Virus record (IMG/VR): IMGVR_UViG_3300005279_000195
Direction: 5' to 3' (one strand)
Length of the DNA stretch: 64,000 bases
Source of the DNA: a virus
Part shown: piece by piece, positions 1 through 64,000 of the stretch
Position numbering within the stretch: position 1 is the first letter of the stretch
Layout: every line of letters starts with the position of its first letter
Position numbers and translations under genes: made by a program
The notes under the pieces: generated by a model
What the model was told of the DNA's origin: nothing
Seen by the model: the letters and a program-made list of their open reading frames with translations, nothing else
Databases searched by the model: none

Positions 1-148
1 CTGAAACCTGTGATAAATCTCTGGTTTCATAAATATATTTAGACACAAAAGTACAAGCGTTAGCATACGCTTTTAGACTATTTTGTAACAACTCAACATC
101 TGTTTCATTAGGATATATTTGTACTTTTGCTGTCTTAACAAATTTCAT
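1..148 (-). CDS. tnpB: TnpB-like (IS200/IS605 OrfB) RNA-guided nuclease, N-terminal 49 aa only (runs off window start)
   Basis: Manual translation MKFVKTAKVQIYPNETDVELLQNSLKAYANACTFVSKYIYETRDLSQVS matches the typical TnpB N-terminus (TAK.QI.P...LL..+.AY..AC.+VS.YI+....L.Q.S). GAGG lies upstream of the ATG at 148. Too short for the ORF track. Confidence 0.75.
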   Translation of the reverse strand, partial: MKFVKTAKVQIYPNETDVELLQNSLKAYANACTFVSKYIYETRDLSQVS

Positions 149-236
149 TCCGATAACCTCAATAAATTTCATAATGTCTTAACACAAAAGATGTAGGGAA
201 TTGTATAGTTCCCCAAGCACTGCAACTCATAAAGTA
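1..236 (-). mobile_element. Left end of an IS200/IS605-family (tnpB-carrying) insertion
   Basis: AT-rich segment starting right after the TGA of the 237..728 gene; subterminal hairpin GGGAA-ttgtatag-TTCCC at ~197-214; no tnpA between this end and tnpB. Confidence 0.5.
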
Positions 237-728
237 TCACCTCCGCGCGAAAATCTCATCGGGCATTTCCCAACCGTATAATCTACAAATGGGAGCGGCT
301 ATTGAAAACTCCTCCCCGGTGTCGGGATTTTTCTGATAAAACTGCAACATGGACGGGCGGCAAGGGTTGTCGTGTCCCGTCTGCTCAAGCCAAAGGTCTC
401 CGTCTTTAACATAAAACTCTATGCGACCGGGGTCGTCAAAAGAACAAACCGCGTCTTGCATAGCCTCCGCTATATTTACGGTGGGAAAATCCGCGTGGCC
501 CGGATGCGAACCATCCCACAATTCAAGAGAACCCTTCATACCAATAGGAAACTCTACATTGATGTTGAGGTTAATCATCTCGGCTTCCCAATTCCTATCA
601 ATTTCTTCGGTGGCCATCTCCTCGATAACGCGTTCACGGTCATCGCCGTCGTAATCAAAAATTTCATCAACGGCCTTGCACATAGCCACAAAATCGTTGT
701 CGTAAATCAAATGCTTCTCTTCATCCAT
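237..728 (-). CDS. hypothetical acidic protein (163 aa)
   Basis: ORF with AAGGAG-type RBS, co-oriented with neighbours. Confidence 0.8.
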   Translation of the reverse strand: MDEEKHLIYDNDFVAMCKAVDEIFDYDGDDRERVIEEMATEEIDRNWEAEMINLNINVEFPIGMKGSLELWDGSHPGHADFPTVNIAEAMQDAVCSFDDPGRIEFYVKDGDLWLEQTGHDNPCRPSMLQFYQKNPDTGEEFSIAAPICRLYGWEMPDEIFARR

Positions 729-742
729 AAAATCACATCTCC

Positions 743-1381
743 TTATACATCTCTGTTCGGCAGCTCAATCGGGTTATAACCACAACTGTCGATATATCGC
801 TGCACCTCTTGTATCAAATCCTTTTGCTGCGTTGTTAAGTTCGGGCGTCCGCTTAAGTCGTGCAACTGCTCGACAACCGACTCGTCGATTTCTTCGACCT
901 CTTCTTCGGTCAACCTGAAATCGCCCGTAAACTTCGGCTGTTTTTCCTTTCTGTTCACAACCAACTCGGGGTCTTGCTGCGCATCGAAAACCATATAAAA
1001 GCCATCGGGTCTTGTAACCAAATCAATCATAATCACGCAACGCTCGGCAACATCGTAAATTGCGCCATAGCCGTGGTCGTATAAAAGGTCATCAGAAGTA
1101 TTGTCGTGCTTGCGGTGAGCCAATGCGGTCAAAAACGAGCGAAACCCCGACAAGTGCGACACCGCCTTCATAGGCGCGTCCGCTCCGATGGAATTACCCG
1201 TGCAAGGTTCACCGAACTCGCCGTGCCAAAATCTTTCAAGAGGTGCGCGGTTGCCGTAGTAAGTATATGCGGAGAATGAAATACACGGCTGAGGCGCCGC
1301 ATCGCCGCTTAACTGTACTTCCTGAAACAAAGGGCTTCGCACCGCAAAATCATCAGGTAAAACAGAAATTTTGTTGTCCAT
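743..1381 (-). CDS. hypothetical protein (212 aa)
   Basis: ORF with GAAAGGA RBS. Confidence 0.8.
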   Translation of the reverse strand: MDNKISVLPDDFAVRSPLFQEVQLSGDAAPQPCISFSAYTYYGNRAPLERFWHGEFGEPCTGNSIGADAPMKAVSHLSGFRSFLTALAHRKHDNTSDDLLYDHGYGAIYDVAERCVIMIDLVTRPDGFYMVFDAQQDPELVVNRKEKQPKFTGDFRLTEEEVEEIDESVVEQLHDLSGRPNLTTQQKDLIQEVQRYIDSCGYNPIELPNRDV

Positions 1382-1529
1382 AGATAAGAAATATCCTTTC
1401 GTGTTATAATTAACTCCTCTGATTAAGTTCAGAGGAGTGTCATAGGAAGCGGTCTGCTCTGCCCGTCCGGGATTGTGAGGAGGCCGCTTTGTTTATTAGA
1501 GGTTGATTGAAATTAAAGAAAACCGTTGG

Positions 1530-2027
1530 CTATCGGCTGCGAGGAGACTCGGGAGCGACTCTTTGGCAGAAAGCCTGCACCGCGCCCGCGAGGGCTCGTT
1601 GATATGGTCTCTGTTGTTCCCCAAACTCAACCGAGTCGTTTTGGCGACAGTCTTCCCACGCGTCCTTCATCACCCAGCCTTCAACTCGGACAGGTACCGC
1701 GTTGTAAGAATGGTTAAGCGCGTCTTCTGCGCGGTGGCAGTTGGATATGCCTTCGAACAAGATAACGGGCCTTCCTTGGTCTGCGACTTCTTTATAGCAG
1801 TAATCCGGGTGCTCGGATGTGCCCGATGTCGCCAACGTACAGATAGGGCCCGGCGCGAACATACGGTTGGGACAGTAACTGCCTTTGGACTCTTTTAGGT
1901 CGCGCAGAATACTCTTGTAAGTTGACTCGGGGACAACAGAGAAACTCACAAGCGCCCCGTCGCGAGTTGGGTCGTCTAAGGCAAACAACACCCAGGGCTT
2001 TTCGAAAAAGTCGTAGCCTAAAATCAT
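1530..2027 (-). CDS. hypothetical protein (165 aa)
   Basis: ORF; start overlaps the upstream stop (ATGA); GAAGGAG RBS. Confidence 0.75.
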   Translation of the reverse strand: MILGYDFFEKPWVLFALDDPTRDGALVSFSVVPESTYKSILRDLKESKGSYCPNRMFAPGPICTLATSGTSEHPDYCYKEVADQGRPVILFEGISNCHRAEDALNHSYNAVPVRVEGWVMKDAWEDCRQNDSVEFGEQQRPYQRALAGAVQAFCQRVAPESPRSR

Positions 2028-2386
2028 TCGTTGTCTCCTTCGCCGTCTTTCAGGCCAAATTCTTCGTACAAGTTATCGCGGGCAAGGTCTAACGCCGTGT
2101 CAATCTCGCGCTTCGTTCTTGCCTTTCCAGAGGTCTTGAGCCACTTGGCTTTGAACTCGGAAACCGCCTTGCGATAGTCGCTCTCACAAGTGTCGCCCGA
2201 CGCGTACCAGTCGTAGGCGTGAATGACATCAAGCACGTCGTAAACGAGCTCGGACATCTCAACGTCTTCCAACGGGTTGCGGCGTCTTACTTCGAGCATC
2301 AATTCTTTGGGGTCTTCCTCATAGATGTATCCGAAGATGTCATCCATAAGGTTTCTGTCGATATAACCGAAATGTCCACCAGACAT
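2024..2386 (-). CDS. hypothetical protein (120 aa)
   Basis: AAAGGAG RBS favours the ATG at 2386. Confidence 0.8.
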   Translation of the reverse strand: MSGGHFGYIDRNLMDDIFGYIYEEDPKELMLEVRRRNPLEDVEMSELVYDVLDVIHAYDWYASGDTCESDYRKAVSEFKAKWLKTSGKARTKREIDTALDLARDNLYEEFGLKDGEGDNE

Positions 2387-2413
2387 AAGCAAACTCCTTT
2401 CTTAAAGAAAACA

Positions 2414-2440
2414 AAAAGAGGGCCGAAGGGCCCTCCGTGT
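2414..2440 (-). terminator. intrinsic terminator
   Basis: GAGGGCC-gaa-GGCCCTC type hairpin followed by a U-tract on the minus strand. Confidence 0.7.
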
Positions 2441-2530
2441 TAAATTGCGCTTTGTGAAAAACCAAAAGTTACATCCGCCCAAAACAGATTGTGTTCGTAC
2501 CGATGACAGCAAAAGCCTTGATATTCATTC

Positions 2531-2674
2531 TTAGCCCTCCTTATGCGCCGCCAACTCGGCACGAATTTCATCAACTAAACGAACGATGTCATCCTCTGTA
2601 TAAGCTCCTAAAGTCCGGTGCGCCGCCTCGCTCAAAAGGTGGATGCTATCTTGCAAAGTTGAATTTTCATCCAT
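2531..2674 (-). CDS. small hypothetical protein (47 aa, MDENSTLQDSIHLL...AAHKEG)
   Basis: Below the ORF-track cutoff; AAAAGGAG RBS 8 nt before the ATG. Confidence 0.6.
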   Translation of the reverse strand: MDENSTLQDSIHLLSEAAHRTLGAYTEDDIVRLVDEIRAELAAHKEG

Positions 2675-2712
2675 AATCGGCACTCCTTTTCCTCTAAATC
2701 TTAAGTCCTATT

Positions 2713-3414
2713 TTACCGCGCGAGTTCTACATAGAGCAACTGACTGCCTTCAAAGTTGAGGAGCGAGATTTCGCTCCCATCCTTTGTGTACCAGTAGTAG
2801 CCGTCATCATCGATATCCTGAGCGGCGCCGAGCAACGCTTCGAAGTCGTCGTAGCCGGAAGCCGCGGTCAAGCCGTTATAACTGAAATCGTAGCCGCCAT
2901 AGAAAATCATCACCGCGTTGATGGGGCAACTCTTAATCGGCATAGTTTCGTTTGTGTTGTTGATAACGGTGAACTCAACCCAGTAGTTAGTGTCAAAACA
3001 CGTATACGACCCACTGGGCGAAATTTCAGCGTCGGCGTCGAGTACCTCGATACCGCATTTGTTAGACACTCCGTTGAGCGTTGTAATGCCGAGAATAATA
3101 TCCGCGTTCTGAAGAGTTACGATACCGTAATCTCCAGACCAAGCGAGCCAGTTGGAAGCCGTCTCTACGGTCTGTGTCTCGGCTGCAGTCGTTTCGGAGG
3201 GCGTCATCTCGGCAGCGGTCTCCTCGTCAACTATATCGGGGATTGTGACAGCAACAGTATCTTCTGCCGAAGTCTCCTCTTCGAAGAACTCTGTTACGAG
3301 TGCGGTCTCCTCGGAAGACGAAGGCTTGGCAACCTCAAACGAGAAGGAACAGGCTGAAATTGAAAAAGCCGCGACGAGCGCGGCGAGAGAAGTTATAAGT
3401 TTCTTATTAAGCAC
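2713..3414 (-). CDS. putative lipoprotein with S/T/E/A-rich linker
   Basis: GTG start after GGAAAGGA; signal peptide MLNKKLITSLAALVAAFSISA-C (lipobox). Confidence 0.75.
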   Translation of the reverse strand: MLNKKLITSLAALVAAFSISACSFSFEVAKPSSSEETALVTEFFEEETSAEDTVAVTIPDIVDEETAAEMTPSETTAAETQTVETASNWLAWSGDYGIVTLQNADIILGITTLNGVSNKCGIEVLDADAEISPSGSYTCFDTNYWVEFTVINNTNETMPIKSCPINAVMIFYGGYDFSYNGLTAASGYDDFEALLGAAQDIDDDGYYWYTKDGSEISLLNFEGSQLLYVELAR

Positions 3415-3431
3415 AAAATGTCCTTTCCGGG

Positions 3432-3860
3432 TTACAGAGCCCTTGAGTGTCTCCAATCCGTTCCGACGAGGTTCATCCACTCAGGAGGATGTTTGGCGAT
3501 TTCAGATTTAACGGCGAGTGCTAAATCTTCGGGAACGGGTTTAACAACGGCTTGCTGCCCGTTCTCGTGATATTCGACCGCACCTTGGTCGATATAGTAG
3601 GCAACGGTTGGCCCACCCAAACACAGACAGATACAGTCGGGGTTGCCTGTTTCAGTGCCAAGCTGGTCTAATATCCAATCGGCAACCGCATTATTGTTAA
3701 ACGCTTCCTGCAACTCCTCAATACGGGTTGCAATTCCATCGTCAGCGCGGCTGTGATAATCGAGCAAGCGCTGCAATTTGGTCTCGGCCTCTTCCGGGTC
3801 GGACTCTTTCCAAGTCTCATACAAGAGAATTTCGTCTTGGGTCAGATTGTTGTGTTTCAT
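3432..3860 (-). CDS. hypothetical protein (142 aa, LGGP motif)
   Basis: AAGGAGGG RBS before the ATG at 3860. Confidence 0.75.
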   Translation of the reverse strand: MKHNNLTQDEILLYETWKESDPEEAETKLQRLLDYHSRADDGIATRIEELQEAFNNNAVADWILDQLGTETGNPDCICLCLGGPTVAYYIDQGAVEYHENGQQAVVKPVPEDLALAVKSEIAKHPPEWMNLVGTDWRHSRAL

Positions 3861-3939
3861 ATTCAAAGCCCTCCTTATGGGCAACAAAAACCCGCCGTGG
3901 GATGGCGGGGGATGGAAATTAAAGAAAAGGTGTTGGCGG

Positions 3940-4557
3940 TTAGCGAGAGCGGGATTGCTCAAGTTCTCGTAGCTCGGTTAAGCGTGCTTGGAACTTTTCG
4001 GCAACGCCGGGAAAATCCCAAAGAGTGTGATTGCCGAAACGGTTAAGCACATAAGGGCAATAGGTTTCGTTTTGTGTGCCCCAATAATGTACCACAGTCT
4101 CCAGTGCTGTGGGTTCGGGCCAACGCAACATAGCCTGCTCCCAGCCTTTAACGCAAGCCAACGCTTCGTCGAGCGTTTCGAAATAAAGAACGTCTTCGAC
4201 GAAAGGTAAGTGCGCGATATAGTTGCGTCCGGCGAGGTAAACAACTTTGCCTGTTTCGCAAGAAGAAAGATAAAGGTCGTGCGGGTATTGGGCGGAACTG
4301 GAATAGCGCACGACTCCTATCTCGAAGGCGCCACAATTCGCCTCGGGGTCTTCCATAGCAGCTTGGAAGTCTCGTGCTGTCCGAACGGCGTCTTCGAATG
4401 TTGTTTCGAGTGTTGCCGAAATGGGGCTCAGAGCGCGGGGAGCATGGAGGTCCCCTTCCCAAACGCAATCAATCGAGCGGTCTAAAAAGAGAAACTGTCG
4501 CCAAGAAGGAAGGTCGGAACAACCAGCCTCGCGGATAAATGCGTAATAATAGTCCAT
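3940..4557 (-). CDS. hypothetical protein (205 aa)
   Basis: ORF with GAAAGGG RBS downstream of a sigmaA promoter. Confidence 0.8.
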   Translation of the reverse strand: MDYYYAFIREAGCSDLPSWRQFLFLDRSIDCVWEGDLHAPRALSPISATLETTFEDAVRTARDFQAAMEDPEANCGAFEIGVVRYSSSAQYPHDLYLSSCETGKVVYLAGRNYIAHLPFVEDVLYFETLDEALACVKGWEQAMLRWPEPTALETVVHYWGTQNETYCPYVLNRFGNHTLWDFPGVAEKFQARLTELRELEQSRSR

Positions 4558-4605
4558 AAGAAAACCCTTTCTAAAAAATATCGTAAATGATAATTGTTTA
4601 ATTAT

Positions 4606-4633
4606 AGTGTAAACCTTGGATGAATTTTGTCAA
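4606..4633 (-). promoter_or_regulatory. sigmaA-type promoter for the leftward gene block
   Basis: TTGACA-16-TACACT on the minus strand. Confidence 0.65.
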
Positions 4634-4649
4634 GTCCCCACCGCGCGAA

Positions 4650-4683
4650 CGCTAAACCGCAAATTCGGGTTCCCGCCGGAGGG
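4650..4683. repeat. 34-bp direct repeat, copy 1 (CGCTAAACCGCAAATTCGGGTTCCCGCCGGAGGG)
   Basis: Identical to 5308..5341. Confidence 0.95.
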
Positions 4684-4920
4684 AGCAGAGGGAGAAAACA
4701 AAAGAAAAGGGGGGTAGGTGTGAAAAAGAGTGAAAACCGCTCCTATATATTCTCTATTGATGTCCTCCATCAATCCAGCTTATATAGGGAGGTAAAATCA
4801 CCCGTAAACAACTGAAGTTACATAAAGTGCGCAAATCCTTTTTTCACTAAGGCTTGCGCGGCCGAAAATCCTTTTTCACCCCTCTCGTTTCTTCTCCAAA
4901 AAAAAAAAAAAAACGACGTT

Positions 4921-5057
4921 TGGGGAAAATGTCGGCCTTTTTTGCGATTTTTTTTGGGGAAAATGGAGGCCATTTTTGACGATTTTACCCCCCAAAAAAG
5001 GCAAAAATCCCCAACATTTTCCCCACAAAAAAGCTAAAATTCCCTGTATTTTCCCCA
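4921..5057. repeat. symmetric array of four TGGGGAAAAT(G/A) boxes (two forward, two inverted)
   Basis: Forward boxes at 4921 and 4955; reverse-complement boxes at 5015-5025 and 5047-5057; shared centre ~4990. Confidence 0.8.
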
Positions 5058-5307
5058 TAACCCTTAAGAATGCAAACGGTTTTTAGAGTGAATAACAACG
5101 ACTATTTTTGCATCAACTCTCCTTTTGTCAGCCTCGTCGACCTATCCCCAAGGACTCAACTCTCCACTCTTCGTATGAGTGCTTCGCCTCTTGACATAGA
5201 TTAAAAGCTTTTTTGGCGTTCTCTTGCGCGCGTTTTGAGTAATATTGTGCCGCCAGTTCCAAAATCAAGTTCCACTTTAGGTGACTCGGGTCATATAGAG
5301 ACGCGAG

Positions 5308-5341
5308 CGCTAAACCGCAAATTCGGGTTCCCGCCGGAGGG
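5308..5341. repeat. 34-bp direct repeat, copy 2
   Basis: Identical to 4650..4683. Confidence 0.95.
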
Positions 5342-5615
5342 GGGGCGGAAACAAAACAGTCAAAAGGAAAACAAAAAAGAAGGGGGGATTATTTGGAAAA
5401 TTGTCCTACCAAACTACCCCGGTAAAACTTTCTAAGTTTATGACCCCTGGGGTCATAAAATCTATAAAGGTAAGGGAGAAAATCGGCGTTTGCAACTTTA
5501 GTTGCGCAAACGCAGGCAAAGCCCGTATTCTTCGAGGGTTTGCTTTGTCCCGAAAATCTTTTTTCGACCTTTGTTTGTCTCAAAATCGGCCTACTCGCGC
5601 CAAAAAAGCCTATTT

Positions 5616-5735
5616 TTTTGGGGGAAACTCACCCCGAAAAACCGCCTTTTTTGGCAAATCTTTCCCCCAAAATCGGCCTTTTGGGGGGAAACTCACCCCG
5701 AAAAAACCGCCTTTTTTGCTAATCTTTCCCCCAAA
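5616..5735. repeat. ~63-bp tandem repeat x2, each unit bounded by TTTGGGGGAAA...TTTCCCCCAAA
   Basis: Units start at 5616 and 5679 and differ mainly in homopolymer length. Confidence 0.85.
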
Positions 5736-5768
5736 TTTCATCGTTCACCGTGCCTTTTGCCCCCTTTT

Positions 5769-6605
5769 TCACAGCCTTCGACTGAGCGGGTCCACCCCGA
5801 TTATGTTGCACACGTCGATTAACGCCTGTGTTGTTCTTTCAGGATAATATTGCTGAGCCAATCCAAACATCAACCACCATTTTAGCCTGGTCGTGTTGAA
5901 ATAACTGACAATTCGCTTTTCCTCCTCCGTGAGTTCCGGTTGACTTAGGAAATCTACGACCATAAGTTCATCTCTGTTATAAGCCGTGATTTTCGTCGGG
6001 GCTTTGTGCAGATACAAACCAGCGGTTTCTTGGTCTTCCTCGTCCAACCACACATCGTTTACCGCTATATGCGTTCCCGTATCCCAGTTAACATAGGTTT
6101 TATAATTTTTCTCTCGCATCGCGTCTGCTACGGCGTTGTGCCCCCAATGATAAGCCTGCTTTTTATCTTTTAACATCATCTCCGCCCAATGTCTTATTTG
6201 GCCCCGAAAGTTTCCCTGCGCTGCTCTGTCGTACCCTTCTTGTTCTAACGAGTACACCCCTCTGAAATAATGAACCCATATCAACTTTGTTCCAGGCCAC
6301 CTCGGGTTAGGGAAAGTTTCCGGCATTCGCGCTAACGCGTGCTCTACTACCTTTTGGACGCTTGCTACATCATCTGCCGTTGTATTCTCTGGCGTCTTGC
6401 CTTTGTACTTCAGCAAAATCTCCTCTGTTATCTCCTTAACTCTGATAGGCTGCCCAAAATCCCGCTGTGCACAGAAGTTCGGTGTGAAATCTCTTTCCCA
6501 ATCTACGGGTATCGGGAACCGACTAAGTATGTATTCCTGCACCATCTTCGTGGTTATGTGGTCGGCAGGAGTAATCTCACAGTATGTATAAATTTTATCT
6601 GGCAC
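5769..6605 (-). CDS. hypothetical protein (278 aa) adjacent to the repeat region
   Basis: AGAAAGGAG RBS favours the GTG at 6605; no family recognised. Confidence 0.8.
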   Translation of the reverse strand: MPDKIYTYCEITPADHITTKMVQEYILSRFPIPVDWERDFTPNFCAQRDFGQPIRVKEITEEILLKYKGKTPENTTADDVASVQKVVEHALARMPETFPNPRWPGTKLIWVHYFRGVYSLEQEGYDRAAQGNFRGQIRHWAEMMLKDKKQAYHWGHNAVADAMREKNYKTYVNWDTGTHIAVNDVWLDEEDQETAGLYLHKAPTKITAYNRDELMVVDFLSQPELTEEEKRIVSYFNTTRLKWWLMFGLAQQYYPERTTQALIDVCNIIGVDPLSRRL

Positions 6606-6675
6606 TCTCTTTATCTCCTTTCTAAATTCAAAAACTTTTTTCTTTTGTTTCCCTCCGCCCGAAGGGCGGGCGTCG

Positions 6676-7134
6676 TTATCCGACGCCCCACGCATTCAGG
6701 CTCTTGGCAATCTCTTCGATGAACATTTTCTCCAGCGTCTCCCAATGTTTGATGAGATATATGAGCGACGGGCTGTATCGTTCAATCGCCAGACACGGGT
6801 CGCACATCTCGCCCGCTTTGTAGATAGTTGTGCTGAACTTATTATCCTTCTCCGAAAACTGGACCGAGTCTTTATACACGACAACAGTGTGCCCGCACTC
6901 CAACTCTATCCGGCACCCTCCGTCGAGGAGCGCGGTTACCGCGTACTTACCGACAGGAGGGCTCACCGCGATGGTTGTTCCCGGTAAAATGCACCCGCAG
7001 ATTTTTACCAGCCTCGGCGCAACCGTCTGCCATTTCCGTTTATAAACATCTCTCGCGCCGTTCTCCATCGCGCAGCGCTTGACCCGCACCTCGTTTACTT
7101 TGCGAGAGAGTGCCTGAAGTTCTTCTATCGTCAT
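6676..7134 (-). CDS. hypothetical protein (152 aa)
   Basis: ORF overlapping the upstream stop. Confidence 0.75.
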   Translation of the reverse strand: MTIEELQALSRKVNEVRVKRCAMENGARDVYKRKWQTVAPRLVKICGCILPGTTIAVSPPVGKYAVTALLDGGCRIELECGHTVVVYKDSVQFSEKDNKFSTTIYKAGEMCDPCLAIERYSPSLIYLIKHWETLEKMFIEEIAKSLNAWGVG

Positions 7135-7805
7135 TGACGGATACCACCTTTCTGCAAAGTGTTCTTTAAGTAGTTGATTACTTCTTTTGCAAGCGTTGGA
7201 CTTTCAAAGTCGAACCTCGGTCCAACCCACGAGCGGTGTGTGTCGTTAATGCCGTTTAAGATTTTACCCGCCAACATACCTCGGTCTTTGAAGCCGTTTA
7301 GGTTGTCCGTCAAATCATCAAGCAGCATCCACGTCGCAATATCCGGGTCGACCTGTAGCGCTTTGGAAATCCCGCACGGCGTAAATATACGGTGATACAC
7401 TCCCGGCAAATACTTGTTGAGCCAGCGGTTCTTTTCCGCGAGTGCGTACGGTGAGTCTGTGAGGTACGATGAGAATATCGCGACCTCAATCTCCGGGCGG
7501 TCCACCGCGTAGTCGCACAGGCGTTTGACCTGCTCGACCATATTCTTGTTCGGTGGCAACTCTTCGAAGTAGCCTTCGTGATACAGATGCTCGACGTGAA
7601 AATACTGCTCTCCGTAATAAGCGCTGTAGTACCTCTCGCCGTTGCCGCGCCATCGCGCCAGCACGCCGTCCATATCAACACAAATTACAATCTTGCCTTG
7701 GAACTCTTCGGGCGACCACTGTTTGAGGAAGCCCGAAGTTTTGTTGTCCGCGTTACCTTGCAATTCTCTTACATCCTGAGTTTTCACTATCTCGTAATTA
7801 CACAT
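7131..7805 (-). CDS. HAD-superfamily 5'(3')-deoxyribonucleotidase (NT5C-like)
   Basis: VDMDGVLA motif I, EK..WL..Y+P, LLDD motif IV. Confidence 0.8.
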   Translation of the reverse strand: MCNYEIVKTQDVRELQGNADNKTSGFLKQWSPEEFQGKIVICVDMDGVLARWRGNGERYYSAYYGEQYFHVEHLYHEGYFEELPPNKNMVEQVKRLCDYAVDRPEIEVAIFSSYLTDSPYALAEKNRWLNKYLPGVYHRIFTPCGISKALQVDPDIATWMLLDDLTDNLNGFKDRGMLAGKILNGINDTHRSWVGPRFDFESPTLAKEVINYLKNTLQKGGIRQ

Positions 7806-7806
7806 C

Positions 7807-8679
7807 TTAGAAATCCTCCGCACCTCCGCCGATATCTTCTATCGGTATATCTGTCTCTTCTGTATTTGCTGTTGTAACCGACGCCTCGTCTCCGCCTTCG
7901 ATAGTTGTCGTAGTCACTACTGTCGTAGTCGGAGTGGTGCCGGCTGTAACCGCCGGTTTCTTTTCCGTTGCCTGAGTTGTTGTTGCCGTAAAATCAAATC
8001 CCGACATTGTCGAAGCCGTTCCGTCCTCGTTGGTTTCGTTCGGCAGCAAGAGCGAGAGTTCTTCCGCCTCGGACGACTCGACCGCGGATGGGATACTGAT
8101 AAGAGACGATGTCTCGATAACATCGTCTTCCGAAAAGTCTTTCCAGAACGAGAGCGCTGTGTCTTCGTACTGTATCTCGCAGGTTGTCCAGTCGCGATAG
8201 AACTCGTATAGCATATAGCCCGTCTCTGTTCTTCCCGGATGGATTGTCGCAGACACGATGGTGTCGCCCGAGATGCCGAGCGCTTCGAACGCGAGCGAGT
8301 CGGTTGAGTGCCCGAGTTCTTCATTGTCTATGTAGCAACGCAAGTCATCCGGCGAGAGATTTAAGTCTTCTACGCTGAGGTTTGTAAGCGAGACGTGTAT
8401 CTTCACGTAGTCGTGATGGTCGTACCACTCCCCGAGCGTGTTGTATCTGTCCCACGAGAATACTTCGACCTGGTCGACGCTCAACTCGACCAACTCGTTT
8501 CTTGCTGTCTCGCCGACCTCGTACGATGTGTACTCGTCGCCGACCACCGCGGTCTGAATTGTCGTTGTGGTCGCATCCGATTTAGTTGCCGCCGAGCCCG
8601 TCTGTCTGACCGAACACCCGGCGAAAGCAAACGCCGAGGCCGTTGCCAGCGCCAGCGCTATATATTTTGTAAATCTCAT
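7807..8679 (-). CDS. lipoprotein, DUF4352-like Ig domain with T-rich tail
   Basis: Signal peptide ending FAG-C; VGET....VELSVD..E, V.LTN, TIHPG.TE.G.+LYE pattern. Confidence 0.7.
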   Translation of the reverse strand: MRFTKYIALALATASAFAFAGCSVRQTGSAATKSDATTTTIQTAVVGDEYTSYEVGETARNELVELSVDQVEVFSWDRYNTLGEWYDHHDYVKIHVSLTNLSVEDLNLSPDDLRCYIDNEELGHSTDSLAFEALGISGDTIVSATIHPGRTETGYMLYEFYRDWTTCEIQYEDTALSFWKDFSEDDVIETSSLISIPSAVESSEAEELSLLLPNETNEDGTASTMSGFDFTATTTQATEKKPAVTAGTTPTTTVVTTTTIEGGDEASVTTANTEETDIPIEDIGGGAEDF

Positions 8680-8817
8680 TTATGAGAGTCTCCTTTCTGT
8701 GTCGGAAATTCGTGATAAAAAGAGGAGGCCCGAAGTCGAGCCTCCCCTGTTTGGTGTTTACGGTGAACGTGTCACCTGTGGCGTATTGTCCATCGCTTGT
8801 GTTACCTTTCTTGGAGT

Positions 8818-9210
8818 TTAGTTTTCTGTGTTGTTCCCTTGCAATTTTTGCAACTGTTTGTACTGCCGTTCCTTTGTGTAGAGGTCGGCGTTAATCACCG
8901 CCCACTCCTCTTGCATCTGTTGTGGGGTAAGTATGGCGACCGTGTTGTACTGACCGTACTCATCCTTCTTGTCGCTTGACAACTCAAACGCCCAGTTCTC
9001 ACTGTCGAACGACATTACGAACGTGCCGGGCAGCTCACCCATATAGAGGCACTTGCTCGGATGCCAGAACGAGCAGTTTGCGAACCTGCTGTTCTCAGGC
9101 ATGTGTATCAAGTACGCCTTGGGCACTTCCCGTCCGCTCTCTTCGGGCCGTCGATATGTGTACGCCACATCTTCCTCTCGGATACGGATTTTGGAAAACC
9201 TGTTTCCCAT
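8818..9210 (-). CDS. hypothetical protein (130 aa; LIHMP..S.F...SFWHPSK motif)
   Basis: AGAAAGGAG upstream of the ATG at 9210. Confidence 0.75.
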   Translation of the reverse strand: MGNRFSKIRIREEDVAYTYRRPEESGREVPKAYLIHMPENSRFANCSFWHPSKCLYMGELPGTFVMSFDSENWAFELSSDKKDEYGQYNTVAILTPQQMQEEWAVINADLYTKERQYKQLQKLQGNNTEN

Positions 9211-9314
9211 CTCTTTTTCGAGTCTCCTTTCTGCCGCGGTTACCCGCCGCGATATGGTTACCACACCACCACTGCTTGTATGTCTACGCCGGGTACAAGT
9301 CCCGACGTGTCCTT

Positions 9315-9455
9315 TCATTTGCCGACCATATATAACCGCTTGCTAAAACCAGTGCTCGGTATCATTTGATAGCCTCGTATAACCACTTGTTAAAACTAAG
9401 GCGCGGTATCATTTGCCGACCATGTATAACCACTTGTTAAAACCGGCCGTGCTGT
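9315..9455. repeat. 47-bp tandem repeat x3 (TCATTTG..TATAACC.CTTG.TAAAAC..)
   Basis: Units start at 9315, 9362 and 9409; exact 47-bp period with a conserved core. Confidence 0.9.
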
Positions 9456-9528
9456 TATGGATAGTATGCTTGTTAAACCCAAACACCTCGCGCGGGCCGT
9501 CCCACGCCTACCCGTCTCAACTCGCATT

Positions 9529-9565
9529 CCCCGCCTGTACCCCTCCGCTACCCCTCCGAGACCCC
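9529..9565. repeat. 11-bp periodic CCCC-N7 x4 (G4N7G4N7G4N7G4 on the minus strand)
   Basis: C4 tracts at 9529, 9540, 9551 and 9562. Confidence 0.9.
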
Positions 9566-9689
9566 TCTCACGCCGCAAGTCTATCTTGCTGCTCCCTTCC
9601 CTGCCTCGGCCACGCGGAGCACCAAGGTGCCGAGTGCGCCTGTCGTGGCGTTATATCTCGCGGAGCGGTTTGCTTTGCAACCTAACCCA

Positions 9690-9916
9690 AGCGCAGGAGA
9701 GCCCCGTTGTTGCTCCTCCGAGCAACCTTATCTCAGCGCAAGACCGTCGCGCTGTTACTCCCCCGCCCCAACACACCGAGCGCAAGAACTCCGCGTTGCT
9801 GGTCGCTGCGGCAACCTTTGCGGCGCTCGTCTTACTCGGCCAATGTCGCGGTGATTTGCCCGCCGAGATACTTGTCCCCGGAGAAGTGTTCTAAGCGCAA
9901 GAATGCCCTGTTGCTA
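9690..9916. repeat. degenerate AGCGCA(A/G)GA-N6/7-(G/C)TG(C/T)T motif x4
   Basis: Copies at 9690, 9735, 9779 and 9894; a weaker copy at ~9574. Confidence 0.65.
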
Positions 9917-9933
9917 CCCGCCGTGCACGTCGC

Positions 9934-10767
9934 TTAGACTCTGAAGTCGAGTTCTTCGCGCACAGCCTGAGCCGGGTCGTGCGGCATGAATTTCGGGTCT
10001 ATGAGCGTGAGCAGCGAGTTGCCGTCCTTGTCATCCTGTATGCGCCACGGCGACAGGAACATATCCACTGCGACGAAGAGATTGAACACGGACTCCAACG
10101 ACGAGATGAAGAAGTCGCAGTAGACCTGGTCGAGCGTCTTGCCGTAGACCTTGGCGAACTTCTCATAGAAGTCTTTGCCGAACTTCACCGCCGGAATGGT
10201 CTTGGACATCACCAACCGAGCCGTTATGGTCTCGGCCTGTCCCGGCTTGAACCCGTTCTCCTCCTTGACGAACGAACGCGTGAAGTTGGGTATCGAGTGG
10301 AAGGACAGCTCAGCGTAACTGGTTATGGGTCTTGTCTGTGACGGAGCGTAGTCCGGGTCGAACTTGGGCACGGTGCGGAGCATCTCGGCCAAGTCCGCGC
10401 CGCTCTTACCTATCTTGGAAGTAGCGTACTCCTCCAGCATCTTGCGCAGCGGCATGGACACTATCTCGTACTGGTTGGACTGATACGCGCGTTTGATGAT
10501 AGGCGACCCTTCATGCTGAGCATAGATGTTGATATACCCGTCAAGGTCATCCTTCTCAAAGACTATGGGCACATAGCGAAGCCACGCCGAACTGATGTCC
10601 AGCGCCTTCGCCAGTGCCTCTACATCTGCGTCCGATATATCGGAGCGGTTCTGCTTCCAATCACCGTACTGGCGCGATGTGTTGGGGTCTTTGCCGAGCG
10701 CCTTCATCACGTCGTTGTTGGACATCCCGTTCATGTTCTGCCAATACTCTGCATAAAAGTAATTCAT
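9934..10767 (-). CDS. protein with N-terminal XRE-like HTH (277 aa)
   Basis: GMSNNDVMKALG...YGDWKQNRSDISDADVEALAKALDISSAWL; AGAAAGGA RBS. Confidence 0.7.
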   Translation of the reverse strand: MNYFYAEYWQNMNGMSNNDVMKALGKDPNTSRQYGDWKQNRSDISDADVEALAKALDISSAWLRYVPIVFEKDDLDGYINIYAQHEGSPIIKRAYQSNQYEIVSMPLRKMLEEYATSKIGKSGADLAEMLRTVPKFDPDYAPSQTRPITSYAELSFHSIPNFTRSFVKEENGFKPGQAETITARLVMSKTIPAVKFGKDFYEKFAKVYGKTLDQVYCDFFISSLESVFNLFVAVDMFLSPWRIQDDKDGNSLLTLIDPKFMPHDPAQAVREELDFRV

Positions 10768-10826
10768 AAAATCGTCCTTTCTTTTTCTGATTTCCTTTCT
10801 TCCACTCCCGTCTTCCACTCCCCTCG

Positions 10827-12245
10827 TTACTCTGTTATCTTCCGCGTCTCAGCCGCACCCGCGTACCACTGTTGTACCCGTGGGAAGCGGTCGCCAAGTT
10901 GGGCCACCACAGCTCCTATGCGCTCCTCTACCTTGCCGAGTTTACCGTCGTCGGCTACCGTGGCGCGCTTGTGCACGTCGGTCAGTTTATCCGCGATGCC
11001 CTTCTCGAACCAGAAGGCGTAGTCTTCATTGCCGAGCATATCCCACGGCGCATTCTCGACTGTACCCTCGACGTTCTTGCCGATACCCACAGCGTTCCAA
11101 ACCGCGGACACATACCGCACACCCGCCGTCATAATATCCTCGGCGGCACGCTCGCCGCGAACCTTCTCAGCGAGAACATCCGCCCAGTCTTTAGTGACGC
11201 CGGACTTGTTGTGTGTGTATCTGCACGGCAACTGTGGCGGCACGTGAGGTGCGACAGCATAGCGCGGCTTAAGGAGCGTTGTGAGCGCTTCCGTAGCGCC
11301 GACGCCCGCGACGTCCTCTGACTTGTTATCGAACGCGAAGACTATCTTGTTTATCTCGGGGTGCTGGTCGAGACGATTACGCAGACCGGGCGGCACAGCG
11401 GTATATGTCGCCGACACGCCTTCCAGAGACACGAACGACATGGCAGACCATGCGCGACCCGCGCGTTTGAGGAGTGTCATGTACGCCATCGCATCGGTGA
11501 CCGACTCAAAGAGTGTGAGCAGGTCGGACTTACCTGAGAAGTAGCAAGGAAGGAACTGAGTCTTATTAGAGCCCTTGCACGACCCGCCGGGGTAGTGCTC
11601 GTGACCCGTCTCCGGGTCGATTTGCGGGAGCAGGAACTTCCACGACGCGGCCCTCGGTGTGCCATCCGTATCGTAGGCGACGAAGATAGCGTTATGGGCC
11701 CAATAGACAGAGCCATCTTTACGAACACGCTTCTGATTAGACTCATAAACGAGGCCTTGGTTCATGTAGAACTCCAGCACCTCGCGGTCGATACAACGGC
11801 GACCGCAGAGCGACTGCACGAGCTGGTTACTGTTGGGCGACTTGGCAGGCAGCCGGAACAACCCGTCGTCGACATAGTCCTCCACGATAAACTCAGTCTG
11901 AGTCTCCGCGAGTCGTTGAGCACGACCTGCGATACGTGACTGTACCTCCGCAGCACGGTTGGCATCGGCGATACCGAGCACGTCGCGCATACGGTTAAAG
12001 ACATCTATCGGAGCGGTAATGCCTTCGATTTTGCGGATGTAGTCGTAGGCGCCGTAGCCGTTTATACCGCGCGCCCACCATGTCCAGACATTCTTCTCCT
12101 CGTTGTAAGTAAACGAAGACATCTCGTGTCCGTCCGGATGTTGAACCAGAGTAATGACGCTGCCGTGTCGCTGATACGAGTAGTTAAGTGCATCGAGATA
12201 GTCCAACAGGGACAGCGAATTAAGGTCGTTGTTATCAAACGCCAT
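10827..12245 (-). CDS. DUF3991/Toprim primase-like protein
   Basis: N-terminal W.WW.RG..G..A.DY region; LC.RRCID.EV...Y...GL+YE (DUF3991-like); LFES..DA+AY and FAFDN (Toprim). Confidence 0.8.
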   Translation of the reverse strand: MAFDNNDLNSLSLLDYLDALNYSYQRHGSVITLVQHPDGHEMSSFTYNEEKNVWTWWARGINGYGAYDYIRKIEGITAPIDVFNRMRDVLGIADANRAAEVQSRIAGRAQRLAETQTEFIVEDYVDDGLFRLPAKSPNSNQLVQSLCGRRCIDREVLEFYMNQGLVYESNQKRVRKDGSVYWAHNAIFVAYDTDGTPRAASWKFLLPQIDPETGHEHYPGGSCKGSNKTQFLPCYFSGKSDLLTLFESVTDAMAYMTLLKRAGRAWSAMSFVSLEGVSATYTAVPPGLRNRLDQHPEINKIVFAFDNKSEDVAGVGATEALTTLLKPRYAVAPHVPPQLPCRYTHNKSGVTKDWADVLAEKVRGERAAEDIMTAGVRYVSAVWNAVGIGKNVEGTVENAPWDMLGNEDYAFWFEKGIADKLTDVHKRATVADDGKLGKVEERIGAVVAQLGDRFPRVQQWYAGAAETRKITE

Positions 12246-12272
12246 AGTATATTATCTCCTTTATAACCCAAG

Positions 12273-12473
12273 TCAGGCGGGGCGGTTGCCCTCAATCATT
12301 TTGCGCAAGAGTTCTTCTCTCTCGGCAAGGCCGTCATGCAAGGGCACAGACTTGTCCGGGGCCACCACCTTAACGGTGGAGAAGAGTTCCAAAGGACCCA
12401 CACTTTGTCGTTGCGCACCGCCTTCCACCCAACTTCTTTTCTTCTTTTCATTCGAGTTGTACGTTATATCCAT
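12273..12473 (-). CDS. small hypothetical protein (66 aa)
   Basis: AGGAGG RBS. Confidence 0.55.
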   Translation of the reverse strand: MDITYNSNEKKKRSWVEGGAQRQSVGPLELFSTVKVVAPDKSVPLHDGLAEREELLRKMIEGNRPA

Positions 12474-12500
12474 AAGTCTTAGGGCCTCCTGCCCGAGTGA

Positions 12501-12716
12501 TTAGAACACGCTATCGCCTGACATAAGCCAGTCGAAGAACGGGTTGGTCTTGCCGACCTTCGCAGCCAGACTCACGGCCTCTTTCATATCCGCAACAGAC
12601 AGTCCGGACGAGAGAAGCGTCATAGGGTCAGCGACAAAGTCGGAGAGTTCTTTTGCCGACATAACGCCGGCTTTACGCAATGCTTTGATGAGTGTGATTT
12701 TCTTTTCGAAGTTCAT
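12501..12716 (-). CDS. small hypothetical protein (71 aa)
   Basis: AGAAAGGA RBS before the ATG at 12716. Confidence 0.65.
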   Translation of the reverse strand: MNFEKKITLIKALRKAGVMSAKELSDFVADPMTLLSSGLSVADMKEAVSLAAKVGKTNPFFDWLMSGDSVF

Positions 12717-12973
12717 AGTGAATATCCTTTCTGCCCGCAATTAACGGCGCGGGCTGACCGAAATATCTCCCCTCTTTTCTTTATTTCCAACGCCAAGAGA
12801 TTTCCTATTGAGATGAAATTAAAGAAAAGCGTGGAAACAGAAAACCCGACCATCTCAGCGATGACCGGGCTAACCGTGTTGAAAAACTAGGACTTTTAAT
12901 ATCCAAAAAGAGACTAATACCGCCCCTCTTGCGGGGCAACTATATCTTATCACTTCTGCTAACTGTTTGCAAG

Positions 12974-15688
12974 TCAGGCACCCCCGGCGCTTAATCCGCC
13001 GTCGGCCGCGCGGAGTCTGTTTGCGAGCTCAATCTCCTCCTCTGTCGCGCCTCTCATATACGCGATTATGTCCGGGTCGGCAACGATAGCGGCGTGCCTC
13101 GCGGCCTCCGACCACGGATAGTTACGCACGAGCGACGGCATCCGCGAGACGCACTCCGCGATGACCTCGTCGGGAGCATCCGTCCAGAAGAGCACCGCCG
13201 CCGGGTCCGCCGCGACTGCTGCCTGTCCGAGCTCGGGCGGCACAGCGGAGAGCTGCGATATGAGGTACGGCTGTTGCGACACCGCGTCTATCCAGAGCGG
13301 CAGCGCGGAGCCTTCGAACGCGAGTATGGCGCGCGGGTTGCGGTGCACAGCGCGCGCTATCATATCCTCGTCGAGGTGTGCTGTCGGGATAAGCGGCAGG
13401 ATATCGTCCCCGCCGTTGGTGATGGCCGCGACGGACAACTCGCGCGGGAGGGCGTCGGGGTATCCGGGATAGTCGGTGACAAGCGAGGGCTTGTCGAGGA
13501 TGGCCTGACGCCAGTCTTCGAGTTCCGCGTTGGGGTAGTCCTTGACGCGGTCAGGGTCAGCGGCGATGACAATCTGCCTGATTTCACGGATAGGCGCGGT
13601 GAAGTATGCAAGCACTTTGTAGTTCTGCTCCTGTTCGAGGAACGCGCGCTGCCACGCTTCGGGGATGTCGTCTCTGAACTGGAATATGACGGGGTATTTG
13701 AACGCGAGGTCGCGCAGCTCCGTGTCGTTCTCGTCGAAGACCACGTCGGTTTGGGCGAACCTGAGCTTGGTTTCGAGCGGTATCTCGTTGTGGTTTAAGA
13801 GCACCGCGCCTTTGCCCGAGCCCGCGAAGATATCCCACTCAGTAGCAGGCCACGTATCGTCGTGCGTCACCTCGCACAAGCCGGGCCTAAGGCCCTGTTT
13901 GAGTCCCGTGCGGTCTTTGAAGATGCGCGCCGAACTCTTGTAGTCTGAGTAGATGCGCTGGCTGTTGAGCGTGGTCGGCATATTAGCCTGCATCCGCGGG
14001 TGTTCGGCAAGCGGCGACCCCCACGTGCGGTATCGTCCGGCAACGTAGCCTGTGCCCATGTGCACGTTGGTGTACGGGAGCGCGGCGACATAGTCCGAGA
14101 TAAGACCCGCGTACGACGCCACGACGTCATCGTTGGCGAACTCGATATTGTCAAAGACGAACGTGCTCTTGAGTTCATCCGTCCAGACGAACGCCTGTGC
14201 GAGGATATCCTGACCTTCTCGCTCGATAACGACAACCGCGGCGAACGGGTCGGTGGTAAGCTTCCACACGCACGCGCCGCCCGCCTGGTTCCAGCGCTGG
14301 CAGCAGTTGGTGTCATACCCGACCGTGTAGTTACGCAGGTCGTCGGCTTTGAGCATATACATCTTGAGGTTGCCTTGGGAAACTACTATGTCGCGGCCCG
14401 CTATCGCGACGCGGTTATCTGCGAACCTGTAGTCGTAAGCGCTCTCATAGTTGGCTTTATCTTCGAGTGCCAGCGCGAACTTGGTCTTGTTGAGCATATC
14501 CTGCGCGGACACATCCTGCTCCCAGAGGAACGGGCGCTTGGCGTACTGATGCAGGCACTCCTCGATAACCGACCACGGCTCGTTCTTGTGCGCGGAGAAC
14601 CACTCGCCGAACCCGTCCGCGATAAGGGTGTGCAGGTCCTTGACGGCGATGTTGGCCGCGAGGAACGCGGGTGTGTCCTTCTTGCACTGCGAGAAGTCTA
14701 TGTGCGAAGACAGCGCGAGGAGCACCGGGGACTGAGACTGTGCGACCTTGGACAGCGAGTTCAGGTTGAACTCCGCGACAATGTCATCCGGGTCGGCGCA
14801 CCCCGCGGCTATCTGCGCCTGCGCGTACTCACGCAGAACTCGTGGCGCTCTCCTGTACTTATCCTCAAATTTCTTTTTTAATTCCGACAAATAGTTCTCA
14901 TCCACGGCGTGTAGCCCGGACTCTGTTGTACCGAACGCCACATCTCGGGTTATGACCGCGTTGGGATGCGCCTGTCTATACAGGTACGCGTTGTTGAGCA
15001 GTGTCGTGGGGCAGTAGTTCTCGCCTGCGATGAGGCGCTTCTCGTACGGTGAGAGCGCGGAGAAGAACTTCACAGCGTCTATACTCGGTATGTAGTTCCA
15101 CGTAGCGGCATTGTGCCCGTTCTCAGCGAAGAGGAAGAACACGCGCTGCATATCGCGACCGAGCTTGATTTTCTCCGCGGTGGGCACTGACGTGTCGAGC
15201 GCCAGCTGCGGCGGAATACCGAGCGCGTCGGCGATGTGCCGGATAAGGTCTTCGCGGTCCGGAGTGTCAACCTCGGTGAAGCGTCCGGACGTGTAGTTGT
15301 CCTCGTCATCGAAGATACCCTCGAACAGTCGCGCGATGCGTTCCCAGTCGGGGTCCTCGTAGAGATGTTGTCTCCAATCTCGTATATCTTCGAGGTCAGT
15401 CTCGCGCGTCGGGTTCTCGGCGTAGTAGTCGCGCTCACGGGCGCGGGTCGACGACGAGTGCCAGCGCTCGGGCGCTTCGGGCCCGGCCTGAACCGACTCG
15501 GGCGCCCACCGCGTAGTCTCATAGTCGCGGCCGAAGCTGTACGCCTCTATGTCGGTCGCGTTGATGGGCGCGCCTTCGAGGAGCGAGTCATAGACCTCCG
15601 CGAGGGAGTGCTCCGAGTATATGTTGTAGAGTATGGTGTCGTTGACTATGAAGTGCAACGGCTGTGCTTTAGAGTTGAAAACTATCAT
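12974..15688 (-). CDS. 904-aa multidomain protein: central PcfJ-like/GNAT-like CCQ domain, C-terminal DUF4116-like helical repeats
   Basis: G..TNCCQ.....G.ACV.....DPFAAVVVIE....ILAQAFVW......VFDNIE; repeats AVHRNPRAI, AVSQQPYLI, AVAADPAAV, AIVADPDII. Confidence 0.6.
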   Translation of the reverse strand: MIVFNSKAQPLHFIVNDTILYNIYSEHSLAEVYDSLLEGAPINATDIEAYSFGRDYETTRWAPESVQAGPEAPERWHSSSTRARERDYYAENPTRETDLEDIRDWRQHLYEDPDWERIARLFEGIFDDEDNYTSGRFTEVDTPDREDLIRHIADALGIPPQLALDTSVPTAEKIKLGRDMQRVFFLFAENGHNAATWNYIPSIDAVKFFSALSPYEKRLIAGENYCPTTLLNNAYLYRQAHPNAVITRDVAFGTTESGLHAVDENYLSELKKKFEDKYRRAPRVLREYAQAQIAAGCADPDDIVAEFNLNSLSKVAQSQSPVLLALSSHIDFSQCKKDTPAFLAANIAVKDLHTLIADGFGEWFSAHKNEPWSVIEECLHQYAKRPFLWEQDVSAQDMLNKTKFALALEDKANYESAYDYRFADNRVAIAGRDIVVSQGNLKMYMLKADDLRNYTVGYDTNCCQRWNQAGGACVWKLTTDPFAAVVVIEREGQDILAQAFVWTDELKSTFVFDNIEFANDDVVASYAGLISDYVAALPYTNVHMGTGYVAGRYRTWGSPLAEHPRMQANMPTTLNSQRIYSDYKSSARIFKDRTGLKQGLRPGLCEVTHDDTWPATEWDIFAGSGKGAVLLNHNEIPLETKLRFAQTDVVFDENDTELRDLAFKYPVIFQFRDDIPEAWQRAFLEQEQNYKVLAYFTAPIREIRQIVIAADPDRVKDYPNAELEDWRQAILDKPSLVTDYPGYPDALPRELSVAAITNGGDDILPLIPTAHLDEDMIARAVHRNPRAILAFEGSALPLWIDAVSQQPYLISQLSAVPPELGQAAVAADPAAVLFWTDAPDEVIAECVSRMPSLVRNYPWSEAARHAAIVADPDIIAYMRGATEEEIELANRLRAADGGLSAGGA

Positions 15689-18642
15689 CCTTGAGTCCTC
15701 CCTGCCTGCTGCTCTGCATCCTGTTGCTCTGTCTCCGCGTTCTCCGCCGCGTCGAGGGGTTCCGGGCCGGTCGGGCCGCGGTCACCCGTAGCGCGTTCGG
15801 CGTTCTGCTGCGCGATATAGTCGGAGACGGACATCTGCATATCCACGCCGCCTTCGGCGAGGGGTTCTTCCGCGAGCGCGGGGTCGGCGATGACCTCGCC
15901 TGTAACCTGCGCGGCAGCCTCCTGCTCGGCACGACGCGCGGCGCGCTGCTGGCGGCGCCATGTGGCGTAGGCCTGAGCCTGCAGACGCTGCTTGTAGTTG
16001 TAAGTAACGCCGAGTAAGCTATGCGCCTCTTCGAGGAACCAGTTGTGATACTCGCCGCCTTTGGGGATAGCGTCTTCTTTAGCCGGGAGGAGGAAAGTAC
16101 CCGTCATAACGAGCTCCTCCTTAGCGCGGGTTGCCGCAACGAACCAGAGACGGAGATTCTCGTCGAACTCGGGGTTCTCGGTGTAGTTGTCATGCTTGTG
16201 ATACTGGTTCTTATCGAAGCGGGAGAGTGTGACGTAGGTTTTGTCCCACTCAAGGCCCTTGGCCGAGTGCGCGGTTGTTATGCAGACGCCTTCGTACACA
16301 CCCTCGCGGCGGAAGGTGTCTTTGCGGCCGTAGCGGTCGAACGCGCGGAAGAAGTCATCGAGCTGAGTGTAGGAAGTACAGCGCTCGATTTTCTCAAGAA
16401 AGTCGCGGTAGCACGCATCGAACATCCCGTCCGGGTCGATGCTGTCGAGAGCGCGGGCTGCGCGGATGAACGCGGACGTCGAGCGCACTGTCGGGAAGCG
16501 GAACTCCTCTATGGCCTGCTCGATTTCTTCTTTTGTTTTCCCTTTGAGACTCCCGTGCCCCATCGCGTTGATGTACGCCGCGATACCAAGAGTACCGCCG
16601 CCGCGCCACGCCTTCCAGAACTCGGTGATGGCACGTACGCGCGGGTCTTTGTAGTACGGAACGGGATTGCAGACCGTTGCCGGAATACCGCGGCGTGCAA
16701 GCTCCGCGGCGATAGGTTCGAGGTCACGGGTCTCGCGGCCCAAGACCGCGATAGATGACGGAGCGCGGCCTGCGGCGATATCCTGCTCGATTTGAGAGCA
16801 GATGAACTGGACTTCGGCATCGGCCGTGTAGAAGCCTCGGACGACAGGCTGAGTCTCAGACTGCTTCGGCGTTACGAGCGGCGCTGTTGCGGCGCGGGAG
16901 ATACGCAGTGAGTTAATCTTGTTGGCGAGGTTCACGATAGGCTGCGGACAGCGCCGGCAAGTCAGAAGGTTCAAATCGGAAAACTCGCCGAAATAGCGGT
17001 CGAAGTTAATCATATACTCAGGTGACGTGAAGCGGAACCCGAAGATAGACTGCGAGTCATCGCCGACCGCCATGAACGACTCGTTGGAGTCCGTGTTAAT
17101 CATTTTCTGAAGGAGCTCGATTTGCGGCAGGTCAGTGTCCTGAAACTCATCGACGATGATGTGTTTGTAGCCCAGAGTGTTGTAGAAATCCGGGTCCATG
17201 TCGCCGAGTTTGCGGACGAGTTTAATCTGGTCGTCGAACTCGACAAGGTTCTTCGCTTTGAGGATTTCCTGATACCGCGTAAACATACGCCGTATCTGAC
17301 CCTCGCACCCGCGGGGCGCGGCAGCCGGGTCGAAGTGGTCGGCTTTGAGGAGCCCGAAGAACTTGACAAGCTGCTTTGTCGCGTTCTTGTCGTACTTATT
17401 CGCAAACTTCTGGCCGTTGGTCGCGTCCACGAACGACGCGTAGTTCCACTCGCGGATAACGGGGAACTCGGCAAGGACCCTGTTGATAATGTCATACTTA
17501 GTCGCGTCGTCTATGACCGACGGGCGGTCAGTGAAGCCTAAGGCTTCATAGTTATCCTGTATAAGCGTCATACAGAACGAGTTGAACGTACCGCACGTCA
17601 TCGCGTCCGGGTCGAACGTCACGCCGCCGTCTTCGCAGTATTGACGAATACGCGCGGTCATCTCCTCCGCACCTGCGCGGGTGAAAGTCAGAAGCGCAAT
17701 GTCCCGCTCCGGAACGCCTGACCGCAGCAACTCGCGGACGCGGAACGCAACGACTAAGGTCTTGCCCGCACCCGGCCCGGCATTGACTCGGGCAACACCC
17801 TCGCGGAAAGACACAACCGCCTGTTGTTCGGGCGAGAGTGTAATCTCCGATATGGGTCGCACCACGCGCAGCGCGTCTTCGGCAAGCGCGGGCTCTTCGT
17901 AGTGGCAGATGCACTCCATATCACAGCGCTCGCAGTCCTCGCCCGAGCATCGTACCGGGACATAGTCCTCGGCAGCCTCGCGCGCGGCGATATCCTGCTG
18001 TTCGCGTTCCACAGTGCGGATGACCTCGTCGATAGGCGCAACGCGCGTACCGCCGTCGGTTCTGCTGCGGGTAGACCCTTCGAGGAAAATCTCCATCACG
18101 CCGGGCCGTTCCTGCGGCAACCCGGTCTCCTCCTCGCGCTCCTCGGCCAGCTTCTCGGCGTACGTGTATAGCGCGTAAGCCTCACGCGACTCTTCGAGCG
18201 AGAGTTTCATAGTGGGCTTGTACTTGCCGGTCTTAACGCGCCCGACATAGATACGCCCGTCATCGGGGCGGGTCATAACGACATCGACGAGGGCACGGAG
18301 GTCCTCGCCGAAATAGTCAATAGTGGTGTCGGCGTCATACGGCACGCGCGAGATAGTCCAGCCCTGCTCGCGCATAGTCTCGCCGCGGAGTGCGATGCCT
18401 TTGATGCACTGTTCCCAGTGGTCGAGGTTCTCAACCATCTGGTCGTAGGACTCGAACCGGTATCCGGCCTGAGTTAAGCGCGACAGCAGCTCGCCGCGGA
18501 TGTTGTCTATGTGCCCGCCGCAGAACGCGCGCAGCGCAACTGCTTTGACGGCGCGGGCGCGGAGCAGGTGGTCGGATGCCGCCTTGACCGACGCGTGTCC
18601 TGGGCACAGGTCTCTGTTGTAGAGGTCTGAAGAAGTCTTCAT
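15685..18642 (-). CDS. SF1A (UvrD/PcrA-like) helicase with N-terminal Cas4/PD-(D/E)XK-like Fe-S domain
   Basis: Walker A AGPGAGKT, IVDEFQD, VGDDSQSIFGFR, TAHSAKGLEW, FVAATRAKEEL; N-terminal Cys pattern C13 plus CSGEDCERCDMEC. Confidence 0.9.
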   Translation of the reverse strand: MKTSSDLYNRDLCPGHASVKAASDHLLRARAVKAVALRAFCGGHIDNIRGELLSRLTQAGYRFESYDQMVENLDHWEQCIKGIALRGETMREQGWTISRVPYDADTTIDYFGEDLRALVDVVMTRPDDGRIYVGRVKTGKYKPTMKLSLEESREAYALYTYAEKLAEEREEETGLPQERPGVMEIFLEGSTRSRTDGGTRVAPIDEVIRTVEREQQDIAAREAAEDYVPVRCSGEDCERCDMECICHYEEPALAEDALRVVRPISEITLSPEQQAVVSFREGVARVNAGPGAGKTLVVAFRVRELLRSGVPERDIALLTFTRAGAEEMTARIRQYCEDGGVTFDPDAMTCGTFNSFCMTLIQDNYEALGFTDRPSVIDDATKYDIINRVLAEFPVIREWNYASFVDATNGQKFANKYDKNATKQLVKFFGLLKADHFDPAAAPRGCEGQIRRMFTRYQEILKAKNLVEFDDQIKLVRKLGDMDPDFYNTLGYKHIIVDEFQDTDLPQIELLQKMINTDSNESFMAVGDDSQSIFGFRFTSPEYMINFDRYFGEFSDLNLLTCRRCPQPIVNLANKINSLRISRAATAPLVTPKQSETQPVVRGFYTADAEVQFICSQIEQDIAAGRAPSSIAVLGRETRDLEPIAAELARRGIPATVCNPVPYYKDPRVRAITEFWKAWRGGGTLGIAAYINAMGHGSLKGKTKEEIEQAIEEFRFPTVRSTSAFIRAARALDSIDPDGMFDACYRDFLEKIERCTSYTQLDDFFRAFDRYGRKDTFRREGVYEGVCITTAHSAKGLEWDKTYVTLSRFDKNQYHKHDNYTENPEFDENLRLWFVAATRAKEELVMTGTFLLPAKEDAIPKGGEYHNWFLEEAHSLLGVTYNYKQRLQAQAYATWRRQQRAARRAEQEAAAQVTGEVIADPALAEEPLAEGGVDMQMSVSDYIAQQNAERATGDRGPTGPEPLDAAENAETEQQDAEQQAGRTQG

Positions 18643-18645
18643 ATC

Positions 18646-18897
18646 TTATATCTCCTTCGAACGCGAGTCGAACGCACTCTTGTTAGTTATATCGAGTTGA
18701 GCAAGTTTGAGTTTGGACGGAGCCTCGTTGAAGAGGTCAAAGACCTTATCGGCCGAGATGTCCATATCGCAAGTCCAAACAGCGAAGTGGCCTGTTGAGA
18801 CCTTCTCATTGCGGGCATACGCACGCATAGCGGAAGGAAGGTCAGGGGTACAGGCGTAGATATCTTCCTGTCGGGTGTCGGTTACTAAGTACCACAT
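18646..18897 (-). CDS. small hypothetical protein (83 aa)
   Basis: AAGGAGG RBS. Confidence 0.7.
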   Translation of the reverse strand: MWYLVTDTRQEDIYACTPDLPSAMRAYARNEKVSTGHFAVWTCDMDISADKVFDLFNEAPSKLKLAQLDITNKSAFDSRSKEI

Positions 18898-19022
18898 CTG
18901 GAAAGCCTCCTTAATATTTTTCTTTTTTTATTTCCCAAATCCCGAGCTGATTTGGGTGAAACGAGTGATAAGTTGGGGGAAACAAAGAAAAGAAAGGGGC
19001 ACCTCTCCGCGCCTCTTTCCCG

Positions 19023-19946
19023 TCATATCTGCCCGCCCGGCCAACTGCTGCGAGAACCACCGCTCGTGCGTCTGTCTCTCGGGATTTTGGCGCGCATCAT
19101 CTCTTCCGGGTCAGGCTCACGCGGCTTGTACCGCTCGCCTAAGAAGTTCTCGTACTTGTACTCGGGGTACTGTATGAGGTACGTCCCGTCGCGTTGCACG
19201 TCAACGTCGAACTTGAGCCCGAACAGACGTGCCGCGAGAAGCAGGTTGTGCACATCCTCCTCCGACTCGACCGAGAACGTCATCATCGCCTCGTCGATGG
19301 TGAGGCCGTACACCTTCGCGACCATCTCGAACAGCGCAAACTCCGGCCGAACAAACTGTTTGACGGGGCACATCGCCGCGGTGGCGAGCACCTCGGGGTA
19401 CACTTCGCGGAACGTATCCGAGAGTTCATCTTTGGCCTCTCCGGGCGGCAGAGGCGCCCCTGCCATCTCCCTTATCGGCGGCAGCGCTGTCAAGAGCACC
19501 GCCTGAAGCGAGACACCCTCGAACGCTGCGATATCATGTATCATCGCGTATGGGCGTGCCGGAGTGTCGGATGGCAGAGGCACGGGAAAACCGCGCTTAT
19601 CCGTTCGCGGATGCCTGACGAGGTCGCGTATCTCGCGGTTCTTGAGCCTTACCGCTATGCCGTCTTTGACCGGTTCGATGAGCGGCGGTAAGTCCGCGTC
19701 GATACGGCGTCTCAGTTTCGGTGTGCCACCCACTATGTAGTACCACGACCGCGGCGAAAGAAGTGGCGGAACGGACGTGAACCAAGACACATCCGCGTTG
19801 AACCGCTCCGATATGGGGTCTATCTTCTCCGAGCCCCAGCACATTGCCTGAAAGACCAACGCGGCGTACCCGGTGGGTATATAGTCCGAGTAGTCCGGGA
19901 TGCGCCCGGCTGCCGTTGCGAAGAAATCTGCGAAGTACCGGTGCAT
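19023..19946 (-). CDS. hypothetical protein (307 aa)
   Basis: ATG overlaps the upstream TGA (TGATG); AAGGAGG RBS. Confidence 0.75.
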   Translation of the reverse strand: MHRYFADFFATAAGRIPDYSDYIPTGYAALVFQAMCWGSEKIDPISERFNADVSWFTSVPPLLSPRSWYYIVGGTPKLRRRIDADLPPLIEPVKDGIAVRLKNREIRDLVRHPRTDKRGFPVPLPSDTPARPYAMIHDIAAFEGVSLQAVLLTALPPIREMAGAPLPPGEAKDELSDTFREVYPEVLATAAMCPVKQFVRPEFALFEMVAKVYGLTIDEAMMTFSVESEEDVHNLLLAARLFGLKFDVDVQRDGTYLIQYPEYKYENFLGERYKPREPDPEEMMRAKIPRDRRTSGGSRSSWPGGQI

Positions 19947-20332
19947 CACGAACCTCCTTCGTCGAGTGGATAAGCATACTCGAACTCGGGCAGAGGCGCT
20001 TGTGCTTCGTAACACTGTGCCAACTCGGCGCACCATGAGAGCACAACGATTTGTGGCGCGTAGTTGCGTTCGGTAACTGTTGCGACGACACCGCCCGCGC
20101 AGAGCCGAAGCAGTAAGTCGGTATGGTTGTTGCGGGCCAACGCGAGGTTCAGGCCTGGCACGCGCTCATCTACCCACTCAGGGTCGCCGAGTAGATACAG
20201 CTCGCGCAGAACCATGTGCGCCAGGTCGGCGTTGACATCCTGCGCGGGTCTGTCATAGACCGCCGCGAGGAAGTCGCGACCGGAGCGAAGCATATCCGCG
20301 CAGGAGTCCAAGAACGGGAAATCTGAGAGCAT
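19946..20332 (-). CDS. hypothetical protein (128 aa)
   Basis: Translationally coupled ORF. Confidence 0.75.
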   Translation of the reverse strand: MLSDFPFLDSCADMLRSGRDFLAAVYDRPAQDVNADLAHMVLRELYLLGDPEWVDERVPGLNLALARNNHTDLLLRLCAGGVVATVTERNYAPQIVVLSWCAELAQCYEAQAPLPEFEYAYPLDEGGS

Positions 20333-20889
20333 CAGAAAATCCTCCTTTCGGTAGTGTATGTAAACGGCGCCAGCTTAGCCCAGAGCGCAGTGTACTCGGG
20401 ATAGTTCTCGTACCCGAGGCCCGCAGCGAGATATTTGAGCTCGTCCGGTGCGCGTTCGCTTTCAAGAACATGGGATATATCCGCGGCAGACAGATGTCCC
20501 TCATCTACCAACGCCCAGAGTTTCTCCGGGTCGGTACAGAGCAGCTTGTCCACGCGCAGCGAGTCCTCGTCGTAGGGTGTGTAGTCGGGCACGCGCGCGG
20601 AGAGTCCGCACTCGGCAAGCCACGAGCGCAGCGCAAGGTTGGCTCCGCCCTTCCTGCCGCGCCCGGCCTGCACCGCCGCGCCCGCGAGACAGGCGCCTCC
20701 GCACGCAAGTGTGCCTGCGGAAAAGTAACGCGTTGTCATATCGCGCCACCACGGTACAGGGACGGCGCTCTTGCCGTCGGTCGCGGTGACGGGGTGGTTA
20801 GTTACGACGTGGGAGACGAACTTGCGGGCCGAAACGGGCCCCAAACACTCCATCAGCGTCATACAGACATTAACATCAACCTCGTTCAT
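20332..20889 (-). CDS. hypothetical protein (185 aa)
   Basis: Translationally coupled ORF. Confidence 0.7.
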   Translation of the reverse strand: MNEVDVNVCMTLMECLGPVSARKFVSHVVTNHPVTATDGKSAVPVPWWRDMTTRYFSAGTLACGGACLAGAAVQAGRGRKGGANLALRSWLAECGLSARVPDYTPYDEDSLRVDKLLCTDPEKLWALVDEGHLSAADISHVLESERAPDELKYLAAGLGYENYPEYTALWAKLAPFTYTTERRIF

Positions 20890-20890
20890 A

Positions 20891-21430
20891 TCAGATGGGC
20901 CTCCTTGTGTTCTGGGCTTTAAGATGCGCTGCGATAGTCTCTATGACGCGCACCTTATCCTGCGGCGTTTCGGGCTCGTCCAAGCCGAAGTAGTGCGCAG
21001 CCTCGACCCACGTCGGCGGTTTGAACCCCACGCCGCCCTGCGGATACGGGATACGGATGATATCGGCGAGGTCGCGTTGGATGTCGTGATACTTCGGATA
21101 GATGCCGTATTGGGCAAAGACCGACTGAACGAACTCGCCGCCCCAGACCATGAGAACCAAGTCGGGGTCTTCGAGGATAGTCTTGTACGCCGCGGCGCAC
21201 GCCTCGAAAGTCTTGGGAATGTTAATGTCCGCGTCTGTGAGTGAGTGGAACTGCGACACGATAGGCTTTCCGCCCGCACGGGGGAACACGGCCAGCTTCA
21301 CGCGACCTCTATTCTCGCCGTAACGGGGCTCGGTGCAGAGCCCGACCAACTCGGTCGGATTGCCATAAGTGGCGAGGCGGGGCAAAGGCCCGCAGGTCTC
21401 CACGACCGCGATACAAAGTTTTTGTGCCAT
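20891..21430 (-). CDS. degenerate DEDDh (DnaQ-like) exonuclease-fold protein (179 aa)
   Basis: CIAVVETCG, LVLMVWGGEFVQSVF, PTWVEAAHYFGL..PQDKVRVI align with the ExoI/II/III layout but most acidic residues are replaced; AAGGAGG RBS. Confidence 0.5.
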   Translation of the reverse strand: MAQKLCIAVVETCGPLPRLATYGNPTELVGLCTEPRYGENRGRVKLAVFPRAGGKPIVSQFHSLTDADINIPKTFEACAAAYKTILEDPDLVLMVWGGEFVQSVFAQYGIYPKYHDIQRDLADIIRIPYPQGGVGFKPPTWVEAAHYFGLDEPETPQDKVRVIETIAAHLKAQNTRRPI

Positions 21431-21710
21431 AGGAACTCCTCCTTTTCTTGCTGTTTCCAAATCCGGTAATGATAGACCAACGCTTGTCGGGGACGAAAAC
21501 AAGAAAAAGAGGCCGCCACTCTCGGCAGCCCCTCTCCCGGTCTTCTGCGCCCCAACAGAAAACTCCCCGACAGTATCAGGGAGTCTTCTTGCGTCGTGAT
21601 ATAATGAATTGTATTTCGGGGCCATACCTTCCGCCCCGACCATACCCATAGTATATACCATTTTTTCCGCAAGTGTGTGCGTTTTTGGCCCCTAAATAGC
21701 ACTTTTACTC

Positions 21711-21738
21711 TTGAAATCTGATTATCATAAGTTATAAT
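21711..21738 (+). promoter_or_regulatory. sigmaA promoter of the SNF2 operon
   Basis: TTGAAA-16-TATAAT. Confidence 0.65.
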
Positions 21739-21799
21739 GTAGATAAGGAAAGGCACATACAATTTAAGATAAGTTAACCGAGAGAAAGACAACACAACT

Positions 21800-23194
21800 A
21801 TGGAGTATCGACCGCATACATATCAGGCAAAAGCCACCGAGTTCATCAAGCGCATACCCACCTGTGCCCTGTTGCTCGACTGCGGTCTCGGTAAGACCGT
21901 GATAACCCTCACCGCGATAGAAGAGCTGGGTCTTCACAACGTGCTGGTTGTGGCGCCGAAACTGGTCTGCGGCACATGGGAGCGCGAGGTTAACAAGTGG
22001 GACCATCTGGAAGGCCTGACCGTCGCGACAGCGGAGGGCACGGCCGCCAAGCGCACCGCGAAGATATTAGAGCCTGCCGACATCCACATCATATCCCGCG
22101 ACAACATCGCGTGGCTGAAGAAGTCGGGACTCGTAGACCTGAACTCGTACGACATGATAGTGATGGACGAGTCATCGTCATTCAAGAACTGGTCTGCCGC
22201 AAGGACCAAGGCGCTGATGGACTTGCCCTCACCGCGGAAAGTCATCCTCACGGGAACGCCGATGCCGAAGAACATCCAGGACCTGTTCGCGCAGTACAAG
22301 ATACTCGACGGCGGGCTCCGGCTGGAGAGCACCATCACAGCGTTCCGCGGCAAGTATATGCGACTGGTTGACCCCGCGAGATACATCTATAAGCCCTTAC
22401 GCGGCGCAGACGTAACCGTGTTCTCCCGTATCCGGGACATCACGATGTCTATGAGAAGCTCAGAGTTGCTCGACCTGCCGCCGATAACCACTGTTCACAA
22501 CGAGGCAGAGCTGAACGAGAGTGAGCGCGCCGTGTATGACACTATGAAGCGCGACTTCTGTTTGGAGTTGGCGGGGCAGGATATCACGGCGGTCAACGCG
22601 GGGGTCTTAACCGGGAAGCTGTCGCAGATAGCCAACGGGTTCGTGTATGACGAGTTCGGGAACGCCCGTGAGCTCCATCACCGGAAAGAGGAAGTTATAG
22701 AGCCCGTGCTGGAAGCGTCCGCGGGTCAGGGCGAGGATGTCATCGTCGGATACACGTTCAAAGAGGACAGGGTCCGCTTGGAGGCGTTGTGTCATAAGTT
22801 AGGCCTTCCTTGCTTCGACTTGAAGTCCCGAGAGGCCATCGACGCGTTCCTCTCGCCCAACACGGGCAACGTCGGAAGAGTCGCGTTGATACACCCGAAG
22901 TCGGCCGGGTTCGGACTTAACCTGCAGGAGAACTGCCACCGTCTCATCTGGTACTCACTGCCCTGGTCGTACGAGGAGTTCGTCCAGACCACCGCAAGAG
23001 TTTACCGACAGGGCCAGCAGCGACACACATACATACACATTATCGAGACGAAGAACTCGATAGACCAGACCATCCGCGCGGCTATCAACAGCAAAGGCCG
23101 CTGCAACGATACATTGAAAGACCAAACGAAATATATGATTGAGGAGGTACAATCTTATGTCCAGCAACCAAGACAGACGCACGGGCAGATTTAA
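21800..23194 (+). CDS. phage-type SNF2-family helicase
   Basis: LLDCGLGKT, MDESSSFKN, LTGTP, HPKSAGFGLNLQ, QTTARVYRQGQ. Confidence 0.92.
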   Translation: MEYRPHTYQAKATEFIKRIPTCALLLDCGLGKTVITLTAIEELGLHNVLVVAPKLVCGTWEREVNKWDHLEGLTVATAEGTAAKRTAKILEPADIHIISRDNIAWLKKSGLVDLNSYDMIVMDESSSFKNWSAARTKALMDLPSPRKVILTGTPMPKNIQDLFAQYKILDGGLRLESTITAFRGKYMRLVDPARYIYKPLRGADVTVFSRIRDITMSMRSSELLDLPPITTVHNEAELNESERAVYDTMKRDFCLELAGQDITAVNAGVLTGKLSQIANGFVYDEFGNARELHHRKEEVIEPVLEASAGQGEDVIVGYTFKEDRVRLEALCHKLGLPCFDLKSREAIDAFLSPNTGNVGRVALIHPKSAGFGLNLQENCHRLIWYSLPWSYEEFVQTTARVYRQGQQRHTYIHIIETKNSIDQTIRAAINSKGRCNDTLKDQTKYMIEEVQSYVQQPRQTHGQI

Positions 23195-23504
23195 GGATAC
23201 AGAGCGCGAGACCGTCAAACTTTTAGACACCGTTATCCGCTACCCGGACGTTGGGTCAATGACCGAAGACGCGCGCCGCATCCGAGTCGGCCTGAACAAC
23301 TATATGGCTCTGGCCGGGGTCAGACCCACTCAGAAAGAAGTGGTGAATCTCGTGGTCGGAAAGGGCTGGCAACCTTGGCCCGAAGACGCACACACCAGCA
23401 TCTCCCGCCACGACTATCGCCGTTCTTACAAGAGGGCATTATACCGACTCGCCGACTACTTGGAGGAAGTCGAGTTCCTGTACGAAGGGATGGTGGTAGC
23501 ATGA
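23157..23504 (+). CDS. possible ArpU/RinA-like transcriptional regulator (115 aa)
   Basis: C-terminal ISRHDYRRSYKRALYRLADY resembles the ArpU/sigma-4-like helix; follows SNF2 as in Firmicutes phages. Confidence 0.45.
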   Translation: MSSNQDRRTGRFKDTERETVKLLDTVIRYPDVGSMTEDARRIRVGLNNYMALAGVRPTQKEVVNLVVGKGWQPWPEDAHTSISRHDYRRSYKRALYRLADYLEEVEFLYEGMVVA

Positions 23505-24247
23505 GCCATAAGACTGCCGTCAACCCTTGGTTCAACCCGAGGAACAGAGAACATATCCGGCTGTGGATATCTACTCTGAATAAGCATACCGCGCTGCCGT
23601 TGGACGCGAGATACAACATCTGGCTTAACAGTGTGGCGATGGACGACAAGGGCCGCCTTATGCCGGGCCTGACCGACGCGCCTGAGTTCCTTGTAAAAGA
23701 CGAAGATTTGACGAAGTGGGTCAAAGACGTTGACCTGTACGCGCCAAGGCCGGAGTTGAAGCGCTACTACTCGAAAGCGGACTTGGCTGAGTACGACTTC
23801 TCTGTATCATACTACTTTCTGCACCGAGCCGAGGTGCACAGCAGGGTACGCCGAATGCGCAGCATCGACCAGATGGACCCAACGGACAGACCTACACGCG
23901 AGAAGAACCCCGGCGAGGGCCACGTGGACTTCATACCCGAGATGACAACGCGCCGTATGGTGACTGATGCCGTCTTCCTGCGAAACCTTCGGTATCTGCA
24001 GCACAAGATAACGGCATACGAGAGCATCATCATCGGCACGGCGATACGGGAGCTCGGCCTCGACGCCGAGGCTGTAATCGACTGGTTCCTGTGCCGCGAG
24101 AGCCGATGGTCTGACAAGATAGCGTCCGAGGCTGACAAAGACAGGGTCACACAGGCATTGGAGGAGTTGGAGTATGCGTACTGCGAGAGCCACGGCGTAG
24201 CGTGGGAGTCATCCATACTCCCGTGGATGCGACTGCCCGCGGAGTAG
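23501..24247 (+). CDS. hypothetical protein (248 aa)
   Basis: ATG overlaps the upstream stop. Confidence 0.75.
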   Translation: MSHKTAVNPWFNPRNREHIRLWISTLNKHTALPLDARYNIWLNSVAMDDKGRLMPGLTDAPEFLVKDEDLTKWVKDVDLYAPRPELKRYYSKADLAEYDFSVSYYFLHRAEVHSRVRRMRSIDQMDPTDRPTREKNPGEGHVDFIPEMTTRRMVTDAVFLRNLRYLQHKITAYESIIIGTAIRELGLDAEAVIDWFLCRESRWSDKIASEADKDRVTQALEELEYAYCESHGVAWESSILPWMRLPAE

Positions 24248-24301
24248 TCCCTACTACAACATATAGTGGTTTCTTATATTTATTTTCGGAGGATAAACAC
24301 A

Positions 24302-24691
24302 ATGACGAGACTTGAAGATTTGACAGAGGGCAACTGGAAGTATCTTATAGGCGAAACGGACACCATCGTGATGTCGCACGTAGACTATGGCGACGGCGAC
24401 CCTATGCACACAATCTACTGGCAGTGCCCCGCGTTCCCCGAGCTCGGCGGCGAGATGCCGGTTGACATAAACTCGGACTGGGGCAAGGAGTTATGCGCGA
24501 CCGAGAGCGCCAACCTCGACGCGAAACTGGGCGCGGTGCTGAAACAGACCGGCTTTGACGGCTGGAAGACTATCCGCGACCAGATAACCGAAGCGGCTGC
24601 GACGAGCAGAGGGTTTTCCGACATGATAGCGTTCCGAGCAACGCACGTCCCGGCGCAGCAGGCCGAGGAGGAACAAACGCGAAGGGCTTGA
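24302..24691 (+). CDS. hypothetical protein (129 aa)
   Basis: GGAGG RBS before the ATG at 24302; its TGA overlaps the TTGACA of the next promoter. Confidence 0.75.
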   Translation: MTRLEDLTEGNWKYLIGETDTIVMSHVDYGDGDPMHTIYWQCPAFPELGGEMPVDINSDWGKELCATESANLDAKLGAVLKQTGFDGWKTIRDQITEAAATSRGFSDMIAFRATHVPAQQAEEEQTRRA

Positions 24692-24721
24692 CATAAGTGA
24701 TAATGTGCGGTACTATAGCCG

Positions 24722-24801
24722 TGTCAGTCACCCGGATTCTCTGGCACAGAGATATACAGGAAAAACCCACCCCAACCACTACGACTTACGGGTGGGTTTT
24801 T
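24722..24801 (+). ncRNA. candidate sRNA unit 1
   Basis: TTGACA(24688)-17-TACTAT; 5' hairpin GTGTCAG/CTGGCAC; 12-bp terminator stem AAAAACCCACCC/GGGTGGGTTTTT. Confidence 0.65.
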
Positions 24802-24873
24802 CGTCGCTGATATTCTTTGCATAAATAGCAAGATAAATGTTGCACTTTGTAGCCGGTATGCTATAATAAGTAT

Positions 24874-24945
24874 AGAAAAACATTCGACTATCTATCCCTT
24901 ATTCCAGCGCTTGAGCCCTGCCGATTGGTGGGGCTCAAACGTTTG
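24874..24945 (+). ncRNA. candidate sRNA unit 2
   Basis: TTGCAC(24840)-16-TATAAT with extended TG; hairpin TTGAGCCC/GGGCTCAA and a short U-tract; no ORF. Confidence 0.6.
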
Positions 24946-25012
24946 TAAAAAACTTGCAAGAAATTATCATAAAGTGCTTGCAATCATTTTACAGACGTGT
25001 TATAATAACATT

Positions 25013-25090
25013 ATCAAATAAGACACTTATCCAATCTATCCCTTATCTATAGCCCCGTTGGTTTCCCTCCTTATGACTGACGGGGCAAAT
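25013..25090 (+). ncRNA. candidate sRNA unit 3
   Basis: TTGCAA(24978)-17-TATAAT with extended TG; hairpin GCCCCGTTGGT/ACTGACGGGGC with loop TTCCCTCCTTATG; weak U-tract. Confidence 0.6.
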
Positions 25091-25131
25091 CCTTGCTTGA
25101 CAGAATAAGTGGTGTGCCTTATACTACAAGC

Positions 25132-25224
25132 GTTCATTCTTTCGGTTCCTGGGATGGGCATGACTTTACCTTCTATATTTTTGGGATTACCCCGACTGCC
25201 CTTACCGGTTGTCGGGGTTTTCTT
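25132..25224 (+). ncRNA. candidate sRNA unit 4
   Basis: TTGACA(25097)-17-TATACT; terminator ACCCCGAC/GTCGGGGT followed by TTTCTT. Confidence 0.65.
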
Positions 25225-25286
25225 ATCCATATTTTTTGTTTCCGCACCTTCGCCGCTCCGCCCCCGCCATCTGCTATAATAGTCTT

Positions 25287-25373
25287 GCCGAAAGGCTGGG
25301 TATATTGGAAATCATAGATTTCCCGAAGTGGCCCGATGACGGCGCTGACGAACACGCCGTTGTCGGGTTTTCT
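25287..25373 (+). ncRNA. candidate sRNA unit 5
   Basis: Extended -10 TGCTATAAT (25272), poor -35; hairpins GCC-GAAA-GGC and GGAAATC/GATTTCC; 13-bp terminator followed by TTTTCT. Confidence 0.55.
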
Positions 25374-25455
25374 CACACACCCACCCGCTTTTTCTTGTTT
25401 CCTGCCGTGTCTCTCCCGACTTGACTTATATGCTAATATCTTGTATCATATACAT

Positions 25456-25643
25456 ACCCTAATAAGAGTTGTACGGAACTAAGCTAAACTTAACCGAACG
25501 CTACTCAAACGAGTTTGAAGCAGACATTTCTCGACTACACCAAAAGATTGCTAAACCAAGGGCCCGACACAGGGCTCTTTTGGTTTCTCAAGGAGAGGAA
25601 AACAGAAAAAGAGAGGGCGACCGTTATGGCCGCCTCTTTTTTG
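25456..25643 (+). ncRNA. candidate sRNA unit 6
   Basis: TTGACT(25421)-17-TATCAT; hairpin at 25553-25586, then a bidirectional terminator at ~25606-25643; no credible RBS/ORF. Confidence 0.5.
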
Positions 25644-25660
25644 TGCATTATGTGCAAAGT

Positions 25661-26188
25661 TTACACCTCAGGTTGTGCACTTTGCTCACCGACCTCTTGT
25701 TGCCTCGGCCCGCGCCTTTTCTTGCCCGTTAAACCGAGTTTCCTGCCCCAAGACCCCACGGTACTCTCCGCCAAGCCATACTTGCCCGCGAGCTCTTTAG
25801 CCGTCATGCGTGTGTAGTCGCGTTTGAAACCCTCGATATCGCGCAGCGCTGTGTTGTGCGTTGTGGTCTTGCCGTAGGTTAGCTTGTATTTTTCGAGCCA
25901 CTTGGTTACGGTTACGCGTTTCACGCCGTATCTGTCCGCTATCTCCTGCGCCGTGCAGGATACGTACAGCGCCTCCAGCGTCTCTCTGTCGGGGCAAGCG
26001 GACTGCCTGCCCGCGGGTTTGATGCCGTAGAGGCGCATCCATCGTGCCAGTGTGCAGGTGGACACCCCGTATATTTCTGCGACGTCGGTCATCCGCAGAC
26101 GCTCGCCGTCGATTAAGTGTCGCAGCGATTTCTCGTCGGGGACTTCTATCCGCGCTCTGTGCCCGCGCCTATCGGTTTTGTTACTCAC
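25661..26188 (-). CDS. protein with three tandem HTH motifs (175 aa)
   Basis: MTDVAEIYGVSTCTLARWM, TAQEIADRYGVKRVTVTKWL, TAKELAGKYGLAESTVGSWG; GGAGG RBS. Confidence 0.8.
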   Translation of the reverse strand: MSNKTDRRGHRARIEVPDEKSLRHLIDGERLRMTDVAEIYGVSTCTLARWMRLYGIKPAGRQSACPDRETLEALYVSCTAQEIADRYGVKRVTVTKWLEKYKLTYGKTTTHNTALRDIEGFKRDYTRMTAKELAGKYGLAESTVGSWGRKLGLTGKKRRGPRQQEVGEQSAQPEV

Positions 26189-26193
26189 ACATA

Positions 26194-28254
26194 TCACCTC
26201 CCTCTTGCGAAGTCGAACTCGACCCCACTCTTGTCGTCGCGCAGCTTGAGCGCCGCGTCGAACTTCTTGCCCGCCTTGGACACGAACCCGGATATCTTGC
26301 CGGAGTGCCCTGTAGACAGGAGCGCCTCCGCTTCTTTAAGCGGTATCTTCTTGTTGCACATCTCCTTCCATATAACGAACCCGCACTTGTCGCGCCCGGC
26401 AACGCACGAGTATCCCTTCGGGGTCTCGACCACGTCCGCGCCGCACTTGGGGCACTTGCCGATGGGTTTGTTATCCGCGAGAGTTTGCGGCAGTACGTCG
26501 CCGCGGTGCTCGTCGAGGAACGTCTCCAGGAACTGATGTATCTGCATCATAAACATATCCGACGGATACCCGCCCTCGGCAATGTCGGTCAGGGACGCTT
26601 CCCAGTCCGCGGTCATAGCCGGGTCTTTTATCCTGTCCCAGACCATCTCGATGAATGTGCGTCCCTTCTCGGTTGCGACCAGTTTGGACTTCGACCTCTT
26701 GATATACCCAACTTTAACCAGCTGCTCGATGATGGAGGCGCGGGTAGCCGGCGTTCCGAGCCCCTTACCGCGCATAGCCTCGCGGAGCGACTCGTCATCG
26801 AGGTCTTTGCCACAGGTCTCCATCGCGCCGAGGAGGGTGTTCTCCGTGTACGACGGCGGCGGTGTTGTGAACTTCTCCTGCGTTTCCAGCGAGATTACCG
26901 CGAACTCATCACCCTCGGCCATCTCCGGCAGAATGTTCTCGCGGACGGAAGCACTCTTCCCGATGTCGTCGTAGAGTGCTGCGACGACCGCTTTGTAGCC
27001 GAAGTCAATCATCCGCTTGCCCGTGGCGGCAAACTCGTAGCCCGATATGTCGAGCTTGGCCGATGTCGACTCGTAGTGCGAGTCGGGTGCAAGCGCGATG
27101 GGAAGTCTCCAGAGCACCAGCTGCATGATGTGCCGGGCCTTATCCGCCAACGAGCGCAAGACGGGCAAGGTTAGCGCCGTTGTGGGCAGTATGGCGTGGT
27201 GGTCGGAGACCTTTTTATCGTCGATAACCCTGTCGATGGCAGGTTCGAACCCGAGTTTGGTACCGGGGAAAAGCCCTGCCAGGTAGAGAGTGTTGAGAAG
27301 TTCTAACGTGGACTCCCGTTGCGATGAGGTTAAGTACCTGCTGTCGGTACGCGGGTACGTCGCAAGCCCGGCCTCGTAGAGCCCCTGCAACTGTTCCAGT
27401 GTCTCCGCCGCGGTGTAGCCGAACAGCCGGTTGGCATCGCGCTGCAGAGTGGTTAAGTCGTAGAGTTTCTCAGGCTTGTCCGTCACGGTCTTCTTCTCCA
27501 ACGCGGTGCATCGCGCGATGCCGCCCGTGCACGCCGCAGCAACTGTGTCCGCAGTCTCTTTGTCCTCCTCGCGGTGCGTAGCGGTGAACCCGCCCAAGTC
27601 CGCGGCGAGGATGTAGTACGGCACAGGCACGAAGTTCTCTATCTCTTTGTCTCGGGAGACGATGAGGTTGAGGACCGGAGTCTGTACGCGGCCCGCTGTC
27701 AGGAGCGTCCCGCACTTGGCGGTGTAGTACCGTGAGAGGTTGATGCCGATAAGCCAGTCGGCCTGTTGACGAGCGAGCCCCGACTCGTAGAGCGAGTCGT
27801 AGTCGGACGCCGGACGCAGGTTGGACATCGCCTCGGCAAGCGCCGACGGCTCCATCGAGGATACCCAGAGGCGCAGCACGGGCTTGTCACATCGGGCGAG
27901 GTTGTAGACCAGGCGGAATATGAGCTCGCCTTCACGCCCCGCGTCGGTTGCTTCTATTACCGTGTCGATATCCGCCCGCCTCATCAGTGACGAGACGACG
28001 CCGAACTGCTTAGCGCCCGACTCGGTTACCTTGTACTCGAACGGGTCGGGTATGATGGGCAGGTCGCGGACATCCCAGCGCTTGTAGCGCTCATCATACT
28101 CCGCGGCATCCTGCAACTCGACTAAGTGCCCGAAGCACCAGGTCACAATGTAGCCTCCGCCTTCCGTGTATCCGTCGCCGTACGATGTAGCGCCGACAAC
28201 ACCCGCGATAGAGCGGGCTACGGACGGCTTTTCTGCAACTATAAGCTTAGGCAT
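26194..28254 (-). CDS. topB: DNA topoisomerase III (type IA)
   Basis: LIVAEKPSVA, ATDAGREGELIF, GRVQTP, catalytic TYPRTDS, GLGTPATRA.II; C-terminal Zn-ribbon/C-tail. Confidence 0.95.
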   Translation of the reverse strand: MPKLIVAEKPSVARSIAGVVGATSYGDGYTEGGGYIVTWCFGHLVELQDAAEYDERYKRWDVRDLPIIPDPFEYKVTESGAKQFGVVSSLMRRADIDTVIEATDAGREGELIFRLVYNLARCDKPVLRLWVSSMEPSALAEAMSNLRPASDYDSLYESGLARQQADWLIGINLSRYYTAKCGTLLTAGRVQTPVLNLIVSRDKEIENFVPVPYYILAADLGGFTATHREEDKETADTVAAACTGGIARCTALEKKTVTDKPEKLYDLTTLQRDANRLFGYTAAETLEQLQGLYEAGLATYPRTDSRYLTSSQRESTLELLNTLYLAGLFPGTKLGFEPAIDRVIDDKKVSDHHAILPTTALTLPVLRSLADKARHIMQLVLWRLPIALAPDSHYESTSAKLDISGYEFAATGKRMIDFGYKAVVAALYDDIGKSASVRENILPEMAEGDEFAVISLETQEKFTTPPPSYTENTLLGAMETCGKDLDDESLREAMRGKGLGTPATRASIIEQLVKVGYIKRSKSKLVATEKGRTFIEMVWDRIKDPAMTADWEASLTDIAEGGYPSDMFMMQIHQFLETFLDEHRGDVLPQTLADNKPIGKCPKCGADVVETPKGYSCVAGRDKCGFVIWKEMCNKKIPLKEAEALLSTGHSGKISGFVSKAGKKFDAALKLRDDKSGVEFDFARGR

Positions 28255-28871
28255 TAAGACTCACCTCCCTTGACTGAAGGCTCGGTATAGACGACGCCTT
28301 TGTACTTGCCGGTCGCAGTGTCCACCGCGATAACCCAGCCTGCGGGCAGGTCATCCGCGGGAGTATGCCAGTCGACGACATTCCCGCGCGTCATAAGCGC
28401 GAAGTTGGCGGTCACGGAGCGTCTCAGGGCACCCTTGTTGACCGCGCCGACGATGGCATCCGCGGTGATGATGCCGAGGTACTTGCCATCCTTGTCCGTG
28501 ATGGGGATGAACGGGCGCGAGAGTTTGATGCGCCGCGCGACGTCCTGCATCTTCTCGGACTCCTTGGCCGCCTGTACGCGACACATTATGTCGGCGACCT
28601 GTTTGCGGAGTCTCTCCTGCATCTCCGCGTGCTTCTTGAGGAACGCGAGCATCGCAGGCGACGGGACGATGAAGCCGGCCTCGTCGTGCACGATGAAGTT
28701 GCGCGTCAAGCGGCAGAGCTGCAGGCGCTTGGCCTCGCGCTCGGGCAGCGCGGTCTCGTACTCGCGGACGTTAGTCTCCTGAAGCGCAAGCGCCGCTTCG
28801 AGCATCTTGTAGGTATCGACGAACTCCGACGTGAGCTTAGCGTCGGAAAGAGTTGTTTTGGATTTAGTCAT
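28254..28871 (-). CDS. HEPN (Swt1-like) + CBS-domain protein
   Basis: EF+D.Y..LE..L and R-N-x-x-x-H (RNFIVH), followed by V.DIM and IPITDKDGKYLGIITAD CBS motifs. Confidence 0.7.
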   Translation of the reverse strand: MTKSKTTLSDAKLTSEFVDTYKMLEAALALQETNVREYETALPEREAKRLQLCRLTRNFIVHDEAGFIVPSPAMLAFLKKHAEMQERLRKQVADIMCRVQAAKESEKMQDVARRIKLSRPFIPITDKDGKYLGIITADAIVGAVNKGALRRSVTANFALMTRGNVVDWHTPADDLPAGWVIAVDTATGKYKGVVYTEPSVKGGES

Positions 28872-29229
28872 TGGTAGATGCTATCCTCCTCTTCTTGCTG
28901 GATTTCTTAGGGTCCCAGCGGATGGGACGCTTAGTCGGGTCGTAGAGTACGCGGGAGAAGTCATCGTACGGATACTCCGCCACGCGGTCGTCAAGCCCGA
29001 CGGTTATTGTTAAGTAGTAAAGGTCGACAAGCCGCCCGTCGCCGGTGATACGAACGACAAGTCCGTTTTCGAGCGCCTTGACTATGTCCGCGAGAACCTC
29101 AAAGGAGAAGCGGCCCTTGACGCGCCAGCAGTAGCCGAAGCGCGCGAGAGGCTTACCCTCCCAAACGACCTCCGTGCGGAAGAAGTCTTTGACATAGTTA
29201 GGCGATGTCGCTGATACCGGAGCGCTCAT
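28864..29229 (-). CDS. hypothetical protein (121 aa)
   Basis: Overlap-coupled ORF. Confidence 0.7.
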   Translation of the reverse strand: MSAPVSATSPNYVKDFFRTEVVWEGKPLARFGYCWRVKGRFSFEVLADIVKALENGLVVRITGDGRLVDLYYLTITVGLDDRVAEYPYDDFSRVLYDPTKRPIRWDPKKSSKKRRIASTND

Positions 29230-29585
29230 ACCGTGAGCCCCTCCAGCCCGGCGAAGTCGTCGCCACCGCCGCCGCTTGTTGCCGCGGTGATAACGGGCGC
29301 GGATAAGTAGAACGCGGTGAGGCCCTCGGCGGGGACTACTATCTCGGATAAGAGCCCTCCGAAGTTGGCCGCGAGCGCCGCGAGGTACAAGTCTTCCGAC
29401 TCAGTCGCGTACGGGCCCTCGCCCGTGAGCCGCACATACTCGCCGCGCCGCAGTACCGCGCATATCGAGTCGAAGAGACCAAGGTTGAAGTGCTCGGGCA
29501 CGGCGACTACCGTGAGGTCATCCGGTGCGGACTCCACCTCGCGGCTGTTGAAGTATCCGTACTCCCACAGGGGGTTGTGTATCAT
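29226..29585 (-). CDS. hypothetical protein (119 aa)
   Basis: AGAAAGGAG RBS. Confidence 0.75.
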   Translation of the reverse strand: MIHNPLWEYGYFNSREVESAPDDLTVVAVPEHFNLGLFDSICAVLRRGEYVRLTGEGPYATESEDLYLAALAANFGGLLSEIVVPAEGLTAFYLSAPVITAATSGGGGDDFAGLEGLTV

Positions 29586-29622
29586 AAGTTAAAAACTCCT
29601 TTCTTTTCTTAATTCCAATCTA

Positions 29623-30585
29623 TTAGTCAACTTCCACCGCAGTACCGTCGGCGTAGTCGATAACCCAGCCGTGCTGTGTGTTCGGGACGAATACACAGAA
29701 CGACAGGCCCGAACCGTTATCTTCCACCGAGAACCCTTCCATAATGACGCCGTTGGCAACAAGGTTGTCGCCGTCATATACGGGGGTTACGCGATACATA
29801 AAGTGGTTGTGATAAGTCTCGATATAATCCGCCACCTCATTCTCATAGACAAGCATTCCGTCCACGTTGAGTTGGCGTGTTCCCGTGATGAGGTTTAGGG
29901 GATTGGCGTTCTCACCGGTAAGTTGATACCCGATAAGATGGCAACGGTTGTAGAGCCACCCGCCATCGACGTTGTCCGCCTTGTACGAGTTCCAACCCGA
30001 CGGTGTCACAGACGAAAGACTCTCGTCGCGCTCTTCGGTCGGCATCATGTCGTAGTAGAGGCACGCCGTTGCCGTACCGCAGCGCCCGAGCGAGTCAAGT
30101 TCGGAGAAAGTTTGAAAACCCTCGATAGAAAGCTCGTCGTCCGTGAAATACGGCTCGTTGTTATTGAGGATGACGATGACGTCTGCTGTATCAAGGTCGA
30201 CGGTAAGCGCTTCTGCGATACCCTGCTCAAGCGGTGTTGTCGAAAGTTCGGTCTGTGCGACAGAAGTTGCCGCAGAAGTCTCCGCGCCGCCTGTAGGCTC
30301 GCCGATAACTATAGCGGTGACCGCAGGCTCGTCGGCTTCGTCTGTGTCCGTATCATCGGCAACGGTTGCCGCGGTCTGCGCGGTTGTCGCGTCGGTTACA
30401 AGCGAGATGGACTCGTCTTCGCCAAACCGGTCTTTGAGCCGGTTGTAGCCCCAGAATACGAGGAGGATGAGAACAACGATGAAAAACTCAACAAGAGTCT
30501 CCTTAGCCCACTTCCTCGCTTTCTGCTTGGCGCGCGTTTTAGGGTCGACCTGTCTATCAAATCCAAAAACTCTGTTCCAGTTCAT
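29623..30585 (-). CDS. membrane-anchored DNA/RNA non-specific endonuclease (EndA/Sda-like, beta-beta-alpha-Me)
   Basis: N-terminal TM helix; LDSLGRCG.A.A, TPSGW, YNRCHLIGYQLTGENAN..NLITGTRQLN..GM..YE, YRVTPVY.G.NLVA.GV.ME. Confidence 0.9.
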   Translation of the reverse strand: MNWNRVFGFDRQVDPKTRAKQKARKWAKETLVEFFIVVLILLVFWGYNRLKDRFGEDESISLVTDATTAQTAATVADDTDTDEADEPAVTAIVIGEPTGGAETSAATSVAQTELSTTPLEQGIAEALTVDLDTADVIVILNNNEPYFTDDELSIEGFQTFSELDSLGRCGTATACLYYDMMPTEERDESLSSVTPSGWNSYKADNVDGGWLYNRCHLIGYQLTGENANPLNLITGTRQLNVDGMLVYENEVADYIETYHNHFMYRVTPVYDGDNLVANGVIMEGFSVEDNGSGLSFCVFVPNTQHGWVIDYADGTAVEVD

Positions 30586-31057
30586 ACAAGTTGTCCTTTC
30601 TGCGTAATGTATTATCTTTTATAACAATAGTATAACATCAATAGGAAATACTTGCAAGTAGTGATAATAACTTCGATTGAAATTAAGAAAGAACAGTAGA
30701 GGGTGTTGGGCGATATGCACGATGGAGAGGACCTTTGCTTGTGCGATAAGCACAACCGATATGTGCACCCTGTATAACCGCTGTACCCACCGCTTGTGCA
30801 AACTGCCGGACGCCTACGCTAATTACCCGCAAACTCCTTTCCCCGTTTCCAAACTCCACCCTTCTATCACCCTTCTGCTGCCCGCCCTGCTCCGGTCGTC
30901 CGCCCCTCCCGCACCACGCTTAGTCACACCGCCATATAATGTACTTGCCGTTTTGTGCAAGTCGTCAAACTAAAACTGCTTGCTTCTCGCGGCAATGTAT
31001 TTATACTTATTATTAACACCGTTAAGTGGCAACGCCGCACGCGAAAGGAGACTGATG

Positions 31058-33028
31058 ATGGGTAATGTGGTGAAGTTCCTGCATCTCGACATTGAGACGC
31101 AGTCTGAGATAGACCTCTCCGAGACAGGAGTGTATAGATATGTTGAGGGCGACGAGTTCGGAATACAGTTGCTCTCTTATGCGTACAACGACGAGCCCGT
31201 GAGGACTCTCGACTTGGCTCACGGCGACGCGTTCCCCGAGAGCCTTGCCGCCGACATCTTAAATCCCGATGTGAAGAAAGTTGCACACAACGCCTCGTTC
31301 GAGCGTGTGTGTTTCTCGCGACTCCTTCTGGGCCCGCAGAAATATATCGACCCGAAGGGCTGGGCGTGCACGCTTGTACTGGCGTCCTACTTCAACCTCC
31401 CTGAGTCTTTGGCTAAGTTGGGCGAGGCTTTGGGTCTGCCTGAAGATAAGGCTAAACTCAAAGAGGGCCCGAGGCTCGTCAAGATGTTCTCCGGCGCGGG
31501 GCACCCGGATATGTCCGTTATCCCGCAGGATGCGGCTTGGGAGAAGTACCTTGAGTACAACGCTCAGGATGTTATCGCCGAGCGCGAAATCTGGAAACGC
31601 TTCACATCGCCCGAGATGTCCTGCGCGATGTATCCGCGTCTGATGACAGAGTATCAGCAGTCCGAGAGGATTAACGACCGCGGTGTTCTCGCGGACCTGA
31701 AGTTCACCGAGCGTATGATTGAACTGACCGCGCGGTATAAGGAGCAGGCTACGGCGGAGTTAGGAAGGCTCTGCGACGCGTACGCGGAGAAGTACGGACA
31801 GGCGAAGGTCGAGAACACCAACTCCACATCGCAGCTCAAGAAGCTGCTGGGTCTGACATCACTGCGGGCCAACGATGTCGACGCCATCATCGAAGACCCG
31901 ACAACGCCTGAGGATACGAAGCAGATTTTAAGACTCCGTGCGTCTCTGGCTCAGTCTGCGGTAACTAAGTACGATAAGATTGTGGCTTGCGCCTGCGCGG
32001 ACGGCCGTATCAGGGGCCTGTTTAAGTTTTATGGCGCGGGTACGGGCAGGTTCGCAGGTCGCCTTGTGCAGTTGCAGAACCTGAAGAAGAACCACTTCGA
32101 CGATGTCGCGGCTGCCCGCGACCTGTATATGAACGGCAGCCCGGAGTTTTCGACTGACTTACTTTCTGATTTGGGAGAACTTATCAGAACCGCTCTTATC
32201 CCGAAAGACGGCTGCACTTTTTCCGACGCGGACTACTCGGCTATCGAAGCCCGCGTTCTGGCATATATCGCAGGCGAGCAGTGGCGAGTTGACGCGTTTT
32301 GCGACGGTCGTGACATCTACTGCGAGTCGGCGTCCCGTATGTTCGGCAAACCCGTAGTCAAGGGCGGCGAGAACGGAGAACTCCGCGGTACGGGCAAAGT
32401 CGCGGAACTTGCCTGCGGGTACGGCGGCGGTGTCGGCGCGTTCAAGCGTATGGGCGGTGAGAGACTGGGGCTCACGGAAGATGAGACCGCGCAGATTATC
32501 TCCGACTGGCGCTCTCAGTCTCCGCATATCGTAGACCTCTGGTACAACTTGGAGAACTGGGTTAAGAGAGCCATCAGGAAACCCGGCACGGAGGTTAGAT
32601 GCTACGCGGTCGGTATGGGTGTTACGGACATCTCCGTGGTCGTAAGGCCTATGGCGGGTCAGACGGGGTATCGCTTGGAACTGACCCTCCCTATCACGCA
32701 CAGAAGACTTATATATCCCAATATCCGCATCGAGTCGGGCGGGATTATGTATACAAGCAACCGCGGCGTAGACAAGTCGCTCTACGGCGGGAAACTCACC
32801 GAGAACCTCATTCAGGCAGTGGCACGCGACATTTTGACAGGCGCGCTTATGTTGCTCGAAGACGCGGGGTATCCGGTGGTTATGCACATCCACGACGAGG
32901 TGCTCGTAGAGTACCCGACAGAGTGCGTTAAAGAGATAGCCGAGATTATGGCACACGCGGCAGACCCGTATGTGGGGCTGCCCCTGAAAGCCGAAGGCTA
33001 TCAGTGCGACTTCTTCATCAAGCAGTAA
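31058..33028 (+). CDS. polA: phage-type family A DNA polymerase with 3'-5' exonuclease domain
   Basis: LDIET, AHNASFER, YN.QDV; ADYSAIEARVLA, K.AELACGYGGG, KLTENLIQAVARD, MHIHDE. Confidence 0.95.
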   Translation: MGNVVKFLHLDIETQSEIDLSETGVYRYVEGDEFGIQLLSYAYNDEPVRTLDLAHGDAFPESLAADILNPDVKKVAHNASFERVCFSRLLLGPQKYIDPKGWACTLVLASYFNLPESLAKLGEALGLPEDKAKLKEGPRLVKMFSGAGHPDMSVIPQDAAWEKYLEYNAQDVIAEREIWKRFTSPEMSCAMYPRLMTEYQQSERINDRGVLADLKFTERMIELTARYKEQATAELGRLCDAYAEKYGQAKVENTNSTSQLKKLLGLTSLRANDVDAIIEDPTTPEDTKQILRLRASLAQSAVTKYDKIVACACADGRIRGLFKFYGAGTGRFAGRLVQLQNLKKNHFDDVAAARDLYMNGSPEFSTDLLSDLGELIRTALIPKDGCTFSDADYSAIEARVLAYIAGEQWRVDAFCDGRDIYCESASRMFGKPVVKGGENGELRGTGKVAELACGYGGGVGAFKRMGGERLGLTEDETAQIISDWRSQSPHIVDLWYNLENWVKRAIRKPGTEVRCYAVGMGVTDISVVVRPMAGQTGYRLELTLPITHRRLIYPNIRIESGGIMYTSNRGVDKSLYGGKLTENLIQAVARDILTGALMLLEDAGYPVVMHIHDEVLVEYPTECVKEIAEIMAHAADPYVGLPLKAEGYQCDFFIKQ

Positions 33029-33136
33029 GACACACAACAAGCCGCCCCCTGTGATAAGAGCCGCACGGCACGGGAGGCGGATACGGAAGTATCGGTATAA
33101 GTGCGGCGCAAGATAGATTTTACGAGGTAATGTGGT

Positions 33137-34453
33137 ATGAGTACATTGTTTTCACAAAAGACCCGAGCGAAGAACCCCGTTCTGTCGCAGGCATCGGGTA
33201 GGTCGGTAGGTAAGGTCGTGTTCAACCTGGTTACGGTAACAGACTTTGTCGATGAGAATTACGACTGTTCTTTCAACTCCTGGAGCAACGAGGAGATTAT
33301 AGATGGCAAGCCCGTCACCGACGCGGACATCAACCGTATCAGAGGCGAGATTGAGGAGACTTATAGATATGAAGGCGTCACCTGCACCTCCGAGGTTGTG
33401 GCCTCCTCCATATCCGCCGTGTGCCGTATGCACAGTTTCGACCCGCTGTGCGACAGACTCGACAACGCCCACGACAGGTGGATAGCAGCCGGACGCCCGC
33501 AGAACTTGGAGCGGCTGTTCGTCGACTACTTAGGGTGTGACGATAACGACTACACAAGGACTGTGACGAAGATTATCTTCTACGGCTTAATTGGCAGAGC
33601 GTATCAGCCCGGTTTGAAGTACGACTATCTGCCCATCATCTCGGGTGCGCAGGGACAGGGCAAGTCCACCCTGTTGAAGAAACTGGGCGGCGAGTTCTTC
33701 GACGACTCGCTGGATGTGTCGATGTTCGGCACAGAGCAGGCAACGGAGAGGCTGTATAAGGGAATATGGCTCGCCGAACTGCAGGAGATGGCAAAGATGG
33801 CTAAGGCGGACGAGAACACACTGAAGATGTTCTTGTCCAGCGCTTCCGACAGTTACAGACCGAAGTATATGCGGAAGGTCGAAACGCTGCCGAGACGCAC
33901 CGTGTTTATCGGCACGACCAACCAGAAGTGGGGCTTGTTCTCCGACACGGTCAATAGAAGGTTCATCCTTCTTAATTGTAACCCGAAGCAGCAGACAAAG
34001 TTCTCCTGGGATATGACTGTTGAGGAACGGGACTTACTGCTTGGCGAGGCTGTTGAGATGTATAAGCAGGGTATGGACTTATACGCGCTTCTTATGTCCA
34101 TCAAGGAGACTCAGACATCATTGACCGACGAGTATGTATCCCACGACGAGAACTTCACCGACTTGGAAACATTCTTAAGGATGCCCCGCCCGGAGAACTG
34201 GAACGAGTTGGACGCAGTGTCCCGCGGCGCGTACTACAAGAAGTATTTGCGGAACCCGGACGACTCGGGCGACCTTGTCCCCGATATATCCGTCCGCGAG
34301 ATATGGTGCGAGGCGTTGGGCCACGTCGACCACTCGATGACGAACAGGGACTCGTATGGCGTTGTAAGAGCGCTGACGCTGTTGGGGTACAACAGCCGTA
34401 CGAAAGAGACTATCCCGCAGTACGGCAGAACCTTCGTGTACCACTTAGAGTGA
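33137..34453 (+). CDS. vapE: VapE-family (virulence-associated E) ATPase/helicase, lacking an N-terminal primase domain
   Basis: HSFDPL.D.L, PG.KYDYLPII.GAQGQGKST, WLAELQEM, D.YRP.Y, FIGTTN, NRRF. Confidence 0.88.
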   Translation: MSTLFSQKTRAKNPVLSQASGRSVGKVVFNLVTVTDFVDENYDCSFNSWSNEEIIDGKPVTDADINRIRGEIEETYRYEGVTCTSEVVASSISAVCRMHSFDPLCDRLDNAHDRWIAAGRPQNLERLFVDYLGCDDNDYTRTVTKIIFYGLIGRAYQPGLKYDYLPIISGAQGQGKSTLLKKLGGEFFDDSLDVSMFGTEQATERLYKGIWLAELQEMAKMAKADENTLKMFLSSASDSYRPKYMRKVETLPRRTVFIGTTNQKWGLFSDTVNRRFILLNCNPKQQTKFSWDMTVEERDLLLGEAVEMYKQGMDLYALLMSIKETQTSLTDEYVSHDENFTDLETFLRMPRPENWNELDAVSRGAYYKKYLRNPDDSGDLVPDISVREIWCEALGHVDHSMTNRDSYGVVRALTLLGYNSRTKETIPQYGRTFVYHLE

Positions 34454-34471
34454 TAAGGCGGCGTAAAAGAT

Positions 34472-34768
34472 ATGCGGGAGTCGGCAGTTGAGCGATATTT
34501 GGTAAAGCAAGTCAAAGCGGCGGGCGGGTTCACGGCGAAATGGACATCGCCCGCTTCTTCGGGGCTCCCCGACAGAGTTGTTGTTATCGCGGGGTCTACC
34601 GTGTTCGTGGAAGTTAAAGCGCCGGGAAAAGAACCCCGGCCCTTGCAACTCGCGAGACACCGTGAGATTGAAAGAGCCGGGGGCAAAGTTTTGGTGATTG
34701 ACTCCAAAGAAGGAGTCGATGCAATGGTTAGAGCCCTAAGTTGTCAGAGTTCTCCGACAGGAACATAG
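34472..34768 (+). CDS. VRR-NUC domain nuclease
   Basis: MRES.VE.YL, G+PDR+V, FVEVKAPG..PRPLQ. Confidence 0.92.
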   Translation: MRESAVERYLVKQVKAAGGFTAKWTSPASSGLPDRVVVIAGSTVFVEVKAPGKEPRPLQLARHREIERAGGKVLVIDSKEGVDAMVRALSCQSSPTGT

Positions 34769-35081
34769 CGAACGCGGCGAAGAACTCTTTACCTGAAGCG
34801 GACAAGTGCCTGTAGGTCGTGAGTATTTCGGCCTCCTGCGAGTCTAAGATTTTGTACCGCTCGGTGTCCCGCGCCATAGGTGCGTCCTTGCCGGCAAGCC
34901 ATTCAGCCGAGACATTAAGGCACTTCGCCAACTTGTCCATAGTCTCCGCCTTGGGGACGAACCTGCCGTTCTTGTACCGGCTCATCGCCGGCTCGGTAAT
35001 GTTAATCTCTCGTGCTACTTCTGCTGCTGTCTTGCCGGAAGCCTGAAGTGCCTCCATAAGTCTGTCGGGAAAAGTTGCCAT
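34728..35081 (-). CDS. XRE-family HTH transcriptional regulator (117 aa)
   Basis: FPDRL...TAAEVAREINITEPAMSRYKNG..VPK.ETMDKLA..LNVS.EWL; AAGGAGG RBS. Confidence 0.9.
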   Translation of the reverse strand: MATFPDRLMEALQASGKTAAEVAREINITEPAMSRYKNGRFVPKAETMDKLAKCLNVSAEWLAGKDAPMARDTERYKILDSQEAEILTTYRHLSASGKEFFAAFAMFLSENSDNLGL

Positions 35082-35179
35082 AAGTTTGTACCTCCTTATC
35101 TTTGTTTTTGTTAGTTCAAATATAACAAAAGTATAACAGCCATGCAACAAATAAATTGCACAAAACCGCAAGGGCGGAA

Positions 35180-35311
35180 TTGACAACGGAAGGCAGCGCG
35201 GTGATAATATAATTAGCCTTTTGTTTAATTTCAATCCTCGCAAAAGATTTGAAAACAAAGAAAGAAGTGAGTGATTTTAGTATTGCACTTCTGATAATAA
35301 GTTGTTATAAT
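35180..35311 (+). promoter_or_regulatory. two tandem sigmaA promoters divergent from the XRE gene
   Basis: TTGACA(35180)-17-GATAAT and TTGCAC(35283)-17-TATAAT. Confidence 0.65.
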
Positions 35312-35388
35312 AAGGGTGTAAATAATAATTAGTAAACAAGGACACATACTTAACCGAAGAATGAACTTAACCGAGGATAATACAAGTT

Positions 35389-36231
35389 ATGACTACTGTA
35401 AGTGAGCACAACTCAGCCGAGCCTATCGTTGTACGGGCGCACGCACTTGTCTCCCCGTCCTCACTGACCCGCACCATCAAGTGTCCGAGGTCTCTGAAGA
35501 TTAACGAAGACTGGCGTCTGGAGCACGGTGACGAGTCGACCCCCGCCGCAGCGGAAGGTACGAAGGCTCACGCGGTAGCCGAAAACTGTGTTAACGAGGC
35601 CTTCGGTCTCCCACTGCAGGAAGACTCCGTCGCGGAAGCCGCGGATGCTGACTCGGTTATGGAGTATTGCGCTACGGCGTACAGGGATTTCATCTTGAAA
35701 GTATATCAGGGCGAAGGCTGCACAAGCCTTGCGACTGAAACCCGCGTAGACTTGACGGATTATGTCGAGGAGTGTTGGGGCACTTGCGACTGCTTTATGA
35801 CCGCAGCGGACAAAATTATCATCGTGGATTACAAATACGGACACGCACTGGTTAGAGCCGAAGGCAACAACCAACTGAGAGCGTACGCCCTCGGTGCGTA
35901 CCTCTCTGTTCCCGCAATGGATAGAGCCCGCATCCGCTCGGTTGAGTATTTCATCTTCCAACCCCGCGCAACAACGGACTACACGGAGTACGGGCCCCGA
36001 AGACTTGCGCATATCGGCGCAATCTCCCACGACACCATCTCCGTTACGGAACTCAAAGCGTGGGCTGCCGACACCAACGTCGCCGTGAAACACGCGCTGC
36101 GTGACGAAGGCGATTTCTGCTCGGGCGAGCACTGTGCGTTCTGCGCAGGTAAGGGAACTTGTCCGGCGACACAAGAAAGGTCAACCGAGGATATTCAGGA
36201 GAGTCTGGATAGTCTCTTTGACAATAAATAA
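35389..36231 (+). CDS. DUF2800-like Cas4/PD-(D/E)XK Fe-S exonuclease
   Basis: HA.+SPSS..R..KCP.S, A.EGT.AH, WGTCD, IVDYKYG, QLRAYALG, CSGEHCAFC.....CP. Confidence 0.88.
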   Translation: MTTVSEHNSAEPIVVRAHALVSPSSLTRTIKCPRSLKINEDWRLEHGDESTPAAAEGTKAHAVAENCVNEAFGLPLQEDSVAEAADADSVMEYCATAYRDFILKVYQGEGCTSLATETRVDLTDYVEECWGTCDCFMTAADKIIIVDYKYGHALVRAEGNNQLRAYALGAYLSVPAMDRARIRSVEYFIFQPRATTDYTEYGPRRLAHIGAISHDTISVTELKAWAADTNVAVKHALRDEGDFCSGEHCAFCAGKGTCPATQERSTEDIQESLDSLFDNK

Positions 36232-36277
36232 GCAAACCAAACCAACACTAAATTACACTCACGGAGGAAAAAACACT

Positions 36278-37222
36278 ATGGCTTGGACAACAGAAGATTA
36301 CAATAACGCACTGAAGAACACTTATGAGTGGGCAAAGTCCCAACTCTCCGACGCCAACCGTGCCGCAATCAAGGCGAGCACCGACAAACTCAATCAGGGC
36401 ACAATGCTCTTGTCTACTAAGTACGGTTCCCACAACCTGATGGGCGGCAACAGACCGTTTGAGATTTGGGTGTTGCAGTCCACAATTACCAATCCACCCA
36501 GAATTGAAACTGCCGACGGCAAGACTTTCTACCCGACTGAAATCCGCGGTACGATTAAGCAGTCCGGTTATTTTACCGCAGCGTACTATTTCTGGGCTAT
36601 GATTACGGGTTGGGAGCACAAGACCGGCCGCGTAGTCAATCCTGACAACCTGACAGAGGTGTTCGGCAAGAGTGCTCCTATCACAGTTAACTACAAGGAT
36701 GACAAGACCTATGTCAACTTCCAGATGAGCGTGTGCGTAAGAACTCAAACGCCCAACTCCGATTGGCAGCTCACTCAGCTTGGTTCGGAAATTGAAGGCA
36801 AGGTTTTGAACGCCGCTTCCGCCGACGCTATCTTGAACCCCGTTCCGAGGACAGATGGCAAGAGCGACTCCGCTTCTGCCCTCATAGTGCCTTCTGCGTA
36901 CTTCGGTAAAAACGATATTATCAAGACGCGTGTCGCTTCTTTGACTGTTGTGCCTTATGTATCTCGCGAAGTCGAGATTGACACATCAGACCTTGACGCT
37001 ATGTTCAATCAGGATGTAACGCCCGTAGCACCCGTAGCACCCGTAGCACCCGCTGCACCTGCACCCCAGCAGCAGTACGCACAGCCTGCTCAGCCTCAGT
37101 ACGCACCTGCCCCTCAGCAGGCGCCGGCAGCACCCGCAGTGGCAAACAACGCCGCAGGCGAGCCCGGCGCGGGCGATGAGTTCGGAGCAGATGACGACTT
37201 CGGTTGCGGCTTCTCGATTTGA
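36278..37222 (+). CDS. SSB/annealase-like protein with Pro/Ala/Gln linker and acidic-aromatic C-terminal tail
   Basis: Follows DUF2800 where an SSB usually sits; tail PVAPVAP..QQQYAQP..DEFGADDDFGCGFSI. Function inferred only. Confidence 0.5.
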   Translation: MAWTTEDYNNALKNTYEWAKSQLSDANRAAIKASTDKLNQGTMLLSTKYGSHNLMGGNRPFEIWVLQSTITNPPRIETADGKTFYPTEIRGTIKQSGYFTAAYYFWAMITGWEHKTGRVVNPDNLTEVFGKSAPITVNYKDDKTYVNFQMSVCVRTQTPNSDWQLTQLGSEIEGKVLNAASADAILNPVPRTDGKSDSASALIVPSAYFGKNDIIKTRVASLTVVPYVSREVEIDTSDLDAMFNQDVTPVAPVAPVAPAAPAPQQQYAQPAQPQYAPAPQQAPAAPAVANNAAGEPGAGDEFGADDDFGCGFSI

Positions 37223-37246
37223 CACTCTACCCTTCCGGTTCAAGAG

Positions 37247-37285
37247 GAAATCGGCCTGTCCCGCGGGGCGGGTCGGTTTCTTTCC
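37247..37285 (+). terminator. intrinsic terminator
   Basis: CGGCCTGTCC/GGCGGGTCG(G) stem followed by TTTCTTT. Confidence 0.6.
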
Positions 37286-37310
37286 GTTTATTCACAAGGA
37301 GATATAACTT

Positions 37311-37841
37311 ATGCTGATGAAACTAAGACCCGAGTACGCCGAGAAACTGGGCGGCGATGAGATTAACTGTGAGAACATAACGGCGCTTGCGGACAGGGAA
37401 AATGTCGCCATAGAGAATATGGTCGATTACAGCACCGTGAACTGGGGCGCGGACAGGTTCGCGTTCGATGATGACGGCGAGCACCTTATCGAAGCGTATA
37501 TTAACTGGGACGCCGCGGACGGCCCGCAAGTGGTTGTGGATTATTACGACTACTGTGACCTCGCCGTGGCTATTCTCGACAGTGAGAATATCGCCGCGTA
37601 CCAACAGGGCGCGGTGGCTTGGAACAAGTTGTCCGAGAAGGCCCATATCAGCGACATCTACGACTGGTCGGACGAGTTCTGGCCCGCGGGAGAAAGTGCG
37701 TTCTTGGCGCCGTGCGACTTGGAGTTCCCGACAGTCGAGCCGTGCCCTATGACCTCTGTTCTGCTCGAAAAAGTACGGGAAAAGTTGACCGAGTTCGGCT
37801 TTTTGAGCGCAGAACACAATATTTTGGGGTCAGAGGCTTGA
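37311..37841 (+). CDS. hypothetical acidic protein (176 aa)
   Basis: AAGGAG RBS. Confidence 0.8.
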   Translation: MLMKLRPEYAEKLGGDEINCENITALADRENVAIENMVDYSTVNWGADRFAFDDDGEHLIEAYINWDAADGPQVVVDYYDYCDLAVAILDSENIAAYQQGAVAWNKLSEKAHISDIYDWSDEFWPAGESAFLAPCDLEFPTVEPCPMTSVLLEKVREKLTEFGFLSAEHNILGSEA

Positions 37842-37872
37842 CAGACCACAAGATGTGTGCTACTTTATAGCT

Positions 37873-37939
37873 ACCACATTACCACAATACTCAAGAAAAC
37901 AATCAGAAAACCCCGGCAATGATGTCGGGGCTTTCTTTT
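37873..37939 (+). ncRNA. candidate sRNA unit 7 (solitary)
   Basis: TTGACA(37838)-17-TACTTT with extended TG; terminator CCCCGGC/GTCGGGG followed by CTTTCTTTT; no ORF. Confidence 0.5.
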
Positions 37940-38018
37940 GGTATAGGAGAACAAAGACTGTAGCAAAGTGTCTTATCTGTGAACGCCGGGTTCTTCTTCC
38001 GGCCTAAACTCTATCGCC

Positions 38019-38219
38019 TCAATCTTCCTGCACACAGTCGCACTCTTGCAAACTGATTGTGTCATCTTCTTCCGCGCTGTTTATATCCCATGGACTCCTC
38101 CAGAACAGGTCATCGAAGTCTGCGTTGGCTGCAAGTTCCGTAGCCGCACTTTCGTTTTCGGCAGCAACATATACATAGCCACTCTTGGATACCGCGATGC
38201 GATATGTTTTCAAAGCCAT
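38019..38219 (-). CDS. small protein, possibly DpnD/PcfM-like (66 aa)
   Basis: K.YRI.+......YV.AENE..A.E.A pattern; AAAGGAG RBS. Confidence 0.55.
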   Translation of the reverse strand: MALKTYRIAVSKSGYVYVAAENESAATELAANADFDDLFWRSPWDINSAEEDDTISLQECDCVQED

Positions 38220-38233
38220 GTCTGTATCTCCTT

Positions 38234-38683
38234 TCACCACAATATATAGCAGCCGCGTCCCCACCCGTTGAGCGTAACGCCCGTAAATACGGCGGCGGGG
38301 TTCTCAAAATACCCATCCGTCATCTGGCCCTCTACCGCGTCGTCCAGCACCGCGAGTTCCTCCTCGGTCAGGTCGTGGTCGACAGTAATCGAGATAACCA
38401 TATACCCGCCGAGTTTATATCGGACAACGGCTTTGGTAACACCGTCCACTCCGAAGCAAGCCCGAAGATGTTCCCTGCGTTCCTTCCCGCGCTTTGTGCC
38501 TTCCGCAAAGTTATACTCGTTCTGAGCCAAAACTTCTTCGAGCAGGCCGGGATTGTTTTTGCGGAACCGTGCAATCTGAGTCCGGGTAAGAGGTTGGCCC
38601 GCGAGTGCCTCGTCCATCGCTTCCTCGTAATTTATACCGAAGAAAATGCCATATCCGACTGGGTATCTATATGTATGTGCCAT
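38234..38683 (-). CDS. hypothetical protein (149 aa; LT.EEL..L.D..EGQ.TDGY.E motif)
   Basis: GAGGAGG RBS before the ATG at 38683. Confidence 0.75.
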   Translation of the reverse strand: MAHTYRYPVGYGIFFGINYEEAMDEALAGQPLTRTQIARFRKNNPGLLEEVLAQNEYNFAEGTKRGKERREHLRACFGVDGVTKAVVRYKLGGYMVISITVDHDLTEEELAVLDDAVEGQMTDGYFENPAAVFTGVTLNGWGRGCYILW

Positions 38684-38723
38684 AGGGTTGTGCCTCCTCA
38701 ACTGTGCTGATTTTCCTGTCTTA

Positions 38724-39239
38724 TTAGCCGTAATATATAAATTCAACTTCATCGGGCTCGCAACCGAAAATCTTTGTGAGATTGTCGGCGGTCATTTCCG
38801 CGAAACTTTCCGGTGTAAGGTGCTTGAGCGCGCCTTTGAAATCCCACGGCATACCCTCAAGAAGAATCACGCCGCCGTTTTCATCCTCGTGTACGCCATA
38901 GTAAGATAGCGGCAAACCGAGTTCTTCCAACGCCCAATCAACGCTCAACGCGGCAACAAGCTCGCAGAAAAGTACACCGTCGATGCTGCTCTCGATATAT
39001 TCTAAATACTCATAAGCCGAGTCGAAATCCGATAACGGTTTCGCTTCGTCGAAATTCTCGTTGAAATCCGTGTTCTCAACTACTTCGTTCGCAAAGCCCG
39101 CCGCCTTGTCACGAAGTATTCGGTCTATCCACCCGGCTATCAGGTCCAAATCCGCCCCACGCTGTTTGAGCACATCCGCAGTCAAGTTGAAGTCATTGTT
39201 CCAACCGTATCCTCTATAGTGATATTCTCGCATTGACAT
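38724..39239 (-). CDS. hypothetical acidic protein (171 aa)
   Basis: AGAAAGGA RBS. Confidence 0.8.
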   Translation of the reverse strand: MSMREYHYRGYGWNNDFNLTADVLKQRGADLDLIAGWIDRILRDKAAGFANEVVENTDFNENFDEAKPLSDFDSAYEYLEYIESSIDGVLFCELVAALSVDWALEELGLPLSYYGVHEDENGGVILLEGMPWDFKGALKHLTPESFAEMTADNLTKIFGCEPDEVEFIYYG

Positions 39240-39324
39240 AATCTGTATCCTTTCTTAACTGTGCTGATTTCATCGGTGTGCATCTAAGCGGGGCAAGGAC
39301 TCCTCGCCCCGCACCACACACCTC

Positions 39325-39858
39325 CTATCTGAACGCGAACACCACTTGTGCCTCGGGCAACCTCGCGTTGATTTTGTTCTTTATCTCGCGCATCTTCTTC
39401 GAGAGGTCAATCTCCGTGATACGCCTTGCCCCGATACCCGCGCACCGCGTATCTTTCACGGACAACTCCCAACGGTCTGCGTCTGTCGAGATGATAACGG
39501 TGATGGTATCGACCTCAGGCTTCGTTGCGGCGATACCCGCCTTGATGCCCTCTGCGATGGCTATAGCCAACTCCGAACAATCGAAGTTAATGCCGCTTCC
39601 CGCGCCCGCCTCGGTTACGCAGTATTCTTCGTACGAGAGTCCCGTGCGTTCTTTGACGGTGGCGATTTTGTCCTCGGAGATTTTGCCCTTGTTGCGGCAG
39701 TAAGCCAGTGTTGCCGATGCCCCGAAGATGTAGTACGAAAGGTCGTTCTGATTTTTGTAGTTCGCCTTTGCCGCCTTCGCTTTAGGCTTCACCAACTCGC
39801 ACAACTTGTCACAAGTGGCTTTGGAAAACGGCCTCATCTGAACAGGTGTTCTTGCCAT
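39325..39858 (-). CDS. hypothetical protein (177 aa)
   Basis: First gene after the AT-rich divergent promoter region at 39.9-40.1 kb. Confidence 0.8.
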   Translation of the reverse strand: MARTPVQMRPFSKATCDKLCELVKPKAKAAKANYKNQNDLSYYIFGASATLAYCRNKGKISEDKIATVKERTGLSYEEYCVTEAGAGSGINFDCSELAIAIAEGIKAGIAATKPEVDTITVIISTDADRWELSVKDTRCAGIGARRITEIDLSKKMREIKNKINARLPEAQVVFAFR

Positions 39859-39899
39859 AGTCTTTATCCTTCCCTTCTTGTAAATGATGTATTATTTGC

Positions 39900-40130
39900 A
39901 ACTAAATTGCTTATAAGTATATTATACTCGCCCCGCATTGAAAGTCAAGCACTTTTATTGCATTTTGTGGAAATATTTTTAATCTCGTTTGTTTGGATGC
40001 GCCTATATTATAATAGTTTTCATATCAAAAACACACTCCGAAATTTTTTATACAAAATTACAATTTCTTTTATCAAAAGGCTTGCATTTTATTATAAAGA
40101 TGTTATAATTAGTACATAAGAACAAAGCAA
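39900..40130. promoter_or_regulatory. AT-rich divergent promoter region
   Basis: Minus strand TTGACT-16-TATAAT (~39950-39922); plus strand TTGCAT-16-TATAAT (~40082-40109). Confidence 0.6.
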
Positions 40131-40173
40131 CTTGTTCTTAAGAAATACAACTTAATATAGGAGGAACAAAACC

Positions 40174-40605
40174 ATGACACTTGAAACTTACTCTGCTCAG
40201 CTTATCGACACGACTACCGTTGCGGCAACACTGCTCGAAAGGCTCAACGATGACAAGCATAACCTGAGTGTTATCGCAGACGAGGCCGAGGCACTGTTTG
40301 ATATGAGCATTATCGCCTACGACAAGCACGGCGAACCGACTGACAAGGTCAAAGGCAAAGGTACAGTAGTCCTCGAACACAGACTCATCAGAGCGTGGCT
40401 CGAAAAAGGAACTGTGTGGGTATCGGTCAAGTCGGGCATCGACAACCTCTGCGGATACGAGTACGACAACATCGGCGAACTCATCTTCGACATCACTGCC
40501 GACAAGGGCATCTTCGACCAGTACGAAGTACAGCCTCGTGAAAGTTACACGGCACAGTGGGTTATAGCCGAAAGAGCACTCCGAGCCGCGGACGCTCTTA
40601 AATAA
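40174..40605 (+). CDS. hypothetical protein (143 aa)
   Basis: AGGAGG RBS. Confidence 0.8.
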   Translation: MTLETYSAQLIDTTTVAATLLERLNDDKHNLSVIADEAEALFDMSIIAYDKHGEPTDKVKGKGTVVLEHRLIRAWLEKGTVWVSVKSGIDNLCGYEYDNIGELIFDITADKGIFDQYEVQPRESYTAQWVIAERALRAADALK

Positions 40606-40750
40606 GTTTGAGAACCTCGGCGGTAGTCCTACGGACGCGTGGGGGAACGCCGCCGAGGGTTTAACCCTCCCCCGAAATAAATTCACTTTTCTTTTTATTT
40701 CCGACACAAAGGGAAACATCATCAAAGCATAATACAAAGGAGATATAACT

Positions 40751-41305
40751 ATGGGATTGGATATGTATATGGGCAAAATGAAGTCTTATAAAAACGACCA
40801 CCTCACATTTGAAAAAGCCCGCGACCTGCTTAATTCGGGCAACTACCGTCCCCTCTCGCTTGTCACTTGCCAAAATCTCGGCATCGAGGGCACAGAAATA
40901 AAGGACGAAGATGGCGGCACAGCGTACATCGTCGAGTGTCATCAGCCCGCGTATTGGCGCAAAACTAATCATATTCGCGGGTGGTTTGAAAGAAACTTGG
41001 AAGGGTTCGGAGACAACTGCGCTACTCGAATTGAAGATGAACAGTTAGACGAACTTAAAGGACTTTGTCAGGACATACTCGCCGAGTATGAAGAACTCGA
41101 AAAGGAGCATGGCGAAGGCGTGTATGACTATTATAACAGCCACGACACGAAAGCCTCTGAACTCCTCCCACCCACAGAAGGCTTCTTCTTTGGCTGTTCC
41201 TCGTACGGTGAGTGGTACTTCGAGGACTTGGAACTTACCATCGAGAACATCGAGGAGGTTCAGGCTATCGAGGGCGGGGTTGCGTACTACGATGAGTGGT
41301 ACTGA
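40751..41305 (+). CDS. conserved phage-type protein of unknown function (MGLD...YWRK.N.I.GWF...LLP..GFFFG family)
   Basis: Motifs visible in the translation; family recalled from phage genomes, function unknown. Confidence 0.75.
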   Translation: MGLDMYMGKMKSYKNDHLTFEKARDLLNSGNYRPLSLVTCQNLGIEGTEIKDEDGGTAYIVECHQPAYWRKTNHIRGWFERNLEGFGDNCATRIEDEQLDELKGLCQDILAEYEELEKEHGEGVYDYYNSHDTKASELLPPTEGFFFGCSSYGEWYFEDLELTIENIEEVQAIEGGVAYYDEWY

Positions 41306-41373
41306 TAAAAGGCGAAAGCGCAAGGATTGAAAATACAGAGATTGAAATTAAGAAAAGAAAGGAAATTACGACT

Positions 41374-41616
41374 ATGACTAAATACTTTTTACTCGGTGCG
41401 GACAACGACGGTTACGACATTTGGATTGAGAGGGTTTTCGATACAGAGAGCGAGGCCAAAAAAGCCCTTGAAAATTGGCTTAACAATCAAGAGAGCGACC
41501 TTCAGGCTGACGGCTTTTCCGAGGATGCCTTGGAAACTGATATAGGCGAAAACTATGCGTCGGTTTACACAGGCGAGACACTGTATTACGTCTCTATCTG
41601 CAAATACGACATCTAA
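41374..41616 (+). CDS. small acidic protein, paralogue A (80 aa)
   Basis: Shares a 49-bp leader/start and its length with 41691..41933. Confidence 0.85.
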   Translation: MTKYFLLGADNDGYDIWIERVFDTESEAKKALENWLNNQESDLQADGFSEDALETDIGENYASVYTGETLYYVSICKYDI

Positions 41617-41690
41617 GAGTAGTGCGGCGGGGCTCTGTTCCGCAGAGCCCCACCTTGATTGAAATTAAGAAAAGAAAGGAAATTACGACT

Positions 41691-41933
41691 ATGACTAAAT
41701 ACTTTGTATGTGAAGCCGACCACGAAAATTGTTACGTTTTTATCCGTAGCGTTCGTGACACCAAAGAAGAGGCTCGGAAAGACCTCAAAACGTGGCTCGA
41801 CGAAGCGATTGAAATGTGCCTCGGCAACGACTGCGACGAAGACGAATTAGAAACATACCTCGACGAAGACACTGCAACGATGTATTGCGATGGCACTTTC
41901 GCCTACGCTTGTATCACCGAGAAGGAAATTTGA
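41691..41933 (+). CDS. small acidic protein, paralogue B (80 aa)
   Basis: Paralogue of 41374..41616. Confidence 0.85.
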   Translation: MTKYFVCEADHENCYVFIRSVRDTKEEARKDLKTWLDEAIEMCLGNDCDEDELETYLDEDTATMYCDGTFAYACITEKEI

Positions 41934-41956
41934 CAAAAGGAAGGGTGGACAAAACT

Positions 41957-42310
41957 ATGTATATCACGACCATATTAACTCTGAAAGACAATATCCCCAC
42001 GGAGTTCAGGCAGGGCACACACCTCTCAGACGACTCGGCGATAAGAGCCGTGCGTCAAGCATTAGTGTTCTATTTGAGAGACCATGCCGAGAAATTGGGC
42101 TTGACCGACGATGAAAGAGGTCGCCTCTTTGAGATTTGGGCTCTTCTTCAGCAGTACGGCGCATACTGCGGAGAAAAAGGAGCCGTTAACATCGACTATC
42201 GCGAGACAAACGGACTTCCGATAGCTACGGTGAGTTATTTTGACAAAGACACAGTCTTCCCTACAACCTGCATCTTTGCTGCGTCAGAGATTAAATCGGA
42301 AAGGAGATGA
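41957..42310 (+). CDS. hypothetical protein (117 aa)
   Basis: ATG at 41957 after a purine-rich RBS. Confidence 0.7.
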   Translation: MYITTILTLKDNIPTEFRQGTHLSDDSAIRAVRQALVFYLRDHAEKLGLTDDERGRLFEIWALLQQYGAYCGEKGAVNIDYRETNGLPIATVSYFDKDTVFPTTCIFAASEIKSERR

Positions 42311-42316
42311 CTTGCT

Positions 42317-42730
42317 GTGATTGACAATACCAGAATTGATATGGAAGTAGCGCACGCCATCATCGGCATTGAACGCGCACTCAAAAAGCAGAACGAATTG
42401 CTGGAAAAGCTCGTCCAAGACAAGAGGCCGCAGCCTGAAATATCAACCGCCGCTGCTCAGTACGCCCTCATCTGCTTTATGCCGACTCAAACGGTGTTAA
42501 TGGGCGTGTACGGCACTTATGAAGCCGCCCGCACGGCCATGGCTAAAGACATCGCGGAAGTTTTGCGCGATGACAATTACGCCGCCGCCGACATCAGCGT
42601 TATCGAAGGCTGGGCCGACAACGGCGAAGGGTTTACCGACGACGTTGGCCTTTATATCTACGACGGCCGCGCGTGGTATGTCGGCAAGACTCAAGAATAC
42701 GACTGGCTCGTGTTTCGGGTGAGCCGATAA
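42317..42730 (+). CDS. coiled-coil + acidic domain protein, paralogue C (137 aa)
   Basis: YALIC...VLMGVY.TYE.AR..MA.DIAEVL shared with the next gene. Confidence 0.8.
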   Translation: MIDNTRIDMEVAHAIIGIERALKKQNELLEKLVQDKRPQPEISTAAAQYALICFMPTQTVLMGVYGTYEAARTAMAKDIAEVLRDDNYAAADISVIEGWADNGEGFTDDVGLYIYDGRAWYVGKTQEYDWLVFRVSR

Positions 42731-42747
42731 ACGGAGGAGACTGTGAT

Positions 42748-43260
42748 ATGGCCGCAAACAAAGCAAAACAAACCAACGCGTCCCCTACCAAGGAAGTTGC
42801 CACCGCGCTGAAGAAGTTGTGCGAGATACAGCAGACACAACTCGCTAAACTTAACACGGAACTTAACGCCTTACATCGGAAACTCGAACTTCAAAACACC
42901 GAGATTGTCGCGCAGAACAAATCGCTGCGCGAGGCGATAGCCTCGATGCAAACCGCACCCGCTATTTCCTCTGCGACTCGTTACGCGTTCATTTGCACCG
43001 TATCCCGCGAGTCGGTTCTGATGGGTGTGTATGACAGCTACGAGAAGGCGCGCTCCGAGATGGCCGATGACATAGCGGAGGTGTTGGAAAATAACAACTA
43101 TCCGCAGGATTTCCGCGAGTCGGTCAGGCAGAATGTATCCGCCGGAGTCCCTATTGACACCAACGTTCTCGGCGCGGGTGACGGCTTCGCGTGGTTCAAC
43201 GCGGACTCGGATACAGTTTTCGATTGGAACATCTTTGAGATAAAGCCTTGGTGTGAATGA
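42748..43260 (+). CDS. coiled-coil + acidic domain protein, paralogue D (170 aa)
   Basis: GGAGG RBS; paralogue of 42317..42730. Confidence 0.8.
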   Translation: MAANKAKQTNASPTKEVATALKKLCEIQQTQLAKLNTELNALHRKLELQNTEIVAQNKSLREAIASMQTAPAISSATRYAFICTVSRESVLMGVYDSYEKARSEMADDIAEVLENNNYPQDFRESVRQNVSAGVPIDTNVLGAGDGFAWFNADSDTVFDWNIFEIKPWCE

Positions 43261-43290
43261 GCCTGATTTTAGACTGATTTCAGACTAACA

Positions 43291-43319
43291 CCGCCCTGAA
43301 ATCGGGGCGGTTTTTCTTC
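43291..43319 (+). terminator. intrinsic terminator
   Basis: CCGCCC-tgaaatcg-GGGCGG followed by TTTTTCTT. Confidence 0.75.
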
Positions 43320-43429
43320 GCCGAAAAACTTGTACGAAATTATAATATTCTTATAATATTTCACTTGACATTTGATGCAGGCGTGTTATACTTAATACAT
43401 GGAACAAAGAACAAGGAGATAATACAACA

Positions 43430-43903
43430 ATGAAGAACAAATACGGCGTAGAATATCGGCTTTTGCGTGAAATCCCGACAAACAAGCAGGACAGTTTCTG
43501 GTACAGTGGAGATGTAGCCGAAGTTGACTATAACGGCAAGAAGTTTACATTGAAAGCCGTGGGCCCGACAGAGATTGTATTGACGAAGAGATATAGCACA
43601 GAGGTCGTGTTCGAGTTTCAGGACTTGGCTGAGACCGGCGACAGGGGCAACTTTGAGAAGTACATTGATAACGACCACGACCTTATTCAGGCTATGAACC
43701 CCACTTCACCTTTCAAGTATAAGTTAAACGAACGCTATTGCCATTACAACGCTCTGGAGTGGTTCGCGGAAGGCGTAGACGAGGGTTTCCATATCGGAAT
43801 GGCAAGTGAGATTTTAGACGCTATGGAGGAACTTGACACAGAGAAGATGACAAAGATTTACGACCACTTCTACCCTGCCCCCGAAGAGAGCATAACCAAG
43901 TAA
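43430..43903 (+). CDS. hypothetical acidic protein, paralogue of 45408..45902
   Basis: NK.GV.Y.LL......KQ..FW+.G.VAE+D shared between the two; downstream of TTGACA-16-TATACT. Confidence 0.8.
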   Translation: MKNKYGVEYRLLREIPTNKQDSFWYSGDVAEVDYNGKKFTLKAVGPTEIVLTKRYSTEVVFEFQDLAETGDRGNFEKYIDNDHDLIQAMNPTSPFKYKLNERYCHYNALEWFAEGVDEGFHIGMASEILDAMEELDTEKMTKIYDHFYPAPEESITK

Positions 43904-43948
43904 GACCTAACCGAAGATAAGACAAACGCGAGAAAGGAGAGCCGAGAG

Positions 43949-44332
43949 ATGAAGATTGAGCAAAGAGAAGTTATCTATATGAAGCACGTTATCCCTAATC
44001 TGAAGAACTCAAGCAAACACGCCTCCTTCTACCGCGAAAACAGACTCTCGAAGGCTTTGGAACTCAACAACCGCTCGAAGGCAATCTCAACCTTTGTCGT
44101 AGACAGGAACCACAGAGACGGACAGGAGTTTCACGTAATAACCGAGAATGCTATTGTCTTTATCTTCAACAAGCGAAAGTACGAACAACACTCTCCCGAC
44201 TGTTTCATCACCGTGTTGATAGCGCGTCCGGGGCAGATTAAAAGGTACTACGACGCAATCGGCAGAACCGCCCCGGAAGATGTACTTAACGCAGCGAGAA
44301 CTTGGCAGAAAGCAGGATACAACAAGATTTGA
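43949..44332 (+). CDS. basic hypothetical protein (F.VD..H.DG.E.H.IT...ITVLIARPGQIKRYY motif)
   Basis: AGAAAGGAG RBS; phage-type motif of unknown function. Confidence 0.75.
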   Translation: MKIEQREVIYMKHVIPNLKNSSKHASFYRENRLSKALELNNRSKAISTFVVDRNHRDGQEFHVITENAIVFIFNKRKYEQHSPDCFITVLIARPGQIKRYYDAIGRTAPEDVLNAARTWQKAGYNKI

Positions 44333-44357
44333 AGCAAAGCTATGAAAGGAAACCGAA

Positions 44358-44957
44358 GTGATATTACCGTACATCGCAACAGGCCTCGCAAGCCTCGGTG
44401 CAGTCACCGCGATAATCTGCATCATCGTACTGATTATCAACGCCTTTTACGAAAGAGTGTGCGACCGGCTTAAAAGACCACCGAAGAAACAGACCGAACA
44501 GAAAATACGCAAACCAAACATACACAGCAAAGGAGCAAAGACCACTATGACAGGCACAACAGTTACAGTTATCTCGATTATCGTTATCGCGGTTCTGGTT
44601 TTCATCGTCGCAGGCGTTATCGCCTTCGTCTTCTGGGACAACAACCCGGTTATATCGGTATTGGCCGCAGTCGCGGGTATAGCACTGATTGCTTTTCTGA
44701 TTTACACAAGTTTTTACACCGAGTCGGGTAAAAGACGAATTAAGAATTGGGACTCAAACTTAGGCGGCGGTCTCCCCCGACAAGTGCGTGTGTACGATAT
44801 GGACGGCGACCTCATCGAGTCGTATGAAGGCACGTTCGACATCGAGTACGCCGACGAGCGTATCCTGTTCGACGACGAGGACGGCAATCGTCACGTTATC
44901 TACTTCAAGACAGGCACTGTTATCGTGGATGAGTTAAACACTGAAGATGAAGAGTAG
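44358..44957 (+). CDS. membrane protein (199 aa; alternative start at 44547)
   Basis: Three hydrophobic segments; RBS before both the GTG at 44358 and the ATG at 44547. Confidence 0.7.
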   Translation: MILPYIATGLASLGAVTAIICIIVLIINAFYERVCDRLKRPPKKQTEQKIRKPNIHSKGAKTTMTGTTVTVISIIVIAVLVFIVAGVIAFVFWDNNPVISVLAAVAGIALIAFLIYTSFYTESGKRRIKNWDSNLGGGLPRQVRVYDMDGDLIESYEGTFDIEYADERILFDDEDGNRHVIYFKTGTVIVDELNTEDEE

Positions 44958-45093
44958 TAAGCGAGACCCCGAGTTGGAGAAACTACTCAAAGAGTTGACC
45001 GCCAAGTATAAAGGCAAGTCCGCTCAGGAAATACACGACGATTTCAACAGCCGGGACAACGGCGAAGGAGATACACAAGATGAACGAACCTAA
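44947..45093 (+). CDS. possible small protein (48 aa, MKSSKRDPELEKLLKEL...)
   Basis: Fills the gap and overlaps both neighbours; no strong RBS. Confidence 0.35.
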   Translation: MKSSKRDPELEKLLKELTAKYKGKSAQEIHDDFNSRDNGEGDTQDERT

Positions 45094-45406
45094 ACTGGTC
45101 TGTTTCGAGAACAATTACATCGAGTATGGCGAAGACTTACGCGACAACCCCGACGCGTTGGCCGCCGTGTTCATCGACGGATACCCGAGGGACGAGAACG
45201 CCGAAGGCGAAGTGGTCGCGGTTGTATGGCTCACGAAGCATGGCGATATCATAACTGACTTTCACGACAACGCGTATAGGCTCGTACCGGAAGTCGAGAA
45301 ACTTGTGGAAAACTCTAAAGAGATTTTGCGTGAATACAGCCTTACAACGGATAAATTATTGAACCCCGCCGCACAGCAAGAGCCCGAACGCAACAAAGGA
45401 GACTGA
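45080..45406 (+). CDS. hypothetical acidic protein (108 aa)
   Basis: GAAGGAG RBS. Confidence 0.8.
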   Translation: MNEPKLVCFENNYIEYGEDLRDNPDALAAVFIDGYPRDENAEGEVVAVVWLTKHGDIITDFHDNAYRLVPEVEKLVENSKEILREYSLTTDKLLNPAAQQEPERNKGD

Positions 45407-45407
45407 T

Positions 45408-45902
45408 ATGGAGAAAATCACTAACAAGAACGGTGTAACCTACACCCTGTTGCAAGACGTCAAGCCCGATAAACAGAACTGCTTTTGGTTCGGTGGGCCT
45501 GTCGCGGAGATAGACCTCGGCGACGGCGACTCTATCCTTCTGTGTGCTTATGGCGATGTCCGGGGGTGGCTCACGGATTTGGATACGGGCGACGTTGTAG
45601 ACTACTTCAAGGATAAAGGTAACAACGGCTACCGCCATGACATCGAAGACTATATCAAGAATGACACGCAGTTGGAAAACGCCTTGGTGTTCGACGAGGA
45701 TAAATCGGACTACGGCTTGGAACTCGATAACAACAACTGGTTGGAGTGGGTCGGAGTGAGCAAGAACTCACCGACAACCTCGGCCGAGAGTATTCTCGAA
45801 GAGAACTCCGACAACATATTAGACGAGTTGGAAAATCTGACGCTGCAGGACCTCGAAGCCATGCGCGGGTATCTATTCCCGGACAATGAAAAACGGCTAT
45901 GA
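45408..45902 (+). CDS. hypothetical acidic protein, paralogue of 43430..43903
   Basis: AAAGGAG RBS; shared N-terminal motif. Confidence 0.8.
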   Translation: MEKITNKNGVTYTLLQDVKPDKQNCFWFGGPVAEIDLGDGDSILLCAYGDVRGWLTDLDTGDVVDYFKDKGNNGYRHDIEDYIKNDTQLENALVFDEDKSDYGLELDNNNWLEWVGVSKNSPTTSAESILEENSDNILDELENLTLQDLEAMRGYLFPDNEKRL

Positions 45903-46216
45903 ACGAGAGTAAGTCAAAGGAGATTTTAATTATGGAACACCCTTTATCCCCCGAAGCAGTTGAGCGCATCAGGCAACTCCGTTCCGAGTTCGCGCCCTAT
46001 GCCGAACGCGGTTGGATGTACGAAGGCACCGACGGCGGTTGGATTGTGTTCAACAACAACACAGGCGAGCGGTTCTTCGCGACCGAAAGCGGTGAGGCGC
46101 AAGAACTGTGTCTTGCCGGCACGAGCAAGTACGTTGCGAACTATATGGCGGAGATTATCACCGGAATAGATGAGGTTATCCGAGAAGACGAGAGATACGG
46201 AGGATTGAACTTATGA
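45899..46216 (+). CDS. hypothetical protein (105 aa)
   Basis: Coupled ORF (alternative start at 45932). Confidence 0.7.
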   Translation: MNESKSKEILIMEHPLSPEAVERIRQLRSEFAPYAERGWMYEGTDGGWIVFNNNTGERFFATESGEAQELCLAGTSKYVANYMAEIITGIDEVIREDERYGGLNL

Positions 46217-46404
46217 TTGATGTCGAAAGAGTGTGCGAGATACTGCACGAATACACAGATATGGACATTGAAAGATACGACTACGAGATGGTTCGCAGAC
46301 GTATGGACGAGATTGGAGTCACCGACGAGGAACTCGAAGCGATGGGTTTGGAACATCTTATCCGAGAGCCGGGCGACCCGTATATCTCGGTAATTGACCG
46401 ATGA
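46213..46404 (+). CDS. small acidic protein (63 aa)
   Basis: GGAGG RBS, ATGA overlap. Confidence 0.7.
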   Translation: MIDVERVCEILHEYTDMDIERYDYEMVRRRMDEIGVTDEELEAMGLEHLIREPGDPYISVIDR

Positions 46405-46473
46405 CTTTTTCTCTAATTTTCGCTCAAGACGAAAACAGAAAAAGAAGTGATGGACTGTAAGGAGGCCTAACTC

Positions 46474-46848
46474 ATGGGAAAGAAGATACAACTCAGACCC
46501 GGATACAAGTTTCGGAAAGTCAACACCCGCCTGTATGACGGCAACGACAAACTGAAGTGGATATGGGCCGAGGCCACCGACGAGTTTATTCTCCGGGCGG
46601 CAAGCGGGACAAACTACCTTATCCACATTATCCACGCCGGGAACTGTAATAACGCAGAGGCGTCTGTCATATCCGAAGACGATGCGGCGAAGTACGAGAC
46701 CTGCCCGCCGGAAGAACTGCGGGATTTGTATAAGGCTTCGGTTACCGTTGTATCCCTTGACCCGGACGAGTACGAGGAGAGCAGACCCACCTTGCTCGAT
46801 GTTATCCGCGCTATCTATAAGCGCGAAGACGAGGCCGCCGTGAGATGA
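46474..46848 (+). CDS. hypothetical protein (124 aa)
   Basis: AAGGAGG RBS. Confidence 0.75.
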   Translation: MGKKIQLRPGYKFRKVNTRLYDGNDKLKWIWAEATDEFILRAASGTNYLIHIIHAGNCNNAEASVISEDDAAKYETCPPEELRDLYKASVTVVSLDPDEYEESRPTLLDVIRAIYKREDEAAVR

Positions 46849-48314
46849 CACACGGCAAAGTCTCACCGCGCATCCTGCTCTCCGCCGTCGCGCTGTATGT
46901 TCTGCTCGCGGTGGTTATCCGTCGGTATTGTCTCGACAACGATACGTGGTTCTTGCTCTCGACCGGGCGATACTTGGTCGAGGGCGGCTTTGACTTCCCC
47001 GCGACTAACCCGTGGCTGTCCTACTCAGCGCACTTTTGTGGGCACTTGCCGATAGTCGTGCAGCAGTGGGGCTGGACCGTGATGATGTACGCGGCTTACA
47101 GTGCCGCGGGCCGCATCGGACTGTGGGCTTTGACCTGCGTGACCGCCGCGGTGTGCGGTGCGCTTATGACCCGACTGATACTCGCGCGGCACGGGAACGC
47201 CGCGATAGCGTACCTCTTCCCGCCCGTTGCGATATATCTTTCAAGATACCTGTTGACCGACCGCCCCGAGGGCGTCACGGTGATACTGCTGCTCCTCCAA
47301 TGCCTGCTGATAGAGCGCGGGGCAAGGCGCCCCGTGCGCTATGCGTTGGGACATATCGCGATAGTAATAGCCGAGGCCAACCTGCACGCGGCGACACTGC
47401 CCGTGCATATTCTGGTTTGGGCGGCATACCTTGTAAAAGAGCCCAAGACCCAAAAGGACTTTGACACGGCCCTCCGAACGGTTGCGCCCGCGATGGTCCT
47501 CTCAACGCTCGCCGGGCTCATCAATCCGTACACGTACCGCGGCGCTCTATACGGTGTAATGTCGCTTGTGTATATGCACGGCAGCGGAGTCGGCACGGCG
47601 GAGATGAACCCGCCCGCGTTGCAGAGTATACCTGTCGCGGTGCTGGTTGTCGCGTGGCTCATACTCGGCGTGAGACTGTACCGGGACCGCGCGTTGCAGA
47701 ACACGACGCTCAACATGGCACTCGGTATGACCGCGATGGTCGTAGTAAGCACGAAATACACATTGCTCTTGCCCCTGTTCTTGGCCTATGTCGTCTCCGA
47801 GATAAAACTCCCCGAGATAAGCGCCGAGAGGATTTCCCGGTGGGGCAAGACCGCAGCGGTTTTGCCGAGCGTAATTATTCTCGGCGCCGCTGCCGCGGTG
47901 TTCCCTACAACCGACCTCACCGCGCCGTTTGAAACGGAGTGGAAAGAGGCTGCCGAGTGCATGGACCCGAACTCGAAGGTGTTCGCCAACTATATCGGGA
48001 ATGGCTACCTGGAGTGGGAAGGGTTTGATAAATTATATCTGGACGAGCGCGCGGAACTGTTCACCGAGCTGACAGGTTCGGACAGACTTGCGCGGATGTT
48101 AAGCCTTGACAGTATCGACGAGACGGAAGAGTTCCTGAACGACGGAGACTTCGATTACGTTATGCTCACCGAGTCGGAGGGCAACGAGAACATCACTATG
48201 GCGATGTATCTGAAAGAGAAATACCCCGAGTCGGTTATATACGAGAGCGAGTACGGCGGGTATGCCGTGCAGGTGTTCGACGTACGAGATATTACGTTCG
48301 GGGAAGGAAATTAA
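46845..48314 (+). CDS. polytopic membrane protein, GT-C (glycosyltransferase)-like
   Basis: About 10 TM segments; DNDTWFLLSTGR.+ loop after TM1, QQWG, DRPE, W.N+H-like EANLH, NPY, and GYLEW...YLDERAE in the C-terminal domain. Confidence 0.6.
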   Translation: MTHGKVSPRILLSAVALYVLLAVVIRRYCLDNDTWFLLSTGRYLVEGGFDFPATNPWLSYSAHFCGHLPIVVQQWGWTVMMYAAYSAAGRIGLWALTCVTAAVCGALMTRLILARHGNAAIAYLFPPVAIYLSRYLLTDRPEGVTVILLLLQCLLIERGARRPVRYALGHIAIVIAEANLHAATLPVHILVWAAYLVKEPKTQKDFDTALRTVAPAMVLSTLAGLINPYTYRGALYGVMSLVYMHGSGVGTAEMNPPALQSIPVAVLVVAWLILGVRLYRDRALQNTTLNMALGMTAMVVVSTKYTLLLPLFLAYVVSEIKLPEISAERISRWGKTAAVLPSVIILGAAAAVFPTTDLTAPFETEWKEAAECMDPNSKVFANYIGNGYLEWEGFDKLYLDERAELFTELTGSDRLARMLSLDSIDETEEFLNDGDFDYVMLTESEGNENITMAMYLKEKYPESVIYESEYGGYAVQVFDVRDITFGEGN

Positions 48315-48337
48315 GAAAAAGAAAGGAGTTTACGACC

Positions 48338-49237
48338 ATGGCCGAAATCACAAGTACAATGCGGTTCGAGCACATCCTCGGCGACACCGAGCGCCGCCTG
48401 CAACCCGCCGCGACTGACGCGCAGATTGAGGCGTTTGAGGATAAGTACCATCTCCGCCTCCCTGTCGCGTATAAAGAATGGCTGAAGTTTTCAGACGGCG
48501 GCGAGGTGAACGGCGCAACGTTTTTCGGCGTGAACGCGCTACCGACATTGTCCGACGATGCGGACTGGTCGCCGATAGAAGGCTGGATAGTTATTGGCTT
48601 CACAGCGAACGGCGATAGTATTATGTTCCGGGAGAATAGCCGGATGGTTGTTATCTTCGACCACGAGACCGGGACCATCCATACCGGTGAGATGTACGAC
48701 AACTTCTATGTCTTCCTGAAAGACTTCTGTGCAGCCGAGGACAGACTCAACTTAAGCAGCCTGTCGGCGCGCCTGACGCCTGACACTTTGGGAACCTACG
48801 GCTTCCGCGTACATCAGGGTATTAACAGCGCGCTGTGTACGACCGTCCCTCGCACAGTGGACTTCTGCGGCGCGGAGTTCGCAGCGGAGTTCTACTTTAG
48901 TTCGGGGAAACTGCAAAACATAAAACTTATGCCGATAGTACCCGGCGTAGCAGACCCCGGATACCCTGACGCCGAGTATCAGGCTGTGAAGAGACAGTGG
49001 TGCGCAAGACTGCTGCGCGAAGCGTACGGAGAGCCGCAATACAACGCGGAAGATTGCGAGGTGTGGCGGGTGCTGGGCAGCAACGCACCGAAGGGGTTTA
49101 AGCGGCAGTGTCTCTACGGGTGGCGCTGTCAGGACTACTCCATTATCTGCTACTCGCTGTTGGACGGCAAAGCGGTAAACGAAGGCGGAAACATTGCGAT
49201 AGACTTTCGCGGGAGAGAGCGGAGTTTGGGGGCGTAA
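48338..49237 (+). CDS. SMI1/KNR4 (SUKH) immunity-like domain fused to a second domain shared with 51710..52177
   Basis: PAATDAQIEAFEDKYHLRLPVAYKEWLKFSDGG; C-terminal FCGA.F.A...C......YGEP...EGGN. Confidence 0.8.
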   Translation: MAEITSTMRFEHILGDTERRLQPAATDAQIEAFEDKYHLRLPVAYKEWLKFSDGGEVNGATFFGVNALPTLSDDADWSPIEGWIVIGFTANGDSIMFRENSRMVVIFDHETGTIHTGEMYDNFYVFLKDFCAAEDRLNLSSLSARLTPDTLGTYGFRVHQGINSALCTTVPRTVDFCGAEFAAEFYFSSGKLQNIKLMPIVPGVADPGYPDAEYQAVKRQWCARLLREAYGEPQYNAEDCEVWRVLGSNAPKGFKRQCLYGWRCQDYSIICYSLLDGKAVNEGGNIAIDFRGRERSLGA

Positions 49238-49262
49238 ATACCAAGTGTTGAAGACAAGAAAA

Positions 49263-49290
49263 GAAGCCCCGATTTGACTCGGGGCATTTT
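49263..49290. terminator. bidirectional terminator between convergent operons
   Basis: GCCCCGA-tttgac-TCGGGGC flanked by A- and T-tracts. Confidence 0.7.
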
Positions 49291-49330
49291 CGCACGCAAC
49301 TGCACTTTCCCTGCATTTACTTGCGGCAAT

Positions 49331-50509
49331 CTACCTGTTCCCCTTCGCCGCGTTGTGGGTCTTGCAGAGCATCTGGCAATTCTCGGCGGTTGACTCGCCG
49401 CCTCTGCTCCACGCAGTAATATGGTCGGCCTCCATCTCGCGGAAGTCGTACAACTTAGTCCGCGTCGCCTCGTTGGGAGACAGAGCACATAAGGGGCAGT
49501 TGGACTTGCCGAGTATGATAGCCTCGTCGGTCTGCTGGTTGTATACCGCCCTCTTAACAGGCGTGTCGAACACGCGCACGTCGAGTATCTTCGTGTCGGT
49601 GCAACCACCGAGGACGAACTCGTAGATGTTCTTAGGGCGCTTGATGCGGTCGTCTTCTTTCAGCTCGCGTACTTTGGCTCCGACCTCTGCCGGGTTATAC
49701 GCTGTTGTGTGGAAGCGCTCGTAGAACTGTCCCCACGGCAGCCCTTTCATATCGGGGTACGCGTCGGGGAAGGTTGCTTCTATCCAAGATATTACCGAGT
49801 TGAAGTACGACGTAATTTCCGACACATCGGATGACGCCCGGTGCAGGCTCATATAGTTCTCTATGTTGCCGTGAGACACCCAGTCGAGAGCAGCTTCGAG
49901 ATACCCTTGGCGCGCAGCCTCGGCGCGGATGTAAGTCGACCACTTCTGCATCTCGGAGTTGTGCGAGTTGGAGAAGACTTCTTTGGCCGCCGTGACGAAC
50001 GGGCCTGAGTAGATAGCGTTGAGGAGTTCTTGGCGGTTCAGAGGTTCTCCGGCAATGTTGATGGTCTGGAACCACTCTTTGATTTCCGACTCCGTGCCCT
50101 CACAGATGTAGATGGTAAGCGGGGTATTGTTGACGAGGTCTTTCAGGTCTTGCGGGAAAGACGAGTTGAAGTATTGCTCTTTGCCGTCGAGATAATACTT
50201 AAGTTTCCCTGTAACGAACCGCCCGATAGACGTGATACGCTGCTGCCCGTCGAGCACCTCGTAGATTTCTTTGCCGTCCTTGTCCTGGGTCTTGACGAAG
50301 TAAAGAAGTCCTATGGGATAGCCGTGCAGGATAGAGTCGATAACGGCAACATCGCGCTTCCCGTCGGCATAGATATAGTTGCGCTGATACTCGGGCTGGA
50401 TGACGAGCTTCCCGCCCCAACCGAAGAGCCCTTTGCCCTCGTACTCGTTATAGACGAAACCCTCAAGGAGTTCCGCGATGGTGACGTCGGTAAGTAGTGT
50501 AGTTTTCAT
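49331..50509 (-). CDS. DUF262 (ParB-like/GmrS-like) + HNH endonuclease
   Basis: [27 protein letters not shown]+LNA; C-terminal CPLC...EADHI.AWS.GG.S..ENCQMLC..HN..K. Confidence 0.9.
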
Positions 50510-50513
50510 AATG

Positions 50514-51653
50514 TTAGTCCTCGCTTTCTGTGGTGTTGAAAATGTCGGGGTGGGATGCTTTCCAAGAGTCGGTGTAGCGGATAAGCACTCGTGCATAAGG
50601 GTCTTTTAATCCGGCGTTTTTCAGATGTAATTGGTCTGGCTTAGGCAAACCCTTCGTAACAATAGAAAAGAAATGTGGGTTTAAGTCCGCTATTTCAAAC
50701 TGCTCCGGACAATACTTATCAAGCCACGAAATCGGCACACCCATCACGCCCGGATAGTCTTTCGGGATGGCGTCCGAGAACGGCACCTCGATAGCGTCGT
50801 AGTTGTCGTACCGGAGATATCCTATGCCCTTGACCTGTTTGTGCTTGGAATACTTGATGTTATCTTTCTCGGTCATAAGCAACATCGGCTGGTGTCGTCT
50901 GCCGTGTTCTATGTTGGTGAACCAACGGACTCCCTTAACTCGGATAAATTTTCGACCTTTTTCATCAAACCCGCACCCGGCTGCGCTTAGTTCGTATGTA
51001 TCAGGCACATTAAACGCTCTGTCCCCGGAATGAATGCTGCAACCCAACCAAATCCCGTTATCTTTTATCAACGGAAACACTTCCTTGTACGTTATCGCGT
51101 TCATGTTCCCTATTATCGCGAACTTCTTTCCGCCCTCAGTTATCCACGCAAGAAACTCGCGGAACAAACTGAACGGCGGGTTGGTTATTATGAAGTCCGC
51201 CTCGTCGCGGAGCGCCTTGACCTCCTCGCTGCGGAAGTCGCCGTCGCCGTCCAGATACTCCCATCGGAGGTCGTCGATGTCGATGTTCCCCGAGCCGTCC
51301 TCGTCGTGTTCCAGCACGAAGATTTTGCCGTGGGTGTTGGTCTTGGCCTCGTCATAGTTCGGCGAGTTCAACTCGAACATCGATATCTGAGTGCCTGCCT
51401 TGTACGGCTTACTGTCCCGTGCGTAAGATGTCGAGATGAGTTTCTTGAGCCCCAATGACTCGAACTTGGCTGCGAAGTAGCGTGTGAAGTTGGAGAAGTC
51501 CGGGTCGTCGCACGGACAGAGCACCGTCTTGCCGCGGAACAGGTCCGGGTCATATTCGAGATACGCGTTCATCTCCGACTCGATATCCTCGTACTGAGTG
51601 TAGAACTCGTCGTTCTTGGCGGCCTTTGCTTTGGTTAAGTTATTGTTTGACAT
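50514..51653 (-). CDS. adenine-specific DNA methyltransferase, EcoRI-methylase family
   Basis: [50 protein letters not shown]. Confidence 0.93.
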
Positions 51654-51709
51654 AAGTTTGTCCTTTCTGTTGTTTTTTTTTGTTTTCGAAAAATCCGTTT
51701 AGTCGAAAT

Positions 51710-52177
51710 TCACGAAAAGAACTCCCGTTCGACTTCGCAAGTCGGCCTGATGCGCTTTATCACCAAGTTCCCGCCCTCGTACTTGTTCGGGCCGGACATT
51801 ATCGCCGGGCAGGATATGGCGCAGCCATCGCCACACCAGAGGTAGGCGTCGCCGTCGCGTACGGGCTCGCCGTATACACGCGAGACCATCTGTTTGCAGA
51901 ACTCTTGCTTCTTTGCCTGCCATGCGTCGGTCGGACACCACGGTTCCTCCTCTTCGAGGTCGGGTTCCAGGAAGATGTATTCGAGAAAGTCTTTGTCGTA
52001 CGTTATCTGCGCTTTGAACCGCGCCCCGCAGAACGACGCCTTGTACGGCTTGGAAAACACCACCGAGATATCGTCGCTCGGCAGGCACGCGTAGCGATAT
52101 GTTGTTGCAAGTTCGGGCAAGGTCGGGACTTCGCGCCCGAGTAAGGTTTCGATGTGAAGCGTCGGACGGCAGTCCAC
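51710..52177 (-). CDS. stand-alone paralogue of the C-terminal domain of the SUKH protein (155 aa)
   Basis: AGGAAAGGA RBS and GTG start; FCGARFKAQ..., QAKKQEFC.....YGEP, EGGNLVI. Confidence 0.75.
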   Translation of the reverse strand: MDCRPTLHIETLLGREVPTLPELATTYRYACLPSDDISVVFSKPYKASFCGARFKAQITYDKDFLEYIFLEPDLEEEEPWCPTDAWQAKKQEFCKQMVSRVYGEPVRDGDAYLWCGDGCAISCPAIMSGPNKYEGGNLVIKRIRPTCEVEREFFS

Positions 52178-52329
52178 GTTGATACGTTCCTTTCCTGTTG
52201 ATATTTCTGATAAGGATATTATAACAAGTTTTCTCTTATCATTCAATGCAACAAGTTTCGCCGCAACGAAAAAAAGCGGCGACACCCTCACCGAGAGGAT
52301 GCCGCCGCGATATGCAGTGTGATATTGAA

Positions 52330-54876
52330 TTATGAAACTCTTCTGAGAGAGTCTTCGATGAACCGATATACACCTATGAATGTGGTCCGGTCCGCGAGTA
52401 TTGTAGGGTTGGACGCCGCCAAACTCATTTGACTGCTGATTTGGTTCTCGACATACGCCGCGAACGCATTATAGTCGGACGGGAACGTGCCGTTAGACAG
52501 CGCCGTGTCCATTGCGGATACGTAAGACTCGACTTCTTCGGTCGCCGGATAAGCCGGAGCGAATAAAAACATAGTATTGCGGTTTCGACCGGTCTCACTG
52601 CTGGCACCTCCGACGATGCTGCGCGGGTTTTTCATCATAACTTTCGATTTCGTCCAGTCGGTCGAACCCGTGTTGCCCTCGATGGCAACGAACGATGAGT
52701 TGCTGGAGTCCCAACTGTATATGATGCCTACGTGCTGCATAACCTCTTTTGGGTTGTTGTCGTATTTACCGTAGAGAACTATCCAGCCCGGCTGCGGAGT
52801 GATACCGGAGTCGATAAACTCTTGCGCCGCGGAAGCGGACCCGACATAGTAAATGGTTCCGTACTCGCTGGTGATGGTGTGTTCGCTCGGGATGTGTCCC
52901 CAGTCCTCACCGTAAGTATATGCACCGTTGGTAAGAGTGTGAGTGGCTGCTCGGCAACTGCTGAAGACATTGCCGATATCCGTATATCCCGCTTCTCTTA
53001 AGCAGTGCTTAACAAACCAGTTGCACCAAGCGCCTTTTCCTGCGCCGCAGCACGTACAACACTCATCTCCGCTGCCTACAAGTGCGTTCGCAGTCTCCGC
53101 CACAGCAGTCCCCGCGCCCGACGGCTCCATAGTAACCGCGGTGTTGAACCACTCGTCGTACTCGGAAGACATAAGTGAGTTATACGTTGAACTTCCGTTT
53201 GTACCCGTCAGAAGTTCCGACTTCGCGTGAGTGGCCGTTGCGTCTTTGACCGGGAAGAATACGACGTTGGTTATCGTCGAGCTGTACGGAGTGGGAAGCG
53301 TTACGTTGAAACCGCCCTCCTCGTTCGGCTTGTAAAGTTTATGCAACGACGTAAAGACTTTGTAGAATGCCGACCCGTCATCGACGGTGATGTCGAACGT
53401 TGTGTTCTCCAACGACGCGATAGACGAGAGGTCTTCCGCGATGGATATGTCGTTGGCGTCCGTATAAGCGATATACATAGCGAATATCTCTTTCCAGTCC
53501 GCCTCGGTGAGTTCTGTTACCGATGTGTAATACGGCATTGTGTTGTCTTTGTGGTCGTAATTGACCCACAGATTAGTCGCCGTATCGTTCCACGCGTTGT
53601 TGTAGACGTACTTGGCGTTGGCGAGCATATAGGTAGGAACGCCATTCAGTGTGTCCCACTCCTCTTCTTCTTCGCCCCAACCGACAGCGAATATCGGCAC
53701 AAGTACGCAGAGCAAGACAACCACGAGGATTACGATAACAATAACGATAACCACGACCCAAACACCCACAGCAGCGACTGCGGCGGCGACTGCGGCAGCG
53801 ATAGCCTTGCCCGCAGCGGCGGCGGCTTTAGCCGCGGCGGCACCTGCGGACTTCATACCTTCGGCAGCCACGTGACCCGCGCCTTTGAGCTTCTGCACAG
53901 TGGCGTTGCGCCAGGCCGTGCGCTGTGCGTTCTTCACCGCGGCAACCGCTTTGGACGAACCTGTTTGTTTGGCCTTCCAGAGTTTGTTAACCTCACCGCG
54001 TTGGACTCGGGTCTTTTTGACAACCTTGCCGTCTTTGGCAACTCGTGTTTCGCGCGTTACTTTAATATCACGGTGAAGTTCATCCCCGACTTTCTGCTTG
54101 ATGCTCTGAACCTTATCTCCGAGGCGGTCGAGTTTGGTCTCTTTACCCGCTTGTTTACGGGCAAGCTTCTCCGCTTGCTTTTTCTCTATTCGTTTCTCTT
54201 TGAATTTGATACGCTCGGGCTCGGTTAAATCCCAAACCTCTTTAGCCTGAGCGGCTATCTGACCGCCTATCTCGCCCGTTTCAGAAACCGACGAGTCTTC
54301 GGTAGCCGAGCGCTCCAATGTGTTGACATCCGAGCCCGCGTTGGCCAACTTAGCCGCAGTGCGGCCTGTAGCCATCACCGCCATACCACTCATTTTGCCC
54401 GTGGCTTTGAGGACGCGGCGGGCGGGTTTCAAATTCTTCAGTGACTTGTTCACAACTTTAATTATCTGCTCTTCGTCTTTGAGCATAAGGCCATTGTTGT
54501 GCTTCAGAATATATATCGCAGTCGAACGGTCAAGACTGATGCCGTTCTTTTTGGCAAGTTTAATCAATTTCGACGCGTCGTCACCCATCTTGACACGGCC
54601 CAATTTCACCTCTTTGAGCGCGTCGACCTTGATTATCTCACAGCACTCGTTTTGTACTAATTTCGGCGAGTCGTATATCGAGTTTACAAAAGCATCGACG
54701 CGGGTTTTGGCATTGTGCTCCAACATCCCGGACATTGCTTCACTGTTTATGCCGCGCTTTTTCAGCAGCGCGTGCATTTGCTCTTGTGTCATCTCGATGT
54801 TGTGGTCTTTGCAGAACCTTGCCAGCTCGGCGCGCGCGCGGTTAATCTGCTGTATCTGTGGTGTCGGCGCAGCCAT
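52330..54876 (-). CDS. conjugation-associated cell-wall hydrolase: basic N-terminus, TM helix, C-terminal CHAP domain
   Basis: AWCNWFV..C, PQPGWIV.Y, HVGII, AIEGNT; long hydrophobic segment at about aa 365-400; directly downstream of virB4. Confidence 0.8.
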   Translation of the reverse strand: MAAPTPQIQQINRARAELARFCKDHNIEMTQEQMHALLKKRGINSEAMSGMLEHNAKTRVDAFVNSIYDSPKLVQNECCEIIKVDALKEVKLGRVKMGDDASKLIKLAKKNGISLDRSTAIYILKHNNGLMLKDEEQIIKVVNKSLKNLKPARRVLKATGKMSGMAVMATGRTAAKLANAGSDVNTLERSATEDSSVSETGEIGGQIAAQAKEVWDLTEPERIKFKEKRIEKKQAEKLARKQAGKETKLDRLGDKVQSIKQKVGDELHRDIKVTRETRVAKDGKVVKKTRVQRGEVNKLWKAKQTGSSKAVAAVKNAQRTAWRNATVQKLKGAGHVAAEGMKSAGAAAAKAAAAAGKAIAAAVAAAVAAVGVWVVVIVIVIVILVVVLLCVLVPIFAVGWGEEEEEWDTLNGVPTYMLANAKYVYNNAWNDTATNLWVNYDHKDNTMPYYTSVTELTEADWKEIFAMYIAYTDANDISIAEDLSSIASLENTTFDITVDDGSAFYKVFTSLHKLYKPNEEGGFNVTLPTPYSSTITNVVFFPVKDATATHAKSELLTGTNGSSTYNSLMSSEYDEWFNTAVTMEPSGAGTAVAETANALVGSGDECCTCCGAGKGAWCNWFVKHCLREAGYTDIGNVFSSCRAATHTLTNGAYTYGEDWGHIPSEHTITSEYGTIYYVGSASAAQEFIDSGITPQPGWIVLYGKYDNNPKEVMQHVGIIYSWDSSNSSFVAIEGNTGSTDWTKSKVMMKNPRSIVGGASSETGRNRNTMFLFAPAYPATEEVESYVSAMDTALSNGTFPSDYNAFAAYVENQISSQMSLAASNPTILADRTTFIGVYRFIEDSLRRVS

Positions 54877-54959
54877 AATCTATCACCTCCGGGCAAAGAG
54901 TTGAAATTGAGAAAAGTGCGGGGAGAGACGTGAAACCGCCCCTCCCCGCGCGTATGTGT

Positions 54960-57572
54960 TTAGAAGGCGTCGTTGAGCAAATCCCTCAGCTCGTCTCCGC
55001 CGTCTGTACCGGTCTCGGCATCGGCCTGCTCGGGCTCGCTGTACTCTGTATACCCGTCGCCGGGCGTCTCCTCTGTGGCGGGCGCATCCGCGTCGGTCTG
55101 CTCCGAGACCATATTCTCCGAGACTCTTTCTTCCGGAGCCTCCTCCTCAGAGACAGGCTCGTTCGGTACGGTGTCGCCGAGGCCGTCTTCACCGCCAGGC
55201 GCGTCATCGGTAATATCCTCGACTTCGCGCTCGGCCCTGCCGGGACTTGGCACGAGGTCGCTTAACTTCGATGTCAGGAGCGAGTACACCTTGGTATCTG
55301 TTCTGTACTTGTTCTCGAACGGCACGATAGCCTTGCCGACCTTGAGCAGGCCCTCACCGGGCTGCCCGGTCGATATGAACGGCAACTGTACCTCCGAGAT
55401 AGACAGAAGCTTGGCAAGTTCCGCTCGGTCGGTACCGTTCTGTGAGAGTATGATGAGGAACTCCGAGTTGTTGAGCATACGGCGAGCATTGTCGGAGGCC
55501 AGAAGGTCCTCGATGTTCTGCGTGATGCCCGTCATAGAACCGCCGTATTTACGACAGCGCTTCCACAGGTTCATCAAATACTGCTCTGAGTACGGGTCTT
55601 GGAACAGTAAGTAAATCTCATCGATGAAGATTGCGGTTTTACGCCCAATCTTACGGTTCTTCGCCATACGGTTGAAGATGGAGTCGAGCGTTACGAGCAT
55701 CGCGAGTGGTTTTAAGTTTCTGCCCAAGTTCAAGATGTCGTAGCTTACCAGCCTGCTGTTAACGTTGACGTTGCTCTGCTTGGCGAACAGGTTCAGGGAA
55801 CCTGACGCGAAGAGTTCGATGGACAACGCCAATCTTGCCGATATGGAGTCGCCCTGACCTTCGAGAACGCTCTTGAAGTCCACGAGTGTAGGCGGTGTGC
55901 CCTTGAACCCGCTGCGGATATAAGGCTTATACACCTGCGACAGACATCTGTCGATGATGGACGACTCCTCGGCGGTCAATGCGCCGCCGTTGATACGGGC
56001 AACGAGGGACATAACAAAGTCCGACTTGACCGCTATCGGGTTGGACGAGTCGGACGCGTACTCTTGCGATAAGTCGAGCGCGTTGATATATGTGTCCTGA
56101 GCCGCGTCGAGGACAACGACTTCGCCGCCCAGCGCTTTGACAAGACTGCCGTATTCCGACTCAGGGTCGATGATGATAACGTCGGTATCGCCGCGTAGAA
56201 CGAGAGACATGATTTCCGACTTGGTTACGAACGACTTACCTGTACCCGCGGAGCCCAGAACGAACGAGTTCTGGTTGGGGAGGTTGTCCTTGTTAACCAT
56301 AAGGAGCTTCTTGGACAACGGGTTGACACCGTAGTAGATACCGTCTTTGTGCATGATATTCTGCGTACGGAACGGCATCAGAGTGGCGAGGCACTCGGTC
56401 ATCAGCAGACGCGACTGCAGGTTGAGATTGACACCGAGCGGGATAGCCGCGTTCATAGCCTCAATCTGTACCTTCCGCGGCACATAGAGCTGCAAGTTGT
56501 TCTTGTGACCGTTGGATATAATAAGTGCCGTATCGCTGTCGAGTTCTTCCAGAGTGTCTGCCATCAGCATAAGGGATACCCAGGTGTAACAGAGGTTCTG
56601 GTCGCGCTCGACCAAATCGGCTAACTGCTCCTCGGCCTCGTCTCGCGGACGCTTCAGGTCGTACGGGATTTCGGCAGTGTAGTTGTCGTGCTTGTTTTGC
56701 GACATCTGCCACTTCGTAATATCACCCGAGACGTTAAACAGGTGCTTTTCCAGCAAGTCTTTAGCCTCTGTGGGCGCCATAACTTTGACGTCGATGGAAA
56801 GGCACGCTGTCTTCGGGATGTTGAGCGTGCTGTAGAGCACGTTGTCGTTGATGATGTTGCCGTAGTCCTTGACGAACAAGGTACGCACGAACTTGTCGCC
56901 GAGTTTTAAGTAGTCCGGAAACACTTCCACGTTATCCGGACAAATATAGTCCTTGAAGTCGTGCATATAGAAGCCCTTGTGCGGGTCGAACGAGTAGAAC
57001 GGCTCTTCGCCGCAGCGATAGATATTATAGAGAACCCGCAGTCTCTCTTCGACCGACAGTTCCAGCATATCCGAGCCAATCTCGTTGAGTTTGGAACGGC
57101 ACGACTTTTCGAGTTGGGACAACTGCATCGCCGCATCGTCGAAGTCGCGCGCATCCACTCGGAGGGTGAGCACTAACTGCGTATCTATGTTGTTAGACTG
57201 CGCAAGTTTCTCGCGGACGTTGGAGTTGAGTTCATTTCGGAGGTCGTCGTAGCCATCGTCTTGCATAGACATCAGAGCGGACTGTTGCAGCACCGCTTCG
57301 TCGATGCGGTGATTGTTCATAGTTATCTTGAACTCGGACCCGGTGGAGAATGAGTTGATGAGTTGCCCGTACTTGGTGAATATGACGTACTTATCCTCGT
57401 CGGACACAACGTCGTAGTTCACGTCGGTGAACTCGTACTGCTTGGTATAGATACCCTTGCCGTGATAGAACACTCCGGTATCGAGGTCGATGCGGTCGAT
57501 ATTGACAATGTCCTGCACGCGGGAAGGGACTTTATAAAAGCGTTTGCGAAGGGATGAAAAACTCAAGGTCAA
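54960..57572 (-). CDS. virB4: VirB4-like conjugal transfer ATPase
   Basis: YYGVN.LS, GSAGTGKSF..K, IIIDPESEY, IFIDE.Y, KRCRKYGG..TGITQN. Confidence 0.95.
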   Translation of the reverse strand: MTLSFSSLRKRFYKVPSRVQDIVNIDRIDLDTGVFYHGKGIYTKQYEFTDVNYDVVSDEDKYVIFTKYGQLINSFSTGSEFKITMNNHRIDEAVLQQSALMSMQDDGYDDLRNELNSNVREKLAQSNNIDTQLVLTLRVDARDFDDAAMQLSQLEKSCRSKLNEIGSDMLELSVEERLRVLYNIYRCGEEPFYSFDPHKGFYMHDFKDYICPDNVEVFPDYLKLGDKFVRTLFVKDYGNIINDNVLYSTLNIPKTACLSIDVKVMAPTEAKDLLEKHLFNVSGDITKWQMSQNKHDNYTAEIPYDLKRPRDEAEEQLADLVERDQNLCYTWVSLMLMADTLEELDSDTALIISNGHKNNLQLYVPRKVQIEAMNAAIPLGVNLNLQSRLLMTECLATLMPFRTQNIMHKDGIYYGVNPLSKKLLMVNKDNLPNQNSFVLGSAGTGKSFVTKSEIMSLVLRGDTDVIIIDPESEYGSLVKALGGEVVVLDAAQDTYINALDLSQEYASDSSNPIAVKSDFVMSLVARINGGALTAEESSIIDRCLSQVYKPYIRSGFKGTPPTLVDFKSVLEGQGDSISARLALSIELFASGSLNLFAKQSNVNVNSRLVSYDILNLGRNLKPLAMLVTLDSIFNRMAKNRKIGRKTAIFIDEIYLLFQDPYSEQYLMNLWKRCRKYGGSMTGITQNIEDLLASDNARRMLNNSEFLIILSQNGTDRAELAKLLSISEVQLPFISTGQPGEGLLKVGKAIVPFENKYRTDTKVYSLLTSKLSDLVPSPGRAEREVEDITDDAPGGEDGLGDTVPNEPVSEEEAPEERVSENMVSEQTDADAPATEETPGDGYTEYSEPEQADAETGTDGGDELRDLLNDAF

Positions 57573-57895
57573 TTATCTCCTTTCTTTTTAGTTTCGAATA
57601 TGGGCGTATTTGAACAGTTGAGAACCTTCGGCGTTTTGAAAAAACGATAGTTGATGAGTGCCAACTCTTCCCCGTTCAATCTGTCCTTTTTGAAAAAACC
57701 TATAAAAGCAAAGAGAGCCGCGAGCCCGAAGCCTATAACGGACAGGAGCGGGCCCTCGAACCATATAGTCATTACAAGCCTGAAGAAAACAAAAGAAAAC
57801 AGAGCCAAACCGCCGCAGATGGTCTGACGGAAAGTGAGGCCCTTCCAGAAGTTCGACTTGTAATCGGAAACGTCTTTATTAAACTGTGTCTGCAT
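57569..57895 (-). CDS. prgI: PrgI-family T4SS membrane protein
   Basis: KD+..YK..FW.GLTFRQ.I, two TM helices, GFFK...L..E; directly upstream of virB4. Confidence 0.85.
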   Translation of the reverse strand: MQTQFNKDVSDYKSNFWKGLTFRQTICGGLALFSFVFFRLVMTIWFEGPLLSVIGFGLAALFAFIGFFKKDRLNGEELALINYRFFKTPKVLNCSNTPIFETKKKGDN

Positions 57896-57916
57896 AATCT
57901 GTGTATCCTTTCGTTA

Positions 57917-59167
57917 TTAGCCTACAATCTCCTGTGAGAAGCGGTCGGAGAACTCGGCCGTCTTCTGCATAAGCGAGAGATAGAGGTTGAGGCCCAGGAA
58001 GCCACCTGAGGACGCAAGGAAGGCAATCTCCTTACAAACCTCATCGCTGGTTGCAAGGCCTTCCGCTTCGGCGCCGGCGACACCGGCTGCGGTTAGCAAG
58101 TCGGAAATGATATGGTAAGCGTCTAAAATACAATGGGACGTGCCTCCCGGCAACGTGATGGTCGCGCGGCACACGAGAAGTGTTACCAGACTGAGTGCGA
58201 GCACTTTAAGCAAGTTGTTCAGCACCGCCCCTGCGAAAGTTTTGAAATATTGAGTGGTTTTGCTCGCCGTTTCCGGTGCGGCCAAAAACGGAATAGCCAA
58301 AGGCGCGCCGAAAAACAGCACCATCACTCGCGCTATGCTTGGCAATATGGATATAAAAAACTCCAGTACCTTTTTGGAAAGTTTTATAAAAGCGAGTAAA
58401 CAGATAATAGTGCCGATAGCGGAGCTTCGAATGGACATAGACTCGTTTACAGAGTCCATAAAACTTAAATCGCCGTAGTCTCCGCTCCATAAATCGTTTT
58501 CGTTCACATCAAACCCGGTATCGTTTCCGGGGGACGAACCTATACCGGCGTTTTTTAGCTGAGTTTTAAACCAGTCGCTTGCGACGCTGACGGTCCCTCC
58601 CACGCCGCTGCTGGCGGTCACGGAGGTATATAAGCTTCGGAACATCAGGAACAGGTATCCCATCATCCGATAACTTACTAAAACAAGCCCATAAGCAAGT
58701 ATCCACCGCGCTATCCTCGAAAAGATAATGGATAGCTGAGCGTGGTTCTTATCGAGCTGAATAGAACTTTCCGCGAAGCCGTAAAAGAATACGACCAGTG
58801 TCAAGGCGCAACCCGCTGTTTTGAACGCGGTAACCCAAAGATTCAAGCCTACATCGGCGGCCAAACGGGACATCGTGAAATTGGCAAATCGCTCATCCGC
58901 CGCGTCCGAAACTGTCAGCATACTATCGTCCATAACGAGTGAAAACGGGTCCGATAACAGCAGGTTTACACCGTTGCCGAGAGTCCACGCGGTCAGGTCA
59001 ACCGCGGCGCCGTATAACGAAGCCGCGCCGGTTTTCATTAAAATGCCGAGACACTTCAGCAAGAAGATGAGGAGCTTTATCAAAGCCCAAACCGCGCTTA
59101 ATAGACCGCCGATGTCGGTGATGATGTTGCCTTGTATCACGCCGACAATATCGGGAAAGTTAAGCAT
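57917..59167 (-). CDS. VirB6-like polytopic membrane protein
   Basis: Several TM segments, APLAIPF.A..ET...YFK.F; position in the operon. Confidence 0.7.
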   Translation of the reverse strand: MLNFPDIVGVIQGNIITDIGGLLSAVWALIKLLIFLLKCLGILMKTGAASLYGAAVDLTAWTLGNGVNLLLSDPFSLVMDDSMLTVSDAADERFANFTMSRLAADVGLNLWVTAFKTAGCALTLVVFFYGFAESSIQLDKNHAQLSIIFSRIARWILAYGLVLVSYRMMGYLFLMFRSLYTSVTASSGVGGTVSVASDWFKTQLKNAGIGSSPGNDTGFDVNENDLWSGDYGDLSFMDSVNESMSIRSSAIGTIICLLAFIKLSKKVLEFFISILPSIARVMVLFFGAPLAIPFLAAPETASKTTQYFKTFAGAVLNNLLKVLALSLVTLLVCRATITLPGGTSHCILDAYHIISDLLTAAGVAGAEAEGLATSDEVCKEIAFLASSGGFLGLNLYLSLMQKTAEFSDRFSQEIVG

Positions 59168-59245
59168 AAGAACAACTCTCCTTTCAACAAAAATTTAGCC
59201 GGGCCCCGCAATGGAGACCCGGCTTTGAAACTTTGCGTTTTTTGA

Positions 59246-59539
59246 TTAGAACGAAACGTTTTCGTTAATCATATCGCTGTCGCCCGAAACGGCAGAGACG
59301 ATTTTGGGCAGTATCATAAGCAAGATGCCCGAGAAGAATGTGATAGCACCCTGCAAGCGCTGGTTGTTATCGCGGGCTTCCAACGACATCGCGAAGTTAA
59401 ATCCGCCCCAGATGCACAAAATAACACCGAGAGCCGACATAACCGTTGAGATGATGCCGGCGAAATTGCGCGCCATATTGGAGAACGTCGACAACTGAAT
59501 GAGCTGCATCCCCAACCTAATCATACTGAGTTCCTTCAT
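59246..59539 (-). CDS. pilin/VirB2-like (Maff2-like) small membrane protein
   Basis: Two hydrophobic helices around G..L.IWGG.N......D...R.QG. Confidence 0.65.
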   Translation of the reverse strand: MKELSMIRLGMQLIQLSTFSNMARNFAGIISTVMSALGVILCIWGGFNFAMSLEARDNNQRLQGAITFFSGILLMILPKIVSAVSGDSDMINENVSF

Positions 59540-59576
59540 TGTTAAAATCTCCTTTACGTAAAAGAATTTTTGGTTT

Positions 59577-61430
59577 TTATTTCCGGCGTTTCTTTTTCTG
59601 CGGGTCGAAGTTTACATAGTCCAACTCGCTTTGGGAAACGAAGAAATACGTGTTGGTGAGAGGTTCTATCTCAACACTCTCGGGGTCTAATATCTCAGCC
59701 GCCTCCTCGTCGAACTCGGCTACGATATGGTGTTTCAGGTTGGAATACTTCTTCCCCGTCTTGGTATCGTATGCTGAATACTCGATGAACGGCTTCCAGT
59801 AAGGGTCTTCTACTATATTTATCTTGTTATCTTTAACCGGGTTTTCACCGCGGATGAAGAGCAGCGCCAGCTCGTTGTCCAGGCGCCGGATTTCCGAAGT
59901 GTCGAGCAAGTCTCGCGCTATCCTCTGGTCGGAGTGCGAGTATGAGCCTTTCGAGCCCTTTTGCGTCGACGACGAACGCGTGTCGAGCGTGTACTTGCCA
60001 AGCAACTCGGAGAAGTATTTGCCCGTCTCCAAACCGCCCGAGCCCAAGAACAGTATCGTGTCGCAGTTGTCGACCATAACTTCCCACGAGTCCTTATACA
60101 GACTTTTGAGCTGCGACAAGGACTGTATGATGATTGACGCCGATACATTACGCGAACGCATTGTCGATAGGACTTTCTCGAAGTCCGACGGCAGTTTGAT
60201 GTTGGCAAACTCGTCCATCAGAACCTCAACGTGGAACGGCAACGCGCCTTTATAGCGCTCGTCCGCAGCACGGAACAGTGTGTTGAATAACTGTGAGTAG
60301 AATATCGACACGATAAAATTCAGCGATGTATCCGTGTCGGATATTACAAGGAACACTATGCGCTTACGGTCACCCAAGGTCGATAAGTCCATATCGTCGA
60401 AGCGCGTCAGGCGGATAAGCCCGTCGTTGTTGAACGCCGTGAGTTTGGCGTTGAGCGTTGACGCAACGTCCTTCTTGACGTTCGCCGAAGACGGCGAATA
60501 CTCGTTCCAGTACCGCAGGGCTATGTGTTCCGGGTTGCGAGCCTTCAACTCGGCAAATATCGGGTCGGCCTCGGTGGTGGCGTTTTGTCCGCCCATACCG
60601 CCGCCTGAGACGATACACGCCTTGCGTTTGAGCTCCATAACAGAGCCGAAGTTCCGCGACGCTTCCGGGTACTCGAAATATACGTAGTACATAATAGCCA
60701 GAAGCAGGGACTTGGCCGAGTTCTCCCAGAACGGGTCTTGCTTATTCTCCGAGCCGTTATCCGCCGCGGAGAATATGATGTTAACCAGGTTCTCTATATC
60801 GCGCTGATACTCGGTTTCACGGATGTAGTAGAACGGGTTGTAGCAGTCCGACTCCTCGAAGTTGGTGAGGTTTAAGACTTTAACATCGTAGCCCAACTCG
60901 ATAAGTCTGTTGCCTGCGTTAACCAAGTGCTCGCCCTTAGGGTCAATGTCGATGAATGAGCACCCCGCGGTCAAAAGGTTCGGCATAGCGTATCGGAACG
61001 TCTTACCTGTACCGGAGCCGCCGAGGATGAGCGAGTTGGCATTACGGCCTGCGAACTTGTTGTCGTATGAAAGCGAAAAGTTCTCGGTGAAGCGCTTGTT
61101 ATACGAGTCGTCGTTGGGGTCTTCGTATTTCTTTTGCAAAGCCTTGACGTTACCCCAATCAGAGGTGCCGTGTTCCTCGCCCGGTCTCGCGTTGCCCGTC
61201 AGGGATATGAATACAAACATACCCGCAGCGTAAACAAGCAGGAAATAGAGCGCCCACTTGAACGACGGCGCGAGCCAGTTGGTATAGACCGCGATTTTCG
61301 GGTCCATCATTGTGTTAATGAACCCGTAGTCTTCTATGCTTGCACCGAGGAGAAAACCGAGCAACGTCACAAACGGCGCCATGAACAGCGCCGCCTTGAT
61401 ATACATTCTCTGTCTGGTATTATTCTGCAT
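59577..61430 (-). CDS. virD4: VirD4/TraG coupling protein
   Basis: EHGTS.WG, GGSGTGKT, DPKGE, PFWE, LMDEFAN, MRSRN+S..II.QS..QL. Confidence 0.95.
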   Translation of the reverse strand: MQNNTRQRMYIKAALFMAPFVTLLGFLLGASIEDYGFINTMMDPKIAVYTNWLAPSFKWALYFLLVYAAGMFVFISLTGNARPGEEHGTSDWGNVKALQKKYEDPNDDSYNKRFTENFSLSYDNKFAGRNANSLILGGSGTGKTFRYAMPNLLTAGCSFIDIDPKGEHLVNAGNRLIELGYDVKVLNLTNFEESDCYNPFYYIRETEYQRDIENLVNIIFSAADNGSENKQDPFWENSAKSLLLAIMYYVYFEYPEASRNFGSVMELKRKACIVSGGGMGGQNATTEADPIFAELKARNPEHIALRYWNEYSPSSANVKKDVASTLNAKLTAFNNDGLIRLTRFDDMDLSTLGDRKRIVFLVISDTDTSLNFIVSIFYSQLFNTLFRAADERYKGALPFHVEVLMDEFANIKLPSDFEKVLSTMRSRNVSASIIIQSLSQLKSLYKDSWEVMVDNCDTILFLGSGGLETGKYFSELLGKYTLDTRSSSTQKGSKGSYSHSDQRIARDLLDTSEIRRLDNELALLFIRGENPVKDNKINIVEDPYWKPFIEYSAYDTKTGKKYSNLKHHIVAEFDEEAAEILDPESVEIEPLTNTYFFVSQSELDYVNFDPQKKKRRK

Positions 61431-62145
61431 TCTCTGCTACGTTGAGATAACGTGAAGCGTAGGCCTGAACATTATCTCTTTCACTCCTTCCCACAACGAT
61501 TTTGCGCTCTTCCGGTGTCAGGCCCGGCAACAACGAAAACAATTCCAAATCGGGGTCTTTGTTTTGAGACTGACCTTGGCTTTGGGCCTGACTTTTCAAG
61601 GCTTCCGCAGCCGTATTGGTCCAGTGGTTGTCGATTAAGAGCCCCTGAAACCCGAACATGAAAGCAAGCGTATCTCCCACCCCGCGCACCCAAAGACTCG
61701 CGGTTGGGTCATCACTCGTTTCGGGTTTAGGCAGCCCGTAATTAGTGAAGACCACTGTGATAAAATCAGACTCAGTTAGTTCGAGCCCCGCCGTCTTGAA
61801 CGCTCGCTCCGCAACGTCCGGCTCATCTATAAGAAACACTGTCGGTGTTTCCTCAGTCAAAGACGACCACATAAGACAAGCCGCGCCAACCTCGTGTAGG
61901 TTCTTCAGTACCATTCCCTCTTTGTCCGGAGGAACGAAGATGGCGAACGTCTGCTTGGTTGGGTCGCCGCCCGCACGCGTTGTGAACGGCGGGTTGCTGA
62001 GCGACGCGGTTGTAAGACGCTTCTCGTTGTCGTTAATGAACTTCGTATAGAGAGCCTGCACCATCTTCATAGCGTCGAGGTTCTCGCCGTAGGTCGTAAC
62101 GCCTATCCTTCCTGTTGTAATCTCTAAACTTTGTGCCACGCTCAA
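61420..62145 (-). CDS. hypothetical protein in the transfer operon (241 aa)
   Basis: AGGAAAGGAG RBS; lies between the relaxase region and virD4. Confidence 0.75.
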   Translation of the reverse strand: MSVAQSLEITTGRIGVTTYGENLDAMKMVQALYTKFINDNEKRLTTASLSNPPFTTRAGGDPTKQTFAIFVPPDKEGMVLKNLHEVGAACLMWSSLTEETPTVFLIDEPDVAERAFKTAGLELTESDFITVVFTNYGLPKPETSDDPTASLWVRGVGDTLAFMFGFQGLLIDNHWTNTAAEALKSQAQSQGQSQNKDPDLELFSLLPGLTPEERKIVVGRSERDNVQAYASRYLNVAENAE

Positions 62146-62172
62146 TAACTCCTTTCCTGTTTACTTCACCAA

Positions 62173-63495
62173 TTACATCGGCATAGGGATACCGCCGCCC
62201 CCATTCTGCAGCAGTTTTGTCAGTGCCTCTGCGATTTGTTCGGATGACGCGGCCTGACCCGCAGCCGCCATCTTCTGCAACGCCTCGGCGGGGAGTTTGA
62301 ACGCCTTACCTTCAGCGTGGATAACGGCGTTATACCTGTCGCGGATAACATTTTCAAGGAACATCTCTTTGCCCGTTTCGGGGTCTGTGCGGCGTATCGC
62401 TCTCGAAACACCGGGCCCGCCCTGTTTTTCGCCATACGCGAATTTCGGGCCGCCGTACGGATGGAGTTCCTTGTCTGTTAAGTCGTAGTCCATAAGCTGA
62501 TTGCGCAGGTCGGCGCGGGCCGCCTCTTTCTGAGTGCCCGGCAAAGCCGAAAGTTTAAGCTCGTTAACCGTGTGGAAAAGACCTTCAAACCCAAACTCCG
62601 AGTCAACGGTGAACGCACCCGCCTCTGTCGGATGCTCTATCAACTTAACACCGTGCCGTTTAAGTGCATTTTGATAATCTTTGAACGCGCGTGTGCCGAC
62701 GCTTGAAGGGTCTAATCGCACAACGACGCGATAATTGTCAACGTGCTCGGCAACAATATCTGAGAGCTTTCCGCCGTCTCCGAGAAGTTCATCGAGGGCT
62801 GGGTTCTTTTTAAGACCCTCTTTGAAAGCCAAAAACTGCCCGATGGAACCCGTAAAGTTGAACACGCCTTCCTTGCCTTGTGCTATAGACTCGGCTACGG
62901 AAATGCCGTATTTTTTCTCGATGGCGACTTTGAGGCGGCTTATCTGTTCCCTTGTCATGTTGCGACCCAAATCGACTTGGAGAAGCGGCGGATAACCCGT
63001 CGGGGTTATGCCGATAGCAACACGTTCCTGACGTGCCGCGTCGATAAACTGTATCGCATCCCAGGCCGAACCCGACAGTTCGAACGACTGCATCGCGTCG
63101 CCCGTTGTACTGATGTTTTTGGAAAGAGCCGCATAAGACGACTGCGGCTTGCCGTTCTCACCCAGAATAACCTGCAAAGTCTTGCCGGTCTCGTCCATCG
63201 GTGCTCCGACACCGCCGTACATAGCCCACTGATTGAATAAATCTTTAGTTTTGTTTTGACTTTGCGCGCGCGCAAGGAGGAGAATACCTGTAGCAAGCGC
63301 TGTGAGCCCTGTCGCGATACCGCCGATAGCGTTCATCGCCTGCCCCGCTTCTTCGGACAAAGCACCGCCGACTGTGCGGCCTTCGTCAGACAACATATTA
63401 AGTTGTGTGCCTGCGTGCCTTGTCATCTCTGTTGCGTTACTGAGTTTCTCTGTCATACCGCTCTTAACGGCTTGTACTCCCTTCTTAAACGCCAT
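62173..63495 (-). CDS. hypothetical transfer-region protein, possibly PcfB-like (440 aa)
   Basis: GAGGAG RBS; weak resemblance of GDAMQSFEL...FIDAARQERV to the PcfB core; position next to the relaxase. Confidence 0.55.
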   Translation of the reverse strand: MAFKKGVQAVKSGMTEKLSNATEMTRHAGTQLNMLSDEGRTVGGALSEEAGQAMNAIGGIATGLTALATGILLLARAQSQNKTKDLFNQWAMYGGVGAPMDETGKTLQVILGENGKPQSSYAALSKNISTTGDAMQSFELSGSAWDAIQFIDAARQERVAIGITPTGYPPLLQVDLGRNMTREQISRLKVAIEKKYGISVAESIAQGKEGVFNFTGSIGQFLAFKEGLKKNPALDELLGDGGKLSDIVAEHVDNYRVVVRLDPSSVGTRAFKDYQNALKRHGVKLIEHPTEAGAFTVDSEFGFEGLFHTVNELKLSALPGTQKEAARADLRNQLMDYDLTDKELHPYGGPKFAYGEKQGGPGVSRAIRRTDPETGKEMFLENVIRDRYNAVIHAEGKAFKLPAEALQKMAAAGQAASSEQIAEALTKLLQNGGGGIPMPM

Positions 63496-64000
63496 TGTGT
63501 CTTTTCTCCTCGACAATTTGCTCTTGTCTCTTTTTATCTTTATCTATAGCCGCCGCGACCGCCGCAGATTGCGGCGTTCCGACCGCGGTTGGTGCCTCGT
63601 AGTTGAACAGGTTCTTGAATAGAGGGTTGATTGAAACCAAAGAAACGGCCTTGCCGTTCTTCAGACGCAACCACCCTGTCTTCTTGTTGAATTTCATTCC
63701 GTGTTCATCAAGGTTCTTTTTAAGTTCCGCCTCGTTGGGTGAGGCCATTCTGATATCGACAAGTTCCGCCTCTAAGCGGCCTTTATCAAACCTCTCCTTC
63801 GGTTTCTTTTCCGTCACAGTGAGGTTGTACTCTGCGCACACCTTGTCGGTCACCGCTTTCAGGCGGTAATAGTTCTTCTCGTTGTTGACCGCTTTGTGCC
63901 CATCCCGGAACGATACCGAGTTTACGAAGAAGTGGCAGTGCAACGTGTCCGTGTTGGTATGCACCGAGAGGAGAACTTGGAAGTCTTCTCCCCACATCTC
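63485..64000 (-). CDS. MOBP-type relaxase, C-terminal part (start beyond window end)
   Basis: FQVLLSVHTNTDTLHCHFFVNSVSF.DG.K (HUH motif III) followed by Y.+LK...D.+C.EY.L. Confidence 0.88.
   Translation of the reverse strand, partial: EMWGEDFQVLLSVHTNTDTLHCHFFVNSVSFRDGHKAVNNEKNYYRLKAVTDKVCAEYNLTVTEKKPKERFDKGRLEAELVDIRMASPNEAELKKNLDEHGMKFNKKTGWLRLKNGKAVSLVSINPLFKNLFNYEAPTAVGTPQSAAVAAAIDKDKKRQEQIVEEKRHNGV

What the first reader, a model, noticed from the sequence alone, without database searches (positions are those of the whole stretch)
21800..37222. Phage-style replisome (PolA, VapE, VRR-NUC, SNF2, DUF2800, SSB-like) inside a conjugative element with no virion genes
Seen in the sequence: all six genes are intact but split into three separately promoted blocks, interleaved with topB and a membrane nuclease, on the same contig as a T4SS and relaxase. 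Established knowledge: DUF2800-SSB-PolA...VapE-VRR-NUC-SNF2 is a common replication module of Firmicutes siphoviruses, whereas conjugative elements normally rely on host polymerases. Inference: a conjugative replicon that domesticated a phage replisome and may replicate or synthesise the second strand semi-autonomously.
Basis: partly seen in the sequence, partly recalled or inferred. Interest (0 to 1): 0.7.

Follow-up and report, generated by a model that had tools for sequence, protein, structure and literature searches.

The report
Conjugative element carrying phage-type replisome
A large DNA-transfer (conjugative) element in the chromosome of a rumen Clostridia bacterium carries its own phage-derived DNA polymerase, single-strand-binding protein, nucleases and helicases but no recognisable virus-particle genes, and relatives keep the same arrangement, so these elements may copy their own DNA instead of relying on the host polymerase.

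Summary
Observation confirmed. All six genes are intact:
- SNF2, 21800-23194
- PolA, 31058-33028
- VapE, 33137-34453
- VRR-NUC, 34472-34768
- DUF2800, 35389-36231
- a 314-aa protein, 36278-37222, with no Pfam or PHROG hit. It folds like T7 gp2.5/DUF2815 SSBs and has an SSB-type linker and acidic tail.

They lie in three plus-strand blocks around a minus-strand topB, CBS-protein and membrane-nuclease block.

The window is part of an element of at least 91 kb on a 139.6-kb rumen contig. The element abuts chromosomal aspS of a Saccharofermentans-like host. It has a CD1110/CD1115-type T4SS and a relaxase. About 100 unknown ORFs gave no capsid, terminase, portal or tail match. No integrase was seen and the left end was not reached.

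Relatives with 45-58% PolA identity keep nuclease(-)/PolA(+)...DUF2800-SSB. In 155 phage and prophage loci the order is DUF2800-PolA...VRR-NUC-SNF2, and none has topB, the nuclease or T4SS genes nearby. The PolA clade is monophyletic, absent from IMG/VR, and nested among phage PolAs.

The module is therefore a long-resident, rearranged phage-derived unit, not a fresh prophage. Its role in replication is inferred. VapE, VRR-NUC and SNF2 are not kept in all relatives. The scan had not noted this module before, and no paper describing it was found.

The parts
10827..12245 (-). DUF3991-Toprim protein, a candidate conjugative-type primase
   Evidence: Pfam DUF3991 1.5e-5 and Toprim_2 3e-4. No PHROG, NCBIfam or PDB hit.
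15685..18642 (-). UvrD/PcrA-like SF1 helicase with an N-terminal PD-(D/E)XK region
   Evidence: PF00580 1.8e-43, UvrD_C 3e-18, weak PDDEXK_1. phrog_1967 1.4e-81.
21800..23194 (+). SNF2-family helicase, first gene of block 1
   Evidence: PF00176 2.7e-21. phrog_62 6e-112. Promoter-like site at 21711-21738. 43-53% identical homologue at the same place in L003 and L203.
23157..24691 (+). Three unknown genes after SNF2: 115 aa, 248 aa and 129 aa
   Evidence: Gene calls. No Pfam or PHROG hit. The 248-aa protein is conserved in L003 and L203 at 33-35%.
25661..26188 (-). Multi-HTH DNA-binding protein at the downstream end of the minus-strand topB block
   Evidence: HTH_23 1e-11 and HTH_28 3e-10.
26194..28254 (-). 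Topoisomerase III (topB)
   Evidence: Topoisom_bac 2e-105, Toprim, Toprim_Crpt. 48-53% identical homologues at the same place in L003, L109, L203 and L205.
28254..28871 (-). CBS-domain protein
   Evidence: CBS 3e-5. 40-41% identical homologues in L003 and L203.
28864..29585 (-). Two small unknown genes, 121 aa and 119 aa
   Evidence: Gene calls. No hits.
29623..30585 (-). Membrane-anchored non-specific DNA/RNA endonuclease, divergent from PolA
   Evidence: Endonuclea_NS_2 1.8e-25. One transmembrane helix followed by a T/A/D/E-rich linker. Found upstream of PolA in all 8 clade loci that have upstream flank.
30944..30960 (-). 17-nt box TTGCACAAAACGGCAAG (TTGC-N8-GCAA) just upstream of the PolA promoter
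   Evidence: Only two near-exact copies in 64 kb. With up to 3 mismatches, 0.37 matches are expected by chance. Sequence read.
31058..33028 (+). Family A DNA polymerase with 3'-5' exonuclease domain and no 5' nuclease domain
   Evidence: PF00476. phrog_17 1e-114. Motifs A and C intact. Exonuclease and polymerase motif residues invariant across the clade alignment.
33137..34453 (+). VapE-type helicase without a primase domain
   Evidence: PF05272 1.5e-56. phrog_256 6e-80, matching only positions 417-792 of 798.
34472..34768 (+). VRR-NUC endonuclease
   Evidence: phrog_93 1.8e-30. Pfam VRR_NUC 0.0076.
34728..35081 (-). XRE-type HTH regulator, divergent from the DUF2800 block
   Evidence: HTH_3 recorded for the called gene. 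Translation. An HTH gene sits in the same place in the P0007 and L109 relatives.
35156..35208 (+). Second copy of the 17-nt box (35156-35172), then the promoter-like site TTGACA-17-GATAAT
35389..36231 (+). DUF2800 PD-(D/E)XK (Cas4/RecB-like) exonuclease
   Evidence: PF10926 1.4e-49 and PDDEXK_1 9e-11. phrog_69 exonuclease 1.2e-53. 61-66% identical within the clade against 25-36% (one 44%) to canonical loci.
36278..37222 (+). gp2.5/DUF2815-fold single-strand DNA-binding protein with a P/A/Q-rich linker and an acidic tail
   Evidence: Only 7 representatives among 1.84 billion proteins. Strong terminator-like hairpin at 37244-37283.
37311..37841 (+). Conserved acidic 176-aa protein of unknown function (p176)
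   Evidence: Homologues in the clade follow the SSB gene directly or after one to two genes, in L024, L109 and L205. Model pLDDT 79, but no fold match above Z 3.7.
52330..54876 (-). Large T4SS-associated protein with a weak CHAP (cell-wall hydrolase) match
   Evidence: CHAP 8.5e-4, below the Pfam cutoff. Sits next to VirB4, as in the sister-clade element.
54960..57566 (-). VirB4 ATPase, CD1110 family
   Evidence: NCBIfam NF045971 equivalog, 773.6 bits against a cutoff of 325. Pfam hits.
57569..59167 (-). PrgI (VirB3-like) protein and a polytopic VirB6-like membrane protein
   Evidence: PF12666 PrgI on the called gene. Translations.
59577..61406 (-). VirD4-type coupling protein, CD1115 family
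   Evidence: NF045973 equivalog, 406 bits against a cutoff of 250. PF02534 1.6e-55.
63485..64000 (-). C-terminal 171 residues of a 279-aa MobA/VirD2-type relaxase; the gene runs to about 64324, outside the window
   Evidence: PF03432 on the full gene in L013-L015. Histidine-rich motif HTNTDTLHCH visible.

Best explanation
The finding lies inside a chromosomally integrated conjugative element of at least 91 kb. Its T4SS is of the Firmicutes CD1110/CD1115 type and it has a MobA/VirD2-type relaxase. The host is a Saccharofermentans-like rumen Clostridia bacterium.

The element belongs to a family that long ago took up the phage replication module DUF2800 exonuclease, gp2.5-like SSB, family A polymerase, VapE helicase, VRR-NUC and SNF2. 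The family reshuffled the module and joined it to conjugation-type DNA-handling genes: topB, a membrane nuclease, and in this element also a UvrD-like helicase and a Toprim/DUF3991 primase-like protein.

Most likely mechanism (inferred). On induction the XRE-type repressor inside the module is relieved. The relaxase nicks oriT. The element's own polymerase extends the 3' end by strand displacement, or fills in the transferred strand. The gp2.5-like SSB coats the displaced strand. The helicases unwind, the Toprim protein primes, the DUF2800 and VRR-NUC nucleases trim ends and branches, and topB unlinks the products. In this way the excised or newly transferred element is copied largely without the host replicative polymerase.

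Shown: gene identities, intact catalytic motifs, absence of recognisable virion genes, conserved rearranged synteny, co-occurrence with the T4SS lineage, and branching among phage PolAs.

Inferred: expression, replication role, origin, and which strand is synthesised.
For: 1. Gene identities and intact motifs. SSB fold and tail.

2. Context.
- The window's first 2 kb are identical to the 139,578-bp contig at offset 18,458.
- To the right, the element ends between its last gene and aspS. aspS has a T-box leader and is followed by potABCD-like and other housekeeping genes. Its product is 87-90% identical to AspS of two Saccharofermentans-like MAGs.
- VirB4 and T4CP pass the NCBIfam equivalog cutoffs. 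Relaxase and PrgI are present.

3. No virion genes. Thirty unknown ORFs scanned singly in PHROGs (ten of them also in Pfam) gave no hit. Seventy more, scanned as a set in PHROGs and Pfam, gave only five unnamed PHROGs and three unrelated Pfam families. The one capsid-sized candidate (394 aa) is HipA-like.

4. Conserved, clade-specific architecture.
- L003, L203 and L204 (PolA 56-58%) and L109, L205, L206, L023 and L024 (45-47%) keep nuclease(-)/PolA(+) and/or PolA followed by DUF2800-SSB. topB is present wherever at least 7 kb of upstream flank is held.
- In 75 genome loci and 80 IMG/VR loci (PolA 36-41%) DUF2800 precedes PolA. None has topB, the nuclease, this SSB type or T4SS genes within 10 kb. 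A deposited Heliusvirales phage shows the canonical order ending in a terminase.

5. Linkage to conjugation in relatives.
- A T4CP-like gene lies 3.6 kb beyond the SSB gene on the 123-kb scaffold.
- The sister-clade PolA P0018 and a 50%-identical VirB4 lie on the same 234,910-bp contig, with the same T4SS gene order.
- Among 301 genomes of the host's order, only G001 and G002 carry a full-length clade PolA (48-50%). Only those two carry the close VirB4 (67-72%). All other VirB4 matches are 50% or less.

6. Phylogeny. The clade is monophyletic (SH-aLRT 100). Its sister is P0010+P0018 (99). It sits among phage and prophage PolAs when rooted with proteobacterial PolAs. The best IMG/VR PolA is 41% identical.

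7. A shared 17-nt box upstream of the PolA and DUF2800 promoters suggests joint control.
Against: - No expression, copy-number or circular-form data could be obtained, so function rests on gene content.
- No replication initiator or origin was identified.
- VapE, VRR-NUC and SNF2 are absent beside PolA in the 47% subclade. The complete replisome is therefore not the conserved unit.
- VapE lacks a primase domain.
- No integrase or att site was found and the left end was not reached. The element's limits, and even its present mobility, are unproven.
- T4SS linkage in the relatives rests on one T4CP-like gene, one shared contig, and co-occurrence in two closely related MAGs that may count as a single event.
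- 'Nested among phage PolAs' depends on outgroup and midpoint rooting of a quick tree.
- Very divergent virion genes could escape PHROGs and Pfam.
Confidence: 0.6

Rival explanations
1. The module is kept by the conjugative elements but does not replicate them. It would serve recombination or repair, establishment in the recipient (for example only filling in or repairing the incoming strand), or protection against host nucleases and defence systems.
For: - The conserved core is PolA, an exonuclease, an SSB, topB and a nuclease, without a constant replicative helicase or primase.
- No initiator or origin was found.
- SSB and topB genes are common accessories of conjugative elements (own knowledge: the ICEHin1056, pKLC102 and GGI families; Inc18 plasmids).
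- The neighbourhood holds defence-related and counter-defence-like genes: an EcoRI-type methylase, GmrSD-HNH and SUKH, and a HipA-like protein.
Against: - The polymerase belongs to the phage replicative lineage, with a proofreading exonuclease.
- In this element and the 57% subclade it sits with VapE, VRR-NUC and SNF2, exactly as in phage replication modules.
- Second-strand synthesis in the recipient already falls within the main explanation.
Confidence: 0.22
2. The element, or its family, is really a virus-like entity: a phage-plasmid or 'conjugative phage' whose particle genes are too divergent to recognise.
For: - Long unidirectional arrays of small unknown genes flank the window.
- Relatives carry 30-32 tRNA genes inside the module, a feature common in large phages.
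- The replication genes are phage-type.
- Roughly 100 ORFs have no annotation.
Against: - None of about 100 unknown ORFs hit a PHROG or Pfam structural or packaging family.
- The unidirectional small-gene arrays hold no terminase-, portal- or tape-measure-sized ORFs. The largest is 394 aa and is HipA-like.
- The clade is absent from 2.9 million IMG/VR contigs.
- A complete conjugation set is present.
- tRNA arrays are also known on ICEs and plasmids (PMC4758250, PMC5966550, PMC12803027).
Confidence: 0.07
3. The module is a separate prophage, or a decaying prophage remnant, that landed in a conjugative element and has no function for it.
For: - The genes are of phage type.
- The 10-38 kb stretch is richer in G+C (54-59%) than the T4SS (52%), the small-gene arrays (46-49%) and the host flank (50%).
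- Three IS605-type TnpB genes show that the element does accept insertions.
Against: - There is no integrase, no flanking direct repeats and no virion genes.
- All ORFs are intact, with catalytic motifs kept at 45-58% divergence.
- The rearranged order, with topB and the nuclease interleaved, is shared by at least 8 loci from different samples and is never seen in 155 phage or prophage loci.
- The G+C-rich stretch also includes non-phage genes (Toprim/DUF3991, topB).
Confidence: 0.05

Closest known systems
Replication module of gut and streptococcal siphoviruses: Ca. Heliusvirales phages such as NatCom_27610 (PV036438.1), Streptococcus phages Javan123 and phi-Ssu, Corynebacterium phage Adelaide
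   Same: Same protein families: DUF2800 exonuclease, gp2.5/DUF2815-fold SSB, family A polymerase with proofreading, VapE-type helicase, VRR-NUC and SNF2. PolA is 39-41% identical.
   Different: - Gene order is reshuffled. The canonical order is DUF2800-SSB-PolA...VapE-VRR-NUC-SNF2. Here it is SNF2...PolA-VapE-VRR-NUC...DUF2800-SSB.
- topB and a membrane nuclease are interleaved.
- The SSB has no sequence similarity to DUF2815.
- VapE lacks the primase half.
- There are no recognisable terminase, capsid or tail genes.
- The module sits in a T4SS element.
Clostridial conjugative transposons and ICEs with CD1110-family VirB4 and CD1115-family VirD4. The NCBIfam models are named after Clostridioides difficile 630 genes. 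My recollection that these genes lie in a CTn element was not checked.
   Same: VirB4 and T4CP pass the equivalog cutoffs. PrgI, a VirB6-like protein, a large hydrolase-like protein and a MobA/VirD2-type relaxase follow the usual order.
   Different: This element carries a family A polymerase module of about 16 kb and is very large (at least 91 kb). No integrase has been seen yet. No description of a polymerase in such elements was found.
Autonomous rolling-circle replication of ICEBs1 and Tn916 (own knowledge: Lee, Babic and Grossman 2010; Wright and Grossman 2016)
   Same: The concept is the same: an excised ICE replicates from oriT using its relaxase, a UvrD/PcrA-type helicase and an SSB.
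   Different: Those ICEs use the host polymerase and the host PcrA, with a small helper protein. This element encodes its own polymerase, SSB, UvrD-like helicase, primase-like protein and topoisomerase. Replication here has not been shown.
ssb-topB accessory genes of the ICEHin1056/pKLC102/GGI families, and the RumAB (Pol V) genes of SXT/R391 ICEs (own knowledge)
   Same: These are conjugative elements that carry their own SSB, topoisomerase III or a polymerase.
   Different: Those SSBs are of the bacterial OB type, and the polymerase is a Y-family lesion-bypass enzyme. Neither is a phage-type proofreading family A polymerase with its exonuclease and SSB partners.
Phage-plasmids (PMC7969092) and the 'conjugative prophage' Phi1207.3 (PMC4260502)
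   Same: Mobile elements that mix phage and plasmid or conjugation traits. Phi1207.3 has a DUF2815 gene and is reported to transfer by a conjugation-like route.
   Different: Those elements keep full virion gene sets, and Phi1207.3 lacks a T4SS. Here it is the reverse: a full T4SS and no recognisable virion genes.

Membership tests
Phage DUF2800 / gp2.5-like SSB / PolA / VapE / VRR-NUC / SNF2 replication module | Family A polymerase with intact polymerase and 3'-5' exonuclease motifs | tested here: met
   PF00476 and phrog_17 1e-114. DYSAIE and HDE align to Taq motifs A and C. Exonuclease residues are invariant in the clade.
Phage DUF2800 / gp2.5-like SSB / PolA / VapE / VRR-NUC / SNF2 replication module | DUF2800 PD-(D/E)XK exonuclease | tested here: met
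   PF10926 1.4e-49 and phrog_69 1.2e-53.
Phage DUF2800 / gp2.5-like SSB / PolA / VapE / VRR-NUC / SNF2 replication module | DUF2815 (gp2.5-like) SSB recognisable by sequence | tested here: not met
   No Pfam or PHROG hit at E 0.01 or 0.001. No BLASTP similarity to a phage gp2.5-like protein.
Phage DUF2800 / gp2.5-like SSB / PolA / VapE / VRR-NUC / SNF2 replication module | gp2.5/DUF2815 fold with an acidic C-terminal tail | tested here: met
   The top nine PDB matches are gp2.5/DUF2815/Enc34 SSBs, probability 0.91-0.99, with moderate TM 0.43-0.49. BFVD matches include DUF2815 and 'DNA helix destabilizing' proteins. Linker and acidic tip seen.
Phage DUF2800 / gp2.5-like SSB / PolA / VapE / VRR-NUC / SNF2 replication module | VapE helicase, VRR-NUC and SNF2 present | tested here: met
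   They are not conserved beside PolA in the 47% subclade.
Phage DUF2800 / gp2.5-like SSB / PolA / VapE / VRR-NUC / SNF2 replication module | Canonical gene order (DUF2800 and SSB upstream of PolA; VRR-NUC next to SNF2) | tested here: not met
   Here the order is SNF2...PolA-VapE-VRR-NUC...DUF2800-SSB. Among 155 comparison loci, every one in which DUF2800 is detected has it upstream of PolA.
Prophage or phage-plasmid | Capsid, portal, terminase and tail genes on the element | tested here: not met
   About 100 unknown ORFs over some 92 kb gave no structural or packaging PHROG or Pfam family. The 394-aa candidate is HipA-like. Very divergent genes cannot be excluded.
Conjugative element with CD1110-type (Firmicutes) T4SS | VirB4 ATPase of the CD1110 family | tested here: met
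   NF045971 equivalog, 773.6 bits against a cutoff of 325.
Conjugative element with CD1110-type (Firmicutes) T4SS | VirD4-type coupling protein of the CD1115 family | tested here: met
   NF045973, 406 bits against a cutoff of 250.
Conjugative element with CD1110-type (Firmicutes) T4SS | Relaxase | tested here: met
   PF03432 on the 279-aa gene that starts just outside the window. NCBIfam relaxase models score below their cutoffs.
Conjugative element with CD1110-type (Firmicutes) T4SS | Cell-wall hydrolase in the T4SS cluster | tested here: inconclusive
   CHAP 8.5e-4, below the Pfam cutoff, on the 848-aa protein next to VirB4.
Integrative and conjugative element (ICE) | Chromosomal integration | tested here: met
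   The right end abuts aspS (with T-box leader) and housekeeping genes on the same 139.6-kb contig. AspS is 87-90% identical to that of Saccharofermentans-like MAGs. This rests on a single assembly.
Integrative and conjugative element (ICE) | Integrase or recombinase, and att repeats at both ends | tested here: inconclusive
   None appears among the gene products seen. No repeat of the right junction was found in the held left part. The left end was not reached, because the contig starts inside or just beyond the element.
ICEBs1-type self-replicating ICE | Replication of the excised circle from oriT | not testable with these tools
   No sequencing runs could be listed. Loci that span the junction are not accepted for read mapping.

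The most novel reading that the evidence does not exclude
A family of rumen and gut Clostridia conjugative elements (ICEs, and possibly a 235-kb plasmid form) has become replicatively self-sufficient. It would have done so by taking over a phage T7-like core (proofreading family A polymerase, gp2.5-like SSB, exonuclease) and coupling it to relaxase-initiated DNA transfer. Some members even add about 30 tRNA genes. This would be a capsid-less lineage between phages and conjugative elements, whose DNA synthesis during transfer and after excision does not depend on the host polymerase.
Probability: 0.3. Interest if true: 0.75.

Novelty: new variant of a known kind. Interest (0 to 1): 0.6.

Why it matters
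Models of conjugation and ICE maintenance assume that the host replisome makes the replacement and complementary strands. A conserved family of conjugative elements that brings its own proofreading polymerase, SSB, nucleases, helicases and topoisomerase would change three things.
- It would show a new route to host-independence, and perhaps to a broad host range.
- It would give a concrete case of stable module transfer from phages to conjugative elements.
- It would offer a tractable system for asking which polymerase acts in conjugative DNA synthesis.

It also matters for annotation. Such regions are easily miscalled as prophages by tools that key on phage replication genes. The gp2.5-fold SSB found here belongs to a tiny family that sequence searches do not detect.

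Tried and rejected
- Near-identity DNA searches of plasmid and phage collections found no match.
- No whole genome is held for the window.
- Records behind metagenome and assembly loci could not be searched or extended, so VirB4 could not be placed on the 123-kb, 126-kb and 271-kb relatives' contigs.
- The VirB4 homologue P0123 (72%) has a longest contig of exactly 126,179 bp, the length of the contig holding L203. This is suggestive only.
- att search: blastn-short of the right junction against the held left part found nothing.
- Empty-site comparison with two related MAGs failed because synteny around aspS is not conserved.
- The assembly breaks near aspS come from a local tandem repeat of about 55 bp, not from an att site.
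- Sequencing runs: none was listed for the module or for PolA, and no RNA holder was listed. Depth, circular junctions and expression could therefore not be examined.
- Complex prediction of PolA with the SSB-like protein gave no answer, score 0.00. This is not evidence either way.
- p176: a model with pLDDT 79, but the best structural Z is 3.7. Faint PUR/PC4-like rows appear at Z 2.9, and an Atlas PurA row has TM 0.48. No assignment was made.
- The 904-aa and Toprim/DUF3991 proteins have no PDB sequence relatives.
- The 17-nt box is not conserved in relatives' promoters.
- The repeated 'CATAAGTT...TACCTCCT' motif in the repeat scan is the reverse complement of a Shine-Dalgarno-spacer-ATG context, not an origin repeat.
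- Five of the six literature searches targeted a polymerase-bearing conjugative element and found no description of one.
- The 'Hodor' megaplasmid preprint concerns Rep_3/MOBH plasmids carrying whole prophages, a different situation.

Full report

Pfam and PHROG scans identify the genes as follows.
- SNF2 helicase, 21800-23194.
- Topoisomerase III, 26194-28254, minus strand.
- A CBS protein, 28254-28871, minus strand.
- An Endonuclease_NS_2 nuclease, 29623-30585, minus strand.
- A family A polymerase, 31058-33028.
- A VapE helicase, 33137-34453.
- A VRR-NUC nuclease, 34472-34768. It is weak in Pfam but scores 1.8e-30 against phrog_93.
- A DUF2800 PD-(D/E)XK exonuclease, 35389-36231.

The polymerase keeps motifs A and C and its exonuclease residues. 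The nuclease has one N-terminal transmembrane helix, so 'membrane nuclease' is correct.

The sixth gene, 'SSB-like', is the 314-aa ORF at 36278-37222. It has no Pfam or PHROG hit and only seven representatives among 1.84 billion proteins. An alignment of these shows a globular domain of about 230 aa, a P/A/Q-rich linker and an acidic C-terminal tip. In its AlphaFold model the nine best PDB matches are all gp2.5/DUF2815-type phage SSBs, and BFVD gives similar matches. I accept it as a gp2.5-fold SSB at the fold level. By sequence it is not a DUF2815 member.

Promoter-like sites precede each plus-strand block. A 17-nt box, TTGC-N8-GCAA, occurs only upstream of the PolA and DUF2800 promoters.

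**Context**

The window matches a 139,578-bp rumen metagenome contig at offset 18,458. I walked along this contig with exact-protein look-ups.

To the right of the window lie the rest of the relaxase gene, small unknown genes, an IS605-type TnpB and a second EcoRI-type methylase. The element then ends at about window coordinate 75,400. Beyond it come aspS with a T-box leader, a potABCD-like transporter, a histidine kinase and other ordinary genes. AspS is 87-90% identical to that of an uncultured Saccharofermentans MAG and of 'Clostridiales Firm_14'. The host is therefore a close relative of these, and the element is integrated in its chromosome.

To the left, unknown small genes and two more TnpB genes continue for at least 16 kb, to within 761 bp of the contig start. 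The left end and any integrase remain unseen.

VirB4 and the coupling protein pass the NCBIfam equivalog cutoffs for the CD1110 and CD1115 families. PrgI, a VirB6-like protein and a PF03432 relaxase complete a Firmicutes-type conjugation set.

**No recognisable virion genes**

Thirty unknown ORFs were scanned one by one in PHROGs, ten of them also in Pfam. Seventy more were scanned as a set in both libraries. They gave no structural or packaging family. The only hits were five unnamed PHROGs plus DUF6076, DUF4352 and a weak TctB match. The unidirectional small-gene arrays that look superficially like morphogenesis clusters have no terminase-, portal- or tape-measure-sized genes. Their largest protein (394 aa) is HipA-like.

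No direct repeats or integrase flank 21.8-37.9 kb.

**Relatives**

The closest PolA homologues (45-58% identity) come from rumen and other gut metagenomes, on contigs of 56-271 kb. The next tier, at 42% or less, sits on phage-sized contigs.

Look-ups and scans gave ten clade loci. Marker tblastn searches show two subclades.
- The 57% subclade (L003, L203, L204) repeats the window's order: SNF2, a p248 homologue, topB(-), CBS(-), nuclease(-), PolA, VapE, VRR-NUC, DUF2800, SSB.
- The 47% subclade (L109, L205, L023, L024, L206) keeps topB(-), nuclease(-), PolA, an HTH gene(-), DUF2800, SSB and p176, but has no VapE, VRR-NUC or SNF2 beside PolA.

By contrast, 75 loci from species genomes and 80 from IMG/VR (PolA 36-41%) all show DUF2800 upstream of PolA, usually followed by VapE, VRR-NUC and SNF2. 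None has topB, the nuclease, this SSB type, VirB4, a T4CP or a relaxase within 10 kb. A deposited Heliusvirales phage shows this canonical module running into a large terminase gene. No clade member is present among 2.9 million IMG/VR contigs.

**Linkage with conjugation genes beyond this contig**

- On the 123-kb scaffold a T4CP-like gene lies 3.6 kb beyond the SSB gene.
- The sister-clade PolA P0018 (39%) is flanked by DUF2800, VapE and an Endonuclease_NS_2 gene. It shares a 234,910-bp contig with a VirB4 50% identical to ours, and that VirB4 sits in the same T4SS gene order. The two lie at opposite contig ends, which would be adjacent if the molecule is circular.
- In 301 species genomes of the host's order, only two have a full-length clade PolA, and only the same two have the close VirB4 lineage. 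Under independence this has a probability of about 2e-5. The two genomes are close kin, however, so it may reflect a single inheritance.

**Phylogeny**

In a 70-sequence tree the clade is monophyletic (SH-aLRT 100). Its sister is P0010+P0018 (99). It lies within the spread of phage and prophage PolAs when rooted by proteobacterial outgroups. This fits one old capture followed by diversification inside conjugative elements. The rooting is not rigorous.

**Interpretation**

The module is neither a fresh prophage nor debris. It is an old, rearranged, selectively maintained part of a family of conjugative elements. The constant core is polymerase, exonuclease, SSB, topB and membrane nuclease. The helicase, VRR-NUC and SNF2 genes are variable.

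I think the most likely role is element-directed DNA synthesis: strand-displacement or replacement synthesis from the relaxase nick, copying of the excised circle, or both. An internal XRE-type regulator would control it. This parallels ICEBs1 and Tn916 replication, but with the element's own enzymes. That role is inferred from gene content.

A repair, recombination or establishment role is the main rival. A cryptic virus-like lifestyle is a minor rival. It is kept alive by the many unknown ORFs and by the 30-32-tRNA arrays found in the 57% subclade, although tRNA arrays also occur on ICEs and plasmids (PMC4758250, PMC5966550).

**Novelty**

Five full-text searches aimed at a conjugative element with a family A polymerase or this module found no description of one. 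The scan's own notes hold nothing on it. They do record conjugative elements with other kinds of private polymerases.

I rate it a new variant of a known kind: a conjugative element with an element-encoded, phage-derived replication core. Interest is moderate to high, limited by the lack of functional data and by the unresolved element ends.

Noticed in passing
L003:15154-19246, L203:15042-20026, L204:5549-5625: In the 57% subclade, an array of 30-32 tRNA genes covering 19 amino acids in L003 and all 20 in L203 sits inside the module, between VRR-NUC and DUF2800. The window has the XRE gene and promoters at that place, and has no tRNA genes at all.
   Followed up: partly
window 30944-30960 and 35156-35172: A 17-nt box (TTGC-N8-GCAA) occurs only upstream of the PolA and DUF2800 promoters. 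It may be an operator for the XRE regulator at 34728-35081. It is not conserved in relatives.
   Followed up: partly
contig of P0018 and P0144 (ENA ERZ27256871, 234,910 bp; DNA not retrievable): The sister-clade PolA module and a CD1110-type T4SS lie at opposite ends of the same contig. They would be adjacent if the molecule is a circular 235-kb plasmid.
   Followed up: partly
window 1-148 (gene continues leftwards), L020:11035-12300, L014:2189-3277: Three IS605-family TnpB (OrfB/Cas12f-like) genes are scattered in the element. One of them explains where the 78-kb JGI assembly breaks.
   Followed up: no
L020:5074-6258 (about 2.1-3.3 kb left of the window start): A 394-aa HipA-like kinase-fold protein (Atlas TM 0.9 by target) lies within a long array of small unknown genes. 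It may be a toxin or defence cargo.
   Followed up: partly
window 12974-18642: The UvrD-like helicase with an N-terminal PD-(D/E)XK region is immediately followed, with a 4-bp overlap, by an unannotatable 904-aa protein. The pair may be AddAB-like. There is no Pfam, PHROG, NCBIfam or PDB hit for the 904-aa protein.
   Followed up: partly
window 36278-37222: The gp2.5-fold SSB belongs to a very small family, 7 representatives in 1.84 billion proteins. One representative is a 1026-aa protein with eight matched stretches (P0244), possibly a tandem-repeat form.
   Followed up: no
L112:11290-11400 and 11450-11700: A tandem repeat of about 55 bp, where two independent assemblies break, lies upstream of a T-box leader that precedes aspS.
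   Followed up: partly
window 50514-51653 and L017:7423-8514: The element has two EcoRI-type adenine methylase genes. The one in the window is paired with a GmrSD-HNH nuclease and a SUKH protein.
   Followed up: no
window 24688-25449: Five promoter-like sites on the same strand fall within about 760 bp of non-coding DNA between the SNF2 block and the topB block. This agrees with another first-stage note on the region.
   Followed up: no
window 9934-37841: The whole DNA-metabolism region is 54-59% G+C. The host flank is 50%, the T4SS 52% and the small-gene arrays 46-49%.
   Followed up: no

Follow-up and report, generated by a model that had tools for sequence, protein, structure and literature searches.

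The window, by which we mean the whole 64,000-nucleotide stretch of DNA analysed here, belongs to an uncultured conjugative plasmid of Bacillota type. It encodes a relaxase, a T4CP and a VirB4-like ATPase, which bear out an earlier sequence-only reading that had placed the locus on a conjugative element, together with a CHAP-domain protein (a weak Pfam match), a family A polymerase (PolA), a VapE primase-helicase, a methylase, a GmrSD-like nuclease and a CBS-domain protein that is unannotated and that the same reading had taken for a HEPN nuclease. The relaxase gene is present as a fragment at 63485-64000 on the minus strand, and oriT, which was not located, lies outside the window or at its edge. 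The metagenome contigs that carry the locus are all 100% identical to the window, the element is known from these alone, and run searches found no sequencing runs holding it.

Between two convergent operons, the SNF2 operon and the topB operon, lies a gene-free gap of ~970 bp (24692-25660) occupied by the array of promoters and hairpins that is the subject of this analysis (Table 1). Both flanking genes are orphans: among 5.8 billion proteins the 141-aa protein matched only itself, had no match in genome contigs and is missing from the related plasmids, and the multi-HTH protein on the other side also matched only itself among the 5.8 billion.

Table 1. Features of the gap and of its two flanking genes (window coordinates).
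Feature	Position	Strand	Description
Orphan gene	24266-24691	+	141 aa (129 aa per JGI); last gene of the SNF2 operon
P1 promoter	24688-24716	+	TTGACA-17-TACTAT; -35 box shares bases with the stop codon TGA (24689-24691) of the 141-aa ORF upstream
Unit 1	24723-24803	+	predicted RNA ~80 nt; hairpin 24760-24802, perfect 13-bp stem, A-run before, T-run after
P2 promoter	24840-24867	+	TTGCAC-16-TATAAT; TGn, extended -10 TGCTATAAT
Unit 2	24874-24950	+	predicted RNA ~70 nt; single-stranded 5' part with 13-mer ATCTATCCCTTAT (24890-24902)
Inverted repeat	24939-24998		imperfect, 27 nt; centre near 24968; spans two TTGCAA boxes and the P3 -35
P3 promoter	24978-25006	+	TTGCAA-17-TATAAT; TGn, extended -10 TGTTATAAT
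Unit 3	25013-25096	+	sibling of unit 2; identical 13-mer, single-stranded, at 25034-25046
P4 promoter	25097-25125	+	TTGACA-17-TATACT, 11/12
Unit 4	25132-25226	+	predicted RNA ~95 nt; 5' hairpin, terminator hairpin, then TTTTCTTAT
P5 promoter	25272-25280	+	extended -10 only, TGCTATAAT; no usable -35; weakest promoter call
Unit 5	25287-25376	+	predicted RNA ~90 nt; 3' end sibling of unit 4, common GTTGTCGGGKTTT and TTTYTTGTTTCC
P6 promoter	25421-25449	+	TTGACT-17-TATCAT
Unit 6	25456-25645	+	predicted RNA 135-190 nt; body weakly structured
Orphan multi-HTH gene	25661-26197	-	175-178 aa; closes the topB operon

The gap lacks coding capacity. It contains no start codon with a good Shine-Dalgarno (SD) sequence, none of its stop-to-stop frames matches Pfam or holds a protein-domain remnant, and tblastx against the related plasmids revealed no protein remnant either. 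JGI gene calls leave it empty in one contig and place in the other a single weak gene of 51 aa on the minus strand (25223-25376), which is without an SD and crosses terminator hairpins. The sole longer hydrophobic ORF, a Pro/Leu/Phe-rich frame of 41 aa in unit 4 (25154-25279) that begins 22 nt past the predicted start of that unit, is also without an SD, crosses terminator hairpins and belongs to no Pfam family; an exhaustive phmmer search of 1.84 billion representatives returned one match, to a repetitive 697-aa protein (E = 8e-5).

Non-coding identities were sought as well. An Rfam cmscan of the gap (4227 families) gave nothing at the gathering score, and Tandem Repeats Finder reported no rows, the repeats present being short and two-copy only. 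A replication origin, considered for DnaA boxes and the local GC dip (to 28%), was rejected: the gap has no iterons and no DnaA-box cluster, just one DnaA-like box with one mismatch, and no rep gene adjoins it. Also rejected was the idea that the gap is the DDE part of a decayed IS630-like transposase, with the HTH gene as its N-terminus, since no frame gives a Pfam signal and a strong terminator directly follows the HTH stop. Integron attC sites were dismissed by inspection, the hairpin 3' arms (GTTGTCG) being a misfit to GTTRRRY and an integrase being absent.

Promoters, hairpins and predicted units

Six sigmaA-type promoters lie in the gap region, all on the plus strand and none on the minus strand. 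Half of them have an extended -10, and they are of the same type as those found upstream of the element's own operons. Their number departs far from chance, with dinucleotide shuffles of the region yielding 0.18 +/- 0.43 promoter sites and a maximum of 2 in 1000 shuffles. Under a strong-promoter criterion the entire window holds 19 sites on both strands, four of which fall inside these 970 bp, all on the plus strand; similarly, TGNTATAAT occurs nine times in the window (0.84 expected), with three occurrences inside the 970 bp and again all on the plus strand. The imperfect inverted repeat around the -35 box of P3 may represent an operator or face-to-face promoters.

An unbiased local-fold scan identified seven hairpins (-15.7 to -27.5 kcal/mol; starts at 24760, 24911, 25052, 25175, 25325, 25540 and 25607), compared with 3.2 +/- 1.3 strong hairpins in shuffled sequence (P about 0.02). 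Promoters (P) and hairpins (H) interleave in the order P-H-P-H-P-H-P-H-P-H-P-H-H, and every hairpin lies 40-110 nt downstream of a promoter. Five of the seven hairpins have a U-tract on the plus strand, and the U-tracts are on the plus-strand side except at the two bidirectional terminators that close the array. Folds of the predicted transcripts have z-scores of -3.4 to -4.4 for units 1-5 and of about -1.7 to -2.0 for unit 6. At P1, P4 and P5 the -10 box falls within a weak hairpin (~-11.5 kcal/mol), the strong hairpins being downstream of the promoters.

The units differ in how they end. The hairpin of unit 1 is the bidirectional terminator of the upstream SNF2 operon; the unit is a candidate sRNA of the 3'-UTR type, and may be just the 3' UTR of that operon combined with a chance promoter. 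The hairpin of unit 2 (24911-24939, -21.5 kcal/mol) is followed by a weak U-tract and that of unit 3 (25052-25087, -20.3 kcal/mol) by none, and read-through from unit 3 into unit 4 is therefore likely. The 11-nt loop of unit 3 exposes an anti-SD-like sequence, CCCTCCTTATG (25065-25075) covering the loop and the first bases of the stem. In unit 4 the local-fold element (25175-25233, -25.4 kcal/mol) carries CCCTTA in its loop, and in unit 5 the terminator hairpin sits within a local-fold element at 25325-25375 (-27.5 kcal/mol), followed by TTTTCTC. The first terminator of unit 6 (25558-25579) is succeeded by TTTTGGTTTC and then by a purine-rich AAGGAGAGGAAAACAGAAAAAGAGAGGG stretch, and its second hairpin (25607-25643) serves the topB/HTH operon as bidirectional terminator.

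Much of what the sequence-only reading had proposed for this architecture holds. Its ~950 bp devoid of a credible ORF and its six same-strand promoters were all recovered where it had put them, and the statistics above support its description of autonomous promoter-to-hairpin units without coding capacity. Its transcripts of 70-190 nt, each ending in a strong hairpin and mostly with a U-tract, need qualifying: the hairpins, their alternation with promoters and most of the U-tracts are there, but units 2 and 3 fall short in the latter, and the hairpin of unit 1 belongs to the terminator of the neighbouring operon.

Sibling units and predicted pairing partners

Local alignment finds significant similarity between units 2 and 3 (z = 4.9) and between units 4 and 5 (z = 4.3), and in no other pair, so that the earlier statement that the transcripts are mutually different applies to most pairs but not to these two, which are diverged siblings and probably stem from old duplications. 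Units 2 and 3 have conserved the -10 box and the 13-mer, while their stems have been swapped for different GC stems. The 13-mer is C/U-rich, identical in the two units and built around the core UCCCUU, with AUCCCUUAU in single-stranded context; CCCUCCUU lies in the hairpin loop of unit 3. The perfect preservation of the 13-mer in otherwise diverged siblings suggests selection. No clear UCCC-type motif is apparent in the other units.

LhrC and other Gram-positive sRNAs bind their targets through UCCC-type motifs, which lie in unpaired stretches and in the loops of terminators (PMC4132741). Possible partners were sought within the element. The loop 11-mer of unit 3 could pair without a mismatch with two SD regions of the window (2535-2545 and 3869-3879, both on the minus strand); any CCUCC loop would be expected to give such a match, and the two SD regions are alike. 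Its 8-mers match four of 78 translation-initiation regions, versus 0.77 for shuffled loops (P about 0.035). Complements of the 13-mer with up to three mismatches number 15 in the window against nine expected, none of them convincing or significant. Whole-RNA duplexfold against the 157 candidate start regions of the element gave none that beats shuffled RNAs, the energies being ruled by the GC stems, which makes this method uninformative here. As a lead only, unit 3 has an 8+4 bp match (P about 0.1) to the start region of an 848-aa gene at 54876 on the minus strand, the one with the weak match to a CHAP domain.

Related plasmids and known small-RNA systems

The array is a singleton among the sequences searched. 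No homologue was found in the genome, viral and metagenome collections, nor did blastn in distant mode match the array region to plasmid and phage collections. A pattern scan for the -10 box, gap and 13-mer returned 19 matches in genome contigs and two in viral contigs, which equals chance expectation, and none extends past the pattern. The topoisomerase finds relatives in metagenome contigs that are at best just 25-37% identical, and a scan of their loci detected no promoter-rich gaps.

Closer relatives are available through the SNF2 gene (52-58% identical), at eleven loci that represent eight distinct contigs, and the homologue search that the sequence-only reading had called for found no array at any of them. 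They keep the plasmid backbone, and their small genes form tightly packed operons that have neither promoters nor terminators inside. Three conserved genes (SNF2, ~110 aa and ~245 aa) are followed in these loci by ~3 to 25 further protein genes and then by a single terminator; the three loci that reach the convergent junction (L058, L061 and L065) each have one bidirectional terminator in a gap of 88-136 bp. The absence of the array from this junction indicates lineage-specific cargo and argues against a conserved system, without implying that the units are inactive. Nor does the array appear to occupy a classical leading region in either transfer direction, given that ~38 kb separate it from the relaxase gene. 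These two results lend no support to the earlier proposal of a cassette-like battery of RNAs acting on arrival.

The closest parallel is with LhrC1-4 and LhrC5 of Listeria monocytogenes and the UCCC sRNAs RsaE, RNAIII, SprD and FsrA. Common to both are adjacent genes of ~100 nt with their own promoter and hairpin terminator, a layout that the array reproduces by prediction with its six promoters and seven hairpins. A further likeness may lie in CU-rich motifs of the UCCC type, present in unpaired sequence and in the loop of the terminator and predicted to pair with SD regions. The two differ in other respects: the motif occurs in just two of the six units; the units are heterogeneous, whereas LhrC consists of five near-identical copies; and the array is plasmid-borne in one element only, whereas LhrC is chromosomal. 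The LhrC/rli22 covariance model does not match the array even at E up to 10. The parallel with tandem sibling sRNAs that had been drawn from the sequence holds only in part: units 2 and 3 have LhrC-like motifs, and sibling relations extend to just two pairs.

Small RNAs are also familiar from mobile elements, among them the Spr RNAs of Staphylococcus aureus pathogenicity islands, the prophage RNAs DicF, AgvB and AsxR, and RteR of CTnDOT. Like the units of the array, these are non-coding RNAs that were acquired horizontally and lie in accessory regions, with a promoter of their own and a terminator at the end; they are single or scattered genes, whereas the array sets five or six different units head to tail in <1 kb, uninterrupted by any protein gene. 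In the literature we found no description of so compact a head-to-tail series of non-coding units that differ from one another and have a promoter each.

Interpretations of the array

We tentatively favour the reading, close to probable though short of it, that the gap holds five or six genes for small non-coding RNAs, transcribed independently of one another and forming a cluster specific to this lineage. Each would consist of a sigmaA-type promoter that drives a transcript of 70-190 nt ending in a GC-rich hairpin, with five of the seven hairpins serving as intrinsic terminators on the plus strand, and two of the pairs would have arisen through duplication. The RNAs would be made, stable and trans-acting, and at least those of units 2 and 3 would pair with G-rich SD regions of host or element mRNAs and block the initiation of translation, a mechanism modelled on the C-rich sRNAs of Firmicutes (LhrC, RsaE, RNAIII, FsrA).

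The rival that survives best, although we consider it unlikely, is that the array is what cargo turnover has left behind at a recombination hot spot, with any RNAs made having no selected function. Phage morons are autonomous insertions of promoter, gene and terminator, and the array shares with them an own promoter and factor-independent terminator per unit and a position between conserved modules; its units differ in having no gene, so that any payload would be RNA, and they could be 'gene-less morons' that have lost their coding parts. The site is one where related plasmids vary in gene content, it is flanked by orphans on both sides, the array is a singleton without conservation, and units 2 and 3 lack proper U-tracts, all of which is compatible with debris. 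Decay does not, however, predict six intact near-consensus promoters that all face the same way while the opposite strand has none; neither Pfam nor tblastx against the relatives detected a protein remnant in any frame, and the operon-packed small genes of the relatives offer no source of such units; and the perfectly kept 13-mer suggests selection.

Less probable again is a cis-acting DNA or transcription element, such as a buffer against convergent read-through between SNF2 and topB, a transcription-activated origin or primer-RNA site for a PolA/VapE replisome, or structures that act after transfer as single-strand origins or ssDNA promoters. Such a role would suit the position at an exact convergent operon junction with a bidirectional terminator at each end, the family A polymerase and VapE primase-helicase encoded by the element, the GC dip, and the weak hairpins over three of the -10 boxes. 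Conjugative and rolling-circle plasmids do carry structured non-coding DNA that RNA polymerase recognizes (Frpo/ssi, ssoA/ssoU and sso1 of ICEBs1), but in Frpo and ssoA the promoter boxes are embedded in a long hairpin, whereas those of the array are of the ordinary duplex type and lie outside strong stems. Moreover, at this junction one terminator in 88-136 bp suffices for the relatives, a terminator of its own after each promoter would be pointless for a primer or origin, iterons and tandem repeats are lacking, the only DnaA-like box is imperfect, and the distance to the relaxase gene also counts against this explanation.

We think it improbable that the units encode RNA decoys against host immunity or RNA-binding proteins, be they Racr-like CRISPR-repeat mimics, antitoxin-RNA mimics or protein sponges, with each hairpin RNA titrating a different host factor. 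A short hairpin RNA right after a strong orphan promoter is the layout of solitary repeat units and Racrs (PMC10651486), and the array shares it on a mobile element, with promoters 40-110 nt upstream of the hairpins and no cas domain among the window ORFs scanned. The hairpins are heterogeneous among units, and the array is variable cargo of an element with a methylase, a GmrSD-like nuclease and a CBS-domain protein, as a set of decoys might be. Yet U-tracts follow the hairpins, as they do in plain terminators, no acr-like gene is known beside the array, and Rfam gave no match at E up to 10, models of CRISPR direct repeats and ToxI included. For a ToxIN-like type III toxin-antitoxin system, direct repeats in tandem of ~34-36 nt are absent, as is a plus-strand gene after the array that could stand for ToxN/AbiQ. 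For the Racr and ToxI mimics that the sequence-only reading had cited as precedents, the Rfam comparison offers no support, as no unit showed likeness to a CRISPR repeat, to ToxI or to any other family. That the units conceal genes for micropeptides or for a type I toxin-antitoxin system is very improbable: despite the placement of the 41-aa ORF near the start of unit 4 and the 51-aa gene called in one contig, neither frame has an SD or avoids the terminator hairpins, the phmmer and Pfam searches yielded only that repetitive protein, and no minus-strand promoter exists for an antisense partner.

A bolder version of the small-RNA gene cluster, which we regard as a long shot, is an RNA-only cargo module in which an orphan gene and five or six constitutively promoted hairpin RNAs take the place of most of the protein genes that the relatives have from the SNF2 block to the topB operon, each RNA having a different host target. 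Those targets would be SD regions of mRNAs or, through decoys, defence or RNA-binding proteins; if true, this would amount to a system for plasmid establishment or host manipulation that consists entirely of RNA. Tandem sibling sRNAs are already known, as are small RNAs on mobile elements. What the favoured small-RNA cluster would add, if its RNAs are made and act in trans, is that accessory modules made only of RNA can be carried by conjugative plasmids of gut or anaerobe Bacillota. The array offers a compact 1-kb test object, with a definite prediction for units 2 and 3 (a UCCCUU seed and an anti-SD loop that would occlude SD regions), its value being limited by its occurrence in one uncultured element only.

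A putative regulator of the array is the orphan multi-HTH protein encoded beside it, which under the RNA-only module might control the RNAs. As an operator motif, TGCACTTTG was set aside because it is not enriched in the window. Two exact copies of TGCACTTTG flank the array.

Promoters and hairpins between two convergent operons

The array of six promoter-hairpin units (U1 to U6, with promoters P1 to P6) fills the interval separating two convergent operons, which carry an SNF2-family helicase gene and a topoisomerase III gene (see table), and its architecture is unusual. All six promoters proposed in the sequence-only reading were found where it had placed them. All six are + strand sites and the - strand has none, whereas 1000 dinucleotide-preserving shuffles of the array's 980 bp give 0.18 +/- 0.43 sites per strand (maximum 2); the observation is genuine, and chance falls far short of explaining it. 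P5, an extended -10 lacking a -35 box, is the weakest of the six calls. Under a strong-site criterion (-35 of at least 4/6 and overall at least 10/12, or 9/12 with a TG extension), 19 sites occur on both strands of the 64-kb window, four of them inside the array, and TGNTATAAT is present in nine copies, three of them in the array, against 0.84 expected. Further strong sites lie directly 5' of long ORFs, for example at 21711 (SNF2 gene) and 35180/35303 (DUF2800 gene), which suggests that this promoter type is genuinely used by the element.

An unbiased local folding scan found seven hairpins (-15.7 to -27.5 kcal/mol), compared with 3.2 +/- 1.3 strong ones in shuffles (P about 0.02), and promoters and hairpins alternate strictly along the array. 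Relative to shuffles, the predicted transcripts have fold z values of -3.4 to -4.4 for units 1-5, and a weaker one for unit 6. That every unit is terminator-ended, as had been claimed, holds in part: units 1, 4, 5 and 6 (the last with two hairpins) show + strand T-runs after their hairpins, but the T-tract is weak in unit 2 and absent in unit 3. The first and last hairpins are bidirectional and terminate the flanking operons, which leaves unit 1 as a 3'-UTR-type candidate at best and shortens the truly orphan portion of the array accordingly.

Coordinates of the array, its surroundings and other features of the window
Feature	Position	Strand	Remark
Similar ribosome-binding regions	2531-2548; 3866-3882	-	complements of CCCTCCTTATG at 2535-2545 and 3869-3879
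Backbone of related plasmids	18302-26300		SNF2 side divergent
SNF2-family helicase gene	21800-23194	+	operon left of array
~115-aa gene (JGI call), 248/290-aa ORF, 129/141-aa ORF	last one ends 24691	+	SNF2 operon
Gap holding the array	24692-25660	+	
First bidirectional hairpin	24760-24802		
Orphan portion of array	24803-25606		
Exact TGCACTTTG	24841-24849; 25676-25684		in P2 -35; inside 3' end of HTH gene
41-aa ORF	25154-25279	+	within unit 4
Pyrimidine stretch, 16 nt	25388-25403		3' of unit 5 terminator
Purine-rich AGGAAAACAGAAAAAG	25596-25611		close to unit 6 end
Last bidirectional hairpin	25607-25643		
Inverted repeat, 15 nt	25651-25665 / 25674-25688		includes a TGCACTTTG copy
Multi-HTH protein gene	25661-26197	-	topoisomerase operon, ends at 25661
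Topoisomerase III gene	26194-28254	-	operon right of array
DnaA-box-like pair	46619-46636	+	near genes 46141-46866 and 46845-48314
Relaxase gene (C-terminal part of nuclease domain)	63485-64000	-	cut off by window's right end

Kinship among units and candidate targets

The units had been described as mutually unrelated, but pairwise local alignment with shuffle controls sets two pairs apart as significantly alike, U2/U3 (z 4.9) and U4/U5 (z 4.3); of the other 13 pairs, all at background, only U2/U5 gives a faint signal (z 2.5, P about 0.03). U2 and U3 have in common the -35 start, a TGYTATAATA box and an identical 13-mer, ATCTATCCCTTAT, whose two copies lie 144 bp apart and are single-stranded immediately 5' of the hairpin in both folds, the GC stems themselves being unrelated; U4 and U5 share the terminator 3' arm, U-tract and T-rich tail. 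Because these two pairs remain similar, the array must have grown, at least in part, by duplication and divergence, in which it is like sibling sRNA genes.

The core of ATCTATCCCTTAT is UCCCUU, the 11-nt hairpin loop of U3 displays CCCUCCUU, an anti-Shine-Dalgarno (SD) mimic, and the U4 terminator loop contains CCCUUA; CCCTTA is not enriched across the window, where 3 of its 19 copies fall in the array. We tentatively favor, at somewhat less than even confidence, a group of neighboring genes for small non-coding RNAs in which U2 and U3 are C-rich, SD-occluding regulators like the LhrC sibling sRNAs of Listeria. The units would then be transcribed into stable RNAs acting in trans, those of U2 and U3 blocking SD regions by analogy with the mechanism described for LhrC (PMC4132741). 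The array would sit with mobile-element sRNAs and sibling sRNAs.

Within the window, U3-loop 8-mers match 4 of 78 start regions where shuffled loops match 0.77 (P about 0.035), and the same test on the remaining units gave no enrichment. The 11-mer CCCTCCTTATG, the U3 loop continuing into the stem, is the perfect complement of two - strand SD regions, although these two are alike and strong SDs match any CCUCC loop. No target of the ATCTATCCCTTAT 13-mer was found within the window, and a simple duplex search with the entire RNAs was not informative. As in-window searches gave so little, targets, if any, are probably in the host.

Both ribosome-binding regions carry the 13-mer CATAAGGAGGGCT followed by GAAT(AT)GAA, one 5' of a ~142-aa ORF and the other 5' of what looks like a 19-aa ORF, coupled to the stop codon of the gene before it. 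The pyrimidine stretch beyond unit 5 is 88% complementary to AGGAAAACAGAAAAAG, but pairing between the two would require a read-through transcript; AGGAAAACAGAAAAAG resembles an SD mimic and might base-pair with the C-rich U2 and U3 motifs.

The junction in the element and its relatives

The element, known solely from metagenome contigs (up to 139 kb, 100% identical across the array region), is conjugative, with a relaxase, a VirD4-type coupling protein whose relatives are mostly from Bacillota, a VirB4/TraG-like ATPase, a CHAP-domain protein (weak Pfam match) and a DUF3991/Toprim protein, and also has a phage-type replication set (family A polymerase, VapE, DUF2800). The truncated relaxase domain is of MobA/VirD2 type (PF03432, E = 1e-15). 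Action on arrival had been proposed for the array, but some 38 kb separate it from the relaxase gene, so that a place in a classical leading region is not supported; oriT itself probably lies just past the window end.

Related plasmids (loci L054-L066) share a backbone with a ~900-930-aa protein, a UvrD-like helicase and at least four small genes on one strand, and SNF2 (52-58% identity), a ~110-aa gene and a ~245-aa gene on the other (tblastx-supported). The UvrD-like helicase has an N-terminal PD-(D/E)XK domain. Beyond the 3' end of the ~245-aa gene, the relatives' loci carry about 3 to 25 more protein genes, including DUF3825 and a DEAD-box helicase and, in one lineage, Rep3, DnaB_2 and two N6/N4 methyltransferases, and the junction is a cargo hot spot. 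No promoter-bearing, gene-free gap of at least 250 bp was found in these loci, nor any resemblance to the array at the nucleotide or translated level, and the two array-flanking proteins have no homologues among 5.8 billion proteins. The array, a singleton of one uncultured plasmid, and its two orphan neighbors are accordingly cargo specific to this lineage, set in a variable junction, and do not belong to what the plasmid family conserves.

Such turnover of cargo might simply have left debris at the junction, an explanation we regard as unlikely, as the six promoters are intact and all point in one direction, protein remnants are absent and the seed is conserved. Somewhat less probable still is that the array works in cis, for insulation, replication or transfer: a single bidirectional terminator suffices in three relatives (L058, L061 and L065), where the operon faces the topoisomerase operon over 88-136 bp, and the array has no iterons or DnaA boxes and keeps its promoters outside stems.

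The orphan HTH protein (175-178 aa) has two to three helix-turn-helix units (HTH_23, HTH_28) and resembles transposases, terminase small subunits or excisionases; related plasmids have a different 114-129-aa gene after the topoisomerase gene. Exact TGCACTTTG has just two copies in the window, either side of the array, and the copy inside the HTH gene, part of the 15-nt inverted repeat, may be a binding site of this protein; allowing one mismatch, TGCACTTTG is not enriched in the window. Elsewhere, TTATCCACA, the sole exact DnaA box of the window, adjoins TTATCCACG in its sole tandem pair, which could be the site of an origin or of a promoter regulated by DnaA.

Similarity searches and coding capacity

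Rfam gave no match in the whole window at gathering scores and only noise on the array region at E up to 10, and no tRNAs were found. Decoy RNAs aimed at host defences are a slightly poorer prospect than a role in cis; against the Rfam models, the units show no similarity to CRISPR repeats or to ToxI, a type III antitoxin RNA. The gap had been said to hold no credible ORF, and this was borne out: no usable SD precedes any of its start codons, Pfam searches of all its stop-to-stop frames returned zero matches at E up to 10, and JGI called no gene there in one contig and a single weak 51-aa gene in the other. That the units encode micropeptides or type I toxins is very improbable. The 41-aa ORF, rich in Pro, Leu and Phe, lacks an SD and crosses the unit 4 terminator; its sole match in an exhaustive phmmer search is a repetitive 697-aa protein (E = 8e-5, six stretches), and it is probably a compositional artefact.
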